Virus record (IMG/VR): IMGVR_UViG_3300033141_003442
Direction: 5' to 3' (one strand)
Source of the DNA: a virus
DNA length: 57,992 nucleotides
In this document: positions 1 to 57,992 of the stretch, in pieces
How positions within the stretch are numbered: position 1 is the first letter of the stretch
How the letters are laid out: the number at the start of each line of letters is the position of its first letter
Made by a program: the position numbers and the translations under genes
Notes under the pieces: generated by a model
What the model saw: the letters and a program-made list of their open reading frames with translations, nothing else
The model's database searches: none
What the model was told of the DNA's origin: nothing

Positions 1-114
1 AAAATGATTGCTGGTATGTCAGAAAGAGAAAAAGAAGAGCTTGCACCAATTATTGAAGATTATGAAAGATATAAAAAATCTTTAGAACCAGGGTTAAAAT
101 CAGTTCCATTATCG
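1..114. repeat. Terminal duplication: window 1-114 is identical to 57879-57992 (circular or terminally redundant assembly overlap)
   Basis: Direct comparison of the first 114 nt with the last 114 nt; an ORF continues in frame across the junction. Confidence 0.9.
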
Positions 115-480
115 CTTGGTGGTAGATATATAGGTAGTGCTTTCCCAGCTAGAAGGGCAGATTTCTTACGCTTATTATTAGGAGAAGAAGCAAAAACCAT
201 AACACAATCTTATAATAGATTATTACAAGAAGCTCAAGAAAGAGAACGCTTAGCTGGTGCAAGATTGGGATTATTTGAATATCCTTATAGTTTGTATAAA
301 ACAATGCTTACTGCACGATATGGAGTTTCTCCAGTGCAAACGACAGGAGTATTACCAGGGCTTTTTGCAGGATTAGGAACGGCAGGAGGACAAATTTTGG
401 GACAAATTTTAACTAAAAAGCCAACTACAACAAATTTAGGGGCTAAATTCCCTACTAATTATGTGCCCTTAACTTATTAA
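1..480 (+). CDS. Virion-module hypothetical protein, C-terminal portion (ORF starts at 57573 and crosses the circular junction; about 261 aa in total)
   Basis: ORF track 4..480 is in frame with the ORF opening at ATG 57573 (SD AGGGGGTGA upstream); Gly/Ala-rich N-terminus. Confidence 0.6.
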   Translation, partial: KMIAGMSEREKEELAPIIEDYERYKKSLEPGLKSVPLSLGGRYIGSAFPARRADFLRLLLGEEAKTITQSYNRLLQEAQERERLAGARLGLFEYPYSLYKTMLTARYGVSPVQTTGVLPGLFAGLGTAGGQILGQILTKKPTTTNLGAKFPTNYVPLTY

Positions 481-490
481 GGAGGTAATA

Positions 491-2083
491 ATGGCTTTTT
501 CAGATTTTATAAAAAGTCCAGAATTTTTAGGATTACTTTTAGCAGGGTTAGGTGGAGCTTCTATGGCTAATTTGCCTCCCAGTATTGGCATTCCTGCTGC
601 CCAAAGTTTAGGAGCTGGTATAGGTGCAGGATTAGCCAAATATAGAGAAGCAAAGGATTTTAAAGAAAAGGTAAGAATTATTAGTGATGCTGTTAAAAAT
701 AAAAATATATCTATCTCTGAAATAAATGCAATGTTAAATGAAATTCCTGATGAAGATAGACGGAAAAAGATAGAACTTCTTATTAAGCCTTACTTAGAGC
801 AAAAAAAATTACAAGTAATGGATGAGATGTATAAAAGATATATAAATGGAGATATAAGTGGGGCTGAACAATTAGGGATGTTAAATGGTATTAATTTATA
901 TGATAAAGAAGTGCAAAATTATTTTGCTACAAAACATGCACTAGGGCCAGCAGGTATTACTCAAAATATATTTAGGCAGAACATCCCTCAAACGCCAATG
1001 GTTAATATAAATATTCCACAGACACGTCAAGAATTTATGAGAACTCCTGTAACTCAAGCAATAACTCCAATTGTTAGGTCAACAAGGCCATTAACATCTA
1101 TAACAGGGCAACCTACACAGCAACCGTCAATAGCAAGTATGCCTCCTAGTGGGATGGAGAGATTTCCTGCTAAAACAAGCTCTTATAATGTTCCTAGCAC
1201 AGGATTAGGGCAAGGAATTGCTAGTTATTTAAGTAGGCTTTCTGGCCCAGAATTATTATTAGCAAGCAAAAGTCCAGCTTTTCATCCTTTAGTAGATTAT
1301 CTATTTAAAGACATATTAGCAAGAGAACGATGGGTAAGAGAAAGGAAAGGAAAAGAATTAGATTGGCAAATAAAGATGCAAACTCCTAAAACAGAATTTA
1401 GAGTTATTAATAGTGAAGGTTATACAATAACTTATCTCCCAACTGGAGATATTGTGAATGTAAACAAAACAAAACTTTCAGAAGATTTAGGCAAGATTGA
1501 AAATATCATTGCTTATAATGATAAGGTTTATATTATTCCGCAAGGAAGAAAAGCTGTATCAATAAGTGATATTAAAGATAAAACACTTAAAAGAGACTAT
1601 TTAATGACAGCTCTAGGATTTGTAGATAATGAAATAAAGGCTCTTTTATCTAAAATAGGAACGGCTAAATTATCAGCTTCTGAATTGAGAAATTTAAGAA
1701 ATTTTGCTATGAGACTTAATATTAGTGATGAAGATTTAGATAAATTAATGAAAGAAGCAGAAGCACAAGGCGTTAATATAGGATTACCTAAAACAGAAGA
1801 AGTTAAAGACCCAGAAGAAATAATAAGGTATATGAATAAATTAGAAAATACAAGGCAAGTAATTTTAGATAATCTTAGTAAATTAGGAATGAAGAAAAAA
1901 GAAATAGAAAGGATTAAACGGTTAGATGCAGAAAAAATACCGCAGGGGATAGAAATTACTGAGAAAACTTCTACGCAAACCCTTAGTGATGAAGAAGTGC
2001 TTAAACGCTATCCAGATGCAAAGAAAGCACCTGATGGAAATTGGTATGTTAAAAGAAATGGGAAATGGTATAGAATTGAGTAA
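491..2083 (+). CDS. Hypothetical virion protein (530 aa) with Gly-rich hydrophobic N-terminus
   Basis: Long ORF, SD AAGGAGGT 7 nt before ATG; N-terminal GLLLAGLGGASMANLPPSIGIPAAQSLGAGIGAGLA segment; sits directly upstream of the giant ORF. Confidence 0.6.
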   Translation: MAFSDFIKSPEFLGLLLAGLGGASMANLPPSIGIPAAQSLGAGIGAGLAKYREAKDFKEKVRIISDAVKNKNISISEINAMLNEIPDEDRRKKIELLIKPYLEQKKLQVMDEMYKRYINGDISGAEQLGMLNGINLYDKEVQNYFATKHALGPAGITQNIFRQNIPQTPMVNINIPQTRQEFMRTPVTQAITPIVRSTRPLTSITGQPTQQPSIASMPPSGMERFPAKTSSYNVPSTGLGQGIASYLSRLSGPELLLASKSPAFHPLVDYLFKDILARERWVRERKGKELDWQIKMQTPKTEFRVINSEGYTITYLPTGDIVNVNKTKLSEDLGKIENIIAYNDKVYIIPQGRKAVSISDIKDKTLKRDYLMTALGFVDNEIKALLSKIGTAKLSASELRNLRNFAMRLNISDEDLDKLMKEAEAQGVNIGLPKTEEVKDPEEIIRYMNKLENTRQVILDNLSKLGMKKKEIERIKRLDAEKIPQGIEITEKTSTQTLSDEEVLKRYPDAKKAPDGNWYVKRNGKWYRIE

Positions 2084-2096
2084 ATAGGAGAAAAAC

Positions 2097-5000
2097 ATGC
2101 CATTAACCCCAGTTGACTATGACCCTTTTAAAGAAGAAAAACAATCTTCAAAAAAATTAACAAAAAAACAAAAAGCAAAATTAGTTCCCGTTGATTATGA
2201 CCCTTTTGCTTCTGAAAAAAAGCAACCAGAAATCAGTGCTGAAAAAGGTATCCCACAATACCTCATCCCTTTTAGTAAATACCTAGGTATAGAACCAACT
2301 TATGTAAAACCAGGCTCATTTCTTGGTAATTTATTGGCTGTGCCTCATGCCTTTTTTGAAGCTGGAACGACTGCATTTGAAAGCCCTTATTATATTTTAA
2401 AAGGGCTAGGGAAAATATTACGATTACCTTCTTTAGAAAAAGCTGGCGAATGGGGGATTAAAGGACTTGAACCTACAAGAAGACATCATGAATTAATGCG
2501 TAAACAATTATATGTGCCACCTACTTCACCAACAGCACGATTAGCCCATTCCATTAGTAAAAAAGTAGCAGAAGCAATAGGAAGTTTTGCCCGTCCTGAT
2601 TTGCCTGTTTTAGTAGCTAGTCCTACAGCTTATGGTTTTCTTAGTGGATTAGAAACATTAGGAGCAGGAGCTCCACCTACACAAGCTTTAACAGCAGGCA
2701 TACATGGAATGATAGCAGGTAAAACTTTTGAAGCTGTTAGAGGATTAAGTCCTATGCAGGCACTTACTAGAGCCGGGGCTGTTGGAGCTACACCTGAAGT
2801 TGCAAGAGGTCTTATTACTGGTAAACCAGAGCAAATTGGTAAAGGAATAGAGGAAGGACTAAGCCTTGGTATATTTTCTGCATTGGCTACAATAAAAACT
2901 CCCTTAGCAAGAGAAATATATAGAAATAAAGTAAAAGCAGGCGTTCCAAGAGAAAAAGCATTACAAACAGCCTCTTTAGTAGAAGAAACAATTAAATCCT
3001 TAGATATTGATAAAGCTAAAAGTCTACCTCTTAAAGAAAAAGAAATACAAAAAGTAGAGAAAATCATTAGGGAGATAAGTAAACAAATAGAAGATTTACC
3101 AGAAGTTATAAAAGGTAAACGGGGATATAAGACAGAGAAAGGAGCTAAAATAGGGTTAAGATTGTTTGCTAAAGAAAATAAATTACCAAAAGATATGGAT
3201 TTAACCCAACATTACAATTTAGAGAAGGACGAAGCAGGTAATTTTGTTTGGAGAAAGATAACTGAAAAGCCAACGGAAATTAAACCTGCAATTAAACCTA
3301 AAGAAGAAGTAAAGCCTCCAGAGGTAGAAATTCCTAAAGAAGAAAAACCTCCAGCAAAAGAAATCAAAGAAAAGGTTGAAGAAAAGCCTAAGAAAGCCAA
3401 ACCTTATGAAAGCGTTGAACCTGGCAGTGCAGAATGGATGAAAATCTGGAAAGAGCATCCAGAGCTACAAAAGGAGATGGCTGAGATACGCCAGAAACAA
3501 ATAGTTGAGGAAGGTAAGAAAGAAGAAGCTTTACCAGAGGCTAAACCTGAAAAAGAACCTCCCAAAGAAAAACCTCCAGTAGTGCCTTTAACTAAGACAC
3601 TTTATGAAAATTCCTATCCCATTGAATTAAGTAAGGCCAGTGAGGTGTTTCCTAAACATAGACTTGGCGTTGATTATGTAGTTAAGCTGGTGGATAAAAA
3701 TACAGGTAAGGTTACTTGGGCTAGTTTAAGTGAGAAAAGGGCAAGAGAGTTATTTCCACGGTCTTTTGAAGAAAAGGCTAAGGAAGTTCCTAAAGCAGAA
3801 GCTGAATGGCAACCTGTAAAGGATTACAGCAAAGAAATAACTGAAGGAACTCATGTCAAATGGAAATATAAAGGCAAAGAGGGTGAAGGAATAGCCACAG
3901 GCAAGACAGGAAGGCGTAAGACAGGATTTGTTTATCATAAAGTTAAAACTCCAGAAGGCAAAACAAAATATATGCCTTGGACACCTAAAGCAGAATATTG
4001 GATTAAGGCAGAGAAAAAAGTTAAACCTGTTAAAGAAACAAAGGCAGAGGTTAAAGAAAAAGAACCTATAATAGCTATTTCTAAACGTGAACCTAATTTA
4101 CAATTTGAAATTGACCGTATAGAAGGAAATAAATTTATTGTAAAACGTCCTGTTATTATAAGCACATTGAAAGGAGAAGAAGGGAAAATAGTAGAAACAC
4201 CTGATAAATATTTAATAGGGCGAGAATATCCCGTTGAGAATTTTAGATTTGTAACACCCAAAGAATATGTAGCAGAAGTAAAAACAAAAGAAGCAAAAAT
4301 AAAAGCAGAAAGAGAAGCACAAAGGGAAACAGAACGAAAAAAACAGGAAGAAATTAAACAAGCACTTAAAGCCAAGCCAGTTACAGATAAGTATTATATT
4401 TATTTAAAGGACAAAGGTTTTGAGGAAGTTGAGAAAGCCTATCCTGTTAAAATCTCAGGGTTTGAAAAGTATGATTTATTTGCCCATAAGGTAGGTAAAA
4501 AATGGAAAGTTTCTGAAAGTAAAACTGGTGTTGCTATAACAAAAGCCCTTCCAACCCGTAAAGAAGCAATAAAACAAGCTACTGAAATTTTAAATAGGCA
4601 TAAAGAAAAATCTGATGAAATGATAGAAGATGCTATAGCCTATGCGTTATCTCAGACAGGAATTTCTCCACGATATAAGCCTATTTCTAAAGAACCTACA
4701 ATAACTCAACCCAAAGAAAATTTATATGAAGTGCGTCATCCAGAGAAAAAGACATGGTATCAAATCAAAGAAGACCCAGAAACAGAGCAATGGAGAGTTA
4801 TAAAGTTTGAGCCTTATGAAACTATACATGAAGGACAAAAAGTAACTGTTAATAAAGCTACTGAAACAAAGTTTTTTAAAACTTTAGAAGAAGCAAAAGA
4901 TTTTGCTCAAAAAGGAATTATAGGCAAGCCAGTAGAAGTAAAAATAAGTTCTTTTGTAAAAGATGCTTATCTGGAAGAATATGGCAAAGAAAAAGGCACA

Positions 5001-8000
5001 CAAGAATTATCAAATTTAAAAAATAAAGTTCAAAAAGCATGGGATATTTTAAAAAAGAAATATCCTCAATATGCTAATAAAATTACTTCAATTACTATTC
5101 ATAGAATGTCCCCAGAAGATATAGCATTAGGTGGTGTTTCTTCTATTGGTAAGAAAGGAGATGTTATTGTTGACCCAACTCATGCTAAAACAGAGCCTAT
5201 GGAAACGCTTGCTCATGAAATGTTACATGCAACAGGAGCTACTGAAAAAGAAGCTCGTGCTTTTGAAAAAACTATATCTAAAGAAACTAAATTTTATTCT
5301 GGTATCCCTATTGATGAAATAGTTAAAACAGTCAATGAAACAACTAAGAAGGTTGTTGATTATATTAAACAAAAAAAGATTGAAAAAGTTGATAAAGCAG
5401 AAATAGAACATACAGATAGATTTCTTTCTTTTTATGCTAAACAAATACCTAAAGTATTAACTAGACTATATGAAAAAGAACACCTCAAAACAGCTCATCC
5501 AGAAACTGTTTATAGAGAGGCTTTAGGTGAATTACCTACTACTATGCCTGAAAAAGTTAAAAAGCCAATAGTTAATGCTTTGGATGCTTCAAGAGAACAC
5601 GATTATAAGCTTAGTGGTTATGAAATAAAAGTTAAAGAAAAATTATTAGGTAGTTACAATGCTATTTATAAAATATATGGCAAAAAAGGAATAAAAAGAT
5701 TTTTTGATTTACTTTCTGCTGAAGCACATAAACGCCATGCAATTAGTGAAAAACAGTTAAAAGAATTACCACCTGAGTTTCAATTAGCTTATAAAAGAAC
5801 AAAAGAATATTTATTAAACCCATTAAAAGAATATATGAAGTTTTTAGAAGAAAAATATCCTGAAGGATATAAAACAGAAGAAATGGCTAAAAAAGCATTA
5901 GCTGAAGTTGCAGAAAAGAAACAAATAGAAAATATAGAAAGCTTATATACTTTAAAACAAAATAAAGCCAACCTATTTTATTGGGAGAAAAACCCTAATG
6001 CTGAAAAAATAGCTAAAAAGAAATTACCTCAAATTATTACAAAATGGAATAAAGAATATCAAAAAGTAAAAGAGTTATTAAAACAGGCAGAAAAAGATTA
6101 TTTTTATCAACCTACTGTTAGAACTCATGAAGATATTATCCTTGTTCTTAAAAAACCTAAAAAAGAAGGTGCTAAATCTACCGTTGTAGGAGCTTTTGAA
6201 TTCCCTAATGAAAGGAAAGCTAAACAACAATACAATAGAATGCTTAAAGGTGATTATACAGCTATTCTTAATTGGTTTAGACGGGTAGGAGATTTAGAAG
6301 CTGGAAGAGATTTTGTAAATAACATTAAAAAGGGTGATTATACATTAAAGCTTATCAAATTTAAAACAGAGCCTACTTATACTCCTGAAGATATACCTCT
6401 ACAAAGTGTAATGGGCATTTTATCTAAATACAAAGGGAAACAAATCAAAGCTAAAAATCTTCAGGCTAAAGCTATTGCTGAAGATATACAGCGGTTTATT
6501 GAGAAGTTTGTTAATCCTATTAGTGTTAAAAGTTTTCATTTAGAAAAGAAGAATATCCCTGGATGGAGCTTAGACCCTCTTGATAGAAATGATATTTTAC
6601 TTAGAAGGGTGCTTTCTGAAAAATCTCTTATTGAGAAATTAAAACTTTCTGATGTTATAACTAATTCTTTTGCTCAAATAGACCCAGAACAACATCCACA
6701 ATATTATAAATGGCTTTCTGATTTTAATAAATATATGATGACGCCTAGAGAACCTGAAACTACTCGCCGTATTCTTTCTGCTTGGAGTATGTGGGGCAAT
6801 GCAATGTCTGTTATAGCTAATGCTACTCAGTCTTATATTTTAGGCCCCGCTGTAATAATAGAAAATAAATTAAATCCTGCTAAGTTTTTAAAATATGAAA
6901 CTGAGTATTTAAGAAAGTATATTGAAAGTGATTACGATAGTAAAGACTTAGCTTATCTTGAATGGGGAAAGAAAAACGGTGTATTTGCTCCTACAGCATG
7001 GAAAGAAGCTATGCTTGGTTTAACGGGAGAGAGAGGAGGAGTAATACCCAAGATAGAAGATATAGGTTATGCGGGATTTACTTTTGTTGAGTCTGTTAAA
7101 AACAGAATGAATACTTTTCTCTCTGTAGCTAAAATGCTTGAAGAAAAAGGAATGCCTTTTGAAGAAGCTATGAAAAAAGCTCGTGATATTACTTTTGATA
7201 TTCATTTTGATATGAATAAATGGAATACGTTGATTAGAAAGAAATATCCTAGATTATTTCAAACCTTAATGAGTTTTACATTTCATTCCTTTAAAACATT
7301 AAGAAGACTTATTTTTAAATCTTTTCCTTCTGCTAGAGAAAGAAAATATGCTATAGGTGCATTAGCTACTTTTTATTTAACTCATTTTTTAGTTGGCGGA
7401 ATGGCAGCTACTCCAGGCGGAGAACTTTTCTGGCAGATGGTTGATATTCCCTTTAAAAAAGTTTTTAGGCAATCTATAAAGACTTATTTAATGAATGAAT
7501 TTTCTGATAAAGAACGCAAAAAATTACGTTTGTTCATACAATATGGATTGTTGGGATTGGCAGGATTACCAAGTGTAGCAGATAGAATTGGATTTGGTTA
7601 TAGAGAAGTAAGTAAACTTAATAATTTTATAGCAGATGCAATGGCTCATTTAGCTCCTATTCCAGTAATGGTTGCTAATCAAGCTGTTAAAGCTATTAGA
7701 ATGACGCAAAAGGGATATTCTTGGCCGACTGCTATTTCTCAACAATTCTCTCCTACCGTTGTAAGGAATATTTCTAGAACGCTGTATGCAATTAAAAAAG
7801 GTTATTTGCCAACATCCTATGGTAAACCTCTGCAAGATATATATGGTAATAACTTTGTGCCTACTGGATTAGAAGAAATTGCTATGTCTTTTATTGGTGC
7901 AATTCCACCTGAACAACAAGAGATTTATGAAATTAAAGAAGCTCAAAGAAAAAAAGAAGATATAAGATTGGCTCACTTACACGATATTACTAATGATATA

Positions 8001-8324
8001 GTATTAGGATACCTTGATAAAGATTATGCACGAATAGGAAGAGGGTTTGCAAAATGGACAAAATATAATAAAGAAATAATTAAAAAGATAATTAAGGCAA
8101 AAAAAGAGAAAAGAAATGATTTAGCTCGCTTCTGGTCAACTCAGTTAATAGAGCAAAAAGCAGTTGAAACATCTATTAGAAATAGATTAGGAAGACATGA
8201 AAGTGCACCAAATTTGTTAATGATGAGCTGGTGGAAAAAAGGACAAAAAGGTTATGAAGAAGCTGTTAAAGTTATTCTCTTAAGGGAATATTTACGCAGG
8301 CTTAAACAAAGGTTAAGGAGGTAA
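2097..8324 (+). CDS. Giant protein (2075 aa): candidate tape-measure or ejected polyvalent virion protein with HExxH zincin-like motif
   Basis: Uninterrupted 6.2-kb ORF with SD; duplicated N-terminal motif PVDYDPF x2; K/E/P-rich low-complexity stretch; HEMLH motif (LAHEMLHATG); hydrophobic C-terminal segments. Confidence 0.6.
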   Translation: MPLTPVDYDPFKEEKQSSKKLTKKQKAKLVPVDYDPFASEKKQPEISAEKGIPQYLIPFSKYLGIEPTYVKPGSFLGNLLAVPHAFFEAGTTAFESPYYILKGLGKILRLPSLEKAGEWGIKGLEPTRRHHELMRKQLYVPPTSPTARLAHSISKKVAEAIGSFARPDLPVLVASPTAYGFLSGLETLGAGAPPTQALTAGIHGMIAGKTFEAVRGLSPMQALTRAGAVGATPEVARGLITGKPEQIGKGIEEGLSLGIFSALATIKTPLAREIYRNKVKAGVPREKALQTASLVEETIKSLDIDKAKSLPLKEKEIQKVEKIIREISKQIEDLPEVIKGKRGYKTEKGAKIGLRLFAKENKLPKDMDLTQHYNLEKDEAGNFVWRKITEKPTEIKPAIKPKEEVKPPEVEIPKEEKPPAKEIKEKVEEKPKKAKPYESVEPGSAEWMKIWKEHPELQKEMAEIRQKQIVEEGKKEEALPEAKPEKEPPKEKPPVVPLTKTLYENSYPIELSKASEVFPKHRLGVDYVVKLVDKNTGKVTWASLSEKRARELFPRSFEEKAKEVPKAEAEWQPVKDYSKEITEGTHVKWKYKGKEGEGIATGKTGRRKTGFVYHKVKTPEGKTKYMPWTPKAEYWIKAEKKVKPVKETKAEVKEKEPIIAISKREPNLQFEIDRIEGNKFIVKRPVIISTLKGEEGKIVETPDKYLIGREYPVENFRFVTPKEYVAEVKTKEAKIKAEREAQRETERKKQEEIKQALKAKPVTDKYYIYLKDKGFEEVEKAYPVKISGFEKYDLFAHKVGKKWKVSESKTGVAITKALPTRKEAIKQATEILNRHKEKSDEMIEDAIAYALSQTGISPRYKPISKEPTITQPKENLYEVRHPEKKTWYQIKEDPETEQWRVIKFEPYETIHEGQKVTVNKATETKFFKTLEEAKDFAQKGIIGKPVEVKISSFVKDAYLEEYGKEKGTQELSNLKNKVQKAWDILKKKYPQYANKITSITIHRMSPEDIALGGVSSIGKKGDVIVDPTHAKTEPMETLAHEMLHATGATEKEARAFEKTISKETKFYSGIPIDEIVKTVNETTKKVVDYIKQKKIEKVDKAEIEHTDRFLSFYAKQIPKVLTRLYEKEHLKTAHPETVYREALGELPTTMPEKVKKPIVNALDASREHDYKLSGYEIKVKEKLLGSYNAIYKIYGKKGIKRFFDLLSAEAHKRHAISEKQLKELPPEFQLAYKRTKEYLLNPLKEYMKFLEEKYPEGYKTEEMAKKALAEVAEKKQIENIESLYTLKQNKANLFYWEKNPNAEKIAKKKLPQIITKWNKEYQKVKELLKQAEKDYFYQPTVRTHEDIILVLKKPKKEGAKSTVVGAFEFPNERKAKQQYNRMLKGDYTAILNWFRRVGDLEAGRDFVNNIKKGDYTLKLIKFKTEPTYTPEDIPLQSVMGILSKYKGKQIKAKNLQAKAIAEDIQRFIEKFVNPISVKSFHLEKKNIPGWSLDPLDRNDILLRRVLSEKSLIEKLKLSDVITNSFAQIDPEQHPQYYKWLSDFNKYMMTPREPETTRRILSAWSMWGNAMSVIANATQSYILGPAVIIENKLNPAKFLKYETEYLRKYIESDYDSKDLAYLEWGKKNGVFAPTAWKEAMLGLTGERGGVIPKIEDIGYAGFTFVESVKNRMNTFLSVAKMLEEKGMPFEEAMKKARDITFDIHFDMNKWNTLIRKKYPRLFQTLMSFTFHSFKTLRRLIFKSFPSARERKYAIGALATFYLTHFLVGGMAATPGGELFWQMVDIPFKKVFRQSIKTYLMNEFSDKERKKLRLFIQYGLLGLAGLPSVADRIGFGYREVSKLNNFIADAMAHLAPIPVMVANQAVKAIRMTQKGYSWPTAISQQFSPTVVRNISRTLYAIKKGYLPTSYGKPLQDIYGNNFVPTGLEEIAMSFIGAIPPEQQEIYEIKEAQRKKEDIRLAHLHDITNDIVLGYLDKDYARIGRGFAKWTKYNKEIIKKIIKAKKEKRNDLARFWSTQLIEQKAVETSIRNRLGRHESAPNLLMMSWWKKGQKGYEEAVKVILLREYLRRLKQRLRR

Positions 8325-8328
8325 TATA

Positions 8329-8586
8329 ATGGGAGAGAACAAAGATAAACAGGCAGGATTACAGTGGCTTTGGCAACATGCTCTTTTCTTGCCTAAGAAT
8401 AGTGTAAGGGCAATTGCATTTCTGTTTACACTTATGCTTCTTGGTTATCTAGCATTAAATTTAAAAGGGCAAGTTCAAATGACGATTATAGGTGGACTTA
8501 TTAGCGTGCTTACAAGTGCTCTGCATTATTATTTTGGAGGAAGAGAAAAACAAGAGGAGAGAAATAATGAGCAAAGTAATAGCTGA
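8329..8586 (+). CDS. Small membrane protein with two predicted TM helices (holin-like)
   Basis: 85-aa ORF; hydrophobic stretches AIAFLFTLMLLGYLAL and MTIIGGLISVLTSALHYYF followed by a charged C-terminus. Confidence 0.35.
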   Translation: MGENKDKQAGLQWLWQHALFLPKNSVRAIAFLFTLMLLGYLALNLKGQVQMTIIGGLISVLTSALHYYFGGREKQEERNNEQSNS

Positions 8587-8884
8587 AAATGAGAATTGGA
8601 GAATAAGACAAGCAGAAGGAGACAATTATGCTCTTACTTGTGCAAAAGGCCACTTCACATTCTACATTAAGGGTAAAAATGAAAAGCTGGTATTCTATAA
8701 TACTCTTAAATCAGTAGAAGCAAAAATGAAAGAGGTAGCTTTTCTTACTTTTGGCGGATGGTTTGCTTTATGGTTAACTACAGAAGATGTAGCATTTCTT
8801 TTAGCAAATCTTCCTATGACTGATGCAGAAAAACAGGCAAGTATAAATGCTGAAGTAGTAGATGAAAAGATAACTATTCAGTAA
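8567..8884 (+). CDS. Hypothetical protein (start moved to ATG 8567, which has an SD)
   Basis: ORF track 8492..8884; an in-frame ATG at 8567 is preceded by GGAGAG and avoids most of the overlap with the holin-like ORF. Confidence 0.4.
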   Translation: MSKVIAENENWRIRQAEGDNYALTCAKGHFTFYIKGKNEKLVFYNTLKSVEAKMKEVAFLTFGGWFALWLTTEDVAFLLANLPMTDAEKQASINAEVVDEKITIQ

Positions 8885-9541
8885 ATGATGGAAAATAAAA
8901 AGATAATTTGTATCAGCGACCTTCACATTCCTTATACTAGCCGATATTTTATTCCTTTTGCTGGTTATGCTTGTAAAGCGGATAAGGTAATTTTTAATGG
9001 AGATATTCTGGATTTAGTGAGATGCAATACAAACGAAATTAAAAATAGCTATATTGGACAAAAGTTGATTAGTGCATTGAAAAAGATTGTAAAATCAACC
9101 CAAACAATGTTCATTGAGGGTAATCATGACCCAGAATTAGAAAAAAGTCTAACTGAATTATTAGGAATGGAAATTGCTACATTCCCTTTTTATCGTATAG
9201 GCAGGATAGGATTTGTGCATGGACATCAATTTGACCCCTTCTGCAAACATTGGAATTGGCAATTACTATCAAAGTTTGGGCCTTGGTTTTTTAATCCACC
9301 TTCTAGATGGAAACAGAAAGATAGAGAAAAATGGAAAGAGAAAATAGGAAAAATATATACAGAAGCATTTTCTTTCTTAGAAAAAGCTAGTTGGTGTAGA
9401 ATATTAGTTATTGGACATACTCATTATCCTTCTGTCCATAAATTGGAAACAGGACAAAAGCTAGCTGATTGTGGAGATTGGATAGATAGTAAGAGTTGGG
9501 TGGAAATTGAAAGAGGTAAAGTGGAAATTAAAACATTGTAA
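8885..9541 (+). CDS. Calcineurin-like metallophosphoesterase
   Basis: Motifs in order: ISDLH, GDILD, GNHD, GHQFD, GHTHYP. Confidence 0.75.
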   Translation: MMENKKIICISDLHIPYTSRYFIPFAGYACKADKVIFNGDILDLVRCNTNEIKNSYIGQKLISALKKIVKSTQTMFIEGNHDPELEKSLTELLGMEIATFPFYRIGRIGFVHGHQFDPFCKHWNWQLLSKFGPWFFNPPSRWKQKDREKWKEKIGKIYTEAFSFLEKASWCRILVIGHTHYPSVHKLETGQKLADCGDWIDSKSWVEIERGKVEIKTL

Positions 9542-9544
9542 GCT

Positions 9545-10815
9545 ACCCCTTTTTTACGGAAGGGGCTTTATCAGTGAGGAATAATCCTCCTGATTTAGGG
9601 CAGGCTTACAAACTGCCCAGCCCAAGAAGGAACTTTTGCCTTCAAGGGCAAAGATAGCAAGATTTTTGGAGGCATTGTAATCAGCATGGACTTGATAGCC
9701 ACAAGCCTTACAACAAAAAACAGAACCATTACGATTAGAAGATTGAATATGGCCACACTTACTACATCTTTGAGAACTGTATTTAGGGTCAACAAACCAA
9801 ACATCAATACCCTCTTCAAGTGCTTTGTATTGAATATAATTTGGGAGTTTAGAAAATGCCCAGAGAGAAACTTTATGTTTTTCAGCTTTTCTCCATTTTT
9901 TTACACTTCCTCTAATACTATTAAGATTTTCCATAGCAATTACTTGAGCACCAATCCTTTTTGCCTTCTCAACAATTTGCCGAGAAATATTATGCAAAAC
10001 CCAGTTAACAAAGCGGTTTTCTCGCCCACTCATTCTCTTAAGCAAGAGATGGGCAGAGCGAGTGCCTTTCTTTTGGATTTTGCTTCTCCGTTCGGCAAAC
10101 TGTCTTCTTTTATCATTAAGCATTCCTGCTTTAAAAAATTTGCCTATAGAGGTTACAGCAATATTCTTAACTCCCAAATCAACTCCCATAACAGTTTCAG
10201 GTTTTCTAACAAGAGCGGGTTTAATTATTGTAATATTAAGAAAGAAATCTTTGCCATTATAAGAAAGTGTAGCAGTCCTAAATTCATAATTTGTATTATC
10301 AAGTATTTTCTTTTGATAATCTCCAAGAAGATATTTGGCTTTTACTCTACCATTTACAGTAGAAAAAGTGCATTCTCTATTTTTAATAGTTACAGTTCTT
10401 TTATCAAGTTGAATTGCAGAAAAAGGCCTGAAGGTTGGTTTAGTTGCTTTTCTCTTTTTACTCCAATTGATAACACAAAGTTTAACCGCATCACAAGCTT
10501 TATTCCGAGCAGAACATATCAAATTAGCTTGAAGATTGGTTTGCTTTTTAAGTGGATAGTAAACAAGTTTATGGAGTTTAGATTTATTGATTATCTTCTT
10601 TTCAGGCTTCCATGCTTCATTTATGCAAAAATTAAGAGCAAAATTATATTGTCTAAAAGTTTCAAGAACATCTTGCTTTCTTTCTTGTGGAATATCCAGT
10701 TTTACTTTACAAGTCTTGATTATTTTTCTCATCGTGGTAAAATTATATCATGTTTATCTGAAATGTCAAGAAAGGAGTAAAAAGGCAATTCCTCCCCACC
10801 CTTACGGATGGGGTC
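9545..10815. mobile_element. Putative IS200/IS605-family (IS1341-like, tnpB-only) insertion bounded by similar subterminal hairpins
   Basis: Hairpin CCCCTTTTTTACGGAAGGGG at 9546-9565 and CCCCACCCTTACGGATGGGG at 10794-10813, same orientation, flanking tnpB; no tnpA present. Confidence 0.45.
9554..10732 (-). CDS. tnpB: TnpB-like RNA-guided endonuclease (IS200/IS605 OrfB family)
   Basis: 392 aa; RuvC-I (GVDLGVKNIAV), RuvC-II (IAMENLNS), zinc finger CSKCGH...CCKACG, RuvC-III (HADYNASKNLA). Confidence 0.85.
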   Translation of the reverse strand: MRKIIKTCKVKLDIPQERKQDVLETFRQYNFALNFCINEAWKPEKKIINKSKLHKLVYYPLKKQTNLQANLICSARNKACDAVKLCVINWSKKRKATKPTFRPFSAIQLDKRTVTIKNRECTFSTVNGRVKAKYLLGDYQKKILDNTNYEFRTATLSYNGKDFFLNITIIKPALVRKPETVMGVDLGVKNIAVTSIGKFFKAGMLNDKRRQFAERRSKIQKKGTRSAHLLLKRMSGRENRFVNWVLHNISRQIVEKAKRIGAQVIAMENLNSIRGSVKKWRKAEKHKVSLWAFSKLPNYIQYKALEEGIDVWFVDPKYSSQRCSKCGHIQSSNRNGSVFCCKACGYQVHADYNASKNLAIFALEGKSSFLGWAVCKPALNQEDYSSLIKPLP

Positions 10816-10832
10816 TCCTTGCCTAATTCTAG

Positions 10833-11018
10833 ATGAACCAGCAAGAGATAGAAGCAAGAAGACTTACTACTTTAATCAAGCAGTGGGCAATAGAAATTAG
10901 GACTAGATGTTCTGAAACAGAAGACCCAGAAGAGTGCAAAAGACTTATAGAACAATTACTTAAAGCATGTGAAAAGTTTGAACGGTTGATAAATTTAATT
11001 GGATATTTTAAAAATTAA
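10833..11018 (+). CDS. Hypothetical protein (61 aa)
   Basis: ORF immediately after the putative IS left end; no clear SD. Confidence 0.3.
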   Translation: MNQQEIEARRLTTLIKQWAIEIRTRCSETEDPEECKRLIEQLLKACEKFERLINLIGYFKN

Positions 11019-11031
11019 GCAGGAGGCAAAA

Positions 11032-11406
11032 ATGAAGAAATTACCTATTATTTTTCTCTGCTTTATATTTTTGGGTTGTGCTGGGCATACAGGTAAGCTT
11101 GTCAAGAATTATGATGATTTTATGAAACAGGCTAATGAGTTGGCCATTGTTCTTTGCACACATAGTGAATTCTCCACTTGTTATTGGCAGGCTGCACTAG
11201 GAGATGATATAAACAAACTGCCTGCTGAAGCTTTAAACATTCTGGATGAGATTGAACAAACAGTTAAAGGTAAAACGGTAGATGAACTAACGGAATGTGA
11301 AAAAGGGAAGTTATTAGGTTTATGGCAGAGATTTACTTATCTTGTAGGCAAGGATATAATAGAGAAGGTCGTGCCTTATATGATTAAGTTTGTAGGGGCT
11401 TTGTAA
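11032..11406 (+). CDS. Putative lipoprotein (signal peptide plus Cys)
   Basis: In-frame ATG at 11032 preceded by AGGAGG; N-terminus MKKLPIIFLCFIFLGCAG has a lipobox-like FLGC. Confidence 0.5.
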   Translation: MKKLPIIFLCFIFLGCAGHTGKLVKNYDDFMKQANELAIVLCTHSEFSTCYWQAALGDDINKLPAEALNILDEIEQTVKGKTVDELTECEKGKLLGLWQRFTYLVGKDIIEKVVPYMIKFVGAL

Positions 11407-11567
11407 TGACATGGAAAGAATTTAAAGAGAAAGTTGATAAAGAATTAAAAGAGCTTGAGATTAATGAGGATACTAATATTTGTTGGATTGATGTTACCTT
11501 TTATATTTCTACGGAAGTGAAAATTAGATATGACCGTGGTGGGAAGTGTTTAATAATTGAAAATTGA
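11406..11567 (+). CDS. Small hypothetical protein (about 53 aa, below the ORF-track cutoff)
   Basis: ATG overlaps the upstream stop (TAATG) and its stop overlaps the next start; fills a gap that would otherwise be non-coding. Confidence 0.3.
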   Translation: MTWKEFKEKVDKELKELEINEDTNICWIDVTFYISTEVKIRYDRGGKCLIIEN

Positions 11568-11752
11568 GATGGAAAATAGAGAAACATGCTGACGAATGGT
11601 GGATTAGAATTAAATATAACATGTTTCAGTTAAGGGAAACAGAGATAGTAGTTATAGAAATAGAGGACTTGCTTTATGCTGGCCCAAATAAAAAGATAAA
11701 AAATAAAATGGTTAGATTATTTAGGAAATTATATGGGAAGGAGGTTCGGTAA
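11564..11752 (+). CDS. Hypothetical protein (62 aa, TTG start)
   Basis: ORF track; tightly packed with neighbours. Confidence 0.35.
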   Translation: MRWKIEKHADEWWIRIKYNMFQLRETEIVVIEIEDLLYAGPNKKIKNKMVRLFRKLYGKEVR

Positions 11753-12270
11753 TGCCTGCTGAATTGCTTATAAAGGCTTGTGATGCAACCCACAGTAATG
11801 AGGTAAAAGACCTGCGGGGTTGTTATAAAAAAGGTTATGTGGTTGTAATTAAGCCTGATGGTTGGAAATGGGGCAAAGAAGAACTAAACAAGGAAAAGTT
11901 TTACATTGTCCGAGTTAAGGATGCTAATCCTGAAGACTTGCAACATCTAATACAATTCCATGAAATAAGCCTTGGAACTAGATACCATGCTATGTCAGAT
12001 AAACTCGGTGTTTTTGTTAGCAGTCCAGACAAGGATGCTGCCGAGAGTGAGTGTTTGAAGAAATGTCAACTTGTGGCTCAAGAGTTAACTCGCTTTGGGA
12101 TTAATGTAGGTGAAGAAGACTATAATATTAAAATTAAAGAAGAACCAGAAATCCATACAATAGCACGGAGGCGGTATAAAATTGATATTAGTGGAATGGA
12201 AGATAGTTTAAAGAAAGGCATAATTGAGGTAAATGCAAAAGATTTAAAAATCATTGACCAGAGACAATAA
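11752..12270 (+). CDS. Hypothetical protein (172 aa)
   Basis: ORF with SD GGAAGGAGG; start overlaps the upstream stop. Confidence 0.5.
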   Translation: MPAELLIKACDATHSNEVKDLRGCYKKGYVVVIKPDGWKWGKEELNKEKFYIVRVKDANPEDLQHLIQFHEISLGTRYHAMSDKLGVFVSSPDKDAAESECLKKCQLVAQELTRFGINVGEEDYNIKIKEEPEIHTIARRRYKIDISGMEDSLKKGIIEVNAKDLKIIDQRQ

Positions 12271-13868
12271 TGGCAACTGAAGTAGTAAAAGTGATTGACC
12301 CAGACAATGGCACGGGAGCGGATTATACCTCTCTTTCTGCTTGGGAAGCAGGAGAGGAGAAAGATTTACAACAGGCAGATGAGATAGCTGTTGCCAAGTG
12401 CCGATGCACAGGTGGAAGTGCAGATACTGATGCTGTGGTTATTGATGGTAGTTGGAATCCAGATGCTACTCGTTACATTAAAATCTGGACTGACCCAAGT
12501 GAAGGATATAGGCATGATGGGAAATGGAATGACAGTAAATACAGGTTAGTTAATAATGCTGATTCTTATGCACTTGATGTTAATGAGCCTTATACGAAAA
12601 TTGAGGGACTTCAAATCAGACAAACAGGGCCTGGTGATTACAATCACGCTTTGGATGTTAGGAATGCTTCTTATTTTGAAGTTTCATATACTATCGTTCG
12701 TGGATGCAACGGAAATAATGCAAAGGGGATTTATGGAAGTGTATCTGAAGGTCCTGTAAAACTTTGGAATAACATTGTTTATGATTTTAATAGCTCAGAT
12801 GGAATAGTATTAAGTATATCCACGGCAGGACAAAAAGCTTATGTTTATAACAACACAGTTTATAATTGCAATATAGGTATTTATTCAGGAGGATACCAAG
12901 ATATTGTAGCTAAAAATAACCTCGTTCAAGACTGCACTGATGGATATGAAGGTGATTTTGACTCTGATTCTGATTACAACATCTCAGACATCTCTGGCGA
13001 CGCACCAGGTGCAAATAGTAAGACCTGCACAGTTTCCTTTGTTGATGAAGCTAATGATGATTTCCATCTTGCATCCAGTGATACTTGTGCAAAGGATTCA
13101 GGTGTAGATTTATCCTCTGACACAAACTTGGCCTTTTCAGATGACATAGATGGCGAGACACGGAGCGGGACTTGGGATATTGGAGCGGATGAGTATGTAG
13201 TGGCTGGAGGCTTAATCAAAATAATGGATGAGACTGTTTCAATATCAGAGACTTTAATAAGAAGACTTTATGCAAATCGTTTTATCGGAGAGACAGTTGC
13301 AATTACTGAAACTATGCCAAGGAGAGGATATTCAAATCGTTTAATAAACGAGACAATTACTATATCTGAAGGAATATTAAGAAGGTTAAGGTCAAATAGG
13401 ATTATAAACGAGACAATATCAATTGCTGAGGCAATATCTCGTAGAGCATTCTCAAGTAGAGTTATAAATGAAACATTAAGCATAGCTGAAGCAGTGCTTA
13501 AGCGATTAAGGGCTGTAAGGATTATCAGTGAGACTGTATCTGTATCTGAAAGCTTAGTAAGAAGATTACGGTCGATAAGGATAATTAGTGAGACAATTGG
13601 TATAACAGAGAACTTTGTCCGTTCATGTGTTGCTACATTAGTAAAAATAATGAATGAAGTCATATCAATTACAGAAAATTTAGTTAAAATTAAAACTTTT
13701 ATTGAAACAGTAAGTGAAGTAACAATAGGTAAAATAATTTTTCATGCTCATCGTGCATCTATAGGGTTTAAAAATTTTTATTCATCTATAGAATTTAAGA
13801 AGTTTTGTTCGTCTATAAGTTTTAAAAAGTTTATGGCTAAAATAAGCTTTAAAAGAAAAGGAGATTAA
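12270..13868 (+). CDS. Beta-helix (pectin-lyase-fold-like) protein with C-terminal array of 20-aa tandem repeats; candidate receptor-binding or depolymerase protein
   Basis: NN/N-x-G-rich beta-helix-like middle region (YNNTVYNCNIGIYSGG); nine imperfect 20-aa repeats ET-x-SI-x-E...RR...R-I-N. Confidence 0.5.
   Translation: MATEVVKVIDPDNGTGADYTSLSAWEAGEEKDLQQADEIAVAKCRCTGGSADTDAVVIDGSWNPDATRYIKIWTDPSEGYRHDGKWNDSKYRLVNNADSYALDVNEPYTKIEGLQIRQTGPGDYNHALDVRNASYFEVSYTIVRGCNGNNAKGIYGSVSEGPVKLWNNIVYDFNSSDGIVLSISTAGQKAYVYNNTVYNCNIGIYSGGYQDIVAKNNLVQDCTDGYEGDFDSDSDYNISDISGDAPGANSKTCTVSFVDEANDDFHLASSDTCAKDSGVDLSSDTNLAFSDDIDGETRSGTWDIGADEYVVAGGLIKIMDETVSISETLIRRLYANRFIGETVAITETMPRRGYSNRLINETITISEGILRRLRSNRIINETISIAEAISRRAFSSRVINETLSIAEAVLKRLRAVRIISETVSVSESLVRRLRSIRIISETIGITENFVRSCVATLVKIMNEVISITENLVKIKTFIETVSEVTIGKIIFHAHRASIGFKNFYSSIEFKKFCSSISFKKFMAKISFKRKGD
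13229..13710 (+). repeat. About nine imperfect 60-nt tandem repeats inside CDS 12270..13868
   Basis: Periodic repetition in both nucleotide and protein sequence; also generates the spurious antisense ORF 13268..13663. Confidence 0.7.
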
Positions 13869-13988
13869 ATGTTTAAAAAATTACTTAGAAAAATCTTACG
13901 ATATGTAAGAGAGAAAATGATAAGAGAAAAGATTGATATTTCAGATAATATGATTGTAGTTTTTAAATCTAAAGAAAAGAGGTGAAAC

Positions 13989-14240
13989 ATGAATGAATTA
14001 AATGATTTTTTTAAATTTTTGGAAGAAAAAGAAGAGAATAAGTCTGTATTTAGTTTTGAAGCTCTTAAACTTATTTTTATGAAACTAGTAGCTCAAGAGA
14101 TTAAGGATAGTGGTTTTGACAGTTCAGTAGCATTTGAGGGTGATTTAGTAAAATGCAAACAGGTAGGCCATGACCAATTTCTTATGTTATTGAATGGAAA
14201 ACAATTAGACAGAATATTTAAAATGATTAAGGAGAAATGA
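13989..14240 (+). CDS. Hypothetical protein (83 aa)
   Basis: ORF with SD AGAGGTGA. Confidence 0.45.
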   Translation: MNELNDFFKFLEEKEENKSVFSFEALKLIFMKLVAQEIKDSGFDSSVAFEGDLVKCKQVGHDQFLMLLNGKQLDRIFKMIKEK

Positions 14241-14273
14241 AATTAAAATTATTTTAGAAGGAGGGAAAGAAGA

Positions 14274-14846
14274 ATGTTACTCGGTAAGAAAATTAAGTTA
14301 GGTAGGTTTGGAAAAATTTGGGTGCCGTTAAGGGTAATGTTTAATGAAGACTTAGCTTTACTGTCTGATGCTCTAGTTGTTCTTGTAAATGAAAAAACAG
14401 CAGACCGCATAATTATCCCTGGACGCAATATTGTAACTGATGAGGGTGATAAATATTATGCTCAAAAGGCTTGTGGTGAAACTCCAGATAATGACTTTAA
14501 TTCTCTTTATCTAGCGACGGCAGGTCCTGACCCTGTTGGTAAATCAGATAATTATGGCAGTTTTACTGTAGCTAGCGGTAGCGAAAAAGCCGTAAGTTCG
14601 GGTTATCCCAAGACCAATGACAGTGATAGTGATAATACAGGTGCTGGTGTTGATGTAATAACTTGGTTATTTCAATATTCAACCAGTGATGGGCCTTTTA
14701 GTAATATAACTCATTCATTTATTTCAATAGCTAGTGCTAGTGGCACTGACCCGATATTGAATAGTTACAAATGGGCATCTAGTTGGGATAAGGACGGCTC
14801 AACCTCTTGTAAAATATTTGCAAACCATACTGAAAATGGGACATAA
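14274..14846 (+). CDS. Hypothetical protein (190 aa), Ser/Thr/Asp-rich
   Basis: ORF with SD GGAGGG. Confidence 0.5.
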   Translation: MLLGKKIKLGRFGKIWVPLRVMFNEDLALLSDALVVLVNEKTADRIIIPGRNIVTDEGDKYYAQKACGETPDNDFNSLYLATAGPDPVGKSDNYGSFTVASGSEKAVSSGYPKTNDSDSDNTGAGVDVITWLFQYSTSDGPFSNITHSFISIASASGTDPILNSYKWASSWDKDGSTSCKIFANHTENGT

Positions 14847-14849
14847 AAG

Positions 14850-15203
14850 ATGCCGATAGATTTAAGTTTTAATATTACAGAGCAAAGCGGTGTAGTTATT
14901 GAAGCTAATTTTATGGATGTGGATGGTTCTACTATTCCTGTGGCTAATATCAAATCTATAAAGTGGACGTTGAAGGATGTGCTTACTGGTAATATTGTAA
15001 ATAATAGAGAAGATGTATCTGAAGATATAGATAATCCTGTTTATATTTTTCTGTCTGATGATGATTTAGCGATTGTTGATAGAACAAACAAATCAGAAAA
15101 GAAAGAGCTAATAGTAACTGTAATTTATGATAGTAAATATAAGACAAACGCAAAGCTTAATGAGTCATGTTTATTTAAAGTTGATAGGCTAACTTCTGGT
15201 TAA
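14850..15203 (+). CDS. Hypothetical protein (117 aa)
   Basis: ORF packed tightly against neighbours. Confidence 0.45.
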   Translation: MPIDLSFNITEQSGVVIEANFMDVDGSTIPVANIKSIKWTLKDVLTGNIVNNREDVSEDIDNPVYIFLSDDDLAIVDRTNKSEKKELIVTVIYDSKYKTNAKLNESCLFKVDRLTSG

Positions 15204-15212
15204 AGAGATTGG

Positions 15213-15704
15213 ATGATTAAATTTCTTGCATACAAAGGCACTGATTGGCTGGCTAAAGTAATTAAGTGGGAAACTCAGTCAGATTATTCCCACATAGCAT
15301 ATCTTTATGATGACAACCATATAATAGAATGTTGGCCTGAGCATTGGTATCAATTGTTGAATGTAAGGTGGAATATCAGGCCAATGTTTAAAGGATACAA
15401 AAAGGGTGATGAATACGAGATATGGGGCTTAGAGGTTTCGGACGGACAAGCTTGTGTTATTCATAATTTCTTTCTAGGGCTTGTAGAGAAGAAAGCCAAA
15501 TTTGATTATGTAGCTGGATTTGGATTATTTACAAAATGGAAGAAAGAAAAAATAGGACAATATTTTTGCAGTGAAGGATGTATTACTCCACTTGTAAGAA
15601 TATTTGATTGGACACATATTAAGCCTTGGAAAGTAACGCCTGAAAATTTCATACAAATTATTCAGGCTTGTGGTGGGAAGTTAATAGAAAAAGGTAAAGT
15701 TTAA
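15213..15704 (+). CDS. Putative permuted papain-fold hydrolase (YiiX/YaeF-like); assignment tentative
   Basis: His-containing motif (SHIAYLYDD) precedes a Cys motif (QYFCSEGC), consistent with permuted NlpC/P60-like enzymes. Confidence 0.35.
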   Translation: MIKFLAYKGTDWLAKVIKWETQSDYSHIAYLYDDNHIIECWPEHWYQLLNVRWNIRPMFKGYKKGDEYEIWGLEVSDGQACVIHNFFLGLVEKKAKFDYVAGFGLFTKWKKEKIGQYFCSEGCITPLVRIFDWTHIKPWKVTPENFIQIIQACGGKLIEKGKV

Positions 15705-16405
15705 TGTCAAATTCTAACAAGCCATATAGAGTTGTCTATTTTTCTGGTGGTAAAGATAGCACTGCCATGTTAATAGTGTTATTGGAAAACCAAATACCTT
15801 TTGATGAAATAATTTTTAATGATACTGAGGTAGAATTTCCAGAAATATACACACATATAAATTTAGTTCAAAAGAAGCTTGAGGTTAAAATAACATATTT
15901 AAAACCTAAGAAACATTTTGAATACTGGATGTGTGAACACAGAACTAGAAAAGGGAATATTGGTTATGGATGGCCTCGGATAAAATTGCGATGGTGCACT
16001 AAACTTTTTAAGCAACGAGCAGAAAGTTCATACTTTAAGAAAAAACAATTAAAAAATATCCGTAAACTAATAGGAATAAGTACAAGTGAAATAAATAGAA
16101 TGAAAAAATATTATAAGCAAGAAATTTATCCTCTTGTAAAATTTGGAATTGACAGCCAAGAAGCGTTAAAAATATGTTATCGTTATGGTTTTGATTGGAA
16201 TGGATTATATGAGAAATTAAGCCATACAGGCTGTTTTTGGTGTCCATTTCGGAGACTGAGAGAATTAGAAAATATTTATCGTTTTTATCCTCATTTATGG
16301 GTAAAAATGATGGAACTAGATGGTAAGTGTTGGAATAAATTTAGAGAAAATTGGACTTTGAAAGAATTAGAAAAACGATTTAAAAACACAGTTTATCTTT
16401 TTTAA
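15704..16405 (+). CDS. PP-loop ATP-pyrophosphatase family protein (PAPS reductase-like)
   Basis: N-terminal PP-loop SGGKDS (VVYFSGGKDSTAM); C-terminal Cys cluster; about 230 aa. Confidence 0.6.
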   Translation: MSNSNKPYRVVYFSGGKDSTAMLIVLLENQIPFDEIIFNDTEVEFPEIYTHINLVQKKLEVKITYLKPKKHFEYWMCEHRTRKGNIGYGWPRIKLRWCTKLFKQRAESSYFKKKQLKNIRKLIGISTSEINRMKKYYKQEIYPLVKFGIDSQEALKICYRYGFDWNGLYEKLSHTGCFWCPFRRLRELENIYRFYPHLWVKMMELDGKCWNKFRENWTLKELEKRFKNTVYLF

Positions 16406-16505
16406 GGCAATAAACTGCCACATATTTAGCCTCTGAGGCAGGTTTGAATTGAAACAGGATGTTTGATATGGGTAAGGCCGAGAAAATGCAATACGGGGCA
16501 ATCTC

Positions 16506-17075
16506 GTGCAAAAAACAGCTTTAGGAGAAAAAATTACACAACAAGACCATAATTTAAAAGTTAAGATTTATAAATATTTACTTTCTCTGCCTTTTGATGT
16601 TGTTCCTACTTCAGCAGAGATTGCAGAAAAGTTCCAGGTAGATGTTAAGGATGTTGAGAGGGTTCTTGGTTTATTATTGGAACGACTTTACGAATATAGA
16701 AGTAAGCATGTTAATAGAGTTCTGCTTATGCTTGAAAGCAAGTTACTTGAAAAAGCTATGGAAGGCAAACTTGGTGCTATTGAATTAGGATTAAAAATAT
16801 ATAATAAATTAAAAGAAACTTTAGAAATCAGACATAATATAAATGTTGATACTCCTTTATCTCAATACAATATAAATATTTTTACAGAGCAAGATAAGAA
16901 TTTAATAGATAGAATAAACAGAGCATTAAGTTCCATTCCTTCTCTATCTGATAAAGAGAAAGATAAAGGAGTAATTGATGCAGAAGTGGTTAAAGAAGAG
17001 GGGGGGAATATAAAATTTCCAGAGCGTCAATTTGTTAAAAATTTGATTAAGAAGGACAAAAAGAAAAAGAAATAA
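16506..17075 (+). CDS. Hypothetical protein (189 aa, GTG start), possible DNA-binding
   Basis: ORF track; convergent with terL; no ATG in frame upstream. Confidence 0.4.
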   Translation: MQKTALGEKITQQDHNLKVKIYKYLLSLPFDVVPTSAEIAEKFQVDVKDVERVLGLLLERLYEYRSKHVNRVLLMLESKLLEKAMEGKLGAIELGLKIYNKLKETLEIRHNINVDTPLSQYNINIFTEQDKNLIDRINRALSSIPSLSDKEKDKGVIDAEVVKEEGGNIKFPERQFVKNLIKKDKKKKK

Positions 17076-18764
17076 TTATTTACCTATCCAATGTCTTCTC
17101 TCTTTTTCTTGGTTTTGTAATTCTCTCCATCTATCTTTTCTTTTTTTAGCCATTTCACGGCGTTCAAAATAAGGGAATAAATATAAAATTATATATCCAA
17201 TACAATCCATGCCATGAGCTAAATATTCATCTCTTTCCCAAGTTAATTCATTAGTCTTTTTAGTTTTAAGATATTGGAAACATCTATGAATATAAGCACA
17301 ACTTTCTGTTGAAATAAAATTTTCTACAGGGTTATCAGGAATTTCATCATTTATCAAAAGCCCAGGTTTCCCATTATATTCATCAGTTAATTTATTTCTT
17401 ATTTGCACGGTCATCCGTTCTTTTCTGTTAGGAATAGGTATAACAGGAGATAAGCCAGCAGCTATTAAAGCTTCTACACTCATTCCTTTATCGGTTCTTT
17501 GTTGTCCTGCTTCATCTGCAAGATAAATAAATGATGCTGCTTTTCCAAACCATTGTTTTAATTTACTTTTTACATATTTAGCAAAGGGAAATATATCTAT
17601 TTGTTTACCAAGAATACATTTTAAAATAAGAAGACAATCATCATCATCTACTTGAGCACATACCACGCAGGGATGTAGAAAGCCATAATCTATGCCTACA
17701 TATACAGGTTTTTCTTTAATATATGTAAGCTGTCTTATATGCTTAAATTTATCATATTGGGGAAAATGTTTGCCTGATTGTGGAATATCAAAAGTTCCTA
17801 ATACATTTATAGCAAAGTCAATAGCTCCTCTTTGTTGTTTTTCTCTTTCCACATCCTTTTTAGACATCTCATCATCATATCTCCAATCAAACTCATAAAT
17901 ACTAGGTAACTTTAAATTTGGATTTGTCCTTAACGGTTGTCTTTTACTGAATAATTGATAGAAATAATAAGAAGTATAATCATTATCAGCAGGTATAAGT
18001 CTTTCTCTAGCAGGAGTTCCACAAGCTATTCTACATGATACTGTATCAGTTAATGTTGACCATGCTGCGGCGTCTGTATGATACCATAAAGTATATTCAT
18101 CTAAAAAGGCTGCTCTTGCTCTACCACCAGCTCCAAAATCTGCTGTATTTGCCTTTCCTCTAATAGATACTCCAGTTTCAGGATTGATTAAAAGGCGTGT
18201 CCTGTCATGTTCTCTCCATTTAAATCCTTTAGGTAATAACCAATCAGGTAGTGATTTCAATAAATATCTTACTTTTTCAAAAAGACTATCCATATCTCCT
18301 CTTCTATCTACTGTTTCTTCATTCACTGAACCAAGAAGAAAATCACTAGGAAAGAATGGATTAAGAAAAAAGAAAAGAAAAACTCCTGCTACTGTAAAAG
18401 TAAATCCGATACTTCTTTTTTTAAGAGCTATTAAATCGCCTCCATATAATATTCTTTCAACAATAGCTGGGACTAATATTTCTCTTTGATATTTCCATAA
18501 AATATATGGTCTATGAGGACTATTAGGATGTCTTACTGGACAATATATATAAAGAAAACAATCAAAGAAAAAGATTATATCTTTAAAAGTATATAATTTA
18601 ATATCCTGTCTGAATTTACTATCTTTCCTTGCTTTTTTGAGAAGTTCTCTTCTAAATTCTAAATTTGCCTTATATTCTATTGGATATTTTATCTTATTTT
18701 TAGGAAAAACAGCATTTAAATGTTCAATAGAGGGTGCAAACTCAGAGAATTTTTGGGATTTCAT
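17076..18764 (-). CDS. terL: Terminase large subunit
   Basis: 562 aa; ATPase motifs (LWKYQREIL, GGDLIALKKRSIGFT, Walker B-like AAFLDEYTLW); nuclease-domain acidic motifs (VGIDYG, LADEAG, HGMDCIGY). Confidence 0.75.
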   Translation of the reverse strand: MKSQKFSEFAPSIEHLNAVFPKNKIKYPIEYKANLEFRRELLKKARKDSKFRQDIKLYTFKDIIFFFDCFLYIYCPVRHPNSPHRPYILWKYQREILVPAIVERILYGGDLIALKKRSIGFTFTVAGVFLFFFLNPFFPSDFLLGSVNEETVDRRGDMDSLFEKVRYLLKSLPDWLLPKGFKWREHDRTRLLINPETGVSIRGKANTADFGAGGRARAAFLDEYTLWYHTDAAAWSTLTDTVSCRIACGTPARERLIPADNDYTSYYFYQLFSKRQPLRTNPNLKLPSIYEFDWRYDDEMSKKDVEREKQQRGAIDFAINVLGTFDIPQSGKHFPQYDKFKHIRQLTYIKEKPVYVGIDYGFLHPCVVCAQVDDDDCLLILKCILGKQIDIFPFAKYVKSKLKQWFGKAASFIYLADEAGQQRTDKGMSVEALIAAGLSPVIPIPNRKERMTVQIRNKLTDEYNGKPGLLINDEIPDNPVENFISTESCAYIHRCFQYLKTKKTNELTWERDEYLAHGMDCIGYIILYLFPYFERREMAKKRKDRWRELQNQEKERRHWIGK

Positions 18765-18811
18765 ATATATTTTTTATATTAAATCGTTCTTTTTGTCAAT
18801 TTACCATTGCC

Positions 18812-18840
18812 TTGACAAAATTATGATTATAATTTATCAT
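18812..18840 (+). promoter_or_regulatory. Sigma70-like promoter TTGACA-N17-TATCAT upstream of the portal gene
   Basis: TTGACA at 18812-18817, 17-nt spacer, TATCAT at 18835-18840; lies in the divergent terL/portal intergenic region. Confidence 0.4.
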
Positions 18841-18857
18841 ATCCATAATAAATTCTT

Positions 18858-20774
18858 ATGAGAAAAAAGAAAGAAATAGATGTTATTTTAGAACGATATG
18901 AAGAAACAAAGTCTGCCTATAAGGATTTTTGGAAAAAGGCTGAAGAAAGCTACGGCTTTGTTTATGGCAACAAATATCAATGGTATGTAGATGGAAGCGA
19001 CAAATACTATAAAGATTTAAAAGATGCAGAGCGCCCTACTTTATCTATAAATAGAATACAGGCCAAATTAAATCTCCTTGATGGTTATTTTCTTACTACC
19101 AGATATGATATTAAATTCCGTCCACAACAAAAGAAAGACCAAGAAATAGTTGATATAGCTAATCAATTATATAAATTAGTTTGGTATCAAATAAAAGGCG
19201 ATGCGATTGAAGGAGAAGTTTTTTATAATGGCATAATTTCAGGAGAGCATTATTTTTATATTTATCCTGATTATTCTAAAGATATTATTCGTGGTGATGT
19301 AGGTCTTTGTGCTTGTTCTCCATGGGAGATAATGTTTGACCCACGAGCAAAACGATATGATAAAACAGATGCTGAATATGTCTTTAGGTCTGTATGGCTT
19401 CCCATAGAAACAATTAAACGAAGATGGCCTCAAAAAGCCAGACAAATAGATAAATTAGTTAAAGTTTTAACTATTATCTCTACTGAAGGATTTGAAGCTC
19501 TTAAACAAAGCGTTCATATTACACATCCTTACGATAGATGGAGAGATGCTTTATCACGGCCTTATAATATTAAAGCAAATGAAGGAAGAATAGATGAGTA
19601 TTGGTATAAAACTTGGGAAAAAGTTGAAATTATTGTTGATGCTATTACAAAAAAAGTCATTGATGAAAGTGAAATAGACAAAGAAACCTTGGAAATTAGG
19701 AAAAAAGCTGGAGATATAGAAGTTTTAACCAGATATATTCCTAAAGTAAGAGTTAAATATTTGTTTGGAGATATAGAGCTTAGTGATGAACCTTCTCCTT
19801 GGACAAAAGGAGAATTAGCAAAGAATTTCCCTTTTGTTCCTTTTACAATATATAAAATATATTTACCTACAGAAAAGAAATATTTAATCTGGGGTGCTGT
19901 AGAAGTTCTTAAAGATGTTCAAAGAGAGATAAATAAAAGGCATAGTTATCTTGTAGAGGCTATGCTTAATGCTCCTTATAGTGTTTTAATATATGAAGAC
20001 CAAACTTTTACTCCTGAAAGTGAAGAAGCTTTAAGCAAAAAAGGTTTCCGCCCAGGTATGTCTTTAAAAACTTATCCAGGGAAAATAAATAGTTATAAAA
20101 TTGAAAACACTGTGCAATTCCCTGTAGGTTTATTGGAATTAGAAAATTTAGCTCTTAAAGACGCTGATATAGTTTCTCCTATTATTCCGCCTTCTGGTAA
20201 AGTTAAATCTGGTTCTGCAATGCTTCAAGAAGAAAGAATTATGCTTACAGATAAAGCAAGAATATTTAATAATTTCAAAGATACAAAAATACTTTTAGCT
20301 AGATATTTATTTAATGCTATTCAGCAAACTTATGATTATGAGAAAACTTTTAAGGCTGTTGACAGCGATGAAGAATATACTATAAATCAAGTAGTTTTTG
20401 CTACCAAAACAGAGCCTCATCCACTTACTGGTTCTCCTGTTGAAACTGTTGTTAGAGATAAATTTGGCAGGCCTGTAATAGAAAAAATAGTAAATGATAT
20501 TACAAATGAAGCTCTTGATTTTGATATTATTGCTACTGAAGTTAATGCTTCACCAAGTTATAGATTAGCAGTAGCCAATGATTTATTAAAAATAATTCAG
20601 ACAACGCCAAATCCGATTTTTATTAAAATGTTGTTTGAATATCTAGATTTACCTTCCCATATTAAAAAAGAATTAGAGCAACAAATGAATGCTCAAACGC
20701 AGCAAGCATTACAACAACAAAATTTGCCACAAAATATAAGACAGTTACAAACCCCATTCAAGCAAGGAGGATAA
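18858..20774 (+). CDS. Probable portal protein
   Basis: 638 aa, size and position next to terL; general resemblance to portal proteins; not verified by search. Confidence 0.5.
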   Translation: MRKKKEIDVILERYEETKSAYKDFWKKAEESYGFVYGNKYQWYVDGSDKYYKDLKDAERPTLSINRIQAKLNLLDGYFLTTRYDIKFRPQQKKDQEIVDIANQLYKLVWYQIKGDAIEGEVFYNGIISGEHYFYIYPDYSKDIIRGDVGLCACSPWEIMFDPRAKRYDKTDAEYVFRSVWLPIETIKRRWPQKARQIDKLVKVLTIISTEGFEALKQSVHITHPYDRWRDALSRPYNIKANEGRIDEYWYKTWEKVEIIVDAITKKVIDESEIDKETLEIRKKAGDIEVLTRYIPKVRVKYLFGDIELSDEPSPWTKGELAKNFPFVPFTIYKIYLPTEKKYLIWGAVEVLKDVQREINKRHSYLVEAMLNAPYSVLIYEDQTFTPESEEALSKKGFRPGMSLKTYPGKINSYKIENTVQFPVGLLELENLALKDADIVSPIIPPSGKVKSGSAMLQEERIMLTDKARIFNNFKDTKILLARYLFNAIQQTYDYEKTFKAVDSDEEYTINQVVFATKTEPHPLTGSPVETVVRDKFGRPVIEKIVNDITNEALDFDIIATEVNASPSYRLAVANDLLKIIQTTPNPIFIKMLFEYLDLPSHIKKELEQQMNAQTQQALQQQNLPQNIRQLQTPFKQGG

Positions 20775-20777
20775 GGC

Positions 20778-21752
20778 ATGGGTGAAGAAGAAACCAAAGA
20801 AACAATAGAAAACCCTGAGGAAACTTTATCTCCAGAAGGAACTGAAGAAACTACAAAGCCACAAGTATCTTCTGAAGAAACTGAAAAAGAACCTGAAACA
20901 CCGCCAGAGAAAAAAGATAAAGAATATAATTTTAAAGTTTTAAGAAATGAATTAGAAAAACAGAAGAAGTTAGTTGATTATTATGCTAATCTAGCAAAAC
21001 AAACACAAACTCAGCCAGTTCAACCACCTTATGATATTCCTAAGCAACCATTTCCACAGAATATTCCACAAACTCCTCTTATTCCTACACCAACAATGCC
21101 TACTTCTTTTAGTCCTGTGCCACCTAATGTTACTCCAACTTCGCCTACTTTATCTAAAGATATAACTGAGTTTAGCCCTGAAGAAGAAACACAAATAGCT
21201 GAAGCAGATGATCCTGCTGCTAAAGCAAAAGAAATTTTACAAAATAAAATTCGTGCTTATACTGATTATATTTATCAAGCACAAGCCCTACAGCAACCAC
21301 AAATCTCTCCAACAGATATTGCTCGTTTAATAGATGAAAAGGTAAATGAAAAATTAGAAATGGATAGAGTGCAAAGAGGATTAGAAGAAGTAAGCCAAAA
21401 CCCAGAATTTATTGAACTTGTTAAGAAACATGTAGAACCTACTAAAGATAGATTAGCATCTTTCTGGAATAGTTTTTATGTATTTGGAGAAAATGCAGGT
21501 AAGGTTTTGTATGAAGTTTTAAAGGCTTTAGATAAAAGTGAGCCAGAGGTAGCTAAGGAAGCTTTTAAAGCTGGGCAAAAACAAATTGTTGAAAAGTTAC
21601 AGCAAAGAGCAACAGCTCCAACTCCACCTATGGGTAGAGTATCTACAAAAACAGAATATACAGCAGAAGATTTAGAAAATATGTCTGTTGATGAGATAAT
21701 GAATGTTCCACCTGAAATAATAGAGAAATGGAGAAAAGGAGAATTGGATTAA
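20778..21752 (+). CDS. Hypothetical protein, acidic N-terminus and Pro/Gln-rich (scaffold-like?)
   Basis: 324 aa directly after the putative portal; low-complexity P/Q/T-rich region. Confidence 0.3.
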   Translation: MGEEETKETIENPEETLSPEGTEETTKPQVSSEETEKEPETPPEKKDKEYNFKVLRNELEKQKKLVDYYANLAKQTQTQPVQPPYDIPKQPFPQNIPQTPLIPTPTMPTSFSPVPPNVTPTSPTLSKDITEFSPEEETQIAEADDPAAKAKEILQNKIRAYTDYIYQAQALQQPQISPTDIARLIDEKVNEKLEMDRVQRGLEEVSQNPEFIELVKKHVEPTKDRLASFWNSFYVFGENAGKVLYEVLKALDKSEPEVAKEAFKAGQKQIVEKLQQRATAPTPPMGRVSTKTEYTAEDLENMSVDEIMNVPPEIIEKWRKGELD

Positions 21753-22183
21753 TCTTTTTTTGCTAAGTTTTTAAGTTGTTTTAATTTTCTCATAAGTTGT
21801 ATTTCTTTTTTTCTTTCTAACTGTATCATTTTATACATTTCCTGTTTGCTTAAACGGGCTTTTTCTTTTTCTTGTTCTATTTCTTTCACTCTCTTTTTCA
21901 CATCCATCTTAGCCAATTCCATTAATTCTAATACTTTTAAAAGAGGATTACCAAATTCTTTTGGATACAGCCAACATAATCTACTAACTCCTGTTACTTG
22001 TTCTAGCTTTTTTGCTAATTCTAAAGAAGGTCTTGTATCCTGATGAGCCCATCTACATAAAGAGCCAAATGAGGCCCCAGTTGCCTGAGACAACTTCTTT
22101 AAAATTTCATAATATTGCTTTCTTAGTTTGCGGTATCGTCTTTTTGGTTTTTCTATTGGTTCGTCAAACCACTTATTCTTCAT
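21749..22183 (-). CDS. HTH DNA-binding protein with coiled-coil, basic C-terminus
   Basis: Predicted HTH (SLELAKKLEQVTGVSRLCW); last gene of the minus-strand block; its stop overlaps the stop of the convergent plus gene. Confidence 0.5.
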   Translation of the reverse strand: MKNKWFDEPIEKPKRRYRKLRKQYYEILKKLSQATGASFGSLCRWAHQDTRPSLELAKKLEQVTGVSRLCWLYPKEFGNPLLKVLELMELAKMDVKKRVKEIEQEKEKARLSKQEMYKMIQLERKKEIQLMRKLKQLKNLAKKD

Positions 22184-22322
22184 TAGCAGTGCAACAGATT
22201 ATATATACTTGCCCATCAATAGTGCACATTCCTGATGGGAATGTCCCAATAGGACATATTTCACCTGCTGGCACTATAATACAAAAATAAAGAGCAAATA
22301 AAAGTGCAAGTATTCTTTTCAT
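22173..22322 (-). CDS. Small Cys-rich protein with signal peptide (49 aa, below ORF-track cutoff); possible lysis accessory
   Basis: Strong SD AGGAGG 6 nt before ATG; MKRILALLFALYFCIIVPAG hydrophobic N-terminus; next to the amidase. Confidence 0.5.
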   Translation of the reverse strand: MKRILALLFALYFCIIVPAGEICPIGTFPSGMCTIDGQVYIICCTANEE

Positions 22323-22337
22323 TTTTAACCTCCTAAT

Positions 22338-22565
22338 TTAATATTCTACTTCTTCTTTTTCCATCCAAATTCTAAATTTCCAACCACATTCGCTACAATT
22401 GAAGTTAATTGCATTGTCAGAAATATTTTTTTTATTTGGGCAAGAAAATATTATTTTAAGTTCTTCTCCTTCTGGCCAATGCCCAAATGTATATATTTTA
22501 CCACAATTTGGACACTGCCAAATAAGTTTACAAAGTTTTTCTTTCATTTTTTTCTCCTTATTCAA
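22338..22565 (-). CDS. Small Zn-ribbon protein
   Basis: CxxC pairs (CPNCGK, CSECG). Confidence 0.5.
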   Translation of the reverse strand: MNKEKKMKEKLCKLIWQCPNCGKIYTFGHWPEGEELKIIFSCPNKKNISDNAINFNCSECGWKFRIWMEKEEVEY

Positions 22566-23094
22566 TATTTAACAAATATCTTTTAATCCCATTATTAATT
22601 AAAAATGCTGCTTTTATTTGGGCATCGGAAGAATGTAATGGGAGAAGGGGATTATCTATAAAACCTACTTCAATTAAAACAGCAGGCATTTTGGTTTTCC
22701 TTAATACATAAAAATTTCCTTCTTTAATTCCTCTGAACTTGCCTGGGACAATCTCATCAATAAATGTAGCAATATTATCTGCTAGTTTAGCACTTTTAAT
22801 TGAACCAGGATAAATCCAGATTTCCTCTCCCTTAGCATTATGTTTAGGAGAAGCATTAACATGAATACTAACAAAGGCATCTGCTTTTACACTATTTGCA
22901 ATAAAAACCCTATCTCGCAATGGCACATATATATCAGCCGTTCTGGTATAAATACAGTTTACCATATTGGATAAAAAACCACCCAAATATAATGCAATAG
23001 GCAAAACTATATCTTTTTCTTTGTATCCTGCATAAACAGCCCCTGGGTCTTTACCTCCATGCCCTGGGTCAATTACTATGGTGTATTTTTTCAT
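22558..23094 (-). CDS. N-acetylmuramoyl-L-alanine amidase (Amidase_3-type endolysin)
   Basis: N-terminal IVIDPGHGGKDPGA and downstream Zn-ligand pattern typical of Amidase_3 / CwlV-like enzymes. Confidence 0.8.
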   Translation of the reverse strand: MKKYTIVIDPGHGGKDPGAVYAGYKEKDIVLPIALYLGGFLSNMVNCIYTRTADIYVPLRDRVFIANSVKADAFVSIHVNASPKHNAKGEEIWIYPGSIKSAKLADNIATFIDEIVPGKFRGIKEGNFYVLRKTKMPAVLIEVGFIDNPLLPLHSSDAQIKAAFLINNGIKRYLLNIE

Positions 23095-23282
23095 ATCTTT
23101 TCTACCTCACTTAACAACAAATAAAACTTCCCTCTATTTGGCACTTCAACCCTTACTTGTTTAGGCTCGTCATTGCATATATGCACTACAGTGGCCTCCT
23201 CTCCACATATATTAAGCTCCTTAGTGTAAAAATTAGGTAAAATCCTTACTTTATCACCTATTTTAAAGCTGGTTTGACTCAT
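23091..23282 (-). CDS. Hypothetical protein (start moved to ATG 23282)
   Basis: ORF track 23091..23345, but the first 21 codons overlap the neighbouring gene in another frame; the in-frame ATG at 23282 has an SD-like GGAGA..AAAGG. Confidence 0.4.
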   Translation of the reverse strand: MSQTSFKIGDKVRILPNFYTKELNICGEEATVVHICNDEPKQVRVEVPNRGKFYLLLSEVEKI

Positions 23283-23466
23283 TACCTTTCTCCATCTCCA
23301 ATTCAGGAATATAATTAGAACAATACTCAATAAAAGGCCCTCCATTTTTTGTCCCAGCTGAACAATTTTGACTAAAAAGATTATTCCAATATTTACATTT
23401 TGTATTAATACAGGGGGTTTCAGCAGATTTTGCTCTTTCCACTAATTCCATCTTTTTACCTTTCAT
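23263..23466 (-). CDS. Small Cys-rich hypothetical protein
   Basis: 67-aa ORF with several Cys (CINTKCKYW, CSAG, YCSNY). Confidence 0.4.
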   Translation of the reverse strand: MKGKKMELVERAKSAETPCINTKCKYWNNLFSQNCSAGTKNGGPFIEYCSNYIPELEMEKGNESNQL

Positions 23467-23995
23467 TACTTATTTCCTCCATCTCCAAAATTTTATCTGC
23501 AATTATCTTAGCAGTTTCTTTTGGCTTATTTTCAATAATATACACTTCCTCATAAGGCAATGTAAACCGCACTAACACTTTCCTAACTGCCTCGGTTACT
23601 TCAGCGTCCTCTCTTTCCTTAGACCTCATAAAGAAAGTATATAAATTAACTCCATGAAAATCCAATAAATGAATTGTATTTAATGGCAACTTGGCTAATA
23701 AACGGTAAGCACACATATCAACTATGCTTCTGTCTGCTACAATTATCTTGTCTCTATGAACCAAATAGCTACTAATAGTGCAAAAATCTAATGCATTTTC
23801 AAAGTAATTGTAAGCTGGACGGTTAGTAAAAATCTTTTCTTTCCAAGTATCCCTTATTCCCATTTGCACCAATATCCAATGAGCAAACTCACCTACAAAG
23901 GCAAACTTTTCAGGTGGCAATAGCTTTTCAAGATAGACAAATGTCATTGTCTTGCCAATACCGTGACTTCCGCTTAATGCGTAAACTTTAATCAT
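23456..23995 (-). CDS. P-loop kinase, deoxynucleoside/nucleotide kinase-like
   Basis: Walker A SGSHGIGKT; DRS-type motif (IVADRSIVD) as in dNK-family kinases. Confidence 0.5.
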   Translation of the reverse strand: MIKVYALSGSHGIGKTMTFVYLEKLLPPEKFAFVGEFAHWILVQMGIRDTWKEKIFTNRPAYNYFENALDFCTISSYLVHRDKIIVADRSIVDMCAYRLLAKLPLNTIHLLDFHGVNLYTFFMRSKEREDAEVTEAVRKVLVRFTLPYEEVYIIENKPKETAKIIADKILEMEEISNER

Positions 23996-24007
23996 AATTT
24001 AGCTCCT

Positions 24008-24232
24008 TTACCATTTAAAAGCATTCTCTATTATTCTTACCCGTGTTACCAATCTAGGATAATCTTCCTTAAACAACTCCAGTGCTTCTTGGCTCATTAA
24101 AAATCGGTTAAATCTCTCCACATCCTCCAATTCAATAGAGCTACGCACAAGAGAAATAATTGAATCTACCTGCAATGCAATGCGTAACCAATAGTCTATG
24201 TCTGGTTTTAATTGAGTTACTTTGTTTGGCAT
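24008..24232 (-). CDS. Hypothetical protein (74 aa)
   Basis: ORF in co-directional minus-strand block. Confidence 0.4.
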   Translation of the reverse strand: MPNKVTQLKPDIDYWLRIALQVDSIISLVRSSIELEDVERFNRFLMSQEALELFKEDYPRLVTRVRIIENAFKW

Positions 24233-24235
24233 AGT

Positions 24236-24493
24236 TTACTCCTTTTTAAATAAATTTCTTACCGAATTTGATATAAATAGTTTTTTACACTCTTCTTCAG
24301 CTTTCGTGTAAAATTTAGCTACCAATTCTATTTTCTCTAATTCTCTTTCATGCTCAAATCCATAATCTTTTATATCTAAGAAATCCCGATAAGTTTGATA
24401 AGCATCATCCAAATTATCAGATATTACATATACAGTCTTATATTGACTACCAAACCCTTTAACTGTTACTTTAAAAAGACAAAGTGTATTCAT
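24236..24493 (-). CDS. Hypothetical protein (85 aa)
   Basis: ORF in co-directional block. Confidence 0.4.
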   Translation of the reverse strand: MNTLCLFKVTVKGFGSQYKTVYVISDNLDDAYQTYRDFLDIKDYGFEHERELEKIELVAKFYTKAEEECKKLFISNSVRNLFKKE

Positions 24494-24809
24494 TTATTTC
24501 CTCCTTTTTTAAATATTCTAATGTAAACAATTTTGCACAATCAGGGCATAAAATCATAACTGGCATATCCAAGGAAAATAAATCACCCTCTTCAAATGCT
24601 TGATCAAATTCTTCTTCAGTTAATTCCCATGTTACGTAAAAACATTGTTCGATAGGATACCAAAGCCGTCTAGGATGTAAAATATGGTCATTATCACAAC
24701 GTAACTTTTTAGGCAATTTACCTTCCTTATATTCTTTCGTTTCTGTTACTGGTTTGGGTTTGCTCCACCTACCACGCCTTGGACCGCAAATGAAGCCTTT
24801 AATCTCCAT
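24471..24809 (-). CDS. Zn-ribbon-containing hypothetical protein
   Basis: CGPRRG ... CPDC cysteine pairs. Confidence 0.4.
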   Translation of the reverse strand: MEIKGFICGPRRGRWSKPKPVTETKEYKEGKLPKKLRCDNDHILHPRRLWYPIEQCFYVTWELTEEEFDQAFEEGDLFSLDMPVMILCPDCAKLFTLEYLKKEEINEYTLSF

Positions 24810-25353
24810 TTACTTTTCCTCCTTTAACTTTCCATTTTCCCTCTTTTCTATCATAATAATATCCCTGTTTTTTTAGATAAATTGCCAAATTAATAGAATG
24901 AACTTTACAAACTTTACTGAATTTTGCCATGCTTCCAAATTGTTTCAAAACTGCTTCTATTCCGCCATATTTTTCAAATGCTTCGCTAGCTAAACCATGT
25001 GGAGCGTTATTATATATTGGCGGTTTGATTTTAATACCCATTTTTTTAAGTCCTTCCTGTATTGTATGATAATCAAATCCCCATAATTTCCCCATTTCTA
25101 TCGTGCCTTTTTCTTTGTATTGCTTCCTTAATTCTTCCCTTACCTTTTCTGCATCACACTCATAATGATAAAATGCGTTCCAAAGAAAAGATCCTCTGGA
25201 ATATCCAGATAAAGCACAAGCAAGGGCATCTTTGACTTTTTTAGCAAGAGTAGGATTAAGCTTGTCAGCCCACTTAAATAATTCCTTGCCTTCTTGATTT
25301 GAGATATTTAGTTTAAGTTGTTTCCACATTTTTTCTCCTCTCCCAATCTTCAT
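24799..25353 (-). CDS. Hypothetical protein (184 aa)
   Basis: ORF in co-directional block. Confidence 0.45.
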   Translation of the reverse strand: MKIGRGEKMWKQLKLNISNQEGKELFKWADKLNPTLAKKVKDALACALSGYSRGSFLWNAFYHYECDAEKVREELRKQYKEKGTIEMGKLWGFDYHTIQEGLKKMGIKIKPPIYNNAPHGLASEAFEKYGGIEAVLKQFGSMAKFSKVCKVHSINLAIYLKKQGYYYDRKEGKWKVKGGKVNGD

Positions 25354-25561
25354 TTACAAGCAACTGCAACATTTTAACGGTTCTTGAATTTTTAAACTTT
25401 ACAGGCTTTTTCCTTCTACTAGCATACCTTATATACTGGTTTAACCAACATCCAACACAATACCTTCCCTTTGGAATAGCTGGCTTTCCACAGAGGATAC
25501 ATCTACCCTCTTCCATCATTTTCCTCTGCCATTTTAACTGTCTTGATATAATTTCTTTCAT
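25313..25561 (-). CDS. Zn-ribbon protein; N-terminus paralogous to the adjacent 25564..25755 gene
   Basis: CILCGK...CVGCW; N-terminus MKEIISRQLKW resembles MKEIISSQIKW of the neighbouring ORF. Confidence 0.45.
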   Translation of the reverse strand: MKEIISRQLKWQRKMMEEGRCILCGKPAIPKGRYCVGCWLNQYIRYASRRKKPVKFKNSRTVKMLQLLVNEDWERRKNVETT

Positions 25562-25563
25562 AA

Positions 25564-25755
25564 TTACCTCCTATAATATTCTCTCTTAGCAAGTTCAATC
25601 ACTAATTGGGTAAATTTCTTTTCAAAATTCTCAATAAAATTCTTTATTTCAAACATATCTTTTTTAAGCTCTTCAAGCTCTTTTTTTATTTCTTCTTTAG
25701 ATTCTTGCTCTATCTTCTTCGGCCATTTAATTTGGCTTGAGATAATTTCCTTCAT
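25564..25755 (-). CDS. Small coiled-coil protein; N-terminus paralogous to 25313..25561
   Basis: Shared N-terminal motif MKEIIS-Q-KW. Confidence 0.4.
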   Translation of the reverse strand: MKEIISSQIKWPKKIEQESKEEIKKELEELKKDMFEIKNFIENFEKKFTQLVIELAKREYYRR

Positions 25756-25777
25756 GATTGTCCTCCATTTAATTTAT

Positions 25778-26083
25778 TTACCATTTCATCCAACTCTCTA
25801 TTACTAACTGGATTCTTCTCAATACTGCCTTTCTACAATCATTCCAACCATCTTTGTATGCACGAAGTTCGTTTTCAGGAATTTTCCAATCTTTTTTCAT
25901 TTCTTTAAGATGTGCTTCAGGGGGCAGGAAGTCAAAAAAACAGCAATGTGCATAAACATTCATTATTTCTCTTACAAATGCTTCCCAACTAAAATTTCTA
26001 CTCCAAATTTTTCTTAATTCTTCTTCAAAATCCATTGATGTCTTTACTACAATAATCTTTCCTTCATTAACTTCTTGTCCCAT
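25778..26083 (-). CDS. Hypothetical protein (101 aa)
   Basis: ORF with SD. Confidence 0.45.
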   Translation of the reverse strand: MGQEVNEGKIIVVKTSMDFEEELRKIWSRNFSWEAFVREIMNVYAHCCFFDFLPPEAHLKEMKKDWKIPENELRAYKDGWNDCRKAVLRRIQLVIESWMKW

Positions 26084-26159
26084 TTTTTCCTCCTAGGCTC
26101 AAGACAAATAGTTATCTTTTTTCCTTAATAATATCCCAATCTCGCTTATACTCATCATA

Positions 26160-26423
26160 CTAAGCAAATATGAGGGTTGAGATATCATCAATTTTCTTAT
26201 ATCTCTTTTGTAAATACTTCTGTATTTTTTCAAATACAAACGGATAAAATAATCTTTCTTTGTCTTTATTCGTTAATTTTCTAAATTCTTTTTTGGAATA
26301 AGTTGAATTAATGATTATTATTCTTTTATGAGTTCTAACAGTATCATAAATAAATGATGGATTTTGTAAGTAATTTTTTTGACCAGCAACTCTAACTTTT
26401 ATTCCGAAAGTAATTCGCATCAT
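26160..26423 (-). CDS. Hypothetical protein (87 aa)
   Basis: ORF in co-directional block. Confidence 0.35.
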   Translation of the reverse strand: MMRITFGIKVRVAGQKNYLQNPSFIYDTVRTHKRIIIINSTYSKKEFRKLTNKDKERLFYPFVFEKIQKYLQKRYKKIDDISTLIFA

Positions 26424-27057
26424 GGCCTCCTATAATCATTAATAATTTAATTACCAATAACTCAATATACCTATCCCACTCTTTCTTTCTTCTAAGATGG
26501 TGATAACAAACTGTGCATAAACCTGCACTATGGTGTTTTCTCAATCTTTTACAATGGGTGCAAATTATCTTATTACCTCTTGTTACCTCTCTTATTCCAT
26601 ATCTTATTTTTTTATCCCGCTTGAGATATCCATAACAATGGACGCACATCCCTTTGCTTTTATGAATACGCAGTTGCCCACATCTCTTACAGATAATAAA
26701 ACGGATATGCCTTCTTCTGGGGTCATTAAAAAGAATTTCTTTGAAGTAATACTGAGGCTCGCCTAATAATATGGCAAAAAGGTATGTATCATCCTCAATT
26801 ATTTTGGGTATTAATGCTAATTTATCATCAAAAGTCATTTTCTTAATCTTAGCAACCATTTTTTCTATCAGCTTCATTTTGTTATTTTTTCTGGTGTTCA
26901 TTCCAACAAATTTAATCCTCGTCCATAACTCCATAATTTCTCCACTAACTCTTTTCTCTAATATCCAATCTAGTTGTCTCTCCGTAAAACATGCCTTTGC
27001 CGTGCTTAAATCAATAGGTGCATCAAGTTGTATTGATGGCTGTGGGCAAATCATCAC
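26392..27057 (-). CDS. Multi-Zn-ribbon protein
   Basis: Repeated CxxC...CxxC units (CKRCGQ...CVHCYGY; CTHCKR...CTVCYHH). Confidence 0.5.
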   Translation of the reverse strand: MMICPQPSIQLDAPIDLSTAKACFTERQLDWILEKRVSGEIMELWTRIKFVGMNTRKNNKMKLIEKMVAKIKKMTFDDKLALIPKIIEDDTYLFAILLGEPQYYFKEILFNDPRRRHIRFIICKRCGQLRIHKSKGMCVHCYGYLKRDKKIRYGIREVTRGNKIICTHCKRLRKHHSAGLCTVCYHHLRRKKEWDRYIELLVIKLLMIIGGHDANYFRNKS

Positions 27058-27441
27058 TCACCAGATATATTTACCTGCTATATCTACCAAAGCAAGAAAC
27101 ACATCATCCTTCACCTTTTCTCTTGGGTCTAATTTTTCATAGGGAACAAGGTCTGGATGTATTTTCCTATCTGGGTCATAAACTTTGCCATACTTCCATC
27201 CCATTTCCTTATACTTTCTCATCCAAGAGTCATGAGCAGTTTTGGGGTCAGAAAATGCCCGTTTCCCTGTAATTAAATCATCAACAAGCTCAATAAATTG
27301 TGATTTAAACTCACCTTCTCGTTCATTCCAAGGTTTAGGGATTACTGGGCAATTAAGCATCCTTGCATGTAGTCTTGCTCCTTCATAAACAAAGATTGCC
27401 CTACGAATTGCCTTACTCATTTCTAATGCATCTTTTTTCAT
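27058..27441 (-). CDS. RyR-domain (ryanodine-receptor-like domain) protein
   Basis: Motif AHDSWMRKYKEMGWKYGKVYDPDRKIHPDLVPYEKL fits the RyR-domain pattern known from phage proteins. Confidence 0.45.
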   Translation of the reverse strand: MKKDALEMSKAIRRAIFVYEGARLHARMLNCPVIPKPWNEREGEFKSQFIELVDDLITGKRAFSDPKTAHDSWMRKYKEMGWKYGKVYDPDRKIHPDLVPYEKLDPREKVKDDVFLALVDIAGKYIW

Positions 27442-27489
27442 TTGTTCCTCCTTATACTCGTTGTCTTAATTGCTTAACTTTTCTTGCAT

Positions 27490-27750
27490 TCATTTTTTGT
27501 CCTCTCCAATTTTGTATTTTGGCTCAGTAATTTCCAACCCTCTTTCAAGGCTAACTTCTATCCATGCCCTCTTTGCTTCTTGCAATCTTTTTAGAGCTTC
27601 TTCTCTAGTCTTGCCCTCAGCTCCACAACCAGGTAATTCAGGTATTTCTGCACCAAAATATTTCTCGCCATTGTATTCAGTGTATTTGAATATTCTGATA
27701 GTATAAGGCAAATTTAAATAATATTTTAAATCTTTCTTTAAAACTCCCAT
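27490..27750 (-). CDS. HicB-like (UPF0150 family) protein, orphan antitoxin-type domain
   Basis: YTEYNGEKYFGAEIPELPGCGAEGKTREEALKRLQEAKRAWIE matches the HicB/UPF0150 signature; no HicA partner seen. Confidence 0.6.
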   Translation of the reverse strand: MGVLKKDLKYYLNLPYTIRIFKYTEYNGEKYFGAEIPELPGCGAEGKTREEALKRLQEAKRAWIEVSLERGLEITEPKYKIGEDKK

Positions 27751-28169
27751 ACCACATATTCTCCTTTATAAAACTTCCTTCTAATTATTTTTCCAATCAA
27801 ATGTAAACTATCACATCCCAGCATAAAAATATCCACATGCCCATCTTCTCTTTTAACCCATATTTGCACCATGTCCTCTTTGCCCCAAGGCACTGTTTGC
27901 AAGGCTTTCTTTTTTTCTCCTAGACCTGTATGTAGTGTAGCTTGTATCCATAAAGTAGGCTTATTCTCTTTTTTAGCAATTAAATCCACACAACCAAATA
28001 CATCGTTTCGTTGGCTAATATAGATTTGTTTCTTTTTACCAAACTTATCTTTTGTAACAATCATCCGTCCCACAGGTTTCTGGTTATGAATAATCCACCC
28101 TAATTCCTCAAGCCATTTTTTAATCCAGTCTTGAAAGGCTAGTCCTTTTTTTCTGCGAGTGTCTTTCAT
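27738..28169 (-). CDS. Hypothetical protein (143 aa); possible nuclease-like fold, unassigned
   Basis: Start-overlap coupled to the HicB-like gene. Confidence 0.45.
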   Translation of the reverse strand: MKDTRRKKGLAFQDWIKKWLEELGWIIHNQKPVGRMIVTKDKFGKKKQIYISQRNDVFGCVDLIAKKENKPTLWIQATLHTGLGEKKKALQTVPWGKEDMVQIWVKREDGHVDIFMLGCDSLHLIGKIIRRKFYKGEYVVWEF

Positions 28170-28712
28170 TTATTTCTCCCTACACAATTTTTCTTTCAAA
28201 GCTTTATAATCTTCATCAGATACTTCAATTTCTATACCATCAATAATTATTGTATGCTTTTTAGGAATGGGGCGGGCATACTCATAAAATACACAGTCAA
28301 AACTCTTACCTTCTCTAAATCTATTCTCATCAAGTGAGTGCACGCATACATAAGGACGACTACTTCCATCAGCATAAGCTACATAAATTCTTTTTTTCCA
28401 TTCTCCATCAGGCTGAGTAATTTCAATACCAGACCGACTAACTTCAATAAGTTCTCCAAATTTAAAGGCGTAACCTTCAAACATTTCATCAATCCAACAG
28501 CACCGCCCATTGTCTTCTTCAATATGATAATAGTCGTCCCTGACTTCTCTTATAGTTACAACTTGTCCGCAAAATTTCCTGTTCGTCTTGAGAAATAGGA
28601 ATGATTTCCCAAGAAAGCTAATGTTATCACATACCAATTTATTTCCTCTTAACATTGCTTTCCACTGACGAACCCTTACTCTATTTCCTACTTTATAACG
28701 CATTCTATTCAT
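28170..28712 (-). CDS. Hypothetical protein (180 aa)
   Basis: ORF in co-directional block. Confidence 0.45.
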   Translation of the reverse strand: MNRMRYKVGNRVRVRQWKAMLRGNKLVCDNISFLGKSFLFLKTNRKFCGQVVTIREVRDDYYHIEEDNGRCCWIDEMFEGYAFKFGELIEVSRSGIEITQPDGEWKKRIYVAYADGSSRPYVCVHSLDENRFREGKSFDCVFYEYARPIPKKHTIIIDGIEIEVSDEDYKALKEKLCREK

Positions 28713-29640
28713 CCTCCTTCTCTCTTAATATTTCTTTTAATTGTCCTCTATGATGACAATCCTCTAAATGAACTAAACGACCATTCTCTTCAAACTGCAA
28801 GTAAATTTCTTTACCCTCTGTATAATATTCGCTCTGCCTAACCTTTGTAAATTGCAGGATAGGATATTCTTTCCGTTTATCTTCGCCGTCATACAGAATT
28901 TCAAAACCATAGGCAGGCCGCTGCAATGAGCTTTCCCTGCCATAAGGTTTTAACTTCCCATATTCTTCTTTGGCCTGCCAGAATAAAAAGATTAAACTTC
29001 TATGTCCTTCCTGTAACTTACGAATAAACTTATTTACTCTATCATACCTGCCAGTTAAATCTGCCCAGTCCCAAATGATTATGCTGTTTTTACTTATTGC
29101 TAAAGGTTTCATGAAAGGGTCTGTAATGGGAATAAATCTAACTTTTCCTTGTTCTTCCCATTCAATCATTTGTTCTACATCAACCAGTTTAGCAAATCTG
29201 TAAGCGATATTTTCCTTACATTCAGAATAATAGTAATGGACGGTCAATCCTCTTTGTAAATAAAAAAGAGCTATGTTAATAGCAAAGTAACTCTTTCCCT
29301 GTCCATAACTCGCATAAATCAAAATGATGTCTGAAGGAAACAATAAACATTTATATCTAATGCCAAACGGTAAGGGTATCTTAAGCTCTGGCTTTAACAT
29401 ATCTTGGAAAGAAGTGGGCGTGGTATGCTTGATGATGCGGTAATCTCTTGAATTGACTTTCTCTACCTTGCCAAATTCAACAGCCTTGTTCAATATTTTA
29501 TATGCCGTTGAATATTGACTGCTGTTTAGTCCTAAAGTTTGCATCATCTCTTTTATAGTAAAAACAAATTCACCGTCATAGTCTTGGAAACTGTCTAAAT
29601 ACTCCAAGACCAACTTTAAAACAGAACCTTTCTGCGTCAT
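28705..29640 (-). CDS. RecA-superfamily P-loop ATPase (DnaB-C/KaiC-like) with N-terminal wHTH-like region; putative replication protein
   Basis: Walker A ASYGQGKSYF; Walker B-like IIIWDWADL. Confidence 0.5.
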   Translation of the reverse strand: MTQKGSVLKLVLEYLDSFQDYDGEFVFTIKEMMQTLGLNSSQYSTAYKILNKAVEFGKVEKVNSRDYRIIKHTTPTSFQDMLKPELKIPLPFGIRYKCLLFPSDIILIYASYGQGKSYFAINIALFYLQRGLTVHYYYSECKENIAYRFAKLVDVEQMIEWEEQGKVRFIPITDPFMKPLAISKNSIIIWDWADLTGRYDRVNKFIRKLQEGHRSLIFLFWQAKEEYGKLKPYGRESSLQRPAYGFEILYDGEDKRKEYPILQFTKVRQSEYYTEGKEIYLQFEENGRLVHLEDCHHRGQLKEILREKEDE

Positions 29641-29663
29641 TCAGCTCAAGTCCAGATGCCACT

Positions 29664-29816
29664 TTAGTCTTTGATTTTAAAATATTGCTTCAATGCCTGC
29701 CTTATTATATAGCTCCGATTGACATCTTTTTTCTCGCATTCTTTATCAATCCTTACCAAATAATCAAGAGGTAAAGAAACAGTTACCGTGGTATTTCTTC
29801 CTCGTTGCATTTTCAT
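29664..29816 (-). CDS. Ribbon-helix-helix (CopG/Arc-like) DNA-binding protein (50 aa, missed by ORF track)
   Basis: Manual translation gives MKMQRGRNTTVTVSLPLDYLVRIDKECEKKDVNRSYIIRQALKQYFKIKD; ATGA overlap with the upstream stop. Confidence 0.5.
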   Translation of the reverse strand: MKMQRGRNTTVTVSLPLDYLVRIDKECEKKDVNRSYIIRQALKQYFKIKD

Positions 29817-30454
29817 TTTGTTTTGTCCTCCTTATCAATTTTAATATATTCTTTTAAAGCCTGTCTTGTTAATTGTTCAATTAACATTCTTCCAACTGGC
29901 ATTCTGATAGGATGTGGTATCACAAAAGTTTCTTGATATATATCAAGGGCTACAGTAAGAGCCTGTCTTAATTCAAAAGGAGTAAGTGAACAATCCAAAA
30001 TAAGATTTAACATAAAATCAACCACTTCTTTAAATTCATCATCATAAAGATACCTTTCTCTTGGATTATCCTTTCTAATTGCATTTCTTTCATTATTAAA
30101 TTGTTTTATACAAAATGAGCTAAAATTATATGTATGTCTTATATCTTCTAATTGCTTTTCATCCAATACCATCAAATACTTTTCTGTATCTATATCAAAC
30201 ATCATACTTTTCAATGTTTCGCCTGCAACTTCCAATGCTCCAAATCCATTTTCTTCTATTTCTTGAGCGATTAATTTCATAATCTCACGCAGTATTCTCA
30301 CTCTTGACCTACGCTTTATTTCTTCTTCAAATTGTGCATACTCATATTTATTAAATGTTTCTATTATTTTAAGAGCAAATATTCTTTCAATACTAACACC
30401 AAAACTTTCATTTCTAATTCTTAAATCCAAATAATCATCTATTTTCTTACTCAT
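29813..30454 (-). CDS. Hypothetical protein (213 aa)
   Basis: ORF in co-directional block. Confidence 0.45.
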   Translation of the reverse strand: MSKKIDDYLDLRIRNESFGVSIERIFALKIIETFNKYEYAQFEEEIKRRSRVRILREIMKLIAQEIEENGFGALEVAGETLKSMMFDIDTEKYLMVLDEKQLEDIRHTYNFSSFCIKQFNNERNAIRKDNPRERYLYDDEFKEVVDFMLNLILDCSLTPFELRQALTVALDIYQETFVIPHPIRMPVGRMLIEQLTRQALKEYIKIDKEDKTK

Positions 30455-30713
30455 AAGCTTTCCTTTATTAAAATAAGTTTTTCTTTTATTTCAAGTTTGC
30501 TTAATAAATTGAAATAATGTTTATTCTTCATTTCCTCCTTTAATCTTCTTTAATTCCATTGGGTGCAAATAAAAAATGTTATCACCTATCTTTACTTTAA
30601 TTTTGACTATTGTGTTGAAAAAGGAAATACCTCCAATTACTTTCGCCGTCTTCCCTATATGGGCAGGGCAAAACTTCAACAATGTCTCCTATTTCAAAAG
30701 GGTGTTCCATTTT

Positions 30714-31130
30714 TTAAAGCCCTTCAAAACTACTTGGTATGTCATTCTCTGTTACAATTGGATTTATGGTCTTTTCTGGCAAAGATTTAACCCACTTTAT
30801 AAATTTTTTTCTTAAAGTATTAGGTATCCCAAACCAATTATCCTTATCACTCCACCCGTAAGTTGCTATTCCAAAAAGTTTTTTACTAGTGTTTGGGTCA
30901 TCAACAATTACAAATATAGCATCGTAAGACAATTTAAAGCGTTCTATATATAAATAAAAAGAGTTACCTTCTAATTCTCCATTATAAACAGAAATTGTTT
31001 TGCCTTCAATTCTCAAATAAATCCGATTTTTATATAATTCTATTAATGTGCCATCTAAGCATTTGATAATCGGCACGGTATTCTTCCCATTTTCATCCCA
31101 TGCCATATAGTCCCAATTAAAAGAAGACAT
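30714..31130 (-). CDS. Hypothetical protein (138 aa)
   Basis: ORF with SD AAGGAGGA. Confidence 0.5.
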   Translation of the reverse strand: MSSFNWDYMAWDENGKNTVPIIKCLDGTLIELYKNRIYLRIEGKTISVYNGELEGNSFYLYIERFKLSYDAIFVIVDDPNTSKKLFGIATYGWSDKDNWFGIPNTLRKKFIKWVKSLPEKTINPIVTENDIPSSFEGL

Positions 31131-31228
31131 TTTATCCTCCTTAATACAATAATTTAATTTCGTGAAAAAGTTTGAATTTGCTAACTTCTCTATAATCCAT
31201 TAAAAACTTAACCAATTTTACCTCGTTA

Positions 31229-31241
31229 TTCAAACTTTGAA
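31229..31241. promoter_or_regulatory. Perfect 13-bp palindrome TTCAAACTTTGAA (operator-like) upstream of gene 30714..31130
   Basis: Palindrome read directly; related half-site AGTTTGAATTT at 31168-31179; overlaps a candidate minus-strand -35 (TTGAAT). Confidence 0.4.
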
Positions 31242-31354
31242 TTTCACCACTTTAGCTAAATATCCAATATATCATTCTTAAAAGCACCTTTTAAAATTTT
31301 GCTCAAAATGTATGAGGGTAATAGTAATAAATAATAAATATATATAATAACTTA

Positions 31355-31537
31355 CTATGTTTCATCCTTTTCAAGCTCGTCAATAATTCTTTTAATATCA
31401 AGTAATGTATCTGCACAAATATTTACTACTCCATTACCTTGGTATGTAGCTGTATAAGTTGCACTACTTGCTGTTAATTCTCTATTGTCTTCTAGATAGA
31501 TATGATAGCCTTTATAAACTTCTATAAAGGTTTTCAT
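31355..31537 (-). CDS. Hypothetical protein (60 aa)
   Basis: ORF track. Confidence 0.35.
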   Translation of the reverse strand: MKTFIEVYKGYHIYLEDNRELTASSATYTATYQGNGVVNICADTLLDIKRIIDELEKDET

Positions 31538-31878
31538 TTAAAAGCTCCTTTATATTTGCTTTCAATTAGTAATATTTCCTCATAAGTTTCTATTGCAACC
31601 TTAAAATAATCTTCTATCTTTTGAATGTTCTCATATCTCGTTTTAAAATTACTTATTATTCTTGTAAGGTCTTCAGAGCTAAATGGTGTTGACTTTGGAC
31701 TATGTTTAAGTTCTATTTTAATAAGACCAAGAGAAGTTGGAATTATTTGTGTTTTAATTCTCATCTCCCATATTTTATCTTGCATTTCTTCAACAAATAT
31801 ATCTACATTGGCTTTTATCCATTGTTCTTTTGCATTATAATTACCTACACTATCAATCAAGTCCTTTGTTATTTTCAT
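31534..31878 (-). CDS. Hypothetical protein (114 aa)
   Basis: ORF with SD GGAGGAG; preceded by a roughly 150-nt structured leader. Confidence 0.5.
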   Translation of the reverse strand: MKITKDLIDSVGNYNAKEQWIKANVDIFVEEMQDKIWEMRIKTQIIPTSLGLIKIELKHSPKSTPFSSEDLTRIISNFKTRYENIQKIEDYFKVAIETYEEILLIESKYKGAFK

Positions 31879-32044
31879 TTATTAAACTCCTCCATATTTT
31901 GTTTCTGAGCGAGGTTTAATGGCTTAGACAATGTTTTTATATGTCTTTTGGGTTGAAACTAGCTCAGCGGTTAAATATGTGCGTCTGAGAGCGGATGAGA
32001 TGTTGTTTAGATACCCGATTTTAAATTGGCTTTTCATTATCTTA

Positions 32045-32073
32045 ATGATAAAACAAGTAATTTATTTTGTCAA
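32045..32073 (-). promoter_or_regulatory. Sigma70-like promoter TTGACA-N17-TATCAT (minus strand)
   Basis: Plus-strand tgtcaa 32068-32073 and atgata 32045-32050, 17-nt spacer; part of a 35-bp element also present at 39935-39965. Confidence 0.45.
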
Positions 32074-32607
32074 GGGTCTAATTTTTTTAAGTATAATTTT
32101 TTTCCCTTCCTGTGTTGTCCTGATGCCTGTGATAAAGTAATTAACCTTTCTTAACTGTTTCCACCATTTCGTTGCTATTTCACTGTCTGCCATGGTTATT
32201 GAATGAACCTTATTGCTGTCATAGGCACTTATCACTCGCAATAGTGCATTATATTCCATATCATTAGGGTTAGGTAGTTTGCAATTTTTTACTTTAAATC
32301 TATTATAAGGGTTTGGCTGAGGTTCTTCTGGATGTTTGTGGTGATATTTAATTCTAATTTTATTTATGACTTGTTGTGAGGATAATATACCTTTTTTTAA
32401 CTTATCATATAAAAACAAACAGAAAGCTGCAAAACAATTTTTCTTGGCTCTAAGCTTGCAAAGGTTTTCCACTGCCTCAATGAATTGCAGGTCTGTATAA
32501 TCATCACTAATAGTAATCAACCTTATCATTTCTTTCTCATGAACCACTACATCATTTTTTTTGGCAATATCCTTAAAAATTTCAAGCCTGCTGTCTGAGT
32601 TAGTCAT
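32062..32607 (-). CDS. Hypothetical protein (181 aa)
   Basis: ORF with SD GGAGG. Confidence 0.5.
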   Translation of the reverse strand: MTNSDSRLEIFKDIAKKNDVVVHEKEMIRLITISDDYTDLQFIEAVENLCKLRAKKNCFAAFCLFLYDKLKKGILSSQQVINKIRIKYHHKHPEEPQPNPYNRFKVKNCKLPNPNDMEYNALLRVISAYDSNKVHSITMADSEIATKWWKQLRKVNYFITGIRTTQEGKKIILKKIRPLTK

Positions 32608-32610
32608 TAT

Positions 32611-33039
32611 TCAGCCTCCTTGGTTGAAGGTTATGTATCCATTTTCTCTTAACCAAATTGCCATTTTGGCTCGTGCATTAGCTTCAATTTTTTCTATAGC
32701 ATACCATTCTGTAATATTTAATCTATCATAGTAATAATCGAAACCATCTTCATTTTTTTCTATTCTTAAAAATCCCAGTTCTGGCAAATAAAATGGCAAC
32801 CATTCACCCAATTCTGAGTTAGTAGGAGCTTTAATTACTTCTCTATAACTAGGGTTGCAATTTCTTAGCATCTGCCAAAACTTTTTGTCCCGTTCTCTTT
32901 CAAGCAGCAATTGGACTCTATCCCCATCTTTATCATGATAAACTACCCAAAACCAGCCTGGCTCTTTTTGAGGAAACCCTAATTCTTTTAGCCTCCTACT
33001 TAATTCCAAACTAGTTACTTCTTTTTCTGCCCAATGCAT
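32611..33039 (-). CDS. Hypothetical protein (142 aa)
   Basis: ORF in co-directional block. Confidence 0.5.
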   Translation of the reverse strand: MHWAEKEVTSLELSRRLKELGFPQKEPGWFWVVYHDKDGDRVQLLLERERDKKFWQMLRNCNPSYREVIKAPTNSELGEWLPFYLPELGFLRIEKNEDGFDYYYDRLNITEWYAIEKIEANARAKMAIWLRENGYITFNQGG

Positions 33040-33040
33040 T

Positions 33041-33316
33041 TTATCCCTCCTTATTAGGGTATAAATTATTCATAAGATTTAATCCGGGATATGTTTCAAG
33101 TTCTTTATATGTAGGTTCTTTTCCTTCCGCAATTCTGTTCATGATTGCATATATTTCATCATATTTTCGGCGTGCTTCTGCTGTTTGCTTCCTTAATGTT
33201 TCATATTTTTTGATATTCCGTTCTTTTAACAACTCAGCTCTTAATTTTTGCCAAGCTTCTCGGTATTTTTGCATAATAGTATGTGCTTGTTTAAAACTTA
33301 TTTCATTTTCTTTCAT
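33041..33316 (-). CDS. Hypothetical coiled-coil protein (91 aa)
   Basis: ORF with SD AAAGGAGG. Confidence 0.5.
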   Translation of the reverse strand: MKENEISFKQAHTIMQKYREAWQKLRAELLKERNIKKYETLRKQTAEARRKYDEIYAIMNRIAEGKEPTYKELETYPGLNLMNNLYPNKEG

Positions 33317-33368
33317 ATTTGCCTCCTTTATTCAAAAAAATTTCAAGTCTGCTGTCTGGATTGGTTAT
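33306..33368 (-). pseudogene. Vestigial duplicated gene start (paralogous to the 5' end of gene 32062..32607, ATG replaced by ATA)
   Basis: About 47 nt including GGAGG and the first 11 codons (ITNPDSRLEIF vs MTNSDSRLEIF) are about 80% identical to 32571-32620. Confidence 0.3.
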
Positions 33369-33652
33369 TGTTTATCCTCCTTATCCTTCATTTGTTTTCT
33401 ACATTCCAAATAAGATTGGCAAAAGAGTTCTAAAGTAAATTTATCTTGCTCGCTTAAAAAATCTACTTGTGCCAAATCCCGCCCAAATTTTTGGTAGCTT
33501 AATTGAGTAAAACTATTATCAAGATGTCTTCTACTATTTAAATTGCTAGTAATAGAAAATATTGGTCTCCCATTTCCATCCCTGTGAAACTGTAAGGACA
33601 AAAGTGCATCGGTATGTGCTTTGTGTTTGTATTTATATTTTGGCCATTTCAT
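33365..33652 (-). CDS. Hypothetical protein (95 aa)
   Basis: ORF track. Confidence 0.45.
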   Translation of the reverse strand: MKWPKYKYKHKAHTDALLSLQFHRDGNGRPIFSITSNLNSRRHLDNSFTQLSYQKFGRDLAQVDFLSEQDKFTLELFCQSYLECRKQMKDKEDKQ

Positions 33653-33855
33653 TATTTACTCCTTTCATTATAAATTGAATATATTGTTTCAGGTGGGGTT
33701 GCAGTTGAATTTTGGCGTCCCATTAATGGACGAATAAGAATTTCAAACAAAGGAGCAAGCAGGGGCATTTCCTTTTTTAATTCTATCCATGCAGTGCTCT
33801 GTAAATTTCCTGAAGAAGATATTAGTTTTGCTATCTCTCTTTTAATTTCTTTCAT
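33652..33855 (-). CDS. Hypothetical protein (67 aa)
   Basis: ORF track. Confidence 0.35.
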   Translation of the reverse strand: MKEIKREIAKLISSSGNLQSTAWIELKKEMPLLAPLFEILIRPLMGRQNSTATPPETIYSIYNERSK

Positions 33856-34036
33856 AATTGTCTCCTTTGCTTAAACTTAAATAAGCCCTTCGGAGAAGCT
33901 TTAAATCTTGGATATATTCTGGGCAGTAGTTGTTGTTTTTTAAGGCTTCATTGTAACTAGCTTCGTTTGTAATATCTTTATAAACCTCGTGATGAAGCCA
34001 TCTTAAAGCAGCTTCAAAAGCTATTTTGTAATCCAT
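33842..34036 (-). CDS. Hypothetical protein (64 aa)
   Basis: ORF track. Confidence 0.35.
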   Translation of the reverse strand: MDYKIAFEAALRWLHHEVYKDITNEASYNEALKNNNYCPEYIQDLKLLRRAYLSLSKGDNYERN

Positions 34037-34045
34037 TTTTACCTC

Positions 34046-35173
34046 CTATATATCCTTTAAAATGCCTGAAATGACAGGTTTAATATAGCTATCGTATAAA
34101 CCGTCTCTTTCTTCTTCAGTAGTCGTCCAGACTTTTTCAGGTTTGGGATATTGAACGCCTGGCTTATCCTCCCACCGCCGTTGAGCAAGGAATGTGCTGG
34201 GATATATAATATATTCTAGTTCCATATTAGGCCATTCATACTTTATGTAATTATCTAAGCCTTCCATTATTTGGTTAAATAAAGCTTCATCAGGATTTAT
34301 TTTTAACCACTCTGCTAAAGCTCCTACTTTGTTTACTTTTCTGGGATAGTTTAGCCAAAACTTCTCAAATAGAATTCGTTGCTTTTTAATATTTTGTAGT
34401 AGTAAATTATCTGGTGGTTTATAGGGCGGAAAAGGTTGTTGTTTTTCTTTTCCACTGATGAATTCACTTTTCTTATTTGAATCTTTAGAGCTATATAGAT
34501 TATTATTTATATATTTTTTATTATTTTCTTTAAAAGAGTTATTTAAAGAAGATTTTATATCTGTAGTATTCTTTGTAGTATTCTTTGTATTTGTCCTAAC
34601 TTCAGGAGAAGGAGGTGGTAACTTTGAAGTAGGGGGGTGGTTACTTTGAAGTAAAGAGGTATTTACTTCGGAATTAGGAGGTGGTGATTCTGAAGTAGGA
34701 AGGTGGTTATCTTGAGGTAAAGAGGGGGTTTTTTTAGATTTGCGTTGGTCGTATGTAATTTTAAGGACATTGTCAATAATTGGTTCTATAAACATGACAT
34801 TTGAAAGTTTTAAACCTTCGTTAGTTTCTATTGTTTTAAATTCTCTTTTAACAAGTTTTAATCTTATCAAATCATCAAAAGCTCTTTTAACCTGTATTTT
34901 TGTGAAACCAAATAAATCCACATAAGACTGGTAATTCTTTTGTAATCTATCAGCTTTAAACTTTTGTCTATAACCAATTACTTCGCCTGTTTCTGGATTT
35001 CTTTCTTCAACTGGCCTATACCAAAAAACAATGTCCGCCAATAATGTTATAGCTACATGATTCACTGTTCCGTTTTGAGTTTTTATATATCTATACCAAC
35101 TTAAGGGGACAGTATTACCAGAAAATTCAACGCCAATTAGTTTTTTACATTGTTCATTTATTTCATTTCTCAT
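34046..35173 (-). CDS. Putative replication initiator / replisome organiser (DnaD-like C-terminal region) with internal low-complexity linker
   Basis: 375 aa; N- and C-terminal globular parts separated by a P/S/T-rich linker encoded by iteron-like DNA repeats; C-terminal F..FW..YP...A.WLK pattern. Confidence 0.45.
   Translation of the reverse strand: MRNEINEQCKKLIGVEFSGNTVPLSWYRYIKTQNGTVNHVAITLLADIVFWYRPVEERNPETGEVIGYRQKFKADRLQKNYQSYVDLFGFTKIQVKRAFDDLIRLKLVKREFKTIETNEGLKLSNVMFIEPIIDNVLKITYDQRKSKKTPSLPQDNHLPTSESPPPNSEVNTSLLQSNHPPTSKLPPPSPEVRTNTKNTTKNTTDIKSSLNNSFKENNKKYINNNLYSSKDSNKKSEFISGKEKQQPFPPYKPPDNLLLQNIKKQRILFEKFWLNYPRKVNKVGALAEWLKINPDEALFNQIMEGLDNYIKYEWPNMELEYIIYPSTFLAQRRWEDKPGVQYPKPEKVWTTTEEERDGLYDSYIKPVISGILKDI
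34611..34722. repeat. Five imperfect roughly 22-bp direct repeats (iteron-like) inside the replication gene; adjacent 12-bp tandem repeat at 34564-34587
   Basis: ggaggtggtaactttgaagtagg / ggggtggttactttgaagtaaag / aggtatttacttcggaattagg / aggtggtgattctgaagtagg / aaggtggttatcttgaggtaaag. Confidence 0.6.
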
Positions 35174-35243
35174 TTAACTCCTCCTGAAATATATTATGGA
35201 ATTTTTTATGGCAATTATCACATAGCACTATTAAATCTTCTTT

Positions 35244-35777
35244 TCATGTTAAATATTCTCTTCCTCTATTTTCATAGGTTTTATGGTGAACATTTAAATT
35301 TTGGTTTGAACCACATAATGAGCAAGTAGGGTTTTTCCATTTGACATATCTAGATACAACTCGCCAATAAAGGGTCTGGAGAAAATCTTTATAATTCATA
35401 CTAGATAGGATTTCTATATCCTCTTTAGTTATTAAATCAAATAATAAATAAAAATCACAAGCTGGAGTATTTTTGCCTGTCCCAAAATTTGCTAGTTTTC
35501 TCTGTTGTCTTTCTTTTTCTCTTTTCTGGCGTTCTAATTCGGCTTTTTCTTCTCTTTCTTTGCGTTTTTCGTATCGTATTCTTTTACATTCAGGGCAAAT
35601 TGCATTTTTGAAATCCCATTTATTATTTACAATTATAGTTTTCCCACAAATTGAACAAGCGATTTTATATTGTCTTAGTTTTAAAAATTCTCTTACTTTA
35701 TTAAAAACTTCTGTTTGATTTACTTCAATAGGCACTAATAAACAGGCTTCTTTTAATGCCTCTTCCCATTTCTCCAT
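35244..35777 (-). CDS. Zn-ribbon protein with C-terminal HNH-like motif
   Basis: CSICGK...CPECK and C-terminal CSLCGSNQNLNVHHK; coiled-coil K/E/R-rich middle. Confidence 0.4.
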   Translation of the reverse strand: MEKWEEALKEACLLVPIEVNQTEVFNKVREFLKLRQYKIACSICGKTIIVNNKWDFKNAICPECKRIRYEKRKEREEKAELERQKREKERQQRKLANFGTGKNTPACDFYLLFDLITKEDIEILSSMNYKDFLQTLYWRVVSRYVKWKNPTCSLCGSNQNLNVHHKTYENRGREYLT

Positions 35778-35828
35778 TTTAATTCCCTAAAAATAAAAAA
35801 CCCACACAGACAGAACAAGACTTTTTTG

Positions 35829-35894
35829 ACATGGTGAAAGGCCAAGGTGTCTTGCTTGTCCGTGCGGGCTTGGTTTCAAAATGCCTTTCACCAT
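35829..35894. promoter_or_regulatory. 12-bp perfect inverted repeat (ATGGTGAAAGGC ... GCCTTTCACCAT) with 40-nt GC-rich spacer, just downstream of a candidate minus-strand promoter
   Basis: Arms at 35831-35842 and 35883-35894; candidate promoter TTGACA-N17-TAAGAA at 35904-35932 (minus); related GC-rich motifs CCGTGCGGGC / CCCGTGCAGGC. Confidence 0.45.
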
Positions 35895-36012
35895 ATTGAT
35901 TTATTCTTACCAGATTATTTTTAACTTGTCAATATCAAAAATGCCTACACAAGCAAACAGGTGAGAAAGGGAGGAGAAAAGGTGGGACCTGTCTGCCCGT
36001 GCAGGCTGTGAT

Positions 36013-37260
36013 TTAAAATAATTCTTCTAATTCTTTTGCTTTGGTGTCAATCATCAAGTAGATTTCTGTAGCTTCCGCCTCATCCGAAATATCATAAATA
36101 CTATTATAACCCTTTTCTTTCAAAACCTCATTCACTAGTTCACGGTCATAATTTGACAATTGCTCTTCTAATTCCACAAGCCATTGTGCGGGAGGTTGAG
36201 CTTTCTTTTCTGGTTTAGCCTTTTTAGGTTTTGGAGGAGAAGTAGCAGGCTTATTCTTTGCTTCCCATTCCTTAAATTTTTCTACAAACCTATCTATTTT
36301 CTTTGTAGCTTTTTCTTTTACATATTCCATCGAGCAATTAACACTCTTTGCTACTGTTTCAATGTATTCTTCTACTCTTTCTTTATCTAATTTTTTTTTA
36401 GCAATCACATCATCAAAAAATATTATTCGTTCAGGTTCAGGAGCTTGGTCTTCAATTTGTTTGGGTTTGTCGTCCTTTTTTTCTTTTCCAGCCTCCATAT
36501 CCTTTATATCAATCACTTTACCTTGGAAAGTTACTTCTTCCTTTTTAGGTTCTTCTTCAATTGTAGACAATACAATGTCCTCTTCTTCCTCAGAAATTGC
36601 TATATCTAATTCAGGTGTTTTGCGTTTCATTTTAAGCATTTTCAAAACTGCACTCTTTCTCATCATAGCTTCAGGCCATAAATGCCAAGGACTATCTTTA
36701 GTTCCAGCTTGTTCAGCCTTTCTCCATGAAAGAGACATTTTTCTTCTTTTTTCAATTTCTTCCATTCTGATTATATCGAAATCCACTCTATCATCCTTTT
36801 TCCAAAGAGCGTAAGCACAAACAGCTTTCCCTCTGTCTTTTAATGCAATTTTATGGTGCAAATAAGCATCAGTGCCCAATTGATAATTAAACTCATCATT
36901 CTCATAAACTACATGGGCTTCCACTTCAGCATCTGTTACTCTGTTTACCAACTCAATAAGACCTTGATAACCAATTTGGGCATTGCATTCTATTGGATGT
37001 CCTTGTTTTCTATTATTACGCCTAGGTATCAAATAAACATTATCTCCGCCTGGTAGTAATCCCCACTCTGCACATTTCAATAATGCACTGAGCAAACTTT
37101 CAGGAGTGCATTGTTGCAATTGAGGGTTTTTGAAAAGAGCGTTCCAAAAGGCTGCAATCAGGACATCTTTCTTCATTCCTTTAGGTAGCACTTTTAACTT
37201 CTCACTTGTTTCAGGAGAAACTAATTTGGCCTTGATTTCTGCTAGTTGATTTTTTTTCAT
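36013..37260 (-). CDS. recT: RecT-family single-strand annealing recombinase
   Basis: N-terminal region (TPESLLSALLKCAEWGLLPGGDNVYLIPRRN) fits the RecT family; acidic/basic C-terminal tail. Confidence 0.65.
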   Translation of the reverse strand: MKKNQLAEIKAKLVSPETSEKLKVLPKGMKKDVLIAAFWNALFKNPQLQQCTPESLLSALLKCAEWGLLPGGDNVYLIPRRNNRKQGHPIECNAQIGYQGLIELVNRVTDAEVEAHVVYENDEFNYQLGTDAYLHHKIALKDRGKAVCAYALWKKDDRVDFDIIRMEEIEKRRKMSLSWRKAEQAGTKDSPWHLWPEAMMRKSAVLKMLKMKRKTPELDIAISEEEEDIVLSTIEEEPKKEEVTFQGKVIDIKDMEAGKEKKDDKPKQIEDQAPEPERIIFFDDVIAKKKLDKERVEEYIETVAKSVNCSMEYVKEKATKKIDRFVEKFKEWEAKNKPATSPPKPKKAKPEKKAQPPAQWLVELEEQLSNYDRELVNEVLKEKGYNSIYDISDEAEATEIYLMIDTKAKELEELF

Positions 37261-37263
37261 TGC

Positions 37264-37458
37264 CTATCCTCCTACATTTATTATTTTAAAAACTAAATCT
37301 ATTGCTACGACAATACAAGAAAAAAGGATAATAGAAAATAATACCATACCAAGAAAGAAAAAAGGTGGACTTAGTTCTTCAAATTTTGTTTCTATTTTAA
37401 GCCCAATATTATTAAGCAAGATAAAAAATATAACTACAAAATAACAAAATGTTTTCAT
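37264..37458 (-). CDS. Small membrane protein (two TM segments)
   Basis: Two hydrophobic segments in 64 aa. Confidence 0.4.
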   Translation of the reverse strand: MKTFCYFVVIFFILLNNIGLKIETKFEELSPPFFFLGMVLFSIILFSCIVVAIDLVFKIINVGG

Positions 37459-37667
37459 TATTTTTCTCCTTTATTTATTAAATCTTCAAGAGCTTCTCTT
37501 TCTTTCACATAGTCTATCCATAGTTTAACTTCATCAACAGTCTTTCCATAGATATTTGTAAATTTTGGTTTTGGCACAGCTATATATTCATTGCCTTCCA
37601 AATAAATTGCATAATTCCGATACTTTTCTATAAATCTTTTTCCTTCTTTGGTTTTTATTTTCCCCAT
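37458..37667 (-). CDS. Hypothetical protein (69 aa)
   Basis: ORF track. Confidence 0.4.
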   Translation of the reverse strand: MGKIKTKEGKRFIEKYRNYAIYLEGNEYIAVPKPKFTNIYGKTVDEVKLWIDYVKEREALEDLINKGEK

Positions 37668-38342
37668 TCAAATCCTCCTTGTTGCTATTTCTACTTCTTG
37701 ATATATTTCAAGGCCATCAATATTTCTTACTCCTGCCCTAATAGCTGCATTAACTTTTTTGTTATCTACCATTAAATATTCTTTTGGTATTTTGTCAAAG
37801 TCCACTATTTTAAATGTCCAATATTTTCTTTCATATACAGTGCCATTGTCCGTGCTTACTTTTAATTTTTCTTTAGGCATAGCAATTTCAGGTAGCTTGA
37901 CTGGTTCAATACCTTTTTCTTTAGCTTCCTTATCCAGTTGCTCTTGTAATTTTTTCCTTTCTTCTTCAGCTTTCTTTTCCATTTCTCTGCGTTCCATTTC
38001 AAGACGAGTTTTGTAATTTTTTAACTTCAATTTTACTATTTTCTTTGAATTAGAAAGAGGTTTAACTACTTCATTAACCCTAGCTTTCACCTTTTTTATA
38101 AATGTTTTAGGGACAATTATTCTTTTCTCACACTCTTCATTAATTCGTTTTTCGTATTTTGCTATTGTAGCCAATAGCTCAGCAGCCTTTTGGCAATTTT
38201 CTTCATTTGTTATTTCTAGCATCTTTACTTCTTTTTCTAACTGAGTAAATCTTTTCTTCCAAACCAAAAAGGCATTTTGTGCCTCTATTAAAGCTAAATT
38301 AGCCTTGAATTCCGTAAATACTCCATTACTTTTCTCCATCAT
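37668..38342 (-). CDS. Coiled-coil protein associated with the recombination module
   Basis: 224 aa, heptad-like K/E-rich sequence, adjacent to recT. Confidence 0.45.
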   Translation of the reverse strand: MMEKSNGVFTEFKANLALIEAQNAFLVWKKRFTQLEKEVKMLEITNEENCQKAAELLATIAKYEKRINEECEKRIIVPKTFIKKVKARVNEVVKPLSNSKKIVKLKLKNYKTRLEMERREMEKKAEEERKKLQEQLDKEAKEKGIEPVKLPEIAMPKEKLKVSTDNGTVYERKYWTFKIVDFDKIPKEYLMVDNKKVNAAIRAGVRNIDGLEIYQEVEIATRRI

Positions 38343-38689
38343 TTATCTCCTTTTAATAAATTTGGATTTTCCCATACATTTCCTATTACTTCTAAATCAT
38401 ACCAATTTATTATCTCGCTTGATAAATCCATATAACTGCTGGTTATGGGATTTTTTAAATAAAAAGAACCGTTCCCAAAGCTAACTATCCATTTATCATA
38501 AAAAGAAGATATAATATCTTCTTCATAAATTTCTTTGCCGTTTATATCGGTCAATCCAGTAAATAGCATAAGAATAACATTTTTATAAAAACAACCTTCT
38601 ATACTTATTTCTTGATGTTTTAACCATATAGCATCAGGGTATAACATTTTTCTATTCTTTTTATCCCAAGCCCTAACTTTAATCTGCAT
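38339..38689 (-). CDS. YopX-family protein
   Basis: N-terminus MQIKVRAWDKKNRKMLYPD and C-terminus EVIGNVWENPNLL match the YopX pattern. Confidence 0.65.
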   Translation of the reverse strand: MQIKVRAWDKKNRKMLYPDAIWLKHQEISIEGCFYKNVILMLFTGLTDINGKEIYEEDIISSFYDKWIVSFGNGSFYLKNPITSSYMDLSSEIINWYDLEVIGNVWENPNLLKGDK

Positions 38690-39203
38690 TTAAATACCTC
38701 CATCCATTCAAAAAATTTAAAAATGCCTGAAAGCCCTTATTCAGGTCATCAATAAAAATAGTGTCAACAATAGCAGGTTTCCCGTCTTTTTTAAGCCTTA
38801 CCGCCGCCACTTTATTAGGTTTCAATTCTTCAGGCAGAGCATAATAATAAGCACTTAACTGCATTATCCATGCCTTGTTAGCTACCTCAGAGGTTTTTAA
38901 ATCCCATAGCCATTTTTCACCTTTCCATTCAACCAACATATCTGGATGCCCGATGTAGCCAAACTGCTTATGTTTAACTTCAAATTCAGCCTTGATTAGT
39001 TTCACAGGTAACAAGTTTCTAAAGGATTGAATATATCCTTCCAACTCTCCATATTCAGGCACAAACAAATTTTCAAGTTCAGCTACACAATACTTATGAA
39101 TTAGCTTGCCTCTTTCACAAGCTAGCTCTAGCGTATTGCTTGAAACAGGAAATTCTAGGAAAGGTGATATTACTTCTGTAACTCTGGGATAACGCATAAT
39201 CAC
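38679..39203 (-). CDS. PD-(D/E)xK-family nuclease (recombination exonuclease-like)
   Basis: Motif GHPDMLV...LWDLKTS (D...D-x-K) ; co-located with recT. Confidence 0.45.
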   Translation of the reverse strand: MIMRYPRVTEVISPFLEFPVSSNTLELACERGKLIHKYCVAELENLFVPEYGELEGYIQSFRNLLPVKLIKAEFEVKHKQFGYIGHPDMLVEWKGEKWLWDLKTSEVANKAWIMQLSAYYYALPEELKPNKVAAVRLKKDGKPAIVDTIFIDDLNKGFQAFLNFLNGWRYLNAD

Positions 39204-39208
39204 TCCTT

Positions 39209-39409
39209 TTAAGCTAAGTCTCTTATTCTTCCTTCTTCTTCTGAAACTTCGTGCAGAAAAGAACTAATCCTTTCAATTTCTGTATCAGAAAGCCGTTTTT
39301 CTATAGGCAAAAGATTATTTAAGGCGTAAAGGAAATTATGAACTCTACGTTTGTGGTCAAGTGGAATGTATTTTCCATTTTTTTCTTTGTAATTAATTTC
39401 GTAATTCAT
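39209..39409 (-). CDS. Hypothetical protein (66 aa)
   Basis: ORF track. Confidence 0.35.
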   Translation of the reverse strand: MNYEINYKEKNGKYIPLDHKRRVHNFLYALNNLLPIEKRLSDTEIERISSFLHEVSEEEGRIRDLA

Positions 39410-39424
39410 ATTTGCCTCCTTTTT

Positions 39425-39652
39425 TTATTCTACAAATGAATGATTACAAATAATACATCCTGTAATCCGTTTATTTGACACAATGAAAGCTCCACAAATA
39501 GGACAGCTATCCCAGTTAAACAAATCCCACTTCTGTTGCACTTTTTCTAAATGCCCTGTTTCCCATAACTCTACCACTTCAGAAGCCTCTTTTTCAGTAA
39601 AGCCTTCAAAGTGGTAATTTGACCGTCTTGCTACAATCTTTCTTCCATTCAT
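39425..39652 (-). CDS. Zn-ribbon protein
   Basis: CPICGAF...CIICNH. Confidence 0.45.
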   Translation of the reverse strand: MNGRKIVARRSNYHFEGFTEKEASEVVELWETGHLEKVQQKWDLFNWDSCPICGAFIVSNKRITGCIICNHSFVE

Positions 39653-39665
39653 TCCGACCTCCCTC

Positions 39666-39911
39666 TTATATAAAAACTTTCAATCTAATTCCATCCGTTC
39701 CATATTTTGAATACCTAAAATTTTTACACCAAATAATTCCTGATTCCATAATTCCAATAAAGTCTTCAATACCATCCTCATCTAAAGCAAAAATAAAAAC
39801 AGGGATTACAGTGTAGGATACTGGGATAATGAAGAATTCTTTAGAAAGAGCTGGATAATAATGACAAAATACGCCTTCCTCATTAATTGTAATCAATTTT
39901 AATTCATCCAT
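39666..39911 (-). CDS. Hypothetical protein (81 aa), first gene downstream of promoter 39935-39963
   Basis: ORF with SD GGGAGGAG; consensus promoter immediately upstream. Confidence 0.5.
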   Translation of the reverse strand: MDELKLITINEEGVFCHYYPALSKEFFIIPVSYTVIPVFIFALDEDGIEDFIGIMESGIIWCKNFRYSKYGTDGIRLKVFI

Positions 39912-39934
39912 CTTTCTCCTCCCTTTTTTTCTTT

Positions 39935-39963
39935 ATTATAAAACAGTTAAATTATTTTGTCAA
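39935..39963 (-). promoter_or_regulatory. Consensus sigma70 promoter TTGACA-N17-TATAAT (minus strand)
   Basis: Plus-strand tgtcaa 39958-39963 and attata 39935-39940 with exact 17-nt spacer. Confidence 0.6.
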
Positions 39964-39996
39964 GGGTAAATTTAAATTAAATCCCCAAAAACTATC

Positions 39997-40025
39997 TTGC
40001 ACCTTGTATGCTGTTAGGTTATAAT
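39997..40025 (+). promoter_or_regulatory. Divergent plus-strand promoter TTGCAC-N17-TATAAT driving gene 40075..40350
   Basis: TTGCAC 39997-40002, 17-nt spacer, TATAAT 40020-40025; back-to-back with the minus-strand promoter. Confidence 0.5.
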
Positions 40026-40074
40026 CTTCTTTTAAGTATTCTACTGTATGCTTCTTATGGAGGGATAGTAAATC

Positions 40075-40350
40075 ATGCCAAAACGGCTTGTTTACCACAC
40101 CAAAACAGAAGAAAATAAAATCGTAACCCTCTATCCGCCAAGGCTTCATTCTTTTGAACAGATTTTGAATTACATTGCATTCATTTGCAAAGGAGTAGAG
40201 AAAGGTTTGATTTCTGAAACTCAAGCCACCACAGTTAAGGAGTTGATTAGCATTGCAATAGAGGCCGTCCGTAAGAAACAAGAATTTGAGAAGTATGATG
40301 AAGTAGTAAGGTTCAGAGAGAAAGATGAAGAGGAAGACGAGGAAGAATAA
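40075..40350 (+). CDS. Small protein with acidic C-terminal tail (EEEDEEE); lone plus-strand gene inside the minus-strand block
   Basis: SD GGAGGG 9 nt before ATG; own promoter; the antisense minus ORF 39952..40374 looks spurious. Confidence 0.5.
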   Translation: MPKRLVYHTKTEENKIVTLYPPRLHSFEQILNYIAFICKGVEKGLISETQATTVKELISIAIEAVRKKQEFEKYDEVVRFREKDEEEDEEE

Positions 40351-40373
40351 ATTTATATTGGCACTATTTAGCA

Positions 40374-40706
40374 TTATTTATCTTCCCTCCAAATTACCCA
40401 AACATTTGTTTTGACTGTATATAAAATAGTAATTCGCTTTATCTTAGCCGTTTTACATCTCTGCTTAACAAAATATTGTGCTATTTTTATTGCATCAATA
40501 GGAGAAAGGTTAGGTTTAAGGGAAATAGAAGTTTTATAAGTGTTTCTGGTAATTTTTCTAGTGGAAACCCAGTTTGCAGGCTCACTATTTACTATTTGGT
40601 CTTGGGATGGAAAGTTATGGGGCAATTCTATTTCTTGCCAGATATGGTAACCTATAGCAACTGAGGCAATCCAGAGAGCAATTAGTAAGATAATTAAGTC
40701 TTTCAT
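40374..40706 (-). CDS. Membrane-anchored hypothetical protein (N-terminal TM helix)
   Basis: N-terminus MKDLIILLIALWIASVAIGY. Confidence 0.45.
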   Translation of the reverse strand: MKDLIILLIALWIASVAIGYHIWQEIELPHNFPSQDQIVNSEPANWVSTRKITRNTYKTSISLKPNLSPIDAIKIAQYFVKQRCKTAKIKRITILYTVKTNVWVIWREDK

Positions 40707-40969
40707 TAATCAACTCCTAGAATTGCTTTTAAACATTCAACCTCAGTTTCTACTTGGCAGACAATACATAATTTGCCAAGGTGAAGACCATATCGCCATT
40801 CAGTACACCATACTCCACCTTTCTCTAAGTCTCCGATATAGACTAAACTATTATACATTTCCACTTTCAATGGCGAAAAAGAGAGAGGCACGCCTATAAT
40901 TTTATCTTCACAAAAATATAAAATAGTTTCATTTTTTGTTACATGAATATTGTAAGGTGGCAATTTCAT
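40706..40969 (-). CDS. Hypothetical protein (87 aa)
   Basis: ORF track; ATGA overlap with the upstream small ORF. Confidence 0.45.
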   Translation of the reverse strand: MKLPPYNIHVTKNETILYFCEDKIIGVPLSFSPLKVEMYNSLVYIGDLEKGGVWCTEWRYGLHLGKLCIVCQVETEVECLKAILGVD

Positions 40970-41142
40970 TTAACAAGCTCCTTTTCCAGTCTTTTGCATT
41001 GATTATGTAGGGCACTTTCAATTACTTTCCTAAACGATTTATTTGCCATTATCCGTCTTGTGCCTTTTACATGCGACCTATGTCCATAACGGCTAAACCC
41101 CACCTTGGGCAATTTCTTCTTGAGTATTTTTTCTTTAAACAT
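40966..41142 (-). CDS. Small basic protein (about 58 aa, below ORF-track cutoff)
   Basis: SD GGAGG 6 nt before ATG at 41142; stop overlaps the next start. Confidence 0.45.
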   Translation of the reverse strand: MFKEKILKKKLPKVGFSRYGHRSHVKGTRRIMANKSFRKVIESALHNQCKRLEKELVK

Positions 41143-41144
41143 TG

Positions 41145-41765
41145 CTAGCCTCCTTTTTCATCTAAGCAAACTAATAAACCTTTCATTTTTTGCTCCGTTA
41201 TAGTGTTAACGACTTCAAACTTAATAAATTTGTTATATTCATCTTGATAAATAGAAATAGTAACGGGTTTATTTTTCTCATCATTAAATTTTTCAACTTG
41301 AGTGGCTATTTCTTTTAAGAGCTTTGCATTTACAGTTAGTGTTATAATTGGATTTTCTTTAGGATATGCTTTATCTGTATCAGGATATGAAATATCTTTG
41401 TTTTTTATGGACATTGTAAAGACATTATCTAAATCTGTTGTTACCAAGATTGTCTTATCTTCTTTTTGAGATACCATGACATTTTCAAGAATAGGAAGAG
41501 GGCTTTTAGGGATTAACTTTCGAATTTTTGTTACTTCATTTTTGCTAAGATAGAAATCTCGCTCTTGTTTATATTCAAGCCCAGTTTCAGGATATTCCTC
41601 ATAAGGTAAATTTGGCCTTGTTACTTCTATTAATAAATACCTATCAGTAACAACTGTTTTTTCTTTAGTCACTTTAATAACTTGTGAAATATCAAAGTCA
41701 TCTGAACTGTAATCACTTTCCTTTTCAAGTAAATTTGCTATTTGAAGATTGTATTTATTTAGCAT
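41145..41765 (-). CDS. Hypothetical protein (206 aa)
   Basis: ORF with SD. Confidence 0.5.
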   Translation of the reverse strand: MLNKYNLQIANLLEKESDYSSDDFDISQVIKVTKEKTVVTDRYLLIEVTRPNLPYEEYPETGLEYKQERDFYLSKNEVTKIRKLIPKSPLPILENVMVSQKEDKTILVTTDLDNVFTMSIKNKDISYPDTDKAYPKENPIITLTVNAKLLKEIATQVEKFNDEKNKPVTISIYQDEYNKFIKFEVVNTITEQKMKGLLVCLDEKGG

Positions 41766-41789
41766 TTTTATTACCTCCTTCTCTTTTTT

Positions 41790-42311
41790 TTATAAATAAA
41801 ATTCTTTTCCCAAAACATACTGCAATGCTTCAGCAATATGGGTTGTCTTGATATTATCTTCTTTGTCTATTTCGCTAATAGTTTTAGCAACTCTTAAAGT
41901 TGTCTCTAATTCAGAAGGAAGCATCCCTTTGGTTTTATATGCAGTTTCCAGAAGATTTAACCCTTCTTTATCTATTTTGCTTTTATCAAATTCAAGATAC
42001 TCAAAGTTAAAGCAGTTAATTGCTGTAAAAGTCATATCCGTTTGAGGAAGATTTATTTGATACTTTTTAATTTCTTCTGGCGTGCATTTACATATTCTAT
42101 TTGTGGAATTGAAGTTACCGCAAGGGCAAGGTTTTTTGACATAAATGATTTCTTCCAAAAGGTATCTTTGTTCTTCAGGAATGGTCTTTTTTAATCCGAA
42201 TACTACTTGTTGAATGAAATATACATCACTCGTAATAATCAATAATGAATGTTTGCCATTTAAAGCAACATCTAAAACTCTTAAAAAATGTGGTGAATTA
42301 AATTTAATCAT
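41790..42311 (-). CDS. ComM/YifB (Mg-chelatase-like AAA+) C-terminal-domain-like protein; tentative
   Basis: CPCGNFNSTNRICKCT Zn-binding-like motif and C-terminal helix TTHIAEALQYVLG. Confidence 0.35.
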   Translation of the reverse strand: MIKFNSPHFLRVLDVALNGKHSLLIITSDVYFIQQVVFGLKKTIPEEQRYLLEEIIYVKKPCPCGNFNSTNRICKCTPEEIKKYQINLPQTDMTFTAINCFNFEYLEFDKSKIDKEGLNLLETAYKTKGMLPSELETTLRVAKTISEIDKEDNIKTTHIAEALQYVLGKEFYL

Positions 42312-42396
42312 TTTAGCCTCCTTTCTTAATCATTTATCCATTTACAAATAATCCATCCTGTTAACCAAAACGCTATTAAATAACCAAAAAAATCAA

Positions 42397-42588
42397 TCAT
42401 CTTTGCTTCCTCCTTGTTTCTTTTGCAATTTTGTTTCTTCTTCTTCGTTTTAGAAATGTCTTTATAAGATGTCCTCTTTTTCTAGTAGAAGGCCTTTTAC
42501 CAGTAAGATTGAATTTATTTTGGCCAAATAAAATGTCATGATATTCAAAGAATTTTGTTAATAGTTGTTGGTATGTTTTATAATTCAT
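42397..42588 (-). CDS. Small basic protein (63 aa)
   Basis: ORF track; Arg/Lys-rich C-terminus. Confidence 0.35.
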   Translation of the reverse strand: MNYKTYQQLLTKFFEYHDILFGQNKFNLTGKRPSTRKRGHLIKTFLKRRRRNKIAKETRRKQR

Positions 42589-42857
42589 TTTGTTCTCCTT
42601 TTCACAAGCAATTTAGTCAAGCCGTCCTCTGCACCATCAACTTGCTTTCTTCTTTGTTCTTCCCTAATTTCTGCCTGTAAATAATAAATAGCACTTTCAA
42701 TATTATTTAATTCTCTTTGTTTAGCTACCTCAGTCATCATAGTATGCGATTTTTCTAATATTTCTTTTGTTTTTAGCAATCTTTGTAAAGTTTCTAATTT
42801 CCCCATTTCAAGCCCTCCTTTCAAAATAAAAAAGCCCGATGCTCCATAAAGGAACAC
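42585..42857 (-). CDS. Hypothetical protein (90 aa)
   Basis: ORF track. Confidence 0.4.
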   Translation of the reverse strand: MFLYGASGFFILKGGLEMGKLETLQRLLKTKEILEKSHTMMTEVAKQRELNNIESAIYYLQAEIREEQRRKQVDGAEDGLTKLLVKRRTK

Positions 42858-42893
42858 CGAGCCTAAATTTTTAGGGTGGGTGCTTAATTATTC

Positions 42894-43082
42894 TTATAAA
42901 TCAACTTCTGAATGCTTCCCGCAATACTCTTTTTCCATTTCCTCCCATTTTTGTTTTTCTTTATAATAGCAATCTTCACAAAGTCCGTGTGCCCATTCTG
43001 CTTGAGGTGGAAAAATCCTTCCACATCTTTTACAAGTAAAAGTTTCTTCTTCCCATCCTATTTCTTCTTTTTCTTTTGTCAT
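42894..43082 (-). CDS. Zn-ribbon protein
   Basis: CKRCGR...CEDCY. Confidence 0.45.
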   Translation of the reverse strand: MTKEKEEIGWEEETFTCKRCGRIFPPQAEWAHGLCEDCYYKEKQKWEEMEKEYCGKHSEVDL

Positions 43083-43262
43083 TTACTTTACCTCCTTTCT
43101 CTTAAATTCTTAGATATTCAACGCTTCTTTTATTTTTGCTATTTTCTCTGCTTCAGTTTCAAATGTTTTCATTTTTGAGATATTTTCAAGAAACTCTTCA
43201 AGTGCGACGCTGGCATCCTTTATATTGATATATGTCAGTTCAATAATATATACAGGCACAAC

Positions 43263-43526
43263 TCAATCTGATATTTCAATCACCGCTTTACCATTTCTCA
43301 AGGCGAAATTAGCCTCCCCACCACAATTATTATGCCAATTATGTCCATCCCAGTAGTCATATTTAACAATGAATTTCTGCTTTGTATCATATCCTGTTAC
43401 AGCATCAGGCACTTGCTTAGACACCCAATCCAATATTGCTTGGATATCTTCTTTAGCCTTTTTGGTTGCTCTTTCCCTTCTTTTCATTCTTTCAATTATC
43501 CCTGTAATTCTTTCTATTTCTTGCAT
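43263..43526 (-). CDS. Hypothetical protein (87 aa)
   Basis: ORF track. Confidence 0.4.
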   Translation of the reverse strand: MQEIERITGIIERMKRRERATKKAKEDIQAILDWVSKQVPDAVTGYDTKQKFIVKYDYWDGHNWHNNCGGEANFALRNGKAVIEISD

Positions 43527-43541
43527 TGTTACTTACCTCCT

Positions 43542-43790
43542 TTAAATAAATTTAGCTAAATTATTTACTTCTTTGGCAAAAGGTGAAAATAAAGGCGGTT
43601 TATAAGGTCTTTTTCTACACCAAATGTCAATTATGGCCTTAGCTAATAAATAGTTGTCTTCTAGCATGTCATTTGAACAAGCTCCGCTATTTAGTGCTTG
43701 CTGAGCCATTTCATACATTGTTTGTTTAGAGTTTTCTAGCATTTCATTTATTTGCTCTTTAACTTGTTTGAGTTTTTGTTCTTCAGTCAT
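43542..43790 (-). CDS. Hypothetical protein (82 aa)
   Basis: ORF track. Confidence 0.4.
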   Translation of the reverse strand: MTEEQKLKQVKEQINEMLENSKQTMYEMAQQALNSGACSNDMLEDNYLLAKAIIDIWCRKRPYKPPLFSPFAKEVNNLAKFI

Positions 43791-43809
43791 TTTTACTTAC
43801 CTCCTTTCT

Positions 43810-44040
43810 TTATATAGTATTATTTAATGCATTTTTAATAGCTTGTATCTTGCCTCTTTCATAATCATTGTAAGGTTTATGCTTTACAACTTTCTTTAAA
43901 ATATTCATAGATGCTCTTTTAGCGATTTGACAGCCATGATAATACCCCAATTTATACGTTTTTTCCCCATCGTTGTTTGTTACAAACTCTCCATTATGAT
44001 AATAGCCTTTTCCTATATAATGTTTACCATTTTGATACAT
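43810..44040 (-). CDS. Hypothetical protein (76 aa)
   Basis: ORF track. Confidence 0.4.
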   Translation of the reverse strand: MYQNGKHYIGKGYYHNGEFVTNNDGEKTYKLGYYHGCQIAKRASMNILKKVVKHKPYNDYERGKIQAIKNALNNTI

Positions 44041-44042
44041 CG

Positions 44043-44255
44043 TTACTCCTCTCCTTTCTTCAAAATTTTCTCCGTCACCCGCTCAGTACCAATAAGATGC
44101 CGACGGAGAGTAGTTATTTCAGCCTGCAATTTGGCAAGGCATTGAGGGCAAATTCCATGTGTTACGCCCGTGCCTTGCTTTTGCCCTATTACCTTTTTGC
44201 ACCAAGCACAGATGATAGTCATAGTATCACCTCCCTTCAAAATATTCCTTTTCAC
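44043..44255 (-). CDS. Zn-ribbon protein
   Basis: CAWCKK...CPQC. Confidence 0.45.
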   Translation of the reverse strand: MKRNILKGGDTMTIICAWCKKVIGQKQGTGVTHGICPQCLAKLQAEITTLRRHLIGTERVTEKILKKGEE

Positions 44256-44430
44256 AATGCCTAGAGCAGAAAACTAAATGCAAATCCGTTTCAAAAGCAC
44301 GCCGTATTTTTACGGGATAGCGTGCTTTCTTTTCATAGCAATTAGAACAAACATCAGGATAGTTTCCCTTTTTGAGCCAGTCCCGATGAGGATGAAATAC
44401 TTCCCAGTTTTCAGGATATTTGATTTTCAT
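44227..44430 (-). CDS. Zn-ribbon protein
   Basis: CSNCYEKK...CSRHCEKE. Confidence 0.4.
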   Translation of the reverse strand: MKIKYPENWEVFHPHRDWLKKGNYPDVCSNCYEKKARYPVKIRRAFETDLHLVFCSRHCEKEYFEGR

Positions 44431-44447
44431 TTTATCACCTCCTTTTT

Positions 44448-44744
44448 TTATTTCAACGGGATAACTATCCCGTCATACCGCCAGTATTTCAATTTATCTT
44501 TGTCAGAATGCAAACAAAGAGGCATTCCTCTAGGGTCTGAGCAAATATCAACATGAAGTCCCCATTTCTTGGCTATTTCCTTAACTTTCTTTTCAAGTTT
44601 TATTACTCTTTTTTCTTGTCTAGGAGTTAGGCCGTAATTGCAATGCTGTGTGTATAGATTGTGTAGAGAGCGAGCCAACCTTTTCAATTCTTCATAATCT
44701 GCTAGAAACTCTTTTAAATCCTCAATGTTTTTGATGTTTTTCAT
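44448..44744 (-). CDS. Hypothetical protein (start placed at ATG 44744, which has an SD)
   Basis: GGGAGG 6-7 nt upstream of ATG at 44742-44744; the ORF track used an upstream TTG. Confidence 0.45.
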   Translation of the reverse strand: MKNIKNIEDLKEFLADYEELKRLARSLHNLYTQHCNYGLTPRQEKRVIKLEKKVKEIAKKWGLHVDICSDPRGMPLCLHSDKDKLKYWRYDGIVIPLK

Positions 44745-44757
44745 TTTCAAACCTCCC

Positions 44758-44889
44758 TTATTGTTCTTTCTTTAAAAAGCTTACGATTAATATTTTCCTG
44801 TCTTCAAAGCACCACCACATTAAAAAGTGTAATCTTTCAAGCCTTAGTCCTTTTGTTACCTTTACCACTTCTTTGATTTTTTCTAACAT
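44758..44889 (-). CDS. Small hypothetical protein (43 aa), first ORF of the leftward early transcript
   Basis: SD GGAGGTGA 7 nt before ATG; lies just downstream of promoter 44922-44951. Confidence 0.4.
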   Translation of the reverse strand: MLEKIKEVVKVTKGLRLERLHFLMWWCFEDRKILIVSFLKKEQ

Positions 44890-44921
44890 TTTTTAATCAC
44901 CTCCCTTTCTCATGATACCCT

Positions 44922-44951
44922 ATTTTAGCATAATTAAATTTTGTTTGTCAA
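44922..44951 (-). promoter_or_regulatory. Sigma70-like promoter TTGACA-N18-TAAAAT (leftward, early)
   Basis: Plus-strand tgtcaa 44946-44951 and atttta 44922-44927. Confidence 0.45.
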
Positions 44952-45172
44952 GCCCTATTTTAAATTTCTTTGAAAACCACATTAGACAAGGCTTTGAAAA
45001 GAATTTGCACATAACTAGCCTGTAAGCTTGATTAAAACTTATATACCTTAGCCTTCAACCCTTGCTCACAATTGAAATATGACAATATATGTCAATATAT
45101 TTATTTGCTGACCTGCTTAGCTTGCTTATGTCTTCTGCTTCCTTTTATTTTGTCTTGCCTAAATAAATTAAA

Positions 45173-45235
45173 ACCATTCCTAGTCTAAAATAATTCCTAA
45201 TTTAGAACCATTCTAAACTAACACTCATTCTAAAT
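45173..45235. promoter_or_regulatory. Cluster of four ATTC(C)TAA(A/T) half-sites (operator-like) in the early control region
   Basis: aaccattcctag, aattcctaattt, gaaccattctaaac, ctcattctaaat; same half-site forms a perfect palindrome at 46142-46160. Confidence 0.45.
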
Positions 45236-45323
45236 AATATGTTTCCTTTGTTTCTGTAGAAATGATGCGTGTTTTATAAGATATGGCTGACTTAAAAAGT
45301 GTGGGAAAGGATGTCTTGCCCGC

Positions 45324-45351
45324 GTTAACCTCGTTAACTCACTTGGTTAAC
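45324..45351. promoter_or_regulatory. Three GTTAAC palindromic hexamers within 28 bp
   Basis: GTTAAC at 45324-45329, 45333-45338, 45346-45351, upstream of the HNH gene. Confidence 0.3.
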
Positions 45352-45420
45352 CAGTTTAGTCTAGTAAAATTGCCTAATTATATTGATTAAATAAGGGTTT
45401 TAGGGTATTATAATAGTATT

Positions 45421-45936
45421 ATGAAGCAAGGATATAAAGTAAAAAAGGAAGAAATTAGAGAAATTGTAAGACTTTATGTTAAAGAGCATTTGTCTTGTGG
45501 GAAGATTGCCAAAAAGATAGGAAAGATTAGCAGACAACAAGTATGGAATGTATTGAAAAGTTATGGAGTAAATACAACTAAAAAAGATAATGCAGAAGTT
45601 GAGGTTAGATGTGAGTATTGTGGCCAAGTTTTTAAACGGAAACGCTATATTTATTTGAAAAGTCATAAACATTTCTGTTCTTTATCATGTTACCACAAAT
45701 ATTTAAAATTGTCTTCTTATTTTGAGTGGAGACAAGGCCAAAGGATTGCTAGAAAAGTAATTCAATCACACTTTCCTGAAATTGATAGTTTATATCCTAA
45801 TTGGGTAGCCCATCACATTGACGGTGATTGCACTAACAATCATATTTCTAATCTTATGGCTTTTAAATGCCAAGGAGACCATATTAAATGGCATCGTTCC
45901 AAAAATAAACCTAAGCCAATTTGGCCAAAGCAATAG
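45421..45936 (+). CDS. HNH endonuclease with N-terminal HTH and Zn-finger
   Basis: HTH-like SCGKIAKKIGKISRQQVWNVL; CEYCGQ...CSLSC; HNH motif WVAHHIDGDCTNNHISNLMAFKCQGDHIKWH. Confidence 0.7.
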   Translation: MKQGYKVKKEEIREIVRLYVKEHLSCGKIAKKIGKISRQQVWNVLKSYGVNTTKKDNAEVEVRCEYCGQVFKRKRYIYLKSHKHFCSLSCYHKYLKLSSYFEWRQGQRIARKVIQSHFPEIDSLYPNWVAHHIDGDCTNNHISNLMAFKCQGDHIKWHRSKNKPKPIWPKQ

Positions 45937-46059
45937 CCTGCCTTTTTAATTCCTGTCAAACTGTGCCCATGTGCCCTATTTTACTTTGCTTTTCACAACC
46001 AGAGCATTGCCCTTATGCGTTCTAGTTTACTTTGTTGCTTGATTGCTTGGCTGTTTTTT

Positions 46060-46125
46060 TAGGCAGATGGGGGGGTAGGAAAAGGCAGGGGTGAGGGGCG
46101 TTATGAGGGGGTTATATTCCCACCT
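46060..46125. other. G-rich tract cluster followed by a C-rich partially complementary segment (potential G-quadruplex or strong hairpin)
   Basis: gatgggggggtaggaaaaggcaggggtgaggggcgttatgagggggttat then tcccacctcactctccacgcc; stands out in an AT-rich genome. Confidence 0.4.
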
Positions 46126-46141
46126 CACTCTCCACGCCATG

Positions 46142-46160
46142 ATTTAGAATAATTCTAAAT
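46142..46160. promoter_or_regulatory. Perfect 19-bp palindrome ATTTAGAAT-A-ATTCTAAAT immediately upstream of the late-operon -35
   Basis: Read directly; followed by taagaatggttc and TTGACA at 46173-46178. Confidence 0.55.
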
Positions 46161-46172
46161 TAAGAATGGTTC

Positions 46173-46201
46173 TTGACAAACAGTTACAAATGTGTTATAG
46201 G
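46173..46201 (+). promoter_or_regulatory. Candidate late promoter TTGACA-N17-TATAGG (TG at -15/-14) upstream of the capsid gene
   Basis: TTGACA 46173-46178, 17-nt spacer, TATAGG 46196-46201; capsid gene follows with a strong SD. Confidence 0.4.
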
Positions 46202-46347
46202 ATATATATCTGGCAGTATAGGAGTTCGCCACTCCGTTCTTTTATTTCTTAGTTTTCCTATTATTGGCTGTAGTAGGTTTCGCCAGCCTAAAGATAAATG
46301 GGTTTACGTGTAAACGTATAATAAATTTATATAGGAGGTAAAGAAAG

Positions 46348-47352
46348 ATGGCAGATTGGAAACCTGGGAGTTCAATGTATGCAAAGAGGTATGCCACATC
46401 TACCTTTATTGAATATAAGACTGGTATTTGGTGGGACAAGCATGGATATGTGGGGAAGGATGAGAACAATGTAATACAGTTAATAGAGGATTTCACGAGG
46501 GAACCTGGTAATAGTATGAGGTTTTATTTGACTATGGTGCCTGAAGGAGACCCGATTGTTGATGATGATACCTTAGAAGGCAACGAGATGAATATTACCA
46601 ATTACTATCAGGACGTAACGCTTCATGAGTATCGTGGTGGTATTCGTCTTTATGGTAATATGGAAGAGAAGGCGGTTGCCTTTAATATGAGGGAGACAGC
46701 GAGGAGAGTATTAGGAATTTGGAAGAGGCAGGAAACGGGTGATGCTATATTTAGTGCATTAGCCAGTTCTCCGACCAAGGTTATATATGGTGGGGATGCT
46801 ACTTCTACTTCTACTTTAGAGTCTAGTGATTTATGCAATCTTAAGCTTTTATTGCATGCTGCTACTTATGCGGAAAGTGTAGCTGACCCTCGTATTCCTC
46901 CGTTAATAATAGATGGTGAGGAGAAGTATATAGTTATTTTGCACAAGCATTGTTTATCTGATATGCAGTTATATGATAGTGATTTTCGTGCATTAGGGCA
47001 GAGTGTATATCAGAGAAATAGTGATAATCCTTTGATTAAGAGGGCTGCTTTTGTTTACAATAATCTTATTGTTTATTCTACTGATAAGATACCCACTGCT
47101 GATAATTGGGGTTCTGGCGGTGATGTTCATGGAGCTACCAATTTATTGCTTGGTGCTCAAGCAGCTCTTTTAGGTAGGGGCAAGACCAAAGGTGGAGTTA
47201 TTCCTCAATTTGATTGGAGAGAGCAGACTTGGGATTATGGGCATAAATATGGTATTGCTGTTGGTGAAACCAGAGCATTAGCCAAGACTGTTTTTAATTC
47301 CAAGGACTTTTCTACTGTAGCTATTAGGACTGCTGCTAATAGTTATGCTTAA
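46348..47352 (+). CDS. Probable major capsid protein
   Basis: 334 aa; very strong SD (TATAGGAGGTAAAGAAAG-ATG); first gene after the late promoter; size typical of capsid proteins; not verified by search. Confidence 0.45.
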   Translation: MADWKPGSSMYAKRYATSTFIEYKTGIWWDKHGYVGKDENNVIQLIEDFTREPGNSMRFYLTMVPEGDPIVDDDTLEGNEMNITNYYQDVTLHEYRGGIRLYGNMEEKAVAFNMRETARRVLGIWKRQETGDAIFSALASSPTKVIYGGDATSTSTLESSDLCNLKLLLHAATYAESVADPRIPPLIIDGEEKYIVILHKHCLSDMQLYDSDFRALGQSVYQRNSDNPLIKRAAFVYNNLIVYSTDKIPTADNWGSGGDVHGATNLLLGAQAALLGRGKTKGGVIPQFDWREQTWDYGHKYGIAVGETRALAKTVFNSKDFSTVAIRTAANSYA

Positions 47353-47369
47353 TAAACAAGGAGGATTTT

Positions 47370-47906
47370 ATGCCAAAAAGTAAATTATCCGAGGAAGAAT
47401 TGGAAAAGATTAAGGAAGAAGTAATAAAGGAAGCTTCTCCTTATTCTGAAGGTAATCTTATAATTAAGGCAAAAAAACTGCGTGAGCCAGCTCCTCCACT
47501 TGAAAAATTAGGAATAAAAGCTTCTGATGTAATTAAATGGGTTGGTCCCGTTTCAGAGGATTATCAAAATTATCCATCTATACCTGTTAAGATAAGAGGC
47601 AGGTTTGTAGATGTGGTTTTTGATAGAGTTTATAAAGGATATAAGTATTGTGCTCATGTTCCTAATGATGTTATTAAGGCTGAAATATTTTGTAAATTCT
47701 TTTTTAATCCAGCGACAGATAGGACTGAGGTAGTTGTTAATAAGGATGTAGCTTTTGTTCTTCCCAAAGCTCAGGCAAAACAAAAGATTAGGCAGTTAAA
47801 GAGCATTTTTCTTAAAAGACATCGCAATTCTCCTGAAGCTTATGATATAGCAGACCATGTGGTGACTGTAGCTGATGTTGCAGCAGCCTTAGGGGAGGGT
47901 TTGTGA
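47370..47906 (+). CDS. Hypothetical structural-module protein (178 aa)
   Basis: ORF with SD AAGGAGGA. Confidence 0.5.
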   Translation: MPKSKLSEEELEKIKEEVIKEASPYSEGNLIIKAKKLREPAPPLEKLGIKASDVIKWVGPVSEDYQNYPSIPVKIRGRFVDVVFDRVYKGYKYCAHVPNDVIKAEIFCKFFFNPATDRTEVVVNKDVAFVLPKAQAKQKIRQLKSIFLKRHRNSPEAYDIADHVVTVADVAAALGEGL

Positions 47907-48223
47907 TGGCTAGGGCTAAAAAGAAAAAGAAGGTTAAAGAAGGCCCTTTTTTACAAACGCCAAGAGCTAAAAAAAGACCTGGGAAGACAGTTGCTCCTAG
48001 TGGAATACAGGTAATTAAGCCTGTTAAAAAAGGGCAGAAGCCTATTGCTTTTAAAAAAGGAGCATTAACAAAACAGGCTGCCAAATATGGTATGACGCCT
48101 AGAGAGTTTTGCCAGAGCAAAAAAGGAGATTCTCCTTTAAAACGCAAGAGATGCACTCTTGCCTTTAAGGGAGCATTAGCTGCGGGAAGAAAAACATTAG
48201 CTGCTAAAAGGAAGAAAAAATAG
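47903..48223 (+). CDS. Highly basic Lys/Ala-rich protein (histone- or protamine-like; candidate DNA-binding internal protein)
   Basis: 106 aa with KKKKK runs throughout; no hydrophobic core; embedded in the structural module. Confidence 0.5.
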   Translation: MMARAKKKKKVKEGPFLQTPRAKKRPGKTVAPSGIQVIKPVKKGQKPIAFKKGALTKQAAKYGMTPREFCQSKKGDSPLKRKRCTLAFKGALAAGRKTLAAKRKKK

Positions 48224-48237
48224 GGGAGGTTAAGGTT

Positions 48238-48699
48238 ATGGGAATAGAAAAATATATTATCAGTCCATATGAGCCTGCTTCTGCATGGGCTGGTTTAATC
48301 TGGGTGGATACTTCTGCTACTCCTTATATAGTGAAGATGAGAAATAGCACTAATACAGCTTGGATTAATATATTTGGTAAAGCTAGAATAGTGGATAAGA
48401 CAAGTAATTACACTGTTACTAAAGAGGATTCGTTTACTGTTTTTACCAATAAAGGTGCTACCAGCACAGTTACATTTACATTGCCTGCTGCTGAAGCTGG
48501 ATTGAAATATACTTTTGTTAGAATAGCAAGCCAAGAAGTTCGTATTGACCCTAATGGAAGTGAAACTATTGCTGGTGGTAGTGCTGGTAAATATGCTATT
48601 TTGGATGCTGACTATGAAAGTATTACTGTTCAAGCTACCCAGACAGGCAAATGGGAAGTTGTGGCTTATTATGGCTGGGGAGGAACTTTTGAATCTTAA
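48238..48699 (+). CDS. Hypothetical structural-module protein (153 aa)
   Basis: ORF with SD GGGGAGG. Confidence 0.5.
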   Translation: MGIEKYIISPYEPASAWAGLIWVDTSATPYIVKMRNSTNTAWINIFGKARIVDKTSNYTVTKEDSFTVFTNKGATSTVTFTLPAAEAGLKYTFVRIASQEVRIDPNGSETIAGGSAGKYAILDADYESITVQATQTGKWEVVAYYGWGGTFES

Positions 48700-48729
48700 T
48701 TAAAATAAAAATAAAGGAGGAAATAGCAA

Positions 48730-49149
48730 ATGGCAACTGATAGTTATTTTTTAAAACATTGCAGGACAAATTTACAAGTAGGGGCAGTTGAGGGTAATTG
48801 TCTTTGTTATGTAGATACCAGTGAACATAATCTTGCCAGTGGAGATACCTGCCCAGTGCTTTATATTCCTGAGAATTGTCTTGTTAGGCGTGTTACTGTG
48901 ATAAATGTTACTGCTGAAGGTGCGGCTGCTACCCTTAAAGTAGGTGATGGTAGCGATGATGATGGTTGGGATACCGATGCTAATGTGAACTCTGCTGGAA
49001 CGATTACCATTGGTGATGGTGCTTATGCCAGTGCTAATGGGAAAATATATGCTTCAGCGGATACAATTGATGTTATTCCAAGCACTGATTTAGACCAAGC
49101 TACTTTTTGGGTAATAGCAGAATTTTTCAAACTGCCTGATAATGATTAA
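48730..49149 (+). CDS. Hypothetical structural-module protein (139 aa)
   Basis: ORF with SD AAAGGAGG. Confidence 0.5.
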   Translation: MATDSYFLKHCRTNLQVGAVEGNCLCYVDTSEHNLASGDTCPVLYIPENCLVRRVTVINVTAEGAAATLKVGDGSDDDGWDTDANVNSAGTITIGDGAYASANGKIYASADTIDVIPSTDLDQATFWVIAEFFKLPDND

Positions 49150-49155
49150 GTTTTG

Positions 49156-49216
49156 TTGGGGAATAAGGTATAAAAAGTGTTGATTTTTACCCATTAACTT
49201 CTGCCTTATTCCCCAA
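49156..49216. other. 13-bp perfect inverted repeat (TTGGGGAATAAGG ... CCTTATTCCCCAA) with 35-nt loop inside the late operon
   Basis: Arms 49156-49168 and 49204-49216, followed by TTTTAAAAT; candidate attenuator, terminator or RNA element. Confidence 0.45.
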
Positions 49217-49237
49217 TTTTAAAATAGGAGAAGTTAA

Positions 49238-49882
49238 TTGTCTCAAGTATCTACTATAATTCAATATATTGGGGATGAATTAGGGCAGGGTATAACAATA
49301 ACTTCTACTTCAAGACCTTCTACCGCAGAGATTATAAGGCGGATAAATAGAACAACCAAAACTTTTGCTAAAATTCTTGCTCAATACCAGAGTGATTTAT
49401 CTAGAGAAGAAGGCACTATAACAACTATTGCTGGCACGGCAGAATATGCTGATTTAGCAAGTGAAATGTTAACTCCAGATGACACAGCTTATTATATAGA
49501 TGGAGATAGTAAAGTTCCTATTTATAAAAAAAATTACCAAGAAATTCTTTATTTACCAACTGATTCTGCTGCACCTTATTACTTTTATGTAACTAAAAAC
49601 AATCATATAGGATTTTATCCTACTCCAGATGATACTTATACAATAAAAGTGCCGTATTGGCATATTGGAAAAGAAGTTTCAAGTGAGAATGATGATATGC
49701 CATTTAAAGGAATGTTAGATGATATTTATGTGGAAGCTATTGTAAGACGGCTTTTGAATAGAGATGAATTTAATGTTGATTTTGAAAGTAAATGGTTACA
49801 GTTTGTAACTATGAATATATTAAGCACACTTAACTTAAGGAGAGAAAATTTAACACAATTAGGGAAGAATGACTACTTATGA
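49238..49882 (+). CDS. Hypothetical structural protein (214 aa, TTG start)
   Basis: ORF with SD GGAGAAG before TTG. Confidence 0.45.
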   Translation: MSQVSTIIQYIGDELGQGITITSTSRPSTAEIIRRINRTTKTFAKILAQYQSDLSREEGTITTIAGTAEYADLASEMLTPDDTAYYIDGDSKVPIYKKNYQEILYLPTDSAAPYYFYVTKNNHIGFYPTPDDTYTIKVPYWHIGKEVSSENDDMPFKGMLDDIYVEAIVRRLLNRDEFNVDFESKWLQFVTMNILSTLNLRRENLTQLGKNDYL

Positions 49883-51483
49883 GCATACGGTCTTCTAAAC
49901 ATCAAGGACAAACATATATATTTATTAAAAAATTTAAAGGAGTAAATATTGCCAATAGTCCTTGGTATGTAAGTGAAGAAGATGTTGGTTCTCTTTCAGT
50001 AGGAACTAATGTTATTTTTGATAGAAATGGGGTTTTAAGAACTCGCTACGGTTTAACTCAAAAAACTTCCACTGCTTTATCAAATCCGATAGATTGTATT
50101 CATTATTTTATATATGATAAAGTAAATAATAAAAAACAATATTTAGTTACTTCAGGACATAAATTATATAAAGTCGTTCAAGGCACTACAGATTGGTCAT
50201 TTACTTCAATAGGAAATTTAACAGGAACTAATCGCCCTACTATATTTTCTTCAGAAGCTTTATTTAATGGCAAAGCTATTATAGCTTCTGGAGGTAAATT
50301 ACAATCTTATGATTATACTAATTTAGAGACTATAACAGGTGTGAGTTTACCAGAGTTTACCAGTGGTGATGGAACGCTGGACGATTTAAGTGCTCAGGGA
50401 ACTTATACAGGCTCTGCTGATTATACAGATTATGTAGTTAAAATAGATGCTAAGGGTAGTCCTGATACTTTTAAATGGTCTGATGATGGTGGTGATACTT
50501 GGGAAGCTACAGGAGTAAGTATTACTGGTGATTGGCAGGATTTAAATAATGGTATTCAAATTAAATTTGATAACACTACTGGGCATGAAGTAGATGATTA
50601 TTGGACTTTTAGGGCTTATTACGCTCCTAAAGCAAAATGGGTAATAATGCAAACAGCCTCTTTAATTGTTTCTGGAGATTCAAATAATCCAAGTTATGTA
50701 TATGCCAGTGGAGTAGGAGATGAAACAGGATGGTATACAGATAATCCAGTTAACTGGGCAAAGCGTATAGATACAGGAAATGTTATTGGATTAACTTCAG
50801 TTGGTGATTATGTTATTGCTTTTTGCCGAGACCCAGAAGAAATAAATTTATTAGATTTTATTGATTGTAAATTACGCCAGTTAGTTAAAGGTGTATCTGC
50901 AATAAATCATTATTCTATTGTTACTATTGGCTCGTTTGTTTTTATTATTGATAATGATGGAATAAAACAAATTGCTTTAGGACGGTCAACAGGTAAAGGT
51001 AGATTAAGTGACCCTATAGGAGAAAATTTTGTTTCTCCAGATGAAGACCATGCTTTTGCTTTTTATTATCCTCCACATGCCCAATTATGGTTTATTTTTG
51101 AAAACTCAAATTATGCTTGGTGTTATCATGTTATACATAAAGCTTGGACTAAATTAGTTTTCCCAATTACTATAACATCAGCTTATTACAATCCAGATGC
51201 CCAAGAGCTTATTTTAGGTGGGAATGATGGGCATCTTTATTTATATGACCCTGATAATTTTATAGAAAGTTTTGATGTAGAAATAATTACCAAATTCTTT
51301 GAAGCAGACCCTCTTAATGAGGCTTTATATGATGTATTGGAATATACATTTGAAAAATTAAGACCAGGAACTATTACAGCTTATGCTGTTGATGAATTAG
51401 AAAATGAAACTGAAATCGGCTCTACTACATTTGGTGGTTATGGTAGAGGAACTTATGGAAGTAGTAATTATGGAGAAGGATAG
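49879..51483 (+). CDS. Hypothetical tail/baseplate-like structural protein (534 aa)
   Basis: Long ORF with start/stop overlap to neighbours; Gly/Thr/Ser-rich. Confidence 0.5.
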   Translation: MSIRSSKHQGQTYIFIKKFKGVNIANSPWYVSEEDVGSLSVGTNVIFDRNGVLRTRYGLTQKTSTALSNPIDCIHYFIYDKVNNKKQYLVTSGHKLYKVVQGTTDWSFTSIGNLTGTNRPTIFSSEALFNGKAIIASGGKLQSYDYTNLETITGVSLPEFTSGDGTLDDLSAQGTYTGSADYTDYVVKIDAKGSPDTFKWSDDGGDTWEATGVSITGDWQDLNNGIQIKFDNTTGHEVDDYWTFRAYYAPKAKWVIMQTASLIVSGDSNNPSYVYASGVGDETGWYTDNPVNWAKRIDTGNVIGLTSVGDYVIAFCRDPEEINLLDFIDCKLRQLVKGVSAINHYSIVTIGSFVFIIDNDGIKQIALGRSTGKGRLSDPIGENFVSPDEDHAFAFYYPPHAQLWFIFENSNYAWCYHVIHKAWTKLVFPITITSAYYNPDAQELILGGNDGHLYLYDPDNFIESFDVEIITKFFEADPLNEALYDVLEYTFEKLRPGTITAYAVDELENETEIGSTTFGGYGRGTYGSSNYGEG

Positions 51484-51498
51484 TTAGGAGGTTTAAAT

Positions 51499-53004
51499 AT
51501 GGCAAGGTTACCAGTAATTGGTCAAGATGAAGATAGCTGGGGTGGTATTTTAAATGAGTTTTTACAAGTAGGACATTATGAAGATGGAACATTAAAGAGT
51601 GGATTAGGAGCATATTCAGCAATTGTTTATATTGATGGTAGTTCTGTAATTGCAAGGGATTATAAAGGCGATTTGATTGCTTCAGGCACAGCAGGCACAG
51701 ATGATTACTCTGTATTACAGGCTGCTATAAACAATCAATCAGGTCTAATCAAAGTTATAAGTGATTTGACTTTGACTAATAAAGTAGAACCTGCAAGCAA
51801 TATAATTTTAGATTTCCGTGGGCAGACTATAAAATCTGCCTTTACTAATGCCATCATTCAAAAAACAACTACGGGTAATGATATTACTATAATTGGAGGG
51901 ATTTTTGATTCTCAAAACAGCTATGCCACTCCAATTGCCTTTTACAATATAACTAATTTGAGAATAATTGATGTAGAGGTTAAAGATGTCAATGTTACAG
52001 ATGGTGGATATGGGATATACATTGAGGATTGTGATTATGTTTGGATAATAAATCCAAAAATCTCAAATATAACTTCAAGAGATGGATTACAATTCAAGGG
52101 CGTGCATAATGGTTGGATTATCAATCCTTATGTGAATTCGGCTTCTATTTATGGGATTGATTGCCATGCTTCCACAACTCCAAGATATTGTGAGGATATT
52201 TATATTGTTAATCCTAAAGTTTATAACTCTCAGAATGGAATTCATCTTGCTGATACATCCTTTCATTTAATTAATCCCCGAATTACTGGGTCATCTGCTA
52301 ATGGATTGACCATTGATGGTGATGGAACTGTAGTATATATAATTTCTCCTTACATTTATAATTCGGGTCAAAATGGTATTAATACTTACGATGCTACTAG
52401 TATAAGCTTTCTTCAGGTGATAGGTGGTGAAATAGATACGACGGGAGCAGATAAGGATGGAATGTATCTTAAGAACATAACTAAGACAAAAATTGAGAAT
52501 ATTTTTATTCATAATGCAGGAAGATATGGAGTGAATGTTCAGAGTGATAATATTGATATTAGTTTTGCTGAAATAAAAGATTGTGGTAATCATGGTATTT
52601 TCATTGGAGGAAAAAGTCATACTCGTATAATCAACAATGTCATTAAAAATAATGGAGGATATGGCATTCTTGAATACACTGGTAGCGATAATAATGTGAT
52701 AGAATTGAATGAATTTAGCGGTAATACTTCTGGTGCTGTTTCTAAGGTTGGCAGTAATACTAAAGTGCAAAATAATATTGGTTATGTTACCGAAAATGAA
52801 AGTTCAGCTACAATCACTAATGGCAATACCTCTGTAACGGTAAATCATGGCCTTGTTGATACTCCTACTAATATTCAGTTGACTGGCACTCATAGCGAAG
52901 TAAAAGATGCTTATGTTACAAACCCGGGTGCTACGAGTTTTGATATTACTGTAGATGCTGCAGTAACAGCAGACAGAACAGTTTATTGGAAAGCTAAGGT
53001 ATGA
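51499..53004 (+). CDS. Tailspike / tail fibre with right-handed beta-helix (pectate-lyase-like) repeats
   Basis: Recurrent beta-helix motifs (GGYGIYIED, NGIHLAD, NGLTIDG, NGINTYD, GRYGVNVQ, NHGIFIGG, GGYGILEYTG). Confidence 0.6.
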   Translation: MARLPVIGQDEDSWGGILNEFLQVGHYEDGTLKSGLGAYSAIVYIDGSSVIARDYKGDLIASGTAGTDDYSVLQAAINNQSGLIKVISDLTLTNKVEPASNIILDFRGQTIKSAFTNAIIQKTTTGNDITIIGGIFDSQNSYATPIAFYNITNLRIIDVEVKDVNVTDGGYGIYIEDCDYVWIINPKISNITSRDGLQFKGVHNGWIINPYVNSASIYGIDCHASTTPRYCEDIYIVNPKVYNSQNGIHLADTSFHLINPRITGSSANGLTIDGDGTVVYIISPYIYNSGQNGINTYDATSISFLQVIGGEIDTTGADKDGMYLKNITKTKIENIFIHNAGRYGVNVQSDNIDISFAEIKDCGNHGIFIGGKSHTRIINNVIKNNGGYGILEYTGSDNNVIELNEFSGNTSGAVSKVGSNTKVQNNIGYVTENESSATITNGNTSVTVNHGLVDTPTNIQLTGTHSEVKDAYVTNPGATSFDITVDAAVTADRTVYWKAKV

Positions 53005-53143
53005 AATTAACAAGATGGAGAATATTTCCACCTACTTTATTAAGAGATAGAAGTTATAAATTTAAAATAACCAGTAGTGGAATTATGTTTAAATTATATT
53101 CTTTAAGTATAAGTATTAAAACAGTTAAAAAGGTAGGAAATTA

Positions 53144-54331
53144 ATGACTATTACGGACGGGAAAGGTGATTTAATTTATTCCAGTAGAGATTTAAAAAGA
53201 AAATTTCCAGAACAAGGTTTTTATAACCATATCAAAATTGATACTAGTGGTATAGTTTTAAGTAATAGTTGCCGTCCTTTTTTAGATATAGATGGGAATG
53301 CTATAAATGATGGTAGTATTCCTGATAGTAAAATAATAGATGTAGATTTTGCCAAAATAAAAAATGTTTTAATAGATACAGCACAAATTAAAGATGCTGC
53401 CATTACAACTGCTAAGATAGCCGACCTTGCCGTAACAAATGCCAAAATAGCAAATGCTGCTATTACTAATGCCAAAATAGCTAATTTAGCCGTAACAAAT
53501 GCTAAAATAGCTGACTTATCTGCTTCAAAAATCAATGCAGGATATATTGTTACTACTCAATTAGAGGCAGGTTCTAATCCTTCCACTGGATGTATTTTGG
53601 ACGGTAATGGTTTACGAGCCTATAAATCAGGCACAAAGATGGTGGATATAAGCGAAGACCCATTTTTTAGAGGTGTAGGGCATTTTGGGGATGATAATTT
53701 TTTTATAGAAATAGGGAATGATACTTATCCAGGATATATTTTGTTTGAAAAAGATAGTGAATACAAAACGCAGATTTATATAGCAGGGACAAATTATAAT
53801 GAGTTATATATTACTGCAAAAAGTAGAATACACTTTTTCCCTGGAAGCGCAGTGCGGTTTAGGGTCACTGATACAGAAAATATTTCAATCACTCTTCGTC
53901 CTTGGTCAGATGCCGCTTCTGACCTTGGAACATCCTCTTATGCATGGAACAATGTTTATTATTGTGTGGCAAATGATGTTTGCTCGCTTGGAGTAGTAGA
54001 AGAAATATCAAATCCACTTGAACTGCTTAAAAATATTAAGGTCAGTAAAGACAAATATACCCCAAAAGAAATCCCTAAGGCAGATTACAAAACTCTACCC
54101 AAATTTATTAAAACGGTAAAGTATAGTGATTTAAAAAAGAGTAAGAAAAACTTTAAAGAACATTTACAAAGCGTTTTATCTAAAAATGCAGAAGTAACTT
54201 ATGAGGATGATAAAAAAGTAACTGTAAAAATAGAGGCATTAGATATAACAGCAACAATAAGTCTATTATTAGGGGCTATAAGACAATTAAGTGAGAAGAT
54301 AGAAGCATTAGAAAGGGGTAATATACAATGA
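53144..54331 (+). CDS. Tail fibre protein with tandem A/T-K-I-A repeats
   Basis: Repeats AAITTAKIADLAVTNAKIANAAITNAKIANLAVTNAKIADL; C-terminal coiled-coil-like region. Confidence 0.55.
   Translation: MTITDGKGDLIYSSRDLKRKFPEQGFYNHIKIDTSGIVLSNSCRPFLDIDGNAINDGSIPDSKIIDVDFAKIKNVLIDTAQIKDAAITTAKIADLAVTNAKIANAAITNAKIANLAVTNAKIADLSASKINAGYIVTTQLEAGSNPSTGCILDGNGLRAYKSGTKMVDISEDPFFRGVGHFGDDNFFIEIGNDTYPGYILFEKDSEYKTQIYIAGTNYNELYITAKSRIHFFPGSAVRFRVTDTENISITLRPWSDAASDLGTSSYAWNNVYYCVANDVCSLGVVEEISNPLELLKNIKVSKDKYTPKEIPKADYKTLPKFIKTVKYSDLKKSKKNFKEHLQSVLSKNAEVTYEDDKKVTVKIEALDITATISLLLGAIRQLSEKIEALERGNIQ
53389..53520 (+). repeat. Tandem roughly 30-nt coding repeats in the tail fibre gene
   Basis: Repeated gccgtaacaaatgccaaaatagc-like units; these create the spurious antisense ORF 53221..53535. 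Confidence 0.65.
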
Positions 54332-54516
54332 AAGAATTAAAACAAAAAATTATGGAAATACTTGCTGTATTTAAACAAGAAGAATTAGGTAATAGGCTTT
54401 CTCAATTTTCTATAAATGGTCTAATTATAGCAATTGATAATGTATTTGAGGAAGAAATGAAGAAAGATAAAAAGGAGGAAAAGATAAATGGCAAAGATGT
54501 TCAAAAGAACAAGTGA
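54328..54516 (+). CDS. Hypothetical protein (62 aa)
   Basis: ORF track; stop/start overlaps. Confidence 0.35.
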   Translation: MKELKQKIMEILAVFKQEELGNRLSQFSINGLIIAIDNVFEEEMKKDKKEEKINGKDVQKNK

Positions 54517-55099
54517 TACTGATATGGTAGGAACTTTTCTTGCACTGCAAAAAGTAAGTGATAAGTATCCCTGGGGTAATGGTTTTACTTATCTTTTAAT
54601 GCTTAATCCTTCTCCTTCAGATTTGGATGGTGATGATACATTGGATTATGAAGAAAAAACAAATATTACTGATACTTCTGAAGCATTACAAATTGGTAAG
54701 ACTTTTGTATTTGCAGATTTATTACCTGCAGATGGTAATTTACCAAGAGTTGCACGTGGCGGTTATGTTAGGGCTGTGGTGCAGGCTGGCATTGCAAGAA
54801 CAGGTAGCACTGATGGAAATGTTTATCTGACTAAAATCACTTTTGACCTGGGCTATGTAGATTCCAGCAGCAACTTTATTTCTAAATCTAGTGCAAACGC
54901 AACACCTAATTTTCACACAAATGAGACGGATTATCAGCTTTGTAGTAGCCAAGTTTGGCTTGATTATAATTTTGATATACCTAGCGGGTATATGCTTGCT
55001 CTGCGAGTAAGGCTTTATGGTTATATTGCTACAACTGAAAGTGGTAAGATGAAATTGTGTTGTAGTAGGGGCTCTTCCGACAGTTATCTGGAGTTTTAG
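54488..55099 (+). CDS. Hypothetical structural protein (203 aa)
   Basis: ORF with SD AAAAGGAGGAAAAG. Confidence 0.5.
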   Translation: MAKMFKRTSDTDMVGTFLALQKVSDKYPWGNGFTYLLMLNPSPSDLDGDDTLDYEEKTNITDTSEALQIGKTFVFADLLPADGNLPRVARGGYVRAVVQAGIARTGSTDGNVYLTKITFDLGYVDSSSNFISKSSANATPNFHTNETDYQLCSSQVWLDYNFDIPSGYMLALRVRLYGYIATTESGKMKLCCSRGSSDSYLEF

Positions 55100-55102
55100 G
55101 AG

Positions 55103-55291
55103 GTGAATATGAAAGTTTTGGGCTTGTCATATTATCCACTGGATTGCAGGTTAGGAAAATGGTCGCCAGATGAAGTCCGTGAAAACATGTATCGCTCACC
55201 AATTTACAGAATGTTGCGAAGCTTGCCACACAGCATGATATATACGAGAGTGCCTTGGAAACAGATACAAGGAGGAAATTGTGCCAAGTAG
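55103..55291 (+). CDS. Hypothetical protein (62 aa)
   Basis: ORF with SD AGGAGGTGAATATG. Confidence 0.4.
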   Translation: MNMKVLGLSYYPLDCRLGKWSPDEVRENMYRSPIYRMLRSLPHSMIYTRVPWKQIQGGNCAK

Positions 55292-55487
55292 AAGTAGGGC
55301 TCAACACCGTTTAATGAGTATGGCTTATTGTTATAAGAAAGGACAATGCAAATTATCAAATTTTCCTATAGGTGTAAGAAAGAAAATACAAAAAATAGCT
55401 AAGAATATGACTTTGAGCCAATTAAGAGATTTTGCTAAGACAAAAGAAACTGGATTGCCATATAGAAAGAAAAAACGGAGGAAATGA
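55281..55487 (+). CDS. Small basic protein (68 aa)
   Basis: ORF track; Lys/Arg-rich C-terminus. Confidence 0.35.
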   Translation: MPSRSRAQHRLMSMAYCYKKGQCKLSNFPIGVRKKIQKIAKNMTLSQLRDFAKTKETGLPYRKKKRRK

Positions 55488-55708
55488 AAATGCCATCTAA
55501 CAGTAATAATCTTATTGGGATTATTAACAGAGAGACATTTGAAACATTAGATACTGAACAAAAGTTGCAATTGATTTATGGAATTTTACTTGAGATACAA
55601 AAAGAAATGAAAACAAAAAAGCGAGCAGATAAATTTTTTAGTTTTGTTGGCGGAGTTATAGGTGGCATTCTTTTTTGGTTAGGCATAAAAATAAATAAAG
55701 GAGGATAG
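55484..55708 (+). CDS. Small protein with C-terminal TM helix
   Basis: C-terminus FFSFVGGVIGGILFWLGIKI. Confidence 0.4.
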   Translation: MKMPSNSNNLIGIINRETFETLDTEQKLQLIYGILLEIQKEMKTKKRADKFFSFVGGVIGGILFWLGIKINKGG

Positions 55709-55716
55709 AATATATT

Positions 55717-56688
55717 ATGTATCAGGCAAGTGGTTATTTAGAAGTAAATGGCACTAAATTTCCTGTTGTTATGGATAATGGTATTTATTATTTAATGGAC
55801 CCAAATACAGAACAAGCCATTGCTTATTTTAATCCTAGCGACCCTAATTTACAAATTATGGATTATAATACAAATCAACCTATAGGAGTATTTGACTATA
55901 ATAATAACAGAGTAATTGGTATTGGTGCTTATGAAGGGATTGTAGGTTCTTATAGACCTTTTACATCTGCAACAATAAATGAAGTTTTTACTCCTATTGG
56001 AGAAACTGTTATAGGCAATACTCAATATTTTGTTGCTCCATATCAAGGTAAGAATTGGCTTATAAATCCACAAACAGGTGAAGCTCCTTTTTATGCAGAT
56101 GATAATGGGAATATTTATGATGCTGTAACAGGCCAAATAGTGGGGAAAGGACAACCAGACCCAACTTCACCTACTGGTGCATGGACTGTTACTATTGGTA
56201 ATGCCATAGGTGCTTATCAGCCTTATCAAGCAGGATTTAATATTCCTACTAATTTATTTCCTTTTACCACAAGAGAGCAAGAAGAGCAAAGTTGGCAAGA
56301 AAGTCAAAGCCGTCAATATTTGCCTGAATGGGCAGCTAAATTATTAGAAGAAATAGTAACTACTTTAAAAAATCCATCTGCTTTTGCTTATTCTGTTAAA
56401 CCTGCAATAAATCAAGCATTTACTAGAACATTAGGAGAGTTAGCTAAAAGAGGAGTGATAGGTGGACGTGCTGGCGGTAGTAGTGTTGTTTCTAAAGCGT
56501 TAGGAGAAGTAGGTAGAGCTATACCTCAAGCATGGGGACAAACATTAATAGGTGCAGGAGGGTTGTTAGGGCAGGCAAGAGAAGCTACTGCACAAAGTAG
56601 TGGTGGTGGTTGGGGACGGTCTTATACTTACCAGGCCAATCCTTTAGCACCATATACTTTAATGGGAAGTTTATTAGACTTATTATAG
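55717..56688 (+). CDS. Hypothetical virion protein (323 aa), Gly-rich C-terminus
   Basis: ORF with SD AAAGGAGGATAG. Confidence 0.5.
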   Translation: MYQASGYLEVNGTKFPVVMDNGIYYLMDPNTEQAIAYFNPSDPNLQIMDYNTNQPIGVFDYNNNRVIGIGAYEGIVGSYRPFTSATINEVFTPIGETVIGNTQYFVAPYQGKNWLINPQTGEAPFYADDNGNIYDAVTGQIVGKGQPDPTSPTGAWTVTIGNAIGAYQPYQAGFNIPTNLFPFTTREQEEQSWQESQSRQYLPEWAAKLLEEIVTTLKNPSAFAYSVKPAINQAFTRTLGELAKRGVIGGRAGGSSVVSKALGEVGRAIPQAWGQTLIGAGGLLGQAREATAQSSGGGWGRSYTYQANPLAPYTLMGSLLDLL

Positions 56689-56698
56689 GAGGCTAAAG

Positions 56699-57097
56699 AT
56701 GGATTATATTAAAATTAAAGCTATATTAACAAATGCTTTAATGAATGGAGATATGCAAACTACTGCAGCTATTCTTGCTCAATTAGGTATTGACCCTAAT
56801 ATTGCTTTAACATATATGAATGCTATTACTCCAAGGATACCAGGTGAAGTTCCAGCAAATAGTTTATTTGATTTATTAGGAGCAACTCCTAGAATGTCTC
56901 AATTACAGCCTCCCCCTGCTACTACTCAGCAACAACAACCACAAATTCCTACTCTTCCTCAATCTCAATTTAAATTAAATCTTAAATCTTCTACTCCTGA
57001 TATAAATAAGAATTTGTATTGGCAACCTGGGCAAACGCCTAATACTACAACTACTACCAGTCGTAAGAAAGACCTTATTTCTTTATTAGGGCTATAA
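56699..57097 (+). CDS. Hypothetical protein (132 aa), Gln/Pro/Thr-rich
   Basis: ORF with SD GGAGG. Confidence 0.45.
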   Translation: MDYIKIKAILTNALMNGDMQTTAAILAQLGIDPNIALTYMNAITPRIPGEVPANSLFDLLGATPRMSQLQPPPATTQQQQPQIPTLPQSQFKLNLKSSTPDINKNLYWQPGQTPNTTTTTSRKKDLISLLGL

Positions 57098-57099
57098 AA

Positions 57100-57558
57100 A
57101 TGAAAGGCATTTTAATTGCAAATGATGCTATTTGGCAAAAGTATAAAGAGCAATTACTTCCCTTAATGGAAGATTATAATAAAAGAGCTAAAAAGCATTG
57201 TGTATTTAATGATTATAAAGATTGGGATATGGTAGAGTGGATAGATAATTTTATAAATTATCCACAAATTATGATGTGTGCTATTTGGGATGAAGAAAAA
57301 GATAAATTTATTGGATTTGTTGTTTTTGAGATAGTAAATTTCGTAGATATGATAATCTTATTCTGGAGACAAACTTATGTTATTCCTGAAATAAACTTTT
57401 CAAAAATTATTGGGAATATAATAGAAATTATAACGCCAATTTCTTTATTTTTAGGAATAAATTTATGGATAACTTTAAGTTTGAGTGATTCAATAAATAA
57501 AGTTTTAAAGAAATATGATGTTACTCATAGTGGATATTTTTGGAAGATAAAAATATAG
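57100..57558 (+). CDS. Membrane protein (hydrophobic C-terminal segments)
   Basis: IITPISLFLGINLWITLSL segment. Confidence 0.4.
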   Translation: MKGILIANDAIWQKYKEQLLPLMEDYNKRAKKHCVFNDYKDWDMVEWIDNFINYPQIMMCAIWDEEKDKFIGFVVFEIVNFVDMIILFWRQTYVIPEINFSKIIGNIIEIITPISLFLGINLWITLSLSDSINKVLKKYDVTHSGYFWKIKI

Positions 57559-57572
57559 TAAGGGGGTGAATT

Positions 57573-57992
57573 ATGCCAGCACCAGTAGCTGCAGCAGGAA
57601 TAATTGGAGCGAGCACTTTAGGTGCAGCAGCTTTGAGTAAAGGAGGCCAAAAAGCAGGTAAAGTTCCTAGACCTTCAGCAGAAGAAAGGTCACTTCAAAA
57701 AGCTTTATTACCTTTATTATTATCTTCTTTATATGAAAAACCTGAAGATGCTTTACGTGCTCCTAAAAGTTGGACACAAGAAGAATGGGAAGCTTATTTA
57801 AGGGAAACAGGTATCCCTGTTGATTTAGTTAAATCAGGTATTTTAAGTAAGTATAAAAAAACAATTGATGAGATTGAGAAAATGATTGCTGGTATGTCAG
57901 AAAGAGAAAAAGAAGAGCTTGCACCAATTATTGAAGATTATGAAAGATATAAAAAATCTTTAGAACCAGGGTTAAAATCAGTTCCATTATCG
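57573..57992 (+). CDS. N-terminal portion of the junction-spanning ORF (continues at window position 115-480)
   Basis: ATG 57573 with SD AGGGGGTGA; open to the window end, in frame with ORF 4..480 through the duplicated 114 bp. Confidence 0.6.
   Translation, partial: MPAPVAAAGIIGASTLGAAALSKGGQKAGKVPRPSAEERSLQKALLPLLLSSLYEKPEDALRAPKSWTQEEWEAYLRETGIPVDLVKSGILSKYKKTIDEIEKMIAGMSEREKEELAPIIEDYERYKKSLEPGLKSVPLS

Follow-up and report, generated by a model that had tools for sequence, protein, structure and literature searches.

The window, the whole stretch of 57,992 nucleotides analyzed here, is a complete podovirus-like bacteriophage genome of about 57.9 kb. Its densely packed leftward early/middle operons contain four ORFs shorter than 60 codons:

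22173..22322, minus strand: Cys49, a protein of 49 aa, hydrophobic at its N-terminus and ending in an anionic tail rich in Cys (5 haplotypes)
29664..29816, minus strand: RHH50, a 50-aa ribbon-helix-helix DNA-binding protein (Pfam RHH_1, PHROG 876)
40966..41142, minus strand: Basic58, a 58-aa basic protein with a disordered N-terminal arm and a two-helix hairpin in its AF2 model
44758..44889, minus strand: Lead43, a 43-aa protein, the first ORF behind an early leftward promoter (76% identity in loci L009/L012)

A sequence-only reading had singled out these ORFs, and all four are in place with exactly matching translations. Each has an AGGAGG/GGGAGG Shine-Dalgarno (SD) site and is coupled within its operon, as that reading held. 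Its term 'unannotated' stands only against an ORF track of at least 60 aa: all four are predicted by the JGI, ENA and Logan gene callers, and three carry a GenBank annotation. Across related metagenomic phage contigs (loci are denoted L below), where conservation had been proposed as a check, each ORF is preserved complete and in frame and is subject to purifying selection. On the coding strand of the block we counted five ORFs that start with ATG, span 40-59 aa and have a strong SD; the opposite strand has none, and the chance expectation is 0.26 +/- 0.48 (maximum 2 in 200 Markov-1 randomizations). Haplotype comparison reveals a third-position excess and pN/pS values of 0-0.44 across all four. 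Only the annotated frame is open throughout the haplotypes; alternative frames carry stops in most or all of them, except for a few single reverse-complement frames open in one haplotype. Judged from their sequences, RHH50, Cys49, Basic58 and Lead43 are almost certainly genuine small genes. RHH50 is very probably a small DNA-binding repressor of an ordinary kind, and the other three are restricted to the lineage and belong to no known family, an outcome that amounts to ordinary annotation completion. We consider it likely that the four genes, with the roles proposed below, form the best explanation as a whole.

Lead43 lies directly behind a promoter-like sequence, and its SD region (GGGAGGTGA) precedes the ATG at 44889:

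44922..44951, minus strand: TTGACA-N18-(TGc)TAAAAT, an 11/12 match with an extended -10

If any of the four were a chance ORF, or a leader peptide (uORF) regulating a downstream gene, Lead43 would be the most plausible case: it is short, has no family and follows a promoter immediately, and it is represented by only two haplotypes, so that its coding signal comes from a single comparison. However, that comparison shows an intact ORF with 76% amino acid identity, a third-position excess of 12/5/17 and a pN/pS of 0.19; furthermore, the strong SD, with 0.26 such ORFs expected per block, argues against chance. Both flanking genes are replaced in L009/L012, unlike what is expected of a leader peptide tied to one gene. 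We thus regard a chance or leader-peptide origin as very improbable. Lead43 is present in GenBank as a hypothetical protein, and searches for family, fold and literature matches returned none. We propose that it may be an autonomous small cytoplasmic early protein, which the strongest early promoter would here express first.

RHH50 was correctly recognized from sequence: it scores 37.4 bits against Pfam RHH_1 (gathering cutoff 20.5), matches PHROG 876 'transcriptional repressor' (E=9.6e-6) and is named 'ribbon-helix-helix domain-containing protein' in GenBank. An AAGGAGG SD is found 10 nt before its ATG at 29816. The protein is identical on at least 21 contigs. Nine nucleotide haplotypes encode only two proteins, with 13/3/34 variable sites per codon position, and seven of the nine encode the same protein, every pairwise difference among these being synonymous. 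Three features surround the gene:

28705..29640, minus strand: p311, a winged-helix plus RecA/DnaB-like P-loop ATPase (Walker motifs, profile, fold)
29813..30454, minus strand: up213, a variable 213-aa ORF between the 75-nt element and RHH50, with no family match
30460..30535, minus strand: a near-invariant 75-nt non-coding element in the alignment, candidate operator or iterons

The RHH50 start shares an ATGA overlap with up213, which is missing from L003/L004/L006/L007 and replaced by a shorter 128-aa homologue in L001/L015/L019. On the other side, p311 directly follows RHH50 at every RHH50 locus; in L023, however, a distant relative of p311 lacks an upstream RHH gene. The p311 protein contains Walker A (ASYGQGKS) and Walker B (IIIWD) motifs, its profile matches DnaB in the PDB (E=4e-8), and its AF2 model (pLDDT 89) has RAD51, DnaB and KaiC as best Foldseek matches (E~1e-10). 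It is remotely related to the helicase half of Prim-Pol fusion proteins.

RHH50 is very probably a DNA-binding regulator. We may hypothesize a minimal CopG/Arc-type protein dimerizing through its N-terminal beta-strand, whose two-stranded ribbon would enter the major groove and whose cooperative binding to repeated sites would repress transcription. Another reading makes RHH50 the antitoxin of a type II toxin-antitoxin pair instead of a phage transcription regulator, and it does weakly match CopG_antitoxin, HicB-like and BrnA antitoxin models. These matches fall far under the cutoffs, however, the 50-aa protein has no C-terminal toxin-binding extension, its invariant downstream gene encodes a DnaB/RecA-like ATPase rather than a toxin, and PADLOC gave no match; an antitoxin role appears barely credible.

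Since the RHH50 gene heads a replication ATPase gene and has a conserved 75-nt element in front, the most likely target of the regulator is its own unit. The helicase would then be under autoregulatory control, comparable to that of repB by CopG. The element contains three TTATTTCAA-type sites, an inverted pair (30486..30517) and a third copy at about 30468..30476; no other such inverted pair exists in the window, and 0/100 shuffles produced one. Across mosaic contexts, about 13 loci have the element ahead of the RHH unit, where it lies 33-37 nt before the RHH ATG or is separated from it by a single ORF; coding does not explain its conservation. That RHH50 binds these sites is a tentative proposal. 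The sites are 18-23 bp apart, wider than usual for adjacent RHH sub-sites, and in the aligned loci the element shows no sign of covarying with the RHH50 variants. No sigma-70-like promoter is evident within the element, and a TTGAAA-16-TTyAAT match in the region would place the transcription start within the SD. The element could equally be used by the p311 winged-helix domain.

A second set of candidate sites lies in the non-coding control region at 44.9-46.35 kb, to which perfect TTAGAA-N3-TTCTAA palindromes are confined:

45202..45216, no strand: perfect palindrome TTAGAAccaTTCTAA, kept with a centre change in L157/L159-L161
46144..46158, plus strand: palindrome TTAGAAtaaTTCTAA, before the capsid gene
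46162..46174, plus strand: palindrome AAGAAtggTTCTT, overlapping the -35 TTGACA (46173..46178)

This -35 belongs to a rightward promoter ahead of the capsid gene. It is overlapped by AAGAATGGTTCTT, a sequence related to the perfect palindromes and conserved in relatives, while AAGAATGGTTCTTGACA is invariant in L157 and L159-L161. The suggestion, made from the sequence, that RHH50 regulates these operator-like palindromes is plausible. However, no feature ties them to RHH50 specifically: the Cro-like HTH144 described below is a second candidate binder, and the TTATTTCAA element a second candidate site, closer to the RHH unit. Division of labor may be envisaged, with p311 binding the TTATTTCAA element as a replication origin or iterons (or the element marking a recombination joint), and RHH50 switching early/late transcription at TAGA-N5-TCTA-type palindromes at the late promoter. 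The element is indeed AT-rich, with three repeats and A-tracts, and coincides with a mosaic boundary just before the unit of the replication ATPase; the palindromes are perfect, found in the control region only, conserved and overlap a -35, and a distance of 9 bp separates the centres of their two 4-bp boxes, which is the geometry of the P22 Arc operator. Against this, 17-bp palindromes suit HTH dimers equally well, HTH144 being one such candidate. We hold this arrangement to be rather unlikely, and retain RHH50 autoregulation as the preferred reading.

Basic58, described as basic in the sequence-only reading, indeed has a pI of 10.9. It is preceded by an AAGGAGG SD, 6-7 nt before its start at 41142, and is followed by two genes:

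40706..40969, minus strand: p87, an 87-aa ORF between Basic58 and p110, in this genome and L013/L014 only
40374..40706, minus strand: p110, a protein with an N-terminal TM segment (4-22), the stable downstream partner of Basic58

Here Basic58 shares an ATGA overlap with p87. In all four divergent loci (L009-L012; 66-74% identity, pN/pS 0.25-0.44) its stop overlaps the p110 start, and the upstream gene varies. Its eight clusters share 79-100% identity; family, fold and literature matches were sought and none was found. The AF2 model (pLDDT 75) has helices at 19-33 and 35-57. With its basic arm and helical hairpin, Basic58 may be a small adaptor binding nucleic acid or a membrane protein, and translational coupling could maintain Basic58 and the membrane protein p110 in a fixed ratio.

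Cys49 belongs to a cluster that reads, in minus-strand order:

22558..23094, minus strand: endolysin, an N-acetylmuramoyl-L-alanine amidase (Pfam Amidase_3, 161 bits)
22338..22547, minus strand: Zn-ribbon-like 69-aa gene (sub-threshold zinc-ribbon Pfam matches), accompanying Amidase_3 in relatives
22173..22322, minus strand: Cys49
21749..22183, minus strand: HTH144, a 144-aa protein with basic N-terminus, Cro/CI-type HTH and K/E-rich coiled coil (weak HTH_3 and phrog_18104 matches)

The hydrophobic N-terminus and Cys-rich character of Cys49 had been rightly noted, but the amidase is not directly adjacent. An AGGAGG SD lies 6-7 nt before the start at 22322, and the final 11 nt are shared with the beginning of the next ORF. 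A single segment of the protein, at the N-terminus, is strongly hydrophobic (Kyte-Doolittle 2.32), and its five cysteines are all invariant in the five haplotypes (pN/pS 0.16-0.32), although these relatives are close (84-100%); only two clusters occur among 5.8e9 proteins. A signal peptide, judged from hydrophobicity and n-h-c layout only, would be cleaved at VPA|G, with Pro at -2, leaving a mature part of pI 4.05. From these sequence features Cys49 is likely exported or membrane-anchored, its anionic tail of about 30 residues and four cysteines, probably in two disulfides, lying outside the cytoplasm.

Could Cys49 belong to a lysis cassette, working with the endolysin as a single-TMD holin/pinholin, antiholin or spanin-like protein? 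No other ORF near the endolysin has a hydrophobic segment; Cys49 lies downstream of an endolysin in every context, and resembles o-spanins such as lambda Rz1 in size and Cys content. In L016/L017/L029-L033, where Amidase_3 is swapped for Peptidase_M15_3, it directly adjoins the peptidase gene; in the window, it follows Amidase_3 and the Zn-ribbon gene. However, Cys49 and HTH144 are both absent from close relatives with the same Amidase_3 (84-89% identity), in which the endolysin, alone or together with the Zn-ribbon gene, closes the strand; the idea of a lysis accessory standing in for a missing holin, raised from the sequence, is therefore not supported. A holin-like two-TMD gene with a charged C-terminus is present elsewhere, at 8329..8586. 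Cys49 has no canonical lipobox (LYF-C), no adjoining i-spanin partner and no PHROG lysis family match. Its left homology boundary is its own SD, which links it to HTH144 rather than to either endolysin. Overall, a lysis function seems improbable, and Cys49 probably has an accessory role outside the core lysis genes. Cys49 and HTH144 are paired in 7/7 anchor loci, behind two unrelated endolysins, and otherwise both absent. We propose that the pair is a 'moron'-type accessory module of two genes, optional and mobile, placed where the operon ends, and that within it Cys49 would most likely work on the envelope (exclusion or host modification).

Among known systems, RHH50 most resembles CopG of pMV158 and P22 Arc/Mnt. 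It is likewise a minimal protein in the range of ~45-53 aa with an RHH_1 (PF01402) score above the gathering cutoff, although without significant pairwise similarity to solved RHH proteins. As in copG-repB, its gene immediately precedes a replication gene on a common transcript, with repeated direct and inverted sites just upstream. The partner differs, a winged-helix and DnaB/RecA-like ATPase instead of the RepB rolling-circle initiator; site spacing is 18-23 bp, the linkage between RHH50 and its partner is lineage-specific, and operator identity and autoregulation are proposals here.

An ungapped alignment pairs the C-terminal 22 residues of Cys49 with CysIII-CysVI of human defensin 5 (Defensin_1, PF00323): the C-x9-C-x9-CC spacing is identical, and the aromatic residue and the two invariant glycines are shared. 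This score was reached in 7/5000 permutations of non-Cys residues. However, the match is below cutoff (16.6 vs 21.4 bits; PDB E-values 0.2-1), the tail has just 4/6 cysteines, and the mature peptide is anionic (pI ~4) whereas alpha-defensins are cationic and known only from mammals. This likeness most likely reflects convergence or chance.

Like lambda Rz1-type o-spanins and the exclusion lipoproteins T5 Llp and phi80 Cor, Cys49 is a very small, probably exported protein whose cysteines are functionally conserved and whose gene lies at an operon end near lysis genes. It differs by the missing lipobox and i-spanin partner, by having no sequence or family match, and by being optional in close relatives and always accompanied by an HTH gene. 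This last property is shared with 'moron'-type modules carrying their own Cro/CI-like HTH regulator. Although no independent promoter or terminator was identified for Cys49 and HTH144, which are read through from the endolysin gene across a 15-nt gap, they likewise form an optional, mobile two-gene unit, located between the last operon gene and convergent structural genes, and their presence varies among otherwise collinear relatives.

The four minus-strand ORFs of fewer than 60 amino acids singled out by the sequence-only reading are real genes. All are present and translate as claimed:

29664..29816, minus strand: RHH50, a ribbon-helix-helix (RHH) protein; ATGA overlap with the upstream ORF
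22173..22322, minus strand: Cys49, a Cys-rich protein; its last 11 nt overlap the next start
40966..41142, minus strand: Basic58, a basic protein; upstream stop 2 nt away, ATGA overlap with the next ORF
44758..44889, minus strand: Lead43, behind a promoter-like TTGACA-N18-TGcTAAAAT

Each ORF has a canonical Shine-Dalgarno (SD) sequence 6-10 nt before its ATG and all are packed against their neighbors, in agreement with the SD sites and coupling first described. The notion that they are unannotated did not survive: all four are called by the JGI/ENA/Logan gene callers, and three are in GenBank, RHH50 under the name 'ribbon-helix-helix domain-containing protein' and the other two, Cys49 and Lead43, as hypothetical proteins. 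The 21.7-45 kb block contains five strong-SD ATG ORFs of 40-59 aa on the coding strand and none on the opposite strand; random sequences of matched composition yield 0.26 +/- 0.48. Scanning the window for Rfam families and tRNAs gave nothing, the four ORFs included.

The block had no megablast match among GenBank phages, which include no close relative. Relatives were IMG/VR and metagenome contigs, at two levels of divergence, and selection was measured by Nei-Gojobori counts. RHH50 differs from five loci by 7-12 substitutions, synonymous throughout, and its pN/pS against L005/L007 is 0.125/0.63; the ratio is about 0.16-0.32 for Cys49, 0.25-0.44 for Basic58 and 0.19 for Lead43. Variable sites at the three codon positions, pooled over distinct haplotypes, number 13/3/34 for RHH50 (nine nucleotide haplotypes encoding two proteins), 8/4/14 for Cys49 (five haplotypes, with all five cysteines invariant), 23/18/41 for Basic58 (five haplotypes) and 12/5/17 for Lead43 (two haplotypes). 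In each case the annotated frame alone is open in all haplotypes, and the alternative frames contain stops in most or all. Frameshift or absence in related phages had been named as the outcome that would count against these ORFs; since all four are intact, of full length and under purifying selection in relatives, that outcome was not what we found. NCBIfam and PADLOC searches with the small proteins and their neighbors gave nothing above cutoffs, and Cys49, Basic58 and Lead43 are lineage-restricted small proteins. ORF-length cutoffs of 60 aa lose real, selected genes of phage early regions, here four to five in 23 kb, including a transcription regulator. None of these findings overturns current understanding.

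A further 49-aa ORF, absent from the initial list, lies at 43110..43259 (minus strand); it has a GTG start and no obvious SD, and is called by JGI in the near-identical locus L013 (7936..8085). The leftward block is split into transcription units by two promoter-like sites and one terminator:

39935..39963, minus strand: perfect TTGACA-17-TATAAT
32045..32073, minus strand: promoter-like site, 11/12 matches
42832..42864, minus strand: strong terminator with a 14-bp stem

The intergenic region before RecT (35800..36060) holds a short module in two copies about 118 nt apart, similar in their cores alone, each composed of TTGATATTGACA(-35)-N18-AAGAAT and a GC-rich hairpin, AGCCyGCACGGrCA. At the scale of the contig, the first 114 nt (1..114) are repeated exactly at the end (57879..57992), a sign that the genome is complete and circularly closed at about 57,878 bp. 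Identical copies of its proteins, for example those encoded at 22173..22322, 29664..29816 and 44758..44889, are found in GenBank, in a MAG labeled 'Candidatus Heimdallarchaeaceae archaeon' (MHA1396120.1, MHA1396140.1, MHA1396177.1; locus tags ACTSSF_...). With its murein hydrolases, sigma-70-type promoters, RecT, YopX and P22-type portal, the contig very probably comes from a bacteriophage and was wrongly binned with an Asgard archaeal MAG.

The RHH assignment held up well: RHH50 scores 37.4 bits against Pfam RHH_1 (PF01402; gathering cutoff 20.5, E=2.1e-9), its residues 11-45 aligning to positions 2-36 of the 39-position model. Precomputed annotation gives this domain for the identical protein in eight loci, and PHROG 876 ('transcriptional repressor') also matches (E=9.6e-6). 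The fold pattern sought was an N-terminal beta-strand of alternating polar and hydrophobic residues, followed by helix, short turn and helix, in an intertwined dimer; at the level of sequence RHH50 agrees with this order, reading TVTVSLP, then LDYLVRIDKECEKK, DVN and RSYIIRQALKQYF. A PDB sequence search found no solved structure significantly similar to it. We also considered a type II antitoxin of RHH type (such as CopG_antitoxin PF12441 or BrnA); scores fall far short of the cutoffs, at 16.1 bits against 28 and 17.5 against 60, and the downstream neighbor encodes a DnaB/RecA-like ATPase, not a toxin. RHH50 is a typical representative of a well-known family, and its position makes sense for a regulator.

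That neighbor, p311 (28705..29640), is a constant companion: the identical RHH50 protein occurs on at least 21 contigs, with a gene of 311-320 aa downstream in every case. The p311 protein has Walker A and B motifs and is remotely related to the DnaB_C/KaiC-like halves of Prim-Pol-helicase fusion proteins. Searched against the PDB as a single sequence it gave nothing significant; its family profile retrieved DnaB helicases (E=4e-8). The AF2 model (pLDDT 89, pTM 0.78) combines a winged helix with a RecA-like core and matches RAD51, DnaB and KaiC at E~1e-10. Profile and model thus identify p311 as a DnaB/RecA-like ATPase, and RHH50 therefore heads a replication-ATPase gene. The linkage is lineage-specific, because a 38%-identical relative of p311 follows RecT with no RHH gene upstream. 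In some relatives, the window not among them, a TnpB gene (Cas12f1-like_TNB, 345 aa; IS200/605-type) sits precisely between the RHH and helicase-like genes:

L001, ~6700..7800: TnpB insertion
L015, 7281..8318: TnpB insertion
L019, 1499..2536: TnpB insertion

The closest genome match of this TnpB (70%) is a 2.7-kb contig binned as Woesearchaeota.

Upstream of RHH50, gene content is mosaic (genes of 80, 95, 126, 128 or 213 aa). Despite these changing surroundings, a 75-nt non-coding element (30460..30535) is almost invariant. It carries TTATTTCAA-N14-TTGAAATAA together with a third copy in direct orientation; nowhere else in the window does the inverted pair occur, and 0 of 100 shuffles matched it. 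As a dispersed motif, TTATTTCAA shows no genome-wide enrichment (8 occurrences, 4 expected). The element stands 33-37 nt before the RHH ATG in L003, L004, L006, L016, L017 and L020-22, and exactly one ORF separates the two in the other loci, including the window. Gene callers sometimes lengthen RHH50 to 76-77 aa by way of the element. Coding as a mini-ORF or N-terminal extension cannot explain its conservation, because L004 and L005 lack the ATG, L003 has a different frame and 2 nt are deleted in L007. We favor a candidate RHH50 operator, which would allow autoregulation resembling that of CopG-repB, although no convincing promoter was seen inside the element and the spacing of the sites is wide. 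The element could instead be an iteron or origin bound by the p311 winged helix. As a putative operator, the element would form with RHH50 and the helicase gene a compact and testable regulatory unit for the replication module in a lineage of uncultured phages. A gene of about 70 aa (KVGDxVxILP-type) at 30521..30710 (minus strand) is intact in L003 and L005; the window copy is broken by a deletion of about 20 nt into pieces of 37 and 52 aa, and is probably a pseudogene or an assembly error.

RHH50 had also been proposed as regulator of operator-like palindromes. Those probably meant are real sites, conserved in relatives: the perfect TTAGAA-N3-TTCTAA is confined to two places, 45202..45216 and 46144..46158, and AAGAATGGTTCTT (46162..46174) overlaps TTGACA, the -35 of the rightward promoter before the capsid gene. 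The operator of P22 Arc consists of 4-bp boxes 9 bp apart, and the palindromes likewise present two 4-bp boxes at this distance. That RHH50 may act on them is a reasonable hypothesis. An HTH dimer such as HTH144, a Cro/CI-type protein encoded downstream of Cys49 (21749..22183), would account for them equally well, and RHH50 itself has at least one rival site in the 75-nt element. An IMG/VR scan with TTTAGAANNNTTCTAAA was swamped by chance matches, and scans with AAGAATGGTTCTTGACAA and a capsid-gene anchor yielded no relatives lacking HTH144 among the control regions retrieved. The surrounding gene-poor control region (1.4 kb, 44900..46347) separates the divergent leftward early and rightward capsid operons; it contains clustered TAGAAT/ATTCTA-type repeats (45170..45240), a G-rich tract (46060..46110) and the palindrome that overlaps the -35 at 46173.

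Basic58 forms eight protein-database clusters of 79-100% identity and is 66-74% identical in L009-L012, on a par with its neighbors. Its AF2 model (pLDDT 75) shows a disordered basic arm (residues 1-18) and two helices (19-33 and 35-57). Foldseek with this model, Pfam (E<=1), PHROG, NCBIfam and PADLOC gave no match, and a resemblance by eye to ribosomal protein bL34 was discarded (hhalign probability 0.2%, no Pfam match at E<=1). The upstream gene varies, being the clamp-like p206 in most loci and another gene in L011. Downstream, Basic58 overlaps the start of p110, an N-terminal TM protein (40374..40706 in the window), in four of four divergent loci, and the TM-rich p140 then follows; an 87-aa ORF between Basic58 and p110 is found in the window lineage only. 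With low confidence, Basic58 may be a small adaptor produced in stoichiometric amounts with p110. The clamp-like gene itself (206 aa, 41145..41765, minus strand) matches PHROG 'DNA polymerase processivity factor' (E=9.6e-6); the window, L009 and L010 have it as a single ORF, whereas it is split in two in L012 (10001..10634) and, according to JGI calls, in the 99%-identical L013 (9430..9998).

Lead43 is the first ORF after the strongest early promoter of this genome, a position that recalls a leader peptide. In L009 and L012, it is an internal gene with other genes on both sides, the downstream gene being a different one. Its preservation at 76% identity with changed flanks argues for an autonomous small protein, and the leader-peptide reading was rejected. 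Pfam, PHROG and PDB searches gave no match. Of the four ORFs, Lead43 has the thinnest evidence, which comes from two haplotypes.

Cys49 had been read as a secreted peptide next to the amidase and a possible lysis accessory. Measured against the layout of Sec signal peptides (positive n-region, h-region of 10-15 residues, small residues at -3/-1), it begins with MKR as n-region, continues with 14 hydrophobic residues (Kyte-Doolittle 2.32) and has PAG as c-region; this division, MKR / ILALLFALYFCIIV / PAG, was made by eye and hydropathy, and places a Pro at -2 of the best site. The tail of about 30 residues is anionic (pI 4.05) and contains four Cys. Cys49 is an orphan, with two clusters in 5.8 billion proteins. 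An Amidase_3 endolysin (161 bits) is indeed nearby; it lies two genes upstream, with a Zn-ribbon gene between, so that 'next to' was too strong. In relatives, Cys49 stands directly behind another endolysin, Peptidase_M15_3. Within one lineage, the endolysin module is thus swapped at the same position:

Window, 22338..23094: Amidase_3 and Zn-ribbon gene
L016, 15503..15889: Peptidase_M15_3
L017, 11728..12114: Peptidase_M15_3

The constant partner of Cys49 is the downstream HTH144, in which a Cro-type HTH lies between a basic N-terminus and a coiled coil. The two genes occur together in the window and in 7/7 loci anchored on HTH144, and both are absent from L001, L002, L005, L007, L015, L018 and L019. 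Four of these (L002, L005, L007 and L018) have the same Amidase_3 at 84-89% identity, and there the operon ends with the endolysin, with or without the Zn-ribbon gene. Cys49 lies downstream of the endolysin in every context and, as a small protein beside it with one hydrophobic segment (residues 4-22), has the general appearance sought in a holin. The lysis-accessory idea found no support: Cys49 is not retained with the endolysin in those four loci, and it has no PHROG lysis match. An o-spanin was also rejected, as L-Y-F before C14 is not a lipobox ([LVI][ASTVI][GAS]), the Zn-ribbon and HTH144 neighbors have no TM segment and there is no i-spanin partner. Co-occurrence and co-absence instead mark Cys49-HTH144 as an accessory module that is optional, rather than Cys49 as a core lysis gene, and as a clean example of such a module swapping in behind unrelated endolysins. 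If exported, Cys49 would be a candidate envelope effector. Far from the endolysin, the rightward block encodes an 85-aa protein with two TM segments, a charged C-terminus and a weak PHROG holin match (8329..8586, plus strand) and another of 124 aa that bears a lipoprotein-like signal, …FLGC (11032..11406, plus strand); they are candidate holin and envelope proteins.

The last 22 residues of Cys49 form an ungapped alignment with CysIII-CysVI of alpha-defensins. The score for Pfam Defensin_1 (PF00323) is 16.6 bits, below its cutoff of 21.4, and the best PDB matches have E=0.2-1. When the cysteines were kept in place and the remaining residues permuted, only 7 of 5,000 trials scored as high with a hand-assembled defensin HMM. 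Cys49 was rejected as an alpha-defensin: it has the last four cysteines only of C-x-C-x4-C-x9-C-x9-CC, lacks the other two, is anionic, and the match is post hoc. We treat the likeness as probable convergence or chance. Eukaryotes have defensin-like Cys modules joined to phage-type peptidoglycan hydrolases (PMC6339383, PMC7379824). These repeats have a cysteine pattern other than that of Cys49, and kinship with the Rusticalin type (six Cys, Cx6Cx6-7Cx8Cx7CC) was likewise dismissed. It is improbable, but conceivable, that the mobile module pairs a Cro-like regulator with a predicted exported, disulfide-stabilized and anionic mini-protein whose alpha-defensin-like CysIII-CysVI hairpin serves as extracytoplasmic effector or signal. 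If so, Cys49 would be a previously undescribed kind of phage extracytoplasmic peptide rather than a lysis protein, acting for instance in receptor masking and superinfection exclusion or as a secreted cue sensed via the HTH protein, and would provide, albeit with a different cysteine spacing, a prokaryotic-virus counterpart to the hydrolase-fused defensin-like modules of eukaryotes.

Follow-up and report, generated by a model that had tools for sequence, protein, structure and literature searches.

RyDEP was described under this name for gp78 of Mycobacterium phage DyoEdafos in a bioRxiv preprint of 29 May 2026 (PMC13232231), cited here in its version 1, which has not gone through peer review. 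This protein is an inverting glycosidase: it cleaves the ribose-ribose bond of the Thoeris messengers 2'cADPR and 3'cADPR to give ADPR, and it defeats Thoeris in vivo (PMC13232231). Its dyad is made of H75 and D117, W78 stacks the adenine, H100 touches the phosphates, dimerization involves helices alpha1 and alpha4, and the product feeds flanking NARP1 enzymes (PMC13232231). In the genome of DyoEdafos, gp78 lies between Prs-like and Nampt-like genes. Eight other phage homologues (H1 to H8) were tested: six bind the signals, none cleaves them and two are sponges in vivo, H4 and H7 being the only ones named in the text as characterized sponges (PMC13232231). RyDEP has been known only since 2026, from one mycobacteriophage enzyme and these eight homologues.

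In HicAB systems, the N-terminal domain of the antitoxin HicB is the part that binds the toxin HicA. Phage T4 encodes Dmd, which acts against RnlA/LsoA. Orphan DarG-like antitoxins of T4-like phages counter DarTG1 (PMC11825919), a role of HicA domains in phage defence has been argued for (PMC10865869), and bioinformatic evidence has led to the proposal that solitary antitoxin genes of viruses serve as counter-defence (PMC10504277). We found no experimental HicB-type decoy in any phage in the literature.

The present analysis concerns two neighbouring genes, one HicB-like and one of the RyDEP family, in a viral DNA of 57,992 nucleotides (IMG/VR record IMGVR_UViG_3300033141_003442), hereafter called the window. 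We consider it rather probable, the roles of both genes being taken jointly, that they are two separate counter-defence genes (a RyDEP and a HicB decoy) carried in one variable accessory slot within the early/replication block of a complete bacteriophage genome.

Genome and organization of the locus

Direct comparison of the window ends revealed that the first 114 bases are identical to the last 114 (1-114 and 57879-57992). The window thus covers the whole of a viral genome of about 57.9 kb. Besides the structural, recombination and lysis proteins listed in Table 1, it encodes beta-helix tailspike-like proteins and an SU10-type adaptor. Since the endolysin is a murein amidase, the host should be a bacterium, probably an anaerobic one living in sediment. 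A nucleotide search of the region 24500-32000 against INPHARED phages gave no match, and the phage thus has no cultured relative. An exact match to the HicB-like protein was found on a 57,992-bp contig that belongs to an NCBI MAG named 'Candidatus Hodarchaeales archaeon', a label that is probably a binning artefact. The reading as an Asgard virus suggested by this bin label was rejected in view of the murein amidase endolysin, RecT and the P22-type portal; it is also contradicted by the full-length relatives of the HicB-like protein, since nearly all those found in genomes and MAGs belong to bacteria (Syntrophobacter, Desulfobacterales, Desulfosarcina, Bacillota, Dehalococcoidia). The label should not serve as evidence for Asgard viruses or for Asgard toxin-antitoxin genes. 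Two other features of the genome lie in a plus-strand block: an ORF of 2075 aa (2097-8324, plus strand) that follows an ORF of 530 aa, and a TnpB/IS605 OrfB-type gene on the minus strand within this block (9554-10732; Cas12f1-like_TNB 4.4e-22, OrfB_IS605 1.4e-9). Scans assigned no Pfam family specifically to the 2075-aa ORF. In the related contig L017, a TnpB/IS605 OrfB-type gene and a small RHH gene are neighbours, not far from the replication block.

Table 1. Features of the window discussed in this work (positions are those of the window)
Feature	Position	Strand	Evidence or remark
P22-type portal	18858-20774		
N-acetylmuramoyl-L-alanine amidase (Amidase_3) endolysin	22558-23094	minus	E 3.6e-47
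221-aa protein with two CxxC...CxxC zinc-ribbon units	26392..27057	minus	downstream edge of the variable slot
RyDEP-family gene (RyR/R12 domain), 127 aa	27058..27441	minus	Pfam PF02026, gp78 homology
Spacer of 48 nt between the HicB-like and RyDEP genes	27442..27489	minus	sequence read directly
HicB-like gene, 86 aa	27490..27750	minus	Pfam, PHROG, PDB profile and fold matches
Hjc-like PD-(D/E)xK protein with Holliday-junction-resolvase fold, 143 aa	27738..28169	minus	upstream edge of the variable slot
RecT	36013-37260		
Capsid protein	46348-47352		

The region 27058-27750 consists of two co-directional minus-strand ORFs. Each is preceded by a Shine-Dalgarno sequence; that of the RyDEP gene, AAGGAGG, lies in the spacer, 5 nt ahead of the ATG. 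The start of the HicB-like gene overlaps the Hjc-like gene by 13 nt, and the 221-aa protein encoded on the other side gave only weak zinc-ribbon and HNH-like matches. Promoter-like and terminator-like sites searched for in 25500-31500 did not exceed chance (expectation from shuffled sequences), so co-transcription of the HicB-like and RyDEP genes, as part of the long minus-strand block, is probable. Just upstream of a 311-aa gene of this block, a CopG-type RHH protein of 50 aa is encoded on the minus strand (29664-29816; RHH_1 2.1e-9) and is probably a small transcriptional regulator of the block. A search of three genes of the locus against NCBIfam and PADLOC gave no match for any of them, the HicB-like and RyDEP genes included.

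A RyDEP close to the characterized glycosidase

A preliminary description, made from the sequence alone, had recognized a HicB/UPF0150 fold in one of the two proteins and a RyR domain in the other, and both assignments scored above the curated cut-offs of Pfam in our profile searches. For the 127-aa protein, the score against RyR (PF02026) is 42.2 bits (cut-off 27.4; E 1e-10), with a further match to PHROG 5154 (2.6e-18). Its best match in a cultured phage is DyoEdafos gp78 (48% identity over 114 of 127 residues, E 8e-43) and the PDB entry that it matches best is 35tm, the structure of RyDEP (35tm_A, 2e-35). It is consequently out of date to regard phage RyR-domain proteins as lacking an established function, that of gp78 having been described (PMC13232231). 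The residues H75, W78, H100 and D117 of gp78 align with H70, W73, H95 and D112 of the window protein; among 32 homologues, H70 and W73 never vary, and the conservation of H95 and D112 is at least 90%. The two proteins also have in common the motifs AIFxYEGARL, PxIPxPW..R..FKxQF, AHDSW and HPD[LM]VP. The glycosidase-like subfamily to which they belong is common among uncultured phages of sediments, with 76 homologues (45-92% identity). On these similarities, we assign the 127-aa protein to the RyDEP family with high confidence. From its homology to the characterized gp78, we infer that it binds or cleaves cADPR signals, and an anti-Thoeris function is likely.

Whether the signal would be hydrolysed or only held is a separate matter. 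A serious possibility is that the window RyDEP, like H4 and H7, is a sponge: it would bind 2'cADPR and 3'cADPR tightly but not cleave them. None of the eight other tested homologues is catalytic, so that a conserved dyad is no proof of hydrolysis; these homologues are called highly conserved in sequence (PMC13232231), and in our alignment the four key residues are all present in H1, H2 and H4-H8. Furthermore, the window has no NARP1 system that could use ADPR: tblastn with the DyoEdafos Adps and Namat proteins gave nothing below E 0.1 in the window. However, the window RyDEP is 44-48% identical to the glycosidase gp78 versus only 21-30% to H1, H2 and H4-H8 (sequences from the supplement of PMC13232231; H3 not compared). 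It has the N-terminal helix AIFxYEGARL in common with the enzyme alone and carries HPD, which is replaced by HPC in H1 and H4-H8 (H2 also has HPD). Since it falls in the sequence subfamily of the sole proven enzyme, we lean to a glycosidase, and hydrolysis appears somewhat more likely than sequestration. Because RyDEP occurs here without NARP1, this locus is well suited to tell whether all members of the subfamily hydrolyse the signals or only gp78 does.

A HicB N-terminal domain without toxin

The 86-aa ORF, which contains EIPELPGCGAEG, matches UPF0150 (PF21748, 37.1 bits) and HicB_lk_antitox (PF15919, 32.0 bits), as well as the 'HicB-like' family phrog_497 (1.4e-12). Its profile matches in the PDB are TTHA0281 (2dsy) and HicB proteins (6g1c, 6g1n, 4p78). 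The AF2 model (pLDDT 81) has a strand-strand-strand-helix arrangement, and its top Foldseek matches are 2dsy and the N-domains of HicB from HicAB complexes (probability 1.0). Only 9 residues follow this N-domain in the protein, which lacks the RHH motif. Its close relatives (17 RHH-less sequences, 60-86% identity) have 29 invariant columns and short, mutually unrelated tails. As judged from sequence and predicted fold, all that the 86-aa ORF encodes is the N-terminal, toxin-binding domain (UPF0150, partial RNase H-like) of a HicB antitoxin.

The preliminary description had also noted the lack of a HicA partner, and this stands. The neighbours of the HicB-like gene are the Hjc-like and RyDEP genes, with no adjacent hicA on re-inspection, and no HicA, canonical or divergent, was detected in the six frames of the whole window with queries consisting of the E. 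coli HicA sequence and of proteins from the compared loci. In the absence of an RHH/HTH domain and of an adjacent hicA, the 86-aa protein cannot be part of an autoregulated toxin-antitoxin module. The upstream 143-aa ORF was considered as a non-canonical toxin and rejected: it has an Hjc resolvase fold and is kept where the HicB-like gene is absent. In a batch scan, a match to the antitoxin-like family UPF0175 (7.7e-5) was obtained among minus-strand ORFs between 21749 and 44750; it was not found among ten small ORFs that were re-scanned. A second orphan antitoxin-like gene of this kind would bear on the decoy idea.

The comparison with 80 related metagenome loci revealed a clear-cut pattern. 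The RHH motif (FSGKFLLRIPAKLH...SLNQY) is present in all 57 copies that have a HicA-type gene directly upstream, and a hicA-type gene is absent from all RHH-less copies (15 of 15), five of which directly follow the phage Hjc-like gene, as in the window. In the loci compared, loss of the DNA-binding domain thus correlates perfectly with loss of the toxin gene. Over the N-domain, the window protein has 71-79% identity with the nearest cassette-borne HicBs (L108, L109, L112 and L117). A profile scan of genome contigs with the alignment of RHH-less sequences gave nothing, and a scan with full-length HicBs recovered relatives.

The upstream partner of the cassette HicBs is a conserved protein of about 90 aa, located in the hicA position before genes encoding HicB-RHH-coiled-coil proteins. 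Members were found in L108-L118 and L126-L155 (for example L112, 562-837) and in the genome loci L185-L205, with bacterial genomes of Desulfobacterota, Bacillota and Dehalococcoidia among the carriers. Its match to the Pfam family HicA_toxin is sub-threshold (23.5 bits for a cut-off of 27), and a sequence-profile search against the PDB gave no match for the family. It aligns with canonical HicA in hhalign with a probability of 95.5% (E 1.6e-8), the target being an alignment of canonical HicA built from loci of this analysis. The family has GS[VI]R in place of the canonical GSH histidine and keeps a HEPHG motif. It may be an undescribed HicA class; since the canonical histidine is missing, its toxicity is only putative. 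In L118, the hicA-like/hicB cassette (5718-6606) directly follows a gene encoding a type IIG restriction-modification protein of 1079 aa (N6_Mtase/Eco57I; 2426-5665), a context that is defence-island-like. Another hicA-like/hicB cassette is located near a ParM/Alp-type actin gene.

Given the joint absence of RHH and hicA and the 71-79% identity to cassette HicBs, a role of the 86-aa protein as an antitoxin decoy is plausible. The HicB-like protein could instead have nothing to do with toxins, being a small phage protein of UPF0150 fold involved, for example, in nucleic-acid binding or in the regulation of replication. This is possible, but we regard it as rather unlikely. Among PDB entries, it best matches TTHA0281, a UPF0150 protein that stands alone and has no known function, its weaker Foldseek matches resemble dsRNA-binding domains, and its gene belongs to a replication/recombination block, beside that of the Hjc-like resolvase. 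However, its identity to cassette HicB N-domains is higher than expected for a function that diverged anciently. Moreover, close relatives (L003) do without the gene, and its location is a swap-in/swap-out slot next to a gene of counter-defence, as is typical of accessory genes rather than of core functions.

It is very improbable that the HicB-like gene is the decaying remnant of a phage hicAB module for addiction or superinfection exclusion that has lost its toxin. Some phages do carry a complete hicAB, and the closest cultured-phage match, with 47% identity, is gp81/gp82 of Paenibacillus phage Vegas. Decay is nevertheless at odds with a truncated form that stays intact in at least 10 distinct contigs with the above invariant columns, with a tandem duplicate in L023 and with a truncation that always takes away exactly the RHH domain; no toxin remnant was detectable in the window. 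The suggestion of the preliminary description that an orphan antitoxin could neutralize a host HicA-type toxin is strengthened by this domain and neighbour pattern.

A variable slot rather than a functional pair

The window and related phages share the same flanking genes, encoding proteins of 311 aa and 180 aa and the Hjc-like protein on one side and the 221-aa zinc-ribbon protein on the other (conserved at that place in L003, L015, L017, L023 and L105), and differ in what lies between the last two. The slot contains either gene, both or neither: a HicB-like gene followed by a RyDEP gene in the window, L027 and L114, as well as in L015 with another upstream context; two HicB-like genes and a RyDEP gene in L023; a RyDEP gene alone (protein 92% identical) with unrelated small ORFs in L003; and a HicB-like gene alone in L017, L105 and L124. 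In L023, the two HicB-like genes are in tandem (529-831 and 857-1186) upstream of the RyDEP gene, which suggests that the putative decoy is diversifying. In another lineage (L019 and L025), the HicB-like and RyDEP genes are separated by about 1.6 kb, where pyrF- and pyrE-like genes are located; on L019, a viral contig of 152 kb, these OMP-decarboxylase-like and phosphoribosyltransferase-like genes occupy 4418-5741.

The preliminary description had taken the pairing as suggestive of an anti-defence locus; a meaning of the pairing as such is not supported. HicB-like genes were found within 6 kb in only four of the 80 RyDEP-anchored IMG/VR loci, all four among the 16 closest RyDEPs, and RyDEP genes in only four of the 80 HicB-anchored metagenome loci. 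Because they come and go separately, the two genes appear as independent tenants of one accessory hot spot. The hypothesis of a single two-gene module, either a complex or an antitoxin-toxin-like pair in hicBA order, is very improbable: the genes are indeed adjacent or within 2 kb of each other, in the same order, in several contexts (window, L015, L023, L027, L114, L019/L025), but 76 of the 80 RyDEP loci, that of DyoEdafos included, have no HicB-like gene nearby, close relatives carry either gene alone, gp78 alone suffices in vitro and in vivo (PMC13232231), and the presence/absence pattern largely refutes it. This still agrees with an anti-defence locus, the category rightly guessed in the preliminary description, but not with a functional pair.

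Proposed mode of action

In the explanation that we favour, that of two separate counter-defence genes, the window RyDEP would bind 2'cADPR and 3'cADPR in its W73/H95 pocket, and its H70/D112 dyad would hydrolyse the ribose-ribose glycosidic bond to give linear ADPR, or else the signal would be held as by a sponge. By either route, the Thoeris effector would not be switched on. The 86-aa HicB N-domain, made early in infection, would be a decoy antitoxin that binds and silences a host HicA-type RNase, particularly one of the divergent HicA family encoded together with the full-length HicBs nearest to it, and a HicAB-type abortive-infection response could then not fire. We infer such a neutralization of a host HicA-type toxin from the architecture of the protein, from what is known of HicB N-domains and from the DarG-like precedent. 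The two genes would adjoin because both sit in an anti-defence hot spot, not because they act together.

The HicB-like gene is an unusually clear candidate for a protein-binding antitoxin decoy, and the predicted target family can be named from sequence. More tentatively, and with some doubt, it can be proposed that RHH-less, toxin-less HicB N-domains form a distinct phage counter-defence family directed against the HicA-like toxins of about 90 aa, so far undescribed and with the GSH histidine replaced, of Desulfobacterota and other anaerobes. If this proposal is true, a HicB-like gene recurrently located just upstream of a RyDEP gene would mark a portable anti-defence islet, which could be mined for further inhibitors among the other small ORFs that alternate in the slot. 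More anti-defence genes can naturally be looked for in this slot between the Hjc-like and zinc-ribbon genes.

Comparison with known systems

The nearest described relative of the RyDEP gene is gp78 (35tm). Both encode a single R12/RyR domain of about 130 aa, are carried by phages in an early/middle region and are similar over nearly their full length; the window protein keeps the H/D dyad, the two ligand residues (W and H) and the sequences of the alpha1/alpha4 dimerization helices. They differ in context: gp78 belongs to a NARP1 (Adps-Namat) operon in a phage of a mycobacterium, whereas the window genome is devoid of NARP1 and its host is probably an anaerobic sediment bacterium. The sponges H4 (from a Ruegeria phage) and H7 (from a Pectobacterium phage) belong to the same Pfam family, have the same four key residues and would lead to the same expected outcome, Thoeris evasion. 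However, they are only 21-26% identical to the window RyDEP, their N-terminal half differs (motif IAR..H.AN..YC...GD), they have HPC in place of HPD, and H7, like several other homologues, carries an extra N-terminal domain.

The HicBs of HicAB systems (B. pseudomallei, 6g26; Y. pestis HicB3, 4p78; E. coli, 6hpb) have the same N-terminal strand-strand-strand-helix domain as the window HicB-like protein, but they carry an RHH/HTH DNA-binding domain and are encoded next to hicA, two features that it lacks. In size and fold, it is closest to TTHA0281 of Thermus thermophilus (2dsy), a stand-alone UPF0150 protein of about 87 aa that is its best profile and Foldseek match; TTHA0281 is however a cellular protein, with only about 30% identity. 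With the orphan antitoxins of phages, DarG-like (PMC11825919) or Dmd of T4, it would share the principle that the phage carries only the neutralizing half of a host toxin-antitoxin defence. DarG-like proteins belong to another antitoxin family and are enzymes that reverse the damage, whereas a HicB N-domain would bind the toxin itself. Overall, both genes belong to known kinds of phage counter-defence, and no new system has to be invoked.

What the first reader, a model, noticed from the sequence alone, without database searches (positions are those of the whole stretch)
31879..32061. Structured leader with three CTGAG(A)GCGG-like repeats downstream of a consensus-like promoter
Promoter 32045-32073 (minus) precedes a roughly 150-nt untranslated leader before gene 31534..31878. 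The leader contains a locally GC-rich island with repeated motifs (ctgagcgagg, agctcagcgg, tctgagagcgg; plus coordinates) that could pair into alternative stems, suggesting a cis-regulatory RNA or a small RNA.
Basis: seen in the sequence. Interest (0 to 1): 0.4.

Follow-up and report, generated by a model that had tools for sequence, protein, structure and literature searches.

The report
Promoter fused to recycled phage spacer
The interval is an ordinary phage early promoter that a deletion has joined to a about 155-base spacer shared by related uncultivated phages; the spacer carries the ribosome-binding region of the next gene, and nothing shows that it is a regulatory RNA switch or a small RNA.

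Summary
The window is an uncultivated low-GC tailed phage. The promoter (TTGACA-17-TATCAT, 32073-32045, minus strand) is real-looking and almost invariant in six relatives.

The "leader" is a discrete, about 155-nt module found in 17 distinct copies in related phage contigs. Only in the window does it sit directly behind this promoter. Elsewhere it lies mid-operon, after a ThiF-like gene or another gene, and before any of three different genes.

- **Make-up.** Its first 38 nt are a relic of the ThiF-like gene's 3' end. Only its last about 65 nt (31949-31883: hairpin, A-rich tract, GGAGGAG) are constrained.
- **Small ORF.** Gene callers read the module as a 51-59 aa ORF. In the window that ORF is frameshifted by one extra A. 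It shows no coding signature: variable sites by codon position are 20/26/23, against 45/26/118 in the neighbouring gene.
- **Repeats.** The three CTSAG motifs exist. The middle one is inverted, and they form the arms of an imperfect 27-nt inverted repeat.
- **Structure.** The rod-like fold has no compensatory changes. It does not consistently hide the ribosome-binding site, matches no Rfam family, and has no terminator.

Verdict: a promoter plus a mosaic-junction 5' UTR and translation-initiation region. Low interest.

The parts
32045..32073 (-). Sigma-70-type early promoter: -35 TTGACA (32073-32068), 17-nt spacer, -10 TATCAT (32050-32045). It overlaps the stop codon (32064-32062) of the 181-aa gene. 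The predicted transcription start is near 32038.
   Evidence: It matches 11 of 12 positions and is the best site in the scan. It is nearly invariant, together with about 35 nt upstream, in relatives L001-L006, although the rest of the 181-aa gene has pS of 0.6.
32000..32037 (-). Relic of the 3' end (last 12 codons, read in another frame) of a ThiF-like gene that the window lacks. This is the fast-evolving 5' end of the module. The ATG at 32037 would be at the very 5' end of the transcript.
   Evidence: In L008, L012, L017/L031, L032 and L033 the homologous 38 nt encode the C-terminus ...NERTIKSWVCNE* of a PF00899 protein. In L030 the same 40 nt are duplicated on both sides of an inserted gene. 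In all 17 copies, 25 of the 38 columns vary.
31950..31999 (-). Weakly constrained middle part. It holds motif 1 (CTCAG, 31989-31985) and motif 2 (CTGAG, 31967-31963), and the 5' arms of the predicted helices P1-P3.
   Evidence: In 17 copies, 28 of 50 columns vary, about as much as third codon positions of flanking genes. L030 has lost motif 1 (CTTAC).
31883..31949 (-). Constrained 3' block. It holds a hairpin (31946-31926), AAGCCATTAAACCTC, motif 3 (GCTCAG, 31910-31905), the A-rich tract AAACAAAATAT, and the Shine-Dalgarno GGAGGAG (31893-31887), which lies 8 nt before the ATG at 31878.
   Evidence: Only 17 of 66 columns vary, against 53 of 88 in the rest of the module (p = 2e-5). Without the Shine-Dalgarno it is 12 of 55 against 28 of 50 (p = 5e-4). 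The block is also more conserved than third positions of the adjacent gene B (p = 0.004). In all 17 copies it directly abuts the start codon of whichever gene follows.
31924..32037 (-). A 37-codon ORF. It is a frameshifted copy of the 51-59 aa ORF called in relatives. One extra A in the A5 run (31938-31934) shifts the frame. Without it the ORF would read ...KTYKTLSKPLNLAQKQNMEEFNK* and end in ATGA with the 114-aa gene.
   Evidence: L032 has the intact version with the same C-terminus.
31893..31979 (.). Imperfect inverted repeat with 27-nt arms (31893-31919 and 31953-31979). It forms helices P2 (CAUAUUU/AAAUAUG) and P3 (CUGAG/CUCAG) of the rod-like fold.
   Evidence: I1.
31534..31878 (-). The 114-aa gene of unknown function, served by the leader. 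The 60-aa gene (31355-31537) follows it.

Best explanation
The interval is the 5' untranslated leader of the operon that starts with the 114-aa gene. It arose when a deletion or recombination placed a conserved sigma-70-type early promoter directly in front of a lineage-specific, about 155-nt intercistronic module.

The module has three parts:
1. A 38-nt relic of the 3' end of a ThiF-like gene.
2. About 50 nt that drift at nearly the neutral rate. This part carries two of the three CTSAG motifs.
3. A constrained block of about 65 nt: a small hairpin, an A-rich tract and GGAGGAG. It supplies the translation-initiation region for whichever gene follows.

The module also sits at a junction where gene modules are exchanged. 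The TIR-like microhomology GGAG(T/C)TTTTAAATG recurs before the next genes, which explains the precise loss of those genes in some relatives. The CTSAG motifs are arms of an imperfect inverted repeat that can fold into a rod, but nothing shows that this fold is a switch.

Shown: the promoter and its conservation, the module's distribution and contexts, the lack of a coding signature, and the conservation gradient.

Inferred: the transcription start, the TIR/enhancer role of the 3' block, and the recombination history.
For: Promoter:
- It matches 11 of 12 positions and is almost invariant in six relatives.

Distribution and contexts:
- There are 17 distinct copies.
- Upstream contexts are the promoter (window only), a ThiF-like gene, or other genes.
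- Downstream contexts are the 114-aa gene, a 36-aa membrane ORF or a 51-aa gene, in reassorted combinations.
- The first 38 nt equal the ThiF-like C-terminal codons and are duplicated around an insertion in L030.

No coding signature:
- Variable sites by codon position are 20/26/23. The third-position share is 0.33, against about 0.62 in flanking genes (p = 1e-6).
- pN/pS is 0.63, 0.73 and 0.59 in the three frames, against 0.12, 0.19 and 0.11 for the three control genes.
- Stop-creating variants: 2 observed, 3.4 expected.
- The ORF is broken in the window, L003 and L008, while the downstream genes stay intact.

Conservation and absence of other signals:
- The 3' block is significantly more conserved than the rest of the module.
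- No promoter or terminator lies inside the module in its native context.
- More distant ThiF-like genes (67% and 49% identity) have no such spacer.

Literature: the idea of short conserved boundary sequences, and an analogous about 50-bp duplication at an insertion, are described in PMC3029335.
Against: - The ORF is open, with an ATG, in 14 of 17 copies. By my estimate an open frame of 51 codons has a chance of only about 0.02-0.05 in this composition.
- Its start overlaps the upstream stop (ATGA) in several contexts, and its stop abuts the next start. Both are typical of real genes.
- The core folds better than shuffles in five copies (z = -1.9 to -4.8), so a structural role is not excluded.
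- All copies are 80-93% identical, so conservation tests have little power and covariation tests have almost none.
- No transcript data exist, and the host is unknown.
Confidence: 0.5

Rival explanations
1. The interval is not a leader but a small protein gene (51-55 aa, basic, no known family). In the window it is inactivated or truncated by a +1 frameshift in an A5 run, which could equally be a homopolymer sequencing error.
For: - Eleven protein clusters of this ORF were called in public assemblies.
- The ORF is open with an ATG in 14 of 17 copies.
- It has ATGA overlap with the upstream gene and stop/start abutment with the next gene.
- Removing one A restores a C-terminus identical to that of L032.
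- Several changes in the C-terminal third are synonymous.
Against: - There is no codon periodicity (20/26/23), and pN/pS is about 0.6 in all three frames, whereas all three flanking control genes show clear signatures.
- There is no excess avoidance of stops.
- No copy has a Shine-Dalgarno before its ATG.
- In seven contexts the ORF would overlap the ThiF-like gene by 38 nt in another frame.
- It has no distant homologues and no Pfam domain.
- It is lost in L003, while the element and the downstream gene persist.
Confidence: 0.25
2. The interval is a genuine structured cis-acting RNA: a rod of helices P1-P4. It would either be cut by RNase III or be opened by ribosomes finishing the upstream gene or the small ORF. 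Either way it would couple or tune translation of the downstream gene.
For: - The same nested fold is predicted by RNAalifold for 10 and for 17 copies.
- The core MFE has z = -2.5, -1.9, -4.4, -4.8 and -2.9.
- P1 pairs GCUCU with the GGAGU of the ribosome-binding site.
- The ThiF-like stop lies 8 nt before P1.
- A U·G to C-G change occurs at the top of the hairpin.
- An open ORF with an unconstrained peptide would fit a 'translate-through' device.
Against: - No compensatory pairs are seen. Six or seven changes break pairs, against three that keep them, and the covariation term is positive.
- Shine-Dalgarno accessibility is no lower than with shuffled upstream sequence.
- The whole leader is not unusually stable.
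- The core boundaries were chosen from the predicted fold, which biases the z-scores.
- The reverse strand folds almost as well.
- P1 is only 5 bp, with two G·U pairs.
- L030 has lost motif 1.
- The part holding the 5' arms drifts at nearly the neutral rate.
Confidence: 0.17
3. The interval is a DNA-level site: CTSAG repeats as binding sites for a phage regulator or replication protein, or a single-strand initiation hairpin.
For: - Three CTSAG cores lie within 85 nt in a genome where the pentamer is under-represented (49 found, against 73 ± 9 expected).
- The inverted repeat is symmetric on both strands.
- The replication-initiator gene lies 2 kb upstream.
Against: - The motifs do not recur anywhere else in the window.
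- Motif 1 is lost in L030.
- The motif-rich part is the less conserved part.
- There are no iteron-like regular spacings and no adjacent AT-rich unwinding region.
Confidence: 0.05
4. The interval encodes an independent small RNA, on either strand.
For: A strong promoter lies upstream on the minus strand.
Against: - There is no terminator between the promoter and the 114-aa gene.
- In 16 of 17 copies there is no promoter in front of the module.
- No plus-strand promoter lies inside it.
- No Rfam family matches.
Confidence: 0.03

Closest known systems
Short conserved boundary (linker) sequences at module junctions of mosaic phage genomes (concept summarised in PMC3029335)
   Same: - A conserved patch lies between genes and is flanked by different genes on both sides in different relatives.
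- A 40-nt duplication of an upstream gene's 3' end flanks an inserted gene in L030. This is like the about 50-bp case reported for mycobacteriophages Island3 and Brujita.
- Microhomology at the translation-initiation regions explains the precise gene deletions.
   Different: At about 155 nt it is longer than the usual linkers. Its 3' third is under measurable constraint. It can also be read as an ORF.
Phage intercistronic RNase III processing hairpins (for example the T7 early-region sites; from general knowledge, not tested here)
   Same: An irregular hairpin with internal loops lies in an intergenic spacer of an early polycistronic transcript, just upstream of the next gene's ribosome-binding site.
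   Different: No cleavage data exist, there is no covariation, and the helices are short (5-8 bp) and separated by large loops. The host and its RNases are unknown.
Leader-peptide or translational-coupling devices in which an upstream ORF is translated to open a downstream ribosome-binding site (general knowledge)
   Same: The ORF spans the whole structure and ends at the next start codon, and its peptide sequence appears unconstrained.
   Different: There is no terminator/antiterminator pair and no regulatory codon run. The ribosome-binding site is not consistently occluded, and stops are not significantly avoided.

Membership tests
Sigma-70-type bacterial/phage early promoter | -35 and -10 hexamers close to consensus with a 16-18 nt spacer | tested here: met
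   TTGACA-17-TATCAT, 11 of 12 positions.
Sigma-70-type bacterial/phage early promoter | Conservation beyond what the overlapping coding sequence needs | tested here: met
   The hexamers and spacer are almost invariant in 7 genomes, while the gene's pS is 0.6.
Sigma-70-type bacterial/phage early promoter | A mapped transcription start | not testable with these tools
   No transcript data are available.
Any Rfam family (riboswitch, leader, sRNA, tRNA-like) | A covariance-model score at or above the gathering threshold | tested here: not met
   No hits at gathering. The best sub-threshold hit scores 20.7 bits against a threshold of 49. The native copy also has no hit. ARAGORN finds nothing.
Transcription attenuator / riboswitch expression platform | An intrinsic terminator (GC-rich hairpin plus U-tract) competing with an antiterminator | tested here: not met
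   No sense-strand terminator in the leader or in the native copy.
Structured cis-regulatory RNA (generic) | Helices supported by compensatory substitutions | tested here: inconclusive
   None of 27 pairs has changes on both sides. 96% of cells are paired, but the columns are mostly invariant. The score equals that of shuffles. Diversity is too low to decide.
Structured cis-regulatory RNA (generic) | Folding energy below that of shuffled sequence | tested here: inconclusive
   Whole leader z = -0.9. Core z = -1.9 to -4.8, but with boundaries chosen after the fold was seen. The reverse strand gives -1.1 to -3.7.
Translational repression by occlusion of the ribosome-binding site | The Shine-Dalgarno is less accessible than expected | tested here: not met
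   P(unpaired) is 0.14-0.71 across copies, within the range of shuffled-upstream controls.
Protein-coding small gene | An intact ORF in this window | tested here: not met
   A +1 frameshift gives 37 codons instead of 53.
Protein-coding small gene | An excess of third-position changes and pN/pS below 1 specifically in the ORF frame | tested here: not met
   Variable sites 20/26/23; pN/pS 0.63, 0.73 and 0.59 in the three frames. The controls behave as coding genes.
Protein-coding small gene | The ORF is kept open across relatives more than chance allows | tested here: inconclusive
   Open in 14 of 17 copies, but stop-creating variants number 2 against 3.4 expected (p = 0.34).
Phage module-boundary sequence | The same sequence flanked by non-homologous genes in different genomes | tested here: met
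   Four kinds of upstream context and three kinds of downstream context occur, in reassorted combinations.
RNase III processing site | Cleavage of an irregular duplex of about 20 bp | not testable with these tools
   Only a predicted rod of 5 + 7 + 7 + 8 bp interrupted by loops.

The most novel reading that the evidence does not exclude
The about 155-nt module is a portable structured leader. It would be a rod-like RNA that travels between phage gene modules together with its ribosome-binding site. It would control the downstream gene either through RNase III processing or through unwinding by ribosomes that translate a 'spacer ORF' whose peptide sequence does not matter.
Probability: 0.12. 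Interest if true: 0.45.

Novelty: new member of a known kind. Interest (0 to 1): 0.2.

Why it matters
Mostly this is a caution. A GC-rich, foldable gap behind a strong promoter in a phage genome looks like a riboswitch-type leader. Comparison with relatives shows that it is a mosaic junction built from a gene relic plus a shared translation-initiation region. Gene callers also mis-annotate the same stretch as a small protein.

It gives a clean example of how short repeated TIR sequences and gene-end duplications let modules be swapped or deleted precisely in an uncultivated phage lineage. If the rod turned out to be functional, it would be a small lineage-specific regulatory RNA, of modest general interest.

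Tried and rejected
- **tRNA or tRNA-like fragment / attP core.** 'TAGCTCAGCGGTT' on the plus strand resembles a D-arm, but ARAGORN found nothing, Rfam found nothing, and the rest does not fit a cloverleaf.
- **Hammerhead-type core.** CUGAG is not CUGANGA. Rejected by inspection.
- **Repeated operator or phage-specific promoter motif.** No recurrence of the hairpin, of CGCTCAGA, or of any 11-mer of the leader elsewhere in the window beyond chance.
- **Internal promoter or terminator in the native context.** None found.
- **Known phage relatives.** No DNA match in INPHARED. The portal protein is at most 24% identical to any cultured phage, so no host could be assigned.
- **Prophage copies in GTDB genomes.** Only chance hits.
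- **More divergent copies for covariation.**
  - Pattern scans of IMG/VR and JGI metagenomes returned only copies at least 80% identical, plus chance hits.
  - More distant ThiF-like genes lack the spacer.
- **Strand inference from G·U versus C·A changes.** Five changes favour the plus strand and two or three the minus strand. Not significant.
- **Lack of a Shine-Dalgarno as an argument against the small ORF.** This is weak, because only about 65% of crude ORF calls in the window have one.

Full report
**Setting.** The window is a low-GC (about 32%) tailed-phage genome. Portal, terminase, RecT-like, exonuclease and replication-initiator genes are recognisable. A block of early genes lies on the minus strand from about 45 kb down to 21.7 kb. 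No cultured phage is close: there is no DNA match, and the portal protein is at most 24% identical to any. The finding lies in the 183-nt gap between a 181-aa gene (32062-32607) and a 114-aa gene (31534-31878). Both are of unknown function.

**The observation.**
- The promoter is as described: TTGACA-17-TATCAT at 32073-32045, 11 of 12 positions, the best site within 3 kb. It overlaps the stop codon of the 181-aa gene.
- GC rises to 0.41 at 31900-31999.
- The motifs are present. TCTGAGCGAGG and TCTGAGAGCGG are a 9/11 direct repeat 80 nt apart.
- The middle motif carries the core in the opposite orientation. The motifs are therefore really the arms of an imperfect 27-nt inverted repeat (31893-31919 and 31953-31979).
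- As repeats they do not exceed chance, and they occur nowhere else in the window.

**Direct tests of an RNA element.**
- Rfam gives nothing at gathering thresholds for the whole window. At E up to 10 it gives only noise, both for the interval and for a native copy.
- ARAGORN finds no tRNA.
- The whole leader folds no better than shuffles (z = -0.93 sense, -1.10 antisense).
- There is no sense-strand terminator between the promoter and the 114-aa gene.

**Relatives.** Six IMG/VR contigs encode the 181-aa protein at 84-89% identity.
- In all of them the promoter, and about 35 nt before it, are almost invariant. The rest of the gene has a synonymous divergence of 0.6. The promoter is therefore under selection.
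- What follows the promoter differs. In L001, L002, L003, L004 and L006 a ribosome-binding site and a gene start 20-25 nt after the -10. Only L005 has the window's sequence there, and only after a remnant of another gene.
- Pattern scans and a protein look-up then recovered the same about 155-nt sequence in 17 distinct versions, 80-93% identical.
- It is a discrete module. Upstream of it lie the promoter (window only), a ThiF-like gene (PF00899), or other genes.
- Downstream lie the 114-aa gene, a 36-aa membrane ORF followed by the 114-aa gene, or a 51-aa gene that corresponds to the window's 60-aa gene. The combinations are reassorted.
- In every copy GGAGGAG sits 5-9 nt before the next start codon.
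- The three downstream arrangements are nested deletions. All three genes are preceded by GGAG(T/C)TTTTAAATG-like sequences, a microhomology that explains the precise junctions (and sequence inspection).

**Origin of the 5' end.** In the ThiF contexts, the first 38 nt of the module are the last 12 codons of the ThiF-like gene, read in another frame. In L030 these 40 nt occur twice, on either side of an inserted 148-aa gene. This is the kind of gene-end duplication reported at phage mosaic junctions (PMC3029335). The window has no ThiF-like gene, so 32037-32000 is a relic. More distant ThiF-like genes (67% and 49% identity) are followed directly by the next gene, with no spacer. The module is therefore confined to a narrow lineage.

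**Is it a gene?** Gene callers annotate a 51-59 aa ORF over the module. In the window one extra A in an A5 run (31938-31934) truncates it to 37 codons. Removing that A restores a C-terminus identical to that of L032.

Evidence against a protein under selection:
- Variable sites by codon position are 20/26/23. In the neighbouring genes they are 45/26/118, 9/7/22 and 8/2/21 (p = 1e-6 against their third-position share).
- pN/pS is 0.63, 0.73 and 0.59 in the three frames, against 0.12, 0.19 and 0.11 for the controls.
- Stop-creating variants are no rarer than expected (2 against 3.4).
- No copy has a Shine-Dalgarno before the ATG.
- The ORF is broken in three of 17 copies, while the element and the downstream genes persist.

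Evidence for a gene:
- The frame is open in 14 of 17 copies.
- The ATGA and stop/start junctions are gene-like.

I rate a functional protein at about 0.25.

**Where the constraint lies.** The first 88 columns vary at 53 sites. The last 66 columns (31949-31883) vary at only 17 (p = 2e-5), and the difference holds without the Shine-Dalgarno (p = 5e-4). The 3' block is also more conserved than third codon positions of the adjacent 51-aa gene (p = 0.004), though not significantly more than those of the ThiF-like gene (p = 0.15). The part that carries motifs 1 and 2 drifts at about the synonymous rate, and L030 has lost motif 1.

**Structure.**
- RNAalifold proposes the same nested rod for 10 and for 17 copies: P1 GCUCU/GGAGU, P2 CAUAUUU/AAAUAUG, P3 CUGAG/CUCAG and a terminal hairpin.
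- Cut to that core, five copies fold with z = -1.9 to -4.8. The boundaries were chosen from the fold, however, and the reverse strand gives -1.1 to -3.7.
- On 17 copies, none of 27 pairs has compensatory changes. Six or seven substitutions break pairs, against three that keep them. The covariation score equals that of shuffles.
- The ribosome-binding site is no less accessible than with shuffled upstream sequence.
- The fold is therefore possible but unsupported, and the data are too uniform to exclude it.

**Conclusion.** The best reading (0.5) is a conserved early promoter joined by deletion to a mosaic-junction module. That module now serves as the 5' UTR and translation-initiation region of the 114-aa operon. 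Its only demonstrably constrained part is the 65 nt before the start codon.

Rivals:

| Reading | Confidence |
|---|---|
| Decayed or frameshifted small gene | 0.25 |
| Real structured RNA (processing site or coupling device) | 0.17 |
| DNA binding site | 0.05 |
| Free small RNA | 0.03 |

This is an ordinary kind of feature in a new phage lineage, and interest is low.

Noticed in passing
L031 4481-5038; L032 2481-3038; L033 53-610; L030 377-934: Close relatives carry a 185-aa ThiF/E1-like gene (PF00899) at the end of a four-gene module just upstream of the element. The window lacks this module. A ThiF-like enzyme in a phage early region is unexplained.
   Followed up: partly
L031 1625-2737: A 370-aa TnpB/Cas12f-like gene (PF07282) sits inside the early region of a related phage contig.
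   Followed up: no
L030 1994-2058 (minus strand) and 896-935: L030 has a second, inverted, 81%-identical partial copy of the element's 3' block near the contig end. It also has a 40-nt duplication of the ThiF-like 3' end flanking an inserted 148-aa membrane-protein gene.
   Followed up: partly
L038 2774-2839; L041 4936-5008; also L039, L040, L042: An unrelated, higher-GC phage group shares CGCTCAGAAACGAAATATGGAGGA immediately before a gene start, downstream of a DnaD-like gene end. nhmmer gives E = 9e-5 over model positions 82-153. Whether this is a shared translation-initiation motif, horizontal transfer or chance is unresolved.
   Followed up: partly
window, whole; cluster at 31905-31989: CTCAG/CTGAG is under-represented in the window (49 sites, against 73 ± 9 in shuffles). 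This may be restriction-site avoidance. Even so, three sites lie within 85 nt in the leader.
   Followed up: no
window 32035-32050: The ATG of the frameshifted small ORF lies 8 nt after the -10 hexamer. If the ORF is translated in this phage, it would be from a leaderless mRNA.
   Followed up: no
window 29664-29816 (minus strand): A 50-aa ORF whose sequence looks like a ribbon-helix-helix (CopG-type) protein, in the same early block. PF01402 is recorded for the corresponding gene in L031. It is a candidate regulator.
   Followed up: no
window 32074-32110: The last about 12 codons of the 181-aa gene (AAAAAAATTATACTTAAAAAAATTAGACC) are A/T-rich and nearly invariant in relatives. This may be a UP-element-like extension of the promoter embedded in coding sequence.
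   Followed up: no

What the first reader, a model, noticed from the sequence alone, without database searches (positions are those of the whole stretch)
32571..33370. Duplicated gene 5' end (SD plus first 11 codons) with start codon mutated to ATA; a second pair of paralogous N-termini at 25.5-25.8 kb
Positions 33325-33370 and 32571-32620 share about 80% identity across the Shine-Dalgarno site and the first codons (ITNPDSRLEIF vs MTNSDSRLEIF), but the upstream copy has ATA in place of ATG and stops after 21 codons. Separately, adjacent genes 25313..25561 and 25564..25755 share the N-terminus MKEIIS-Q-KW. This points to module shuffling by recombination at conserved gene starts, or a conserved 5' RNA element.
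Basis: seen in the sequence. Interest (0 to 1): 0.4.

Follow-up and report, generated by a model that had tools for sequence, protein, structure and literature searches.

The report
Leftover gene start from phage recombination
A 33-base dead copy of one phage gene's first 11 codons sits next to a gene found only in this phage; it is best read as a scar of the gene shuffling already known in phages, so it is real but ordinary.

Summary
All the genes involved are on the minus strand. The 181-aa gene (32062..32607) starts ATG ACT AAC TCA GAC AGC AGG CTT GAA ATT TTT. A second copy at 33336..33368 matches 28 of 33 bases, begins with ATA, and is open for only 21 codons. The match is far above background: the next-best gene start in the window matches 19 of 33. 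Only the 33 coding bases are specifically shared. The Shine-Dalgarno part is generic, and relatives show it is the native initiation region of the neighbouring gene junction.

Three related metagenomic phage contigs carry the order 95aa, 142aa, 181aa without the relic and without the 91-aa gene. That gene (33041..33316) occurs only in this phage. The relic is therefore best read as a scar of out-of-register recombination that brought in the 91-aa gene.

The pair at 25.5 kb shows the same process fused in frame. The 63-aa gene carries about 16-19 codons copied from the zinc-ribbon gene, and both an empty-site form and a donor-type form exist in relatives.

No evidence supports an RNA element: there is no stable fold, no excess synonymous conservation and no Rfam match. 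This is a known kind of phage mosaicism scar. One relative (L018) has an independent relic breaking within 2 bases of this one, which is a minor open point.

The parts
33336..33368 (-). Copy B: dead relic of the first 11 codons of a 181-aa-type gene. It begins with ATA instead of ATG.
   Evidence: 28/33 identical to copy A and up to 30/33 to the real gene start in relative L001. Homology stops after codon 11, and nothing downstream resembles the rest of the gene.
33303..33368 (-). The 21-codon open frame of the relic (ITNPDSRLEIFLNKGGKYERK*). It runs across the SD and ATG (33316) of the 91-aa gene.
   Evidence: Translation. The ATA (33368-33366) overlaps the 95-aa gene's stop TAA (33367-33365). 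An ancestral ATGA would have given a TGA stop, so the G-to-A change keeps the stop and removes the start (inference).
33369..33382 (-). SD and spacer upstream of the relic (AAGGAGGATAAACA), lying inside the 3' end of the 95-aa gene. This is the native initiation region of the 95aa-to-142aa junction, not a duplicated segment.
   Evidence: L051/L052 read AAGGAGGAATAAACAATG and L050 reads AAGGAGAATAAACAATG at the 95aa-family to 142aa-family junction. The match to copy A's SD/spacer is 11/16, tied with six other genes.
33365..33652 (-). 95-aa gene of unknown function, upstream of the relic.
   Evidence: The representatives of the homologue clusters are 77-90% identical. In the relatives' contigs examined, the homologue is followed directly by a 142aa-family gene (or, in L014/L015, by a 63-aa gene first), and never directly by the 181-aa gene.
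33041..33316 (-). 91-aa gene, the 'cargo'. It has its own initiation region at 33317-33335 (TTGAATAAAGGAGGCAAAT).
   Evidence: Found only in this phage among 5.8 billion proteins; the one other place shown, L017, is 100% identical DNA. No blastn or tblastx similarity to relatives beyond the generic SD/ATG region. No Pfam family above its cut-off, and no PHROG or NCBIfam match.
32611..33039 (-). 142-aa gene (MHWAEKEV family, phrog_31971), the usual upstream neighbour of the 181-aa gene.
   Evidence: In most relatives its frame runs into the 181-aa gene: the stop ends at +26 in 11 of 21 loci and at +8 to +35 in 7 more.
32062..32607 (-). 181-aa gene. Copy A (32575-32607) is its functional start.
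   Evidence: 83-89% aa identity in 5 IMG/VR contigs, 19 more loci from the metagenome scan (3 on the same contigs as those), plus L050 and L051 from contig look-ups. All start M[HPT]N[PL]D[SN]RL[EK]IF.
25564..25755 (-). Chimeric 63-aa gene. Its first ~16-19 codons (about 25699-25755) are copied from the zinc-ribbon gene start and fused in frame to a coiled-coil body.
   Evidence: The same body carries other N-termini in L038 (MMQTLGLNSSQYSNEEIKKEF) and L039. Homology to L038 begins at window 25698. The sequence upstream of its ATG matches what directly precedes the zinc-ribbon gene in L044.
25313..25561 (-). 82-aa zinc-ribbon (CxxC..CxxC) gene. It is the source type of the duplicated N-terminus MKEIISRQLKW.
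   Evidence: 12 of 13 relatives' loci keep this N-terminus (L041 is fused/truncated at this point); L044-L049 have no 63-aa gene in front of it.
36013..37260 (-). RecT-family single-strand annealing protein. Exonuclease-like genes lie at 37668..38342 and 38679..39203. Together these are the likely recombination machinery.
   Evidence: PF03837 E=3.7e-32. phrog_148 E=6.6e-52; phrog_10477 and phrog_298 'exonuclease'. Their role in this particular event is inferred.

Best explanation
Copy B is a non-functional recombination scar.

In this group of uncultured phages the small early genes are packed start-to-stop and are exchanged constantly. The common arrangement is 95aa gene, then 142aa gene, then 181aa gene. 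The window carries about 326 extra bases (33040-33365) exactly at the start codon of the 142-aa gene. These bases are codons 2-11 of a 181aa-type gene, then a new ribosome-binding site, then a 91-aa gene found nowhere else.

The simplest history is an out-of-register join between related genomes. One parent was broken just after codon 10-11 of its 181-aa gene. The other was broken just upstream of the 91-aa gene. The intact 181-aa gene further downstream was kept, so the first 11 codons now occur twice.

The left edge of the extra segment lies in the shared SD-spacer-ATG region. It was probably made by recombination between look-alike initiation regions. The start codon of the relic is now ATA. 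That change leaves the overlapping stop of the 95-aa gene intact, and it prevents ribosomes from translating a junk peptide across the start of the 91-aa gene.

The pair at 25.5 kb is the same kind of event with an in-frame outcome. A phage in which the 101-aa gene directly preceded the zinc-ribbon gene was joined, about 16-19 codons into that gene, to the body of a coiled-coil gene from another phage. A complete zinc-ribbon gene follows.

Shown here: the repeats, their limits, the empty-site arrangements, the donor type for the second pair, and the absence of any RNA-element signal.

Inferred: the order of events, the parents of the first pair, the involvement of the phage's own RecT and exonucleases, and selection for the ATA.
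For: - Specific, bounded duplication: 28/33 against a next best of 19/33. Homology ends after codon 11.
- The functional copy sits in the context conserved in relatives. The upstream neighbour is a 142aa-family gene in all but 4 of the 22 loci compared (L005 and L026, two records of one contig, plus L018 and L027).
- The relic sits in a context seen in no relative.
- The empty-site order 95aa-142aa-181aa occurs in L050, L051 and L052, with the junction AAGGAGGAATAAACAATG.
- The 91-aa gene is unique to this phage.
- Nucleotide diversity jumps from 0.16 inside the gene to 0.5-0.64 just upstream of the ATG, marking a mosaic boundary.
- L005/L026 show another deletion joint at the same boundary.
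- For the second pair both the empty site (L044-L049) and the donor type (L038, L039) are observed. The chimeric allele also occurs in L040.
- An independent relic of the same gene start occurs in L018, next to different cargo.
- The phage encodes RecT plus exonuclease-like proteins. RecT-type recombinases work efficiently on 78%-identical substrates (PMC3945230).
- A directly analogous ~50-bp repeat flanks an orphan gene in mycobacteriophage Island3 (PMC3029335).
Against: - Neither predicted parent of the first pair was found. No contig has the 95-aa gene directly followed by the 181-aa gene, and none has the 91-aa gene in another context.
- At least two joints are needed, and their order cannot be reconstructed.
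- Copy B is no closer to foreign alleles (30/33) than to the resident copy (28/33) by any significant margin. An intra-genomic origin is therefore not excluded.
- The break points in the window and in L018 coincide within 0-2 nt. A purely random-break model does not predict this.
- The shared initiation-region homology at the left joint is only about 8-17 nt, shorter than the substrates on which RecT-type enzymes have been tested.
Confidence: 0.72

Rival explanations
1. The scar has an intra-genomic origin. The 33 bases were copied from the resident 181-aa gene start, either by a local tandem duplication that was later remodelled or by a double template switch during replication. Copy B then diverged. 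No second phage genome was involved.
For: The two copies are only 761 nt apart in direct orientation. L003 shows that tandem duplication of the neighbouring 142aa-family gene does occur in this region. Copy B is not significantly closer to foreign alleles than to copy A (30/33 against 28/33).
Against: The 91-aa gene still has to come from elsewhere. At three of the five sites where A and B differ (AAT, CCA, AGA), copy B has the state that is common among relatives. Copy A has a TCA found in no relative, so B is not a decayed copy of the present A. Five differences in 33 nt is large for a recent copy.
Confidence: 0.12
2. The 5' end of the 181-aa gene is a site-specific hot spot for DNA insertion or breakage, for example a target of an IS200/IS605-TnpB element or of a nuclease. 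Both relics (window and L018) would then be footprints of targeted events rather than random illegitimate joins.
For: L018 has an independent relic (ATG CAC AAC CCA GAT AGC AGA CTT GAA ATT T) that breaks after +31. The window's breaks at +33 or earlier because of the T-run, so the two are compatible with the same bond. In L018 the relic abuts the 3' end of a TnpB gene (376 aa). L016 has a related TnpB element about 45 nt upstream, right after the AAGGAGG. The window itself carries a TnpB element at 9554..10732.
Against: - The L018 element appears to lack the last ~13 nt of the right end that L016 and L054 share (..GGGAGYAGTCA). Its left end also lacks the hairpin region seen in L054. Its joints therefore do not look like canonical transposition joints.
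- No IS-like sequence lies next to the window's relic.
- The coincidence has a simpler explanation. In most relatives the upstream gene's reading frame ends inside the 181-aa gene: at +26 in 11 of 21 loci, up to +35 in others. Only joins beyond about +26 leave the upstream gene intact, and short relics are the least harmful.
Confidence: 0.1
3. The repeated 33-47 nt is a functional cis element. It could be a translational operator or other RNA motif, a protein-binding DNA site, or a pseudo-start or standby site that tunes expression of the 91-aa gene.
For: Copy B keeps a perfect AAGGAGG 7 nt upstream of the ATA. Its frame ends 11 nt past the ATG of the 91-aa gene, a geometry that could couple or occlude translation.
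Against: - Only two copies exist in the genome.
- There is no excess synonymous conservation in codons 1-11 across 16 alleles.
- There is no stable or shared fold.
- There is no Rfam match.
- The SD part is simply the native 95aa-to-142aa initiation region.
- The relic is absent from all relatives except L018, where its context is different.
Confidence: 0.04
4. The similarity is chance, arising in an AT-rich genome with stereotyped ribosome-binding sites.
For: 52 of 76 gene starts carry GGAGG, and many begin ATG AAA GAA. Short SD/start look-alikes are therefore common, for example the 18-nt exact match 33312-33329 = 39405-39422.
Against: The coding part matches 28/33 against a next best of 19/33. 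No shuffle gives any match. Genome-wide E=1e-4. Copy B matches real gene starts in relatives at up to 30/33.
Confidence: 0.01

Closest known systems
~50-bp repeat flanking orphan gene 68 of mycobacteriophage Island3, where gp67 and gp68 share their last 18 residues (Pope et al. 2011, PMC3029335)
   Same: A short (~50 bp) direct repeat of a gene end brackets a gene that has no homologues and is absent from the closest relative. The authors read it as a trace of recombination that inserted or deleted the gene.
   Different: In Island3 the repeated part is the 3' end of the genes and both copies are translated. Here it is a 5' end. One copy has lost its start codon. The repeats bracket two genes (91aa and 142aa), whereas the segment missing from relatives is relic plus 91aa, so at least two joints are needed.
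Illegitimate-recombination model of phage mosaicism and 'morons' (Hendrix, Juhala and colleagues; cited in PMC3029335, refs 17, 23, 24)
   Same: A single extra gene with its own expression signal sits between two genes that are adjacent in relatives. The joints lie close to gene boundaries. The joint after codon 11 shows no homology.
   Different: A classical moron carries its own promoter and terminator. The 91-aa gene has only its own SD, and no promoter or terminator was found. The scar (a duplicated gene start) is visible here, which is uncommon.
Short conserved boundary sequences as sites of homologous exchange (Susskind-Botstein and Clark models; refs 21, 22 in PMC3029335). Relaxed recombination by phage Rad52-like/RecT recombinases (De Paepe et al. 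2014, PMC3945230)
   Same: The left joint lies in a shared AAGGAGG-spacer-AAACAATG initiation region. Initiation regions are stereotyped across the genome. The phage encodes RecT plus exonuclease-like proteins.
   Different: The shared stretch is only about 8-17 nt, far shorter than the tested substrates (800 bp at 78% identity). No experiment links this RecT to the event.
IS200/IS605-family TnpB elements
   Same: Relatives L018 and L016 carry TnpB genes inserted at or within 45 nt of the same gene start.
   Different: No IS sequence lies next to the window's relic. The L018 element looks truncated at both ends. There is no shared target motif between the L016 and L018 sites.

Membership tests
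Recombination scar (partial gene duplication) at a phage mosaic junction | A short repeat that is significantly above background and sharply bounded, with no homology beyond it. | tested here: met
   28/33 against a next best of 19/33. E=1e-4 genome-wide. Homology ends after codon 11.
Recombination scar (partial gene duplication) at a phage mosaic junction | Close relatives have the flanking genes adjacent, without the repeat and without the extra gene ('empty site'). | tested here: met
   Pair 1: L050, L051 and L052 have the order 95aa-142aa-181aa. Pair 2: L044-L049 have the zinc-ribbon gene with no 63-aa gene in front of it, and in L044 it is directly preceded by the 101/126-aa-family gene.
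Recombination scar (partial gene duplication) at a phage mosaic junction | One copy is the functional, conserved gene end. The other is truncated and either fused to something else or inactivated. | tested here: met
   Copy A starts a gene conserved in more than 20 relatives. Copy B begins with ATA and has 21 codons. In pair 2 the copied start is fused in frame to a different gene body.
Recombination scar (partial gene duplication) at a phage mosaic junction | Parental or donor arrangements can be identified. | tested here: inconclusive
   Pair 2: a donor type was found, with its own N-terminus in L038 and L039. Pair 1: no contig has 95aa directly followed by 181aa, and the 91-aa gene has no other context.
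Conserved cis-regulatory RNA/DNA element at gene 5' ends | Nucleotide conservation beyond what the protein requires, and/or a conserved structure, and/or recurrence at several genes. | tested here: not met
   Synonymous diversity is 0.285 in codons 1-11 against 0.21-0.44 elsewhere in the gene. Fold z-scores are -0.55 and +0.36. Only two copies exist. No Rfam match.
Target-site duplication of a transposable element | Identical short direct repeats immediately flanking an element that has a transposase and defined ends. | tested here: not met
   The repeats are 80% identical and 33-54 nt long. The 91-aa and 142-aa proteins between them match no transposase family. IS200/IS605 elements make no target duplication (established knowledge).
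IS200/IS605-TnpB insertion footprint | Element ends (left and right hairpins, conserved right terminus) abut the break point. | tested here: not met
   Window: there is no IS-like sequence at 33300-33340. L018: TnpB abuts the relic, but the right terminus shared by L016 and L054 is missing.
Homologous exchange at short conserved boundary (linker) sequences | The same short sequence is present at the module boundary in both partners, and the joint falls within it. | tested here: inconclusive
   The left joint lies within a shared AAGGAGG..AAACAAT(G). The right joints of both pairs lie in non-homologous coding sequence.

The most novel reading that the evidence does not exclude
The first 10-11 codons of the 181-aa gene mark a site-specific insertion or breakage hot spot in this phage lineage. 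Two independent relics (window and L018) break within 0-2 nt of each other. One of them abuts a TnpB gene whose adjacent flank, the position from which TnpB guide RNAs are normally derived, is the reverse complement of this gene start. If that reading is true, guide-RNA nucleases or their transposons would be steering where new genes enter phage genomes. The relic would then be a footprint of that process rather than of random illegitimate recombination.
Probability: 0.1. Interest if true: 0.5.

Novelty: new member of a known kind. Interest (0 to 1): 0.2.

Why it matters
Junction scars are rarely visible, because most mosaic boundaries in phages carry no trace of how they formed. This genome offers two clean examples of the same process with different outcomes.
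- In one, the duplicated gene start was silenced (ATG to ATA).
- In the other, it was recruited as the N-terminus and ribosome-binding site of an incoming gene.

For the second example the empty-site and donor-type genomes are both in hand. That makes these useful textbook-style illustrations of how orphan genes enter phage genomes and how chimeric N-termini arise. They do not reveal a new mechanism or element. For annotation, the practical point is that 33303..33368 should not be called as a gene.

Tried and rejected
Searches for relatives and parents:
- Megablast of 31000-35500 against 50,697 phage records gave no match. tblastn of the 181-aa protein against the same records also gave none.
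- The genome-contig scan with the 181-aa alignment found nothing, so there is no prophage or host clue.
- IMG/VR scans with the 95-aa and 91-aa proteins gave no hits. The homologues of the 95-aa gene came only from the 5.8-billion-protein search.

Tests of alternative readings:
- I tested whether the 91-aa gene region is a diverged, frame-shifted or antisense remnant of the rest of the 181-aa gene or of any relative's gene. blastn and tblastx gave only generic SD/ATG matches. Rejected.
- RNA-element reading: folding, synonymous-site diversity, copy number and Rfam were all negative.
- Promoter reading: no minus-strand sigma70-like site was found in or next to the relic.
- TnpB/IS605 link, followed after finding the L018 relic. 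The L018 element lacks the right terminus shared by L016 and L054 and lacks the left-end hairpin region. The L016 and L018 sites share no target motif, and the window has no IS remnant at the joint. Kept only as a low-probability rival.
- Simple excision between copy B and copy A would give 95aa-181aa. That is not the arrangement seen in relatives (95aa-142aa-181aa), so a single-event model was rejected.

Host assignment was not resolved:
- No tRNA genes were found.
- No peptidoglycan-hydrolase domain was found among the 30 larger proteins scanned.
- The portal protein is only ~23% identical to those of cultured bacterial phages.
Full report
**What is there**

The window is a complete, circularly closed phage-like contig; bases 1-114 are identical to 57879-57992. 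It is 33% G+C. It carries a P22-like portal, a capsid protein, a large-terminase-like protein, tail-fibre-like proteins, and a long block of small early genes on the minus strand.

The finding lies in that early block. Reading 5' to 3' on the minus strand, the order is as follows:
- a replication initiator (34046..35173, phrog_270, with 22-nt iterons inside it);
- a 64-aa gene;
- a 67-aa gene;
- a 95-aa gene (33365..33652);
- the relic;
- a 91-aa gene (33041..33316);
- a 142-aa gene (32611..33039);
- the 181-aa gene (32062..32607).

Copy A and copy B are 43/54 identical without gaps. Copy B reads ATA ACC AAT CCA GAC AGC AGA CTT GAA ATT TTT and stays open for 21 codons.

The pair is the third-best self-match in the whole genome, after two tandem arrays, with E=1e-4. 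Its 23-nt core occurs nowhere else even with 3 mismatches, and in none of 100 shuffles.

I compared copy B with all 76 SD-led gene starts in the window.
- The 33 coding bases match copy A at 28/33. The next best is 19/33.
- The 16 bases upstream match at only 11/16, tied with six unrelated genes.

So the specific duplicate is the 11 codons. The Shine-Dalgarno resemblance is generic: 52 of the 76 gene starts carry GGAGG.

**What relatives show**

The 181-aa gene has close relatives (83-92% aa identity). They come from 5 IMG/VR contigs, 19 loci from the metagenome scan (three of them the same contigs as IMG/VR loci), and further contigs found by protein look-up. All start M[HPT]N[PL]D[SN]RL[EK]IF.

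Across 16 alleles, nucleotide diversity is 0.13-0.2 inside the gene and jumps to 0.5-0.64 immediately upstream of the ATG. The start codon is therefore a mosaic boundary.

The usual upstream neighbour is a member of the 142-aa family. In most loci its reading frame runs on into the 181-aa gene: the stop ends at +26 in 11 of 21 loci and at +8 to +35 in 7 others. Exceptions show other joints at the same boundary. In L005/L026 a truncated 66-aa gene is fused to that tail, and L018 and L027 have unrelated upstream DNA.

The 95-aa gene also has relatives, whose cluster representatives are 77-90% identical. In every contig examined it is followed by a 142aa-family gene, or in L014/L015 by a 63-aa gene first. 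It is never followed directly by the 181-aa gene.

Three contigs (L050, L051, L052) carry the full order 95aa-142aa-181aa, with no relic and no 91-aa gene. Their 95aa-to-142aa junction reads AAGGAGGAATAAACAATG (L050: AAGGAGAATAAACAATG), against AAGGAGGATAAACAATA in the window. The SD and spacer in front of the relic are therefore the native initiation region of that junction.

Relative to these genomes the window has about 326 extra bases (33040-33365). These are codons 2-11 of a 181aa-type gene, then a 19-nt initiation region, then the 91-aa ORF. Start codons bound the segment on both sides.

The 91-aa protein occurs in no other sequence among 5.8 billion. The one other contig shown for it, L017, is 100% identical DNA. 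Its DNA resembles nothing in relatives, in any frame.

**Interpretation**

The relic is a recombination scar. At least two joints are needed.

J1 lies at the start codon, inside an initiation region shared by the 95aa-to-142aa and 142aa-to-181aa junctions.

J2 lies after codon 10-11, within GAAATTTTT|TTGAAT, and has no detectable homology.

The most economical history is an out-of-register join between related genomes. It kept an intact 181-aa gene downstream and left the first 11 codons of another allele upstream of the incoming 91-aa gene.

At three of the five positions where the copies differ, copy B carries the states common in relatives (AAT, CCA, AGA). Copy A carries a TCA seen in no relative. 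B is therefore not simply a decayed copy of today's A. The difference is too small to exclude an intra-genomic origin.

The ATA overlaps the TAA stop of the 95-aa gene. An ancestral ATGA would have been a start/stop overlap. The G-to-A change keeps a stop (TGA to TAA) and removes a start whose frame would otherwise run across the SD and ATG of the 91-aa gene. Selection for this change is inferred, not shown.

The phage encodes RecT (PF03837, E=3.7e-32) and two exonuclease-like proteins 3-6 kb upstream. RecT-type enzymes recombine 78%-identical DNA efficiently (PMC3945230). Their role in this event is an inference.

**The second pair**

The 82-aa zinc-ribbon gene (25313..25561) keeps the N-terminus MKEIISRQLKW in 12 of 13 relatives' loci.

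The 63-aa coiled-coil gene in front of it has a different N-terminus in L038 (MMQTLGLNSSQYSNEEIKKEF..) and in L039. In the window, in L037 and in L040 it starts MKEIISxQIKWPKKIEQE.

Homology between the window and L038 begins 57 nt into the gene. The DNA upstream of the window's 63-aa gene matches the DNA that directly precedes the zinc-ribbon gene in L044, which has no 63-aa gene. The first 48 nt match at 36/48, with a next-best gene start of 23/48.

This is the same out-of-register join as in the first pair, but in frame. The incoming gene body inherited the ribosome-binding site and about 16-19 codons of the resident gene. For this pair both parental arrangements are observed.

**Rivals**

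A conserved RNA or DNA element is not supported.
- Synonymous diversity in codons 1-11 (0.285) equals the rest of the gene.
- Neither copy folds better than shuffles.
- There is no third copy.
- There is no Rfam match.

Chance is excluded.

A target-site duplication is excluded, because there is no transposase and the repeats are diverged.

**An unexpected lead: a second relic in L018**

Contig L018 has an independent relic of the same gene start, ATG CAC AAC CCA GAT AGC AGA CTT GAA ATT T. The order there is the 142aa-family gene, the relic, a minus-strand TnpB gene, 47 nt from another intergenic region, and then a complete 181-aa gene of a different allele.

Its break point (+31) is compatible with the same bond as the window's, given the T-run. 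L016 has a related TnpB element about 45 nt upstream.

However, the L018 element lacks the right terminus shared by L016 and L054, and it lacks the left-end hairpin region. The window shows no IS remnant at its joint.

The coincidence also has a simpler explanation. The upstream gene usually ends inside the 181-aa gene, at +26. Only joins beyond that point leave the upstream gene intact, and short relics are the least harmful. I keep a site-specific hot spot as a 10% rival.

**Comparison with what is known**

The closest described case is the ~50-bp repeat flanking orphan gene 68 of mycobacteriophage Island3 (PMC3029335). More generally this is the illegitimate or short-homology recombination model of phage mosaicism. 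Nothing here departs from that model. It is a new, unusually legible example in an uncultured phage lineage.

**Verdict**

The feature is real and ordinary. Interest is 0.2.

Noticed in passing
whole window; proteins at 32062..32607, 33041..33316, 33365..33652 and 36013..37260: NCBI holds these exact proteins as 'MAG... [Candidatus Heimdallarchaeaceae archaeon]' (MHA1396146-54, locus tags ACTSSF_00250-00265). The contig looks like a tailed phage of a bacterium: 52 of 76 gene starts with GGAGG, TTGACA-17-TATAAT promoter-like sites, RecT, a P22-like portal and iterons. It is probably a binning artefact. The host is unresolved: no prophage hit, no tRNA genes, no lysin domain found.
   Followed up: partly
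L018:2643-3903 (Ga0164310_10016431): An independent truncated copy of the 181-aa gene start (10 codons) abuts the 3' end of a minus-strand TnpB gene (2678..3808, 376 aa). It is followed by 47 nt from another intergenic region and then a complete 181-aa gene. The break point lies within 0-2 nt of the window's relic.
   Followed up: partly
window 9554..10732 (-), flanks about 9540-9580 and 10790-10830: A TnpB/IS605 OrfB-like gene (392 aa; PF07282 and PF01385) with hairpin-like ends: CCCCTTTTTTACGGAAGGGG and CCCCACCCTTACGGATGGGG. It appears to be an intact IS1341-type element inside the phage. A long antisense ORF (9686..10780) is probably spurious. Relatives L016, L018 and L051 also carry TnpB genes.
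   Followed up: partly
window 32045-32076 (-) and 39935-39966 (-): Two near-identical 32-nt sigma70-like promoters: CCCTTGACAAAATAA.TTA..TGTTTTAT[C/A]AT, that is TTGACA-17-TATCAT and TTGACA-17-TATAAT. The first lies inside the 3' end of the 181-aa gene. The similarity extends beyond the two hexamers, which suggests a shared operator or a duplicated promoter.
   Followed up: partly
window 34599-34725: At least four 22-nt iterons lie inside the replication-initiator gene (34046..35173, phrog_270). This is the likely origin of replication.
   Followed up: no
window 1-114 and 57879-57992: An identical 114-nt terminal overlap, indicating a circularly closed assembly or a terminal repeat. The genome is about 57,878 bp.
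   Followed up: no
window 53385-53534 and 13756-13832: A 30-nt tandem repeat (4 or more copies) lies inside a tail-fibre-like gene (53144..54331). A 27-nt tandem repeat lies at 13756-13832.
   Followed up: no
L005/L026:5826-6026; L003:5148-6026; L050:783-1091: Further rearrangements occur at the same boundary in relatives. A 66-aa gene is made of the 5' half of the MKIKREIAKLIS gene fused to the tail that overlaps the 181-aa start. L003 has two tandem paralogues of the 142-aa family. One 95aa-family allele reads through into the next gene (102 aa).
   Followed up: partly
window 33312-33329 and 39405-39422: An 18-nt exact repeat, AAAGGAGGCAAATATGAA (SD plus start), occurs at two unrelated genes. 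It illustrates how stereotyped the initiation regions are in this genome.
   Followed up: no
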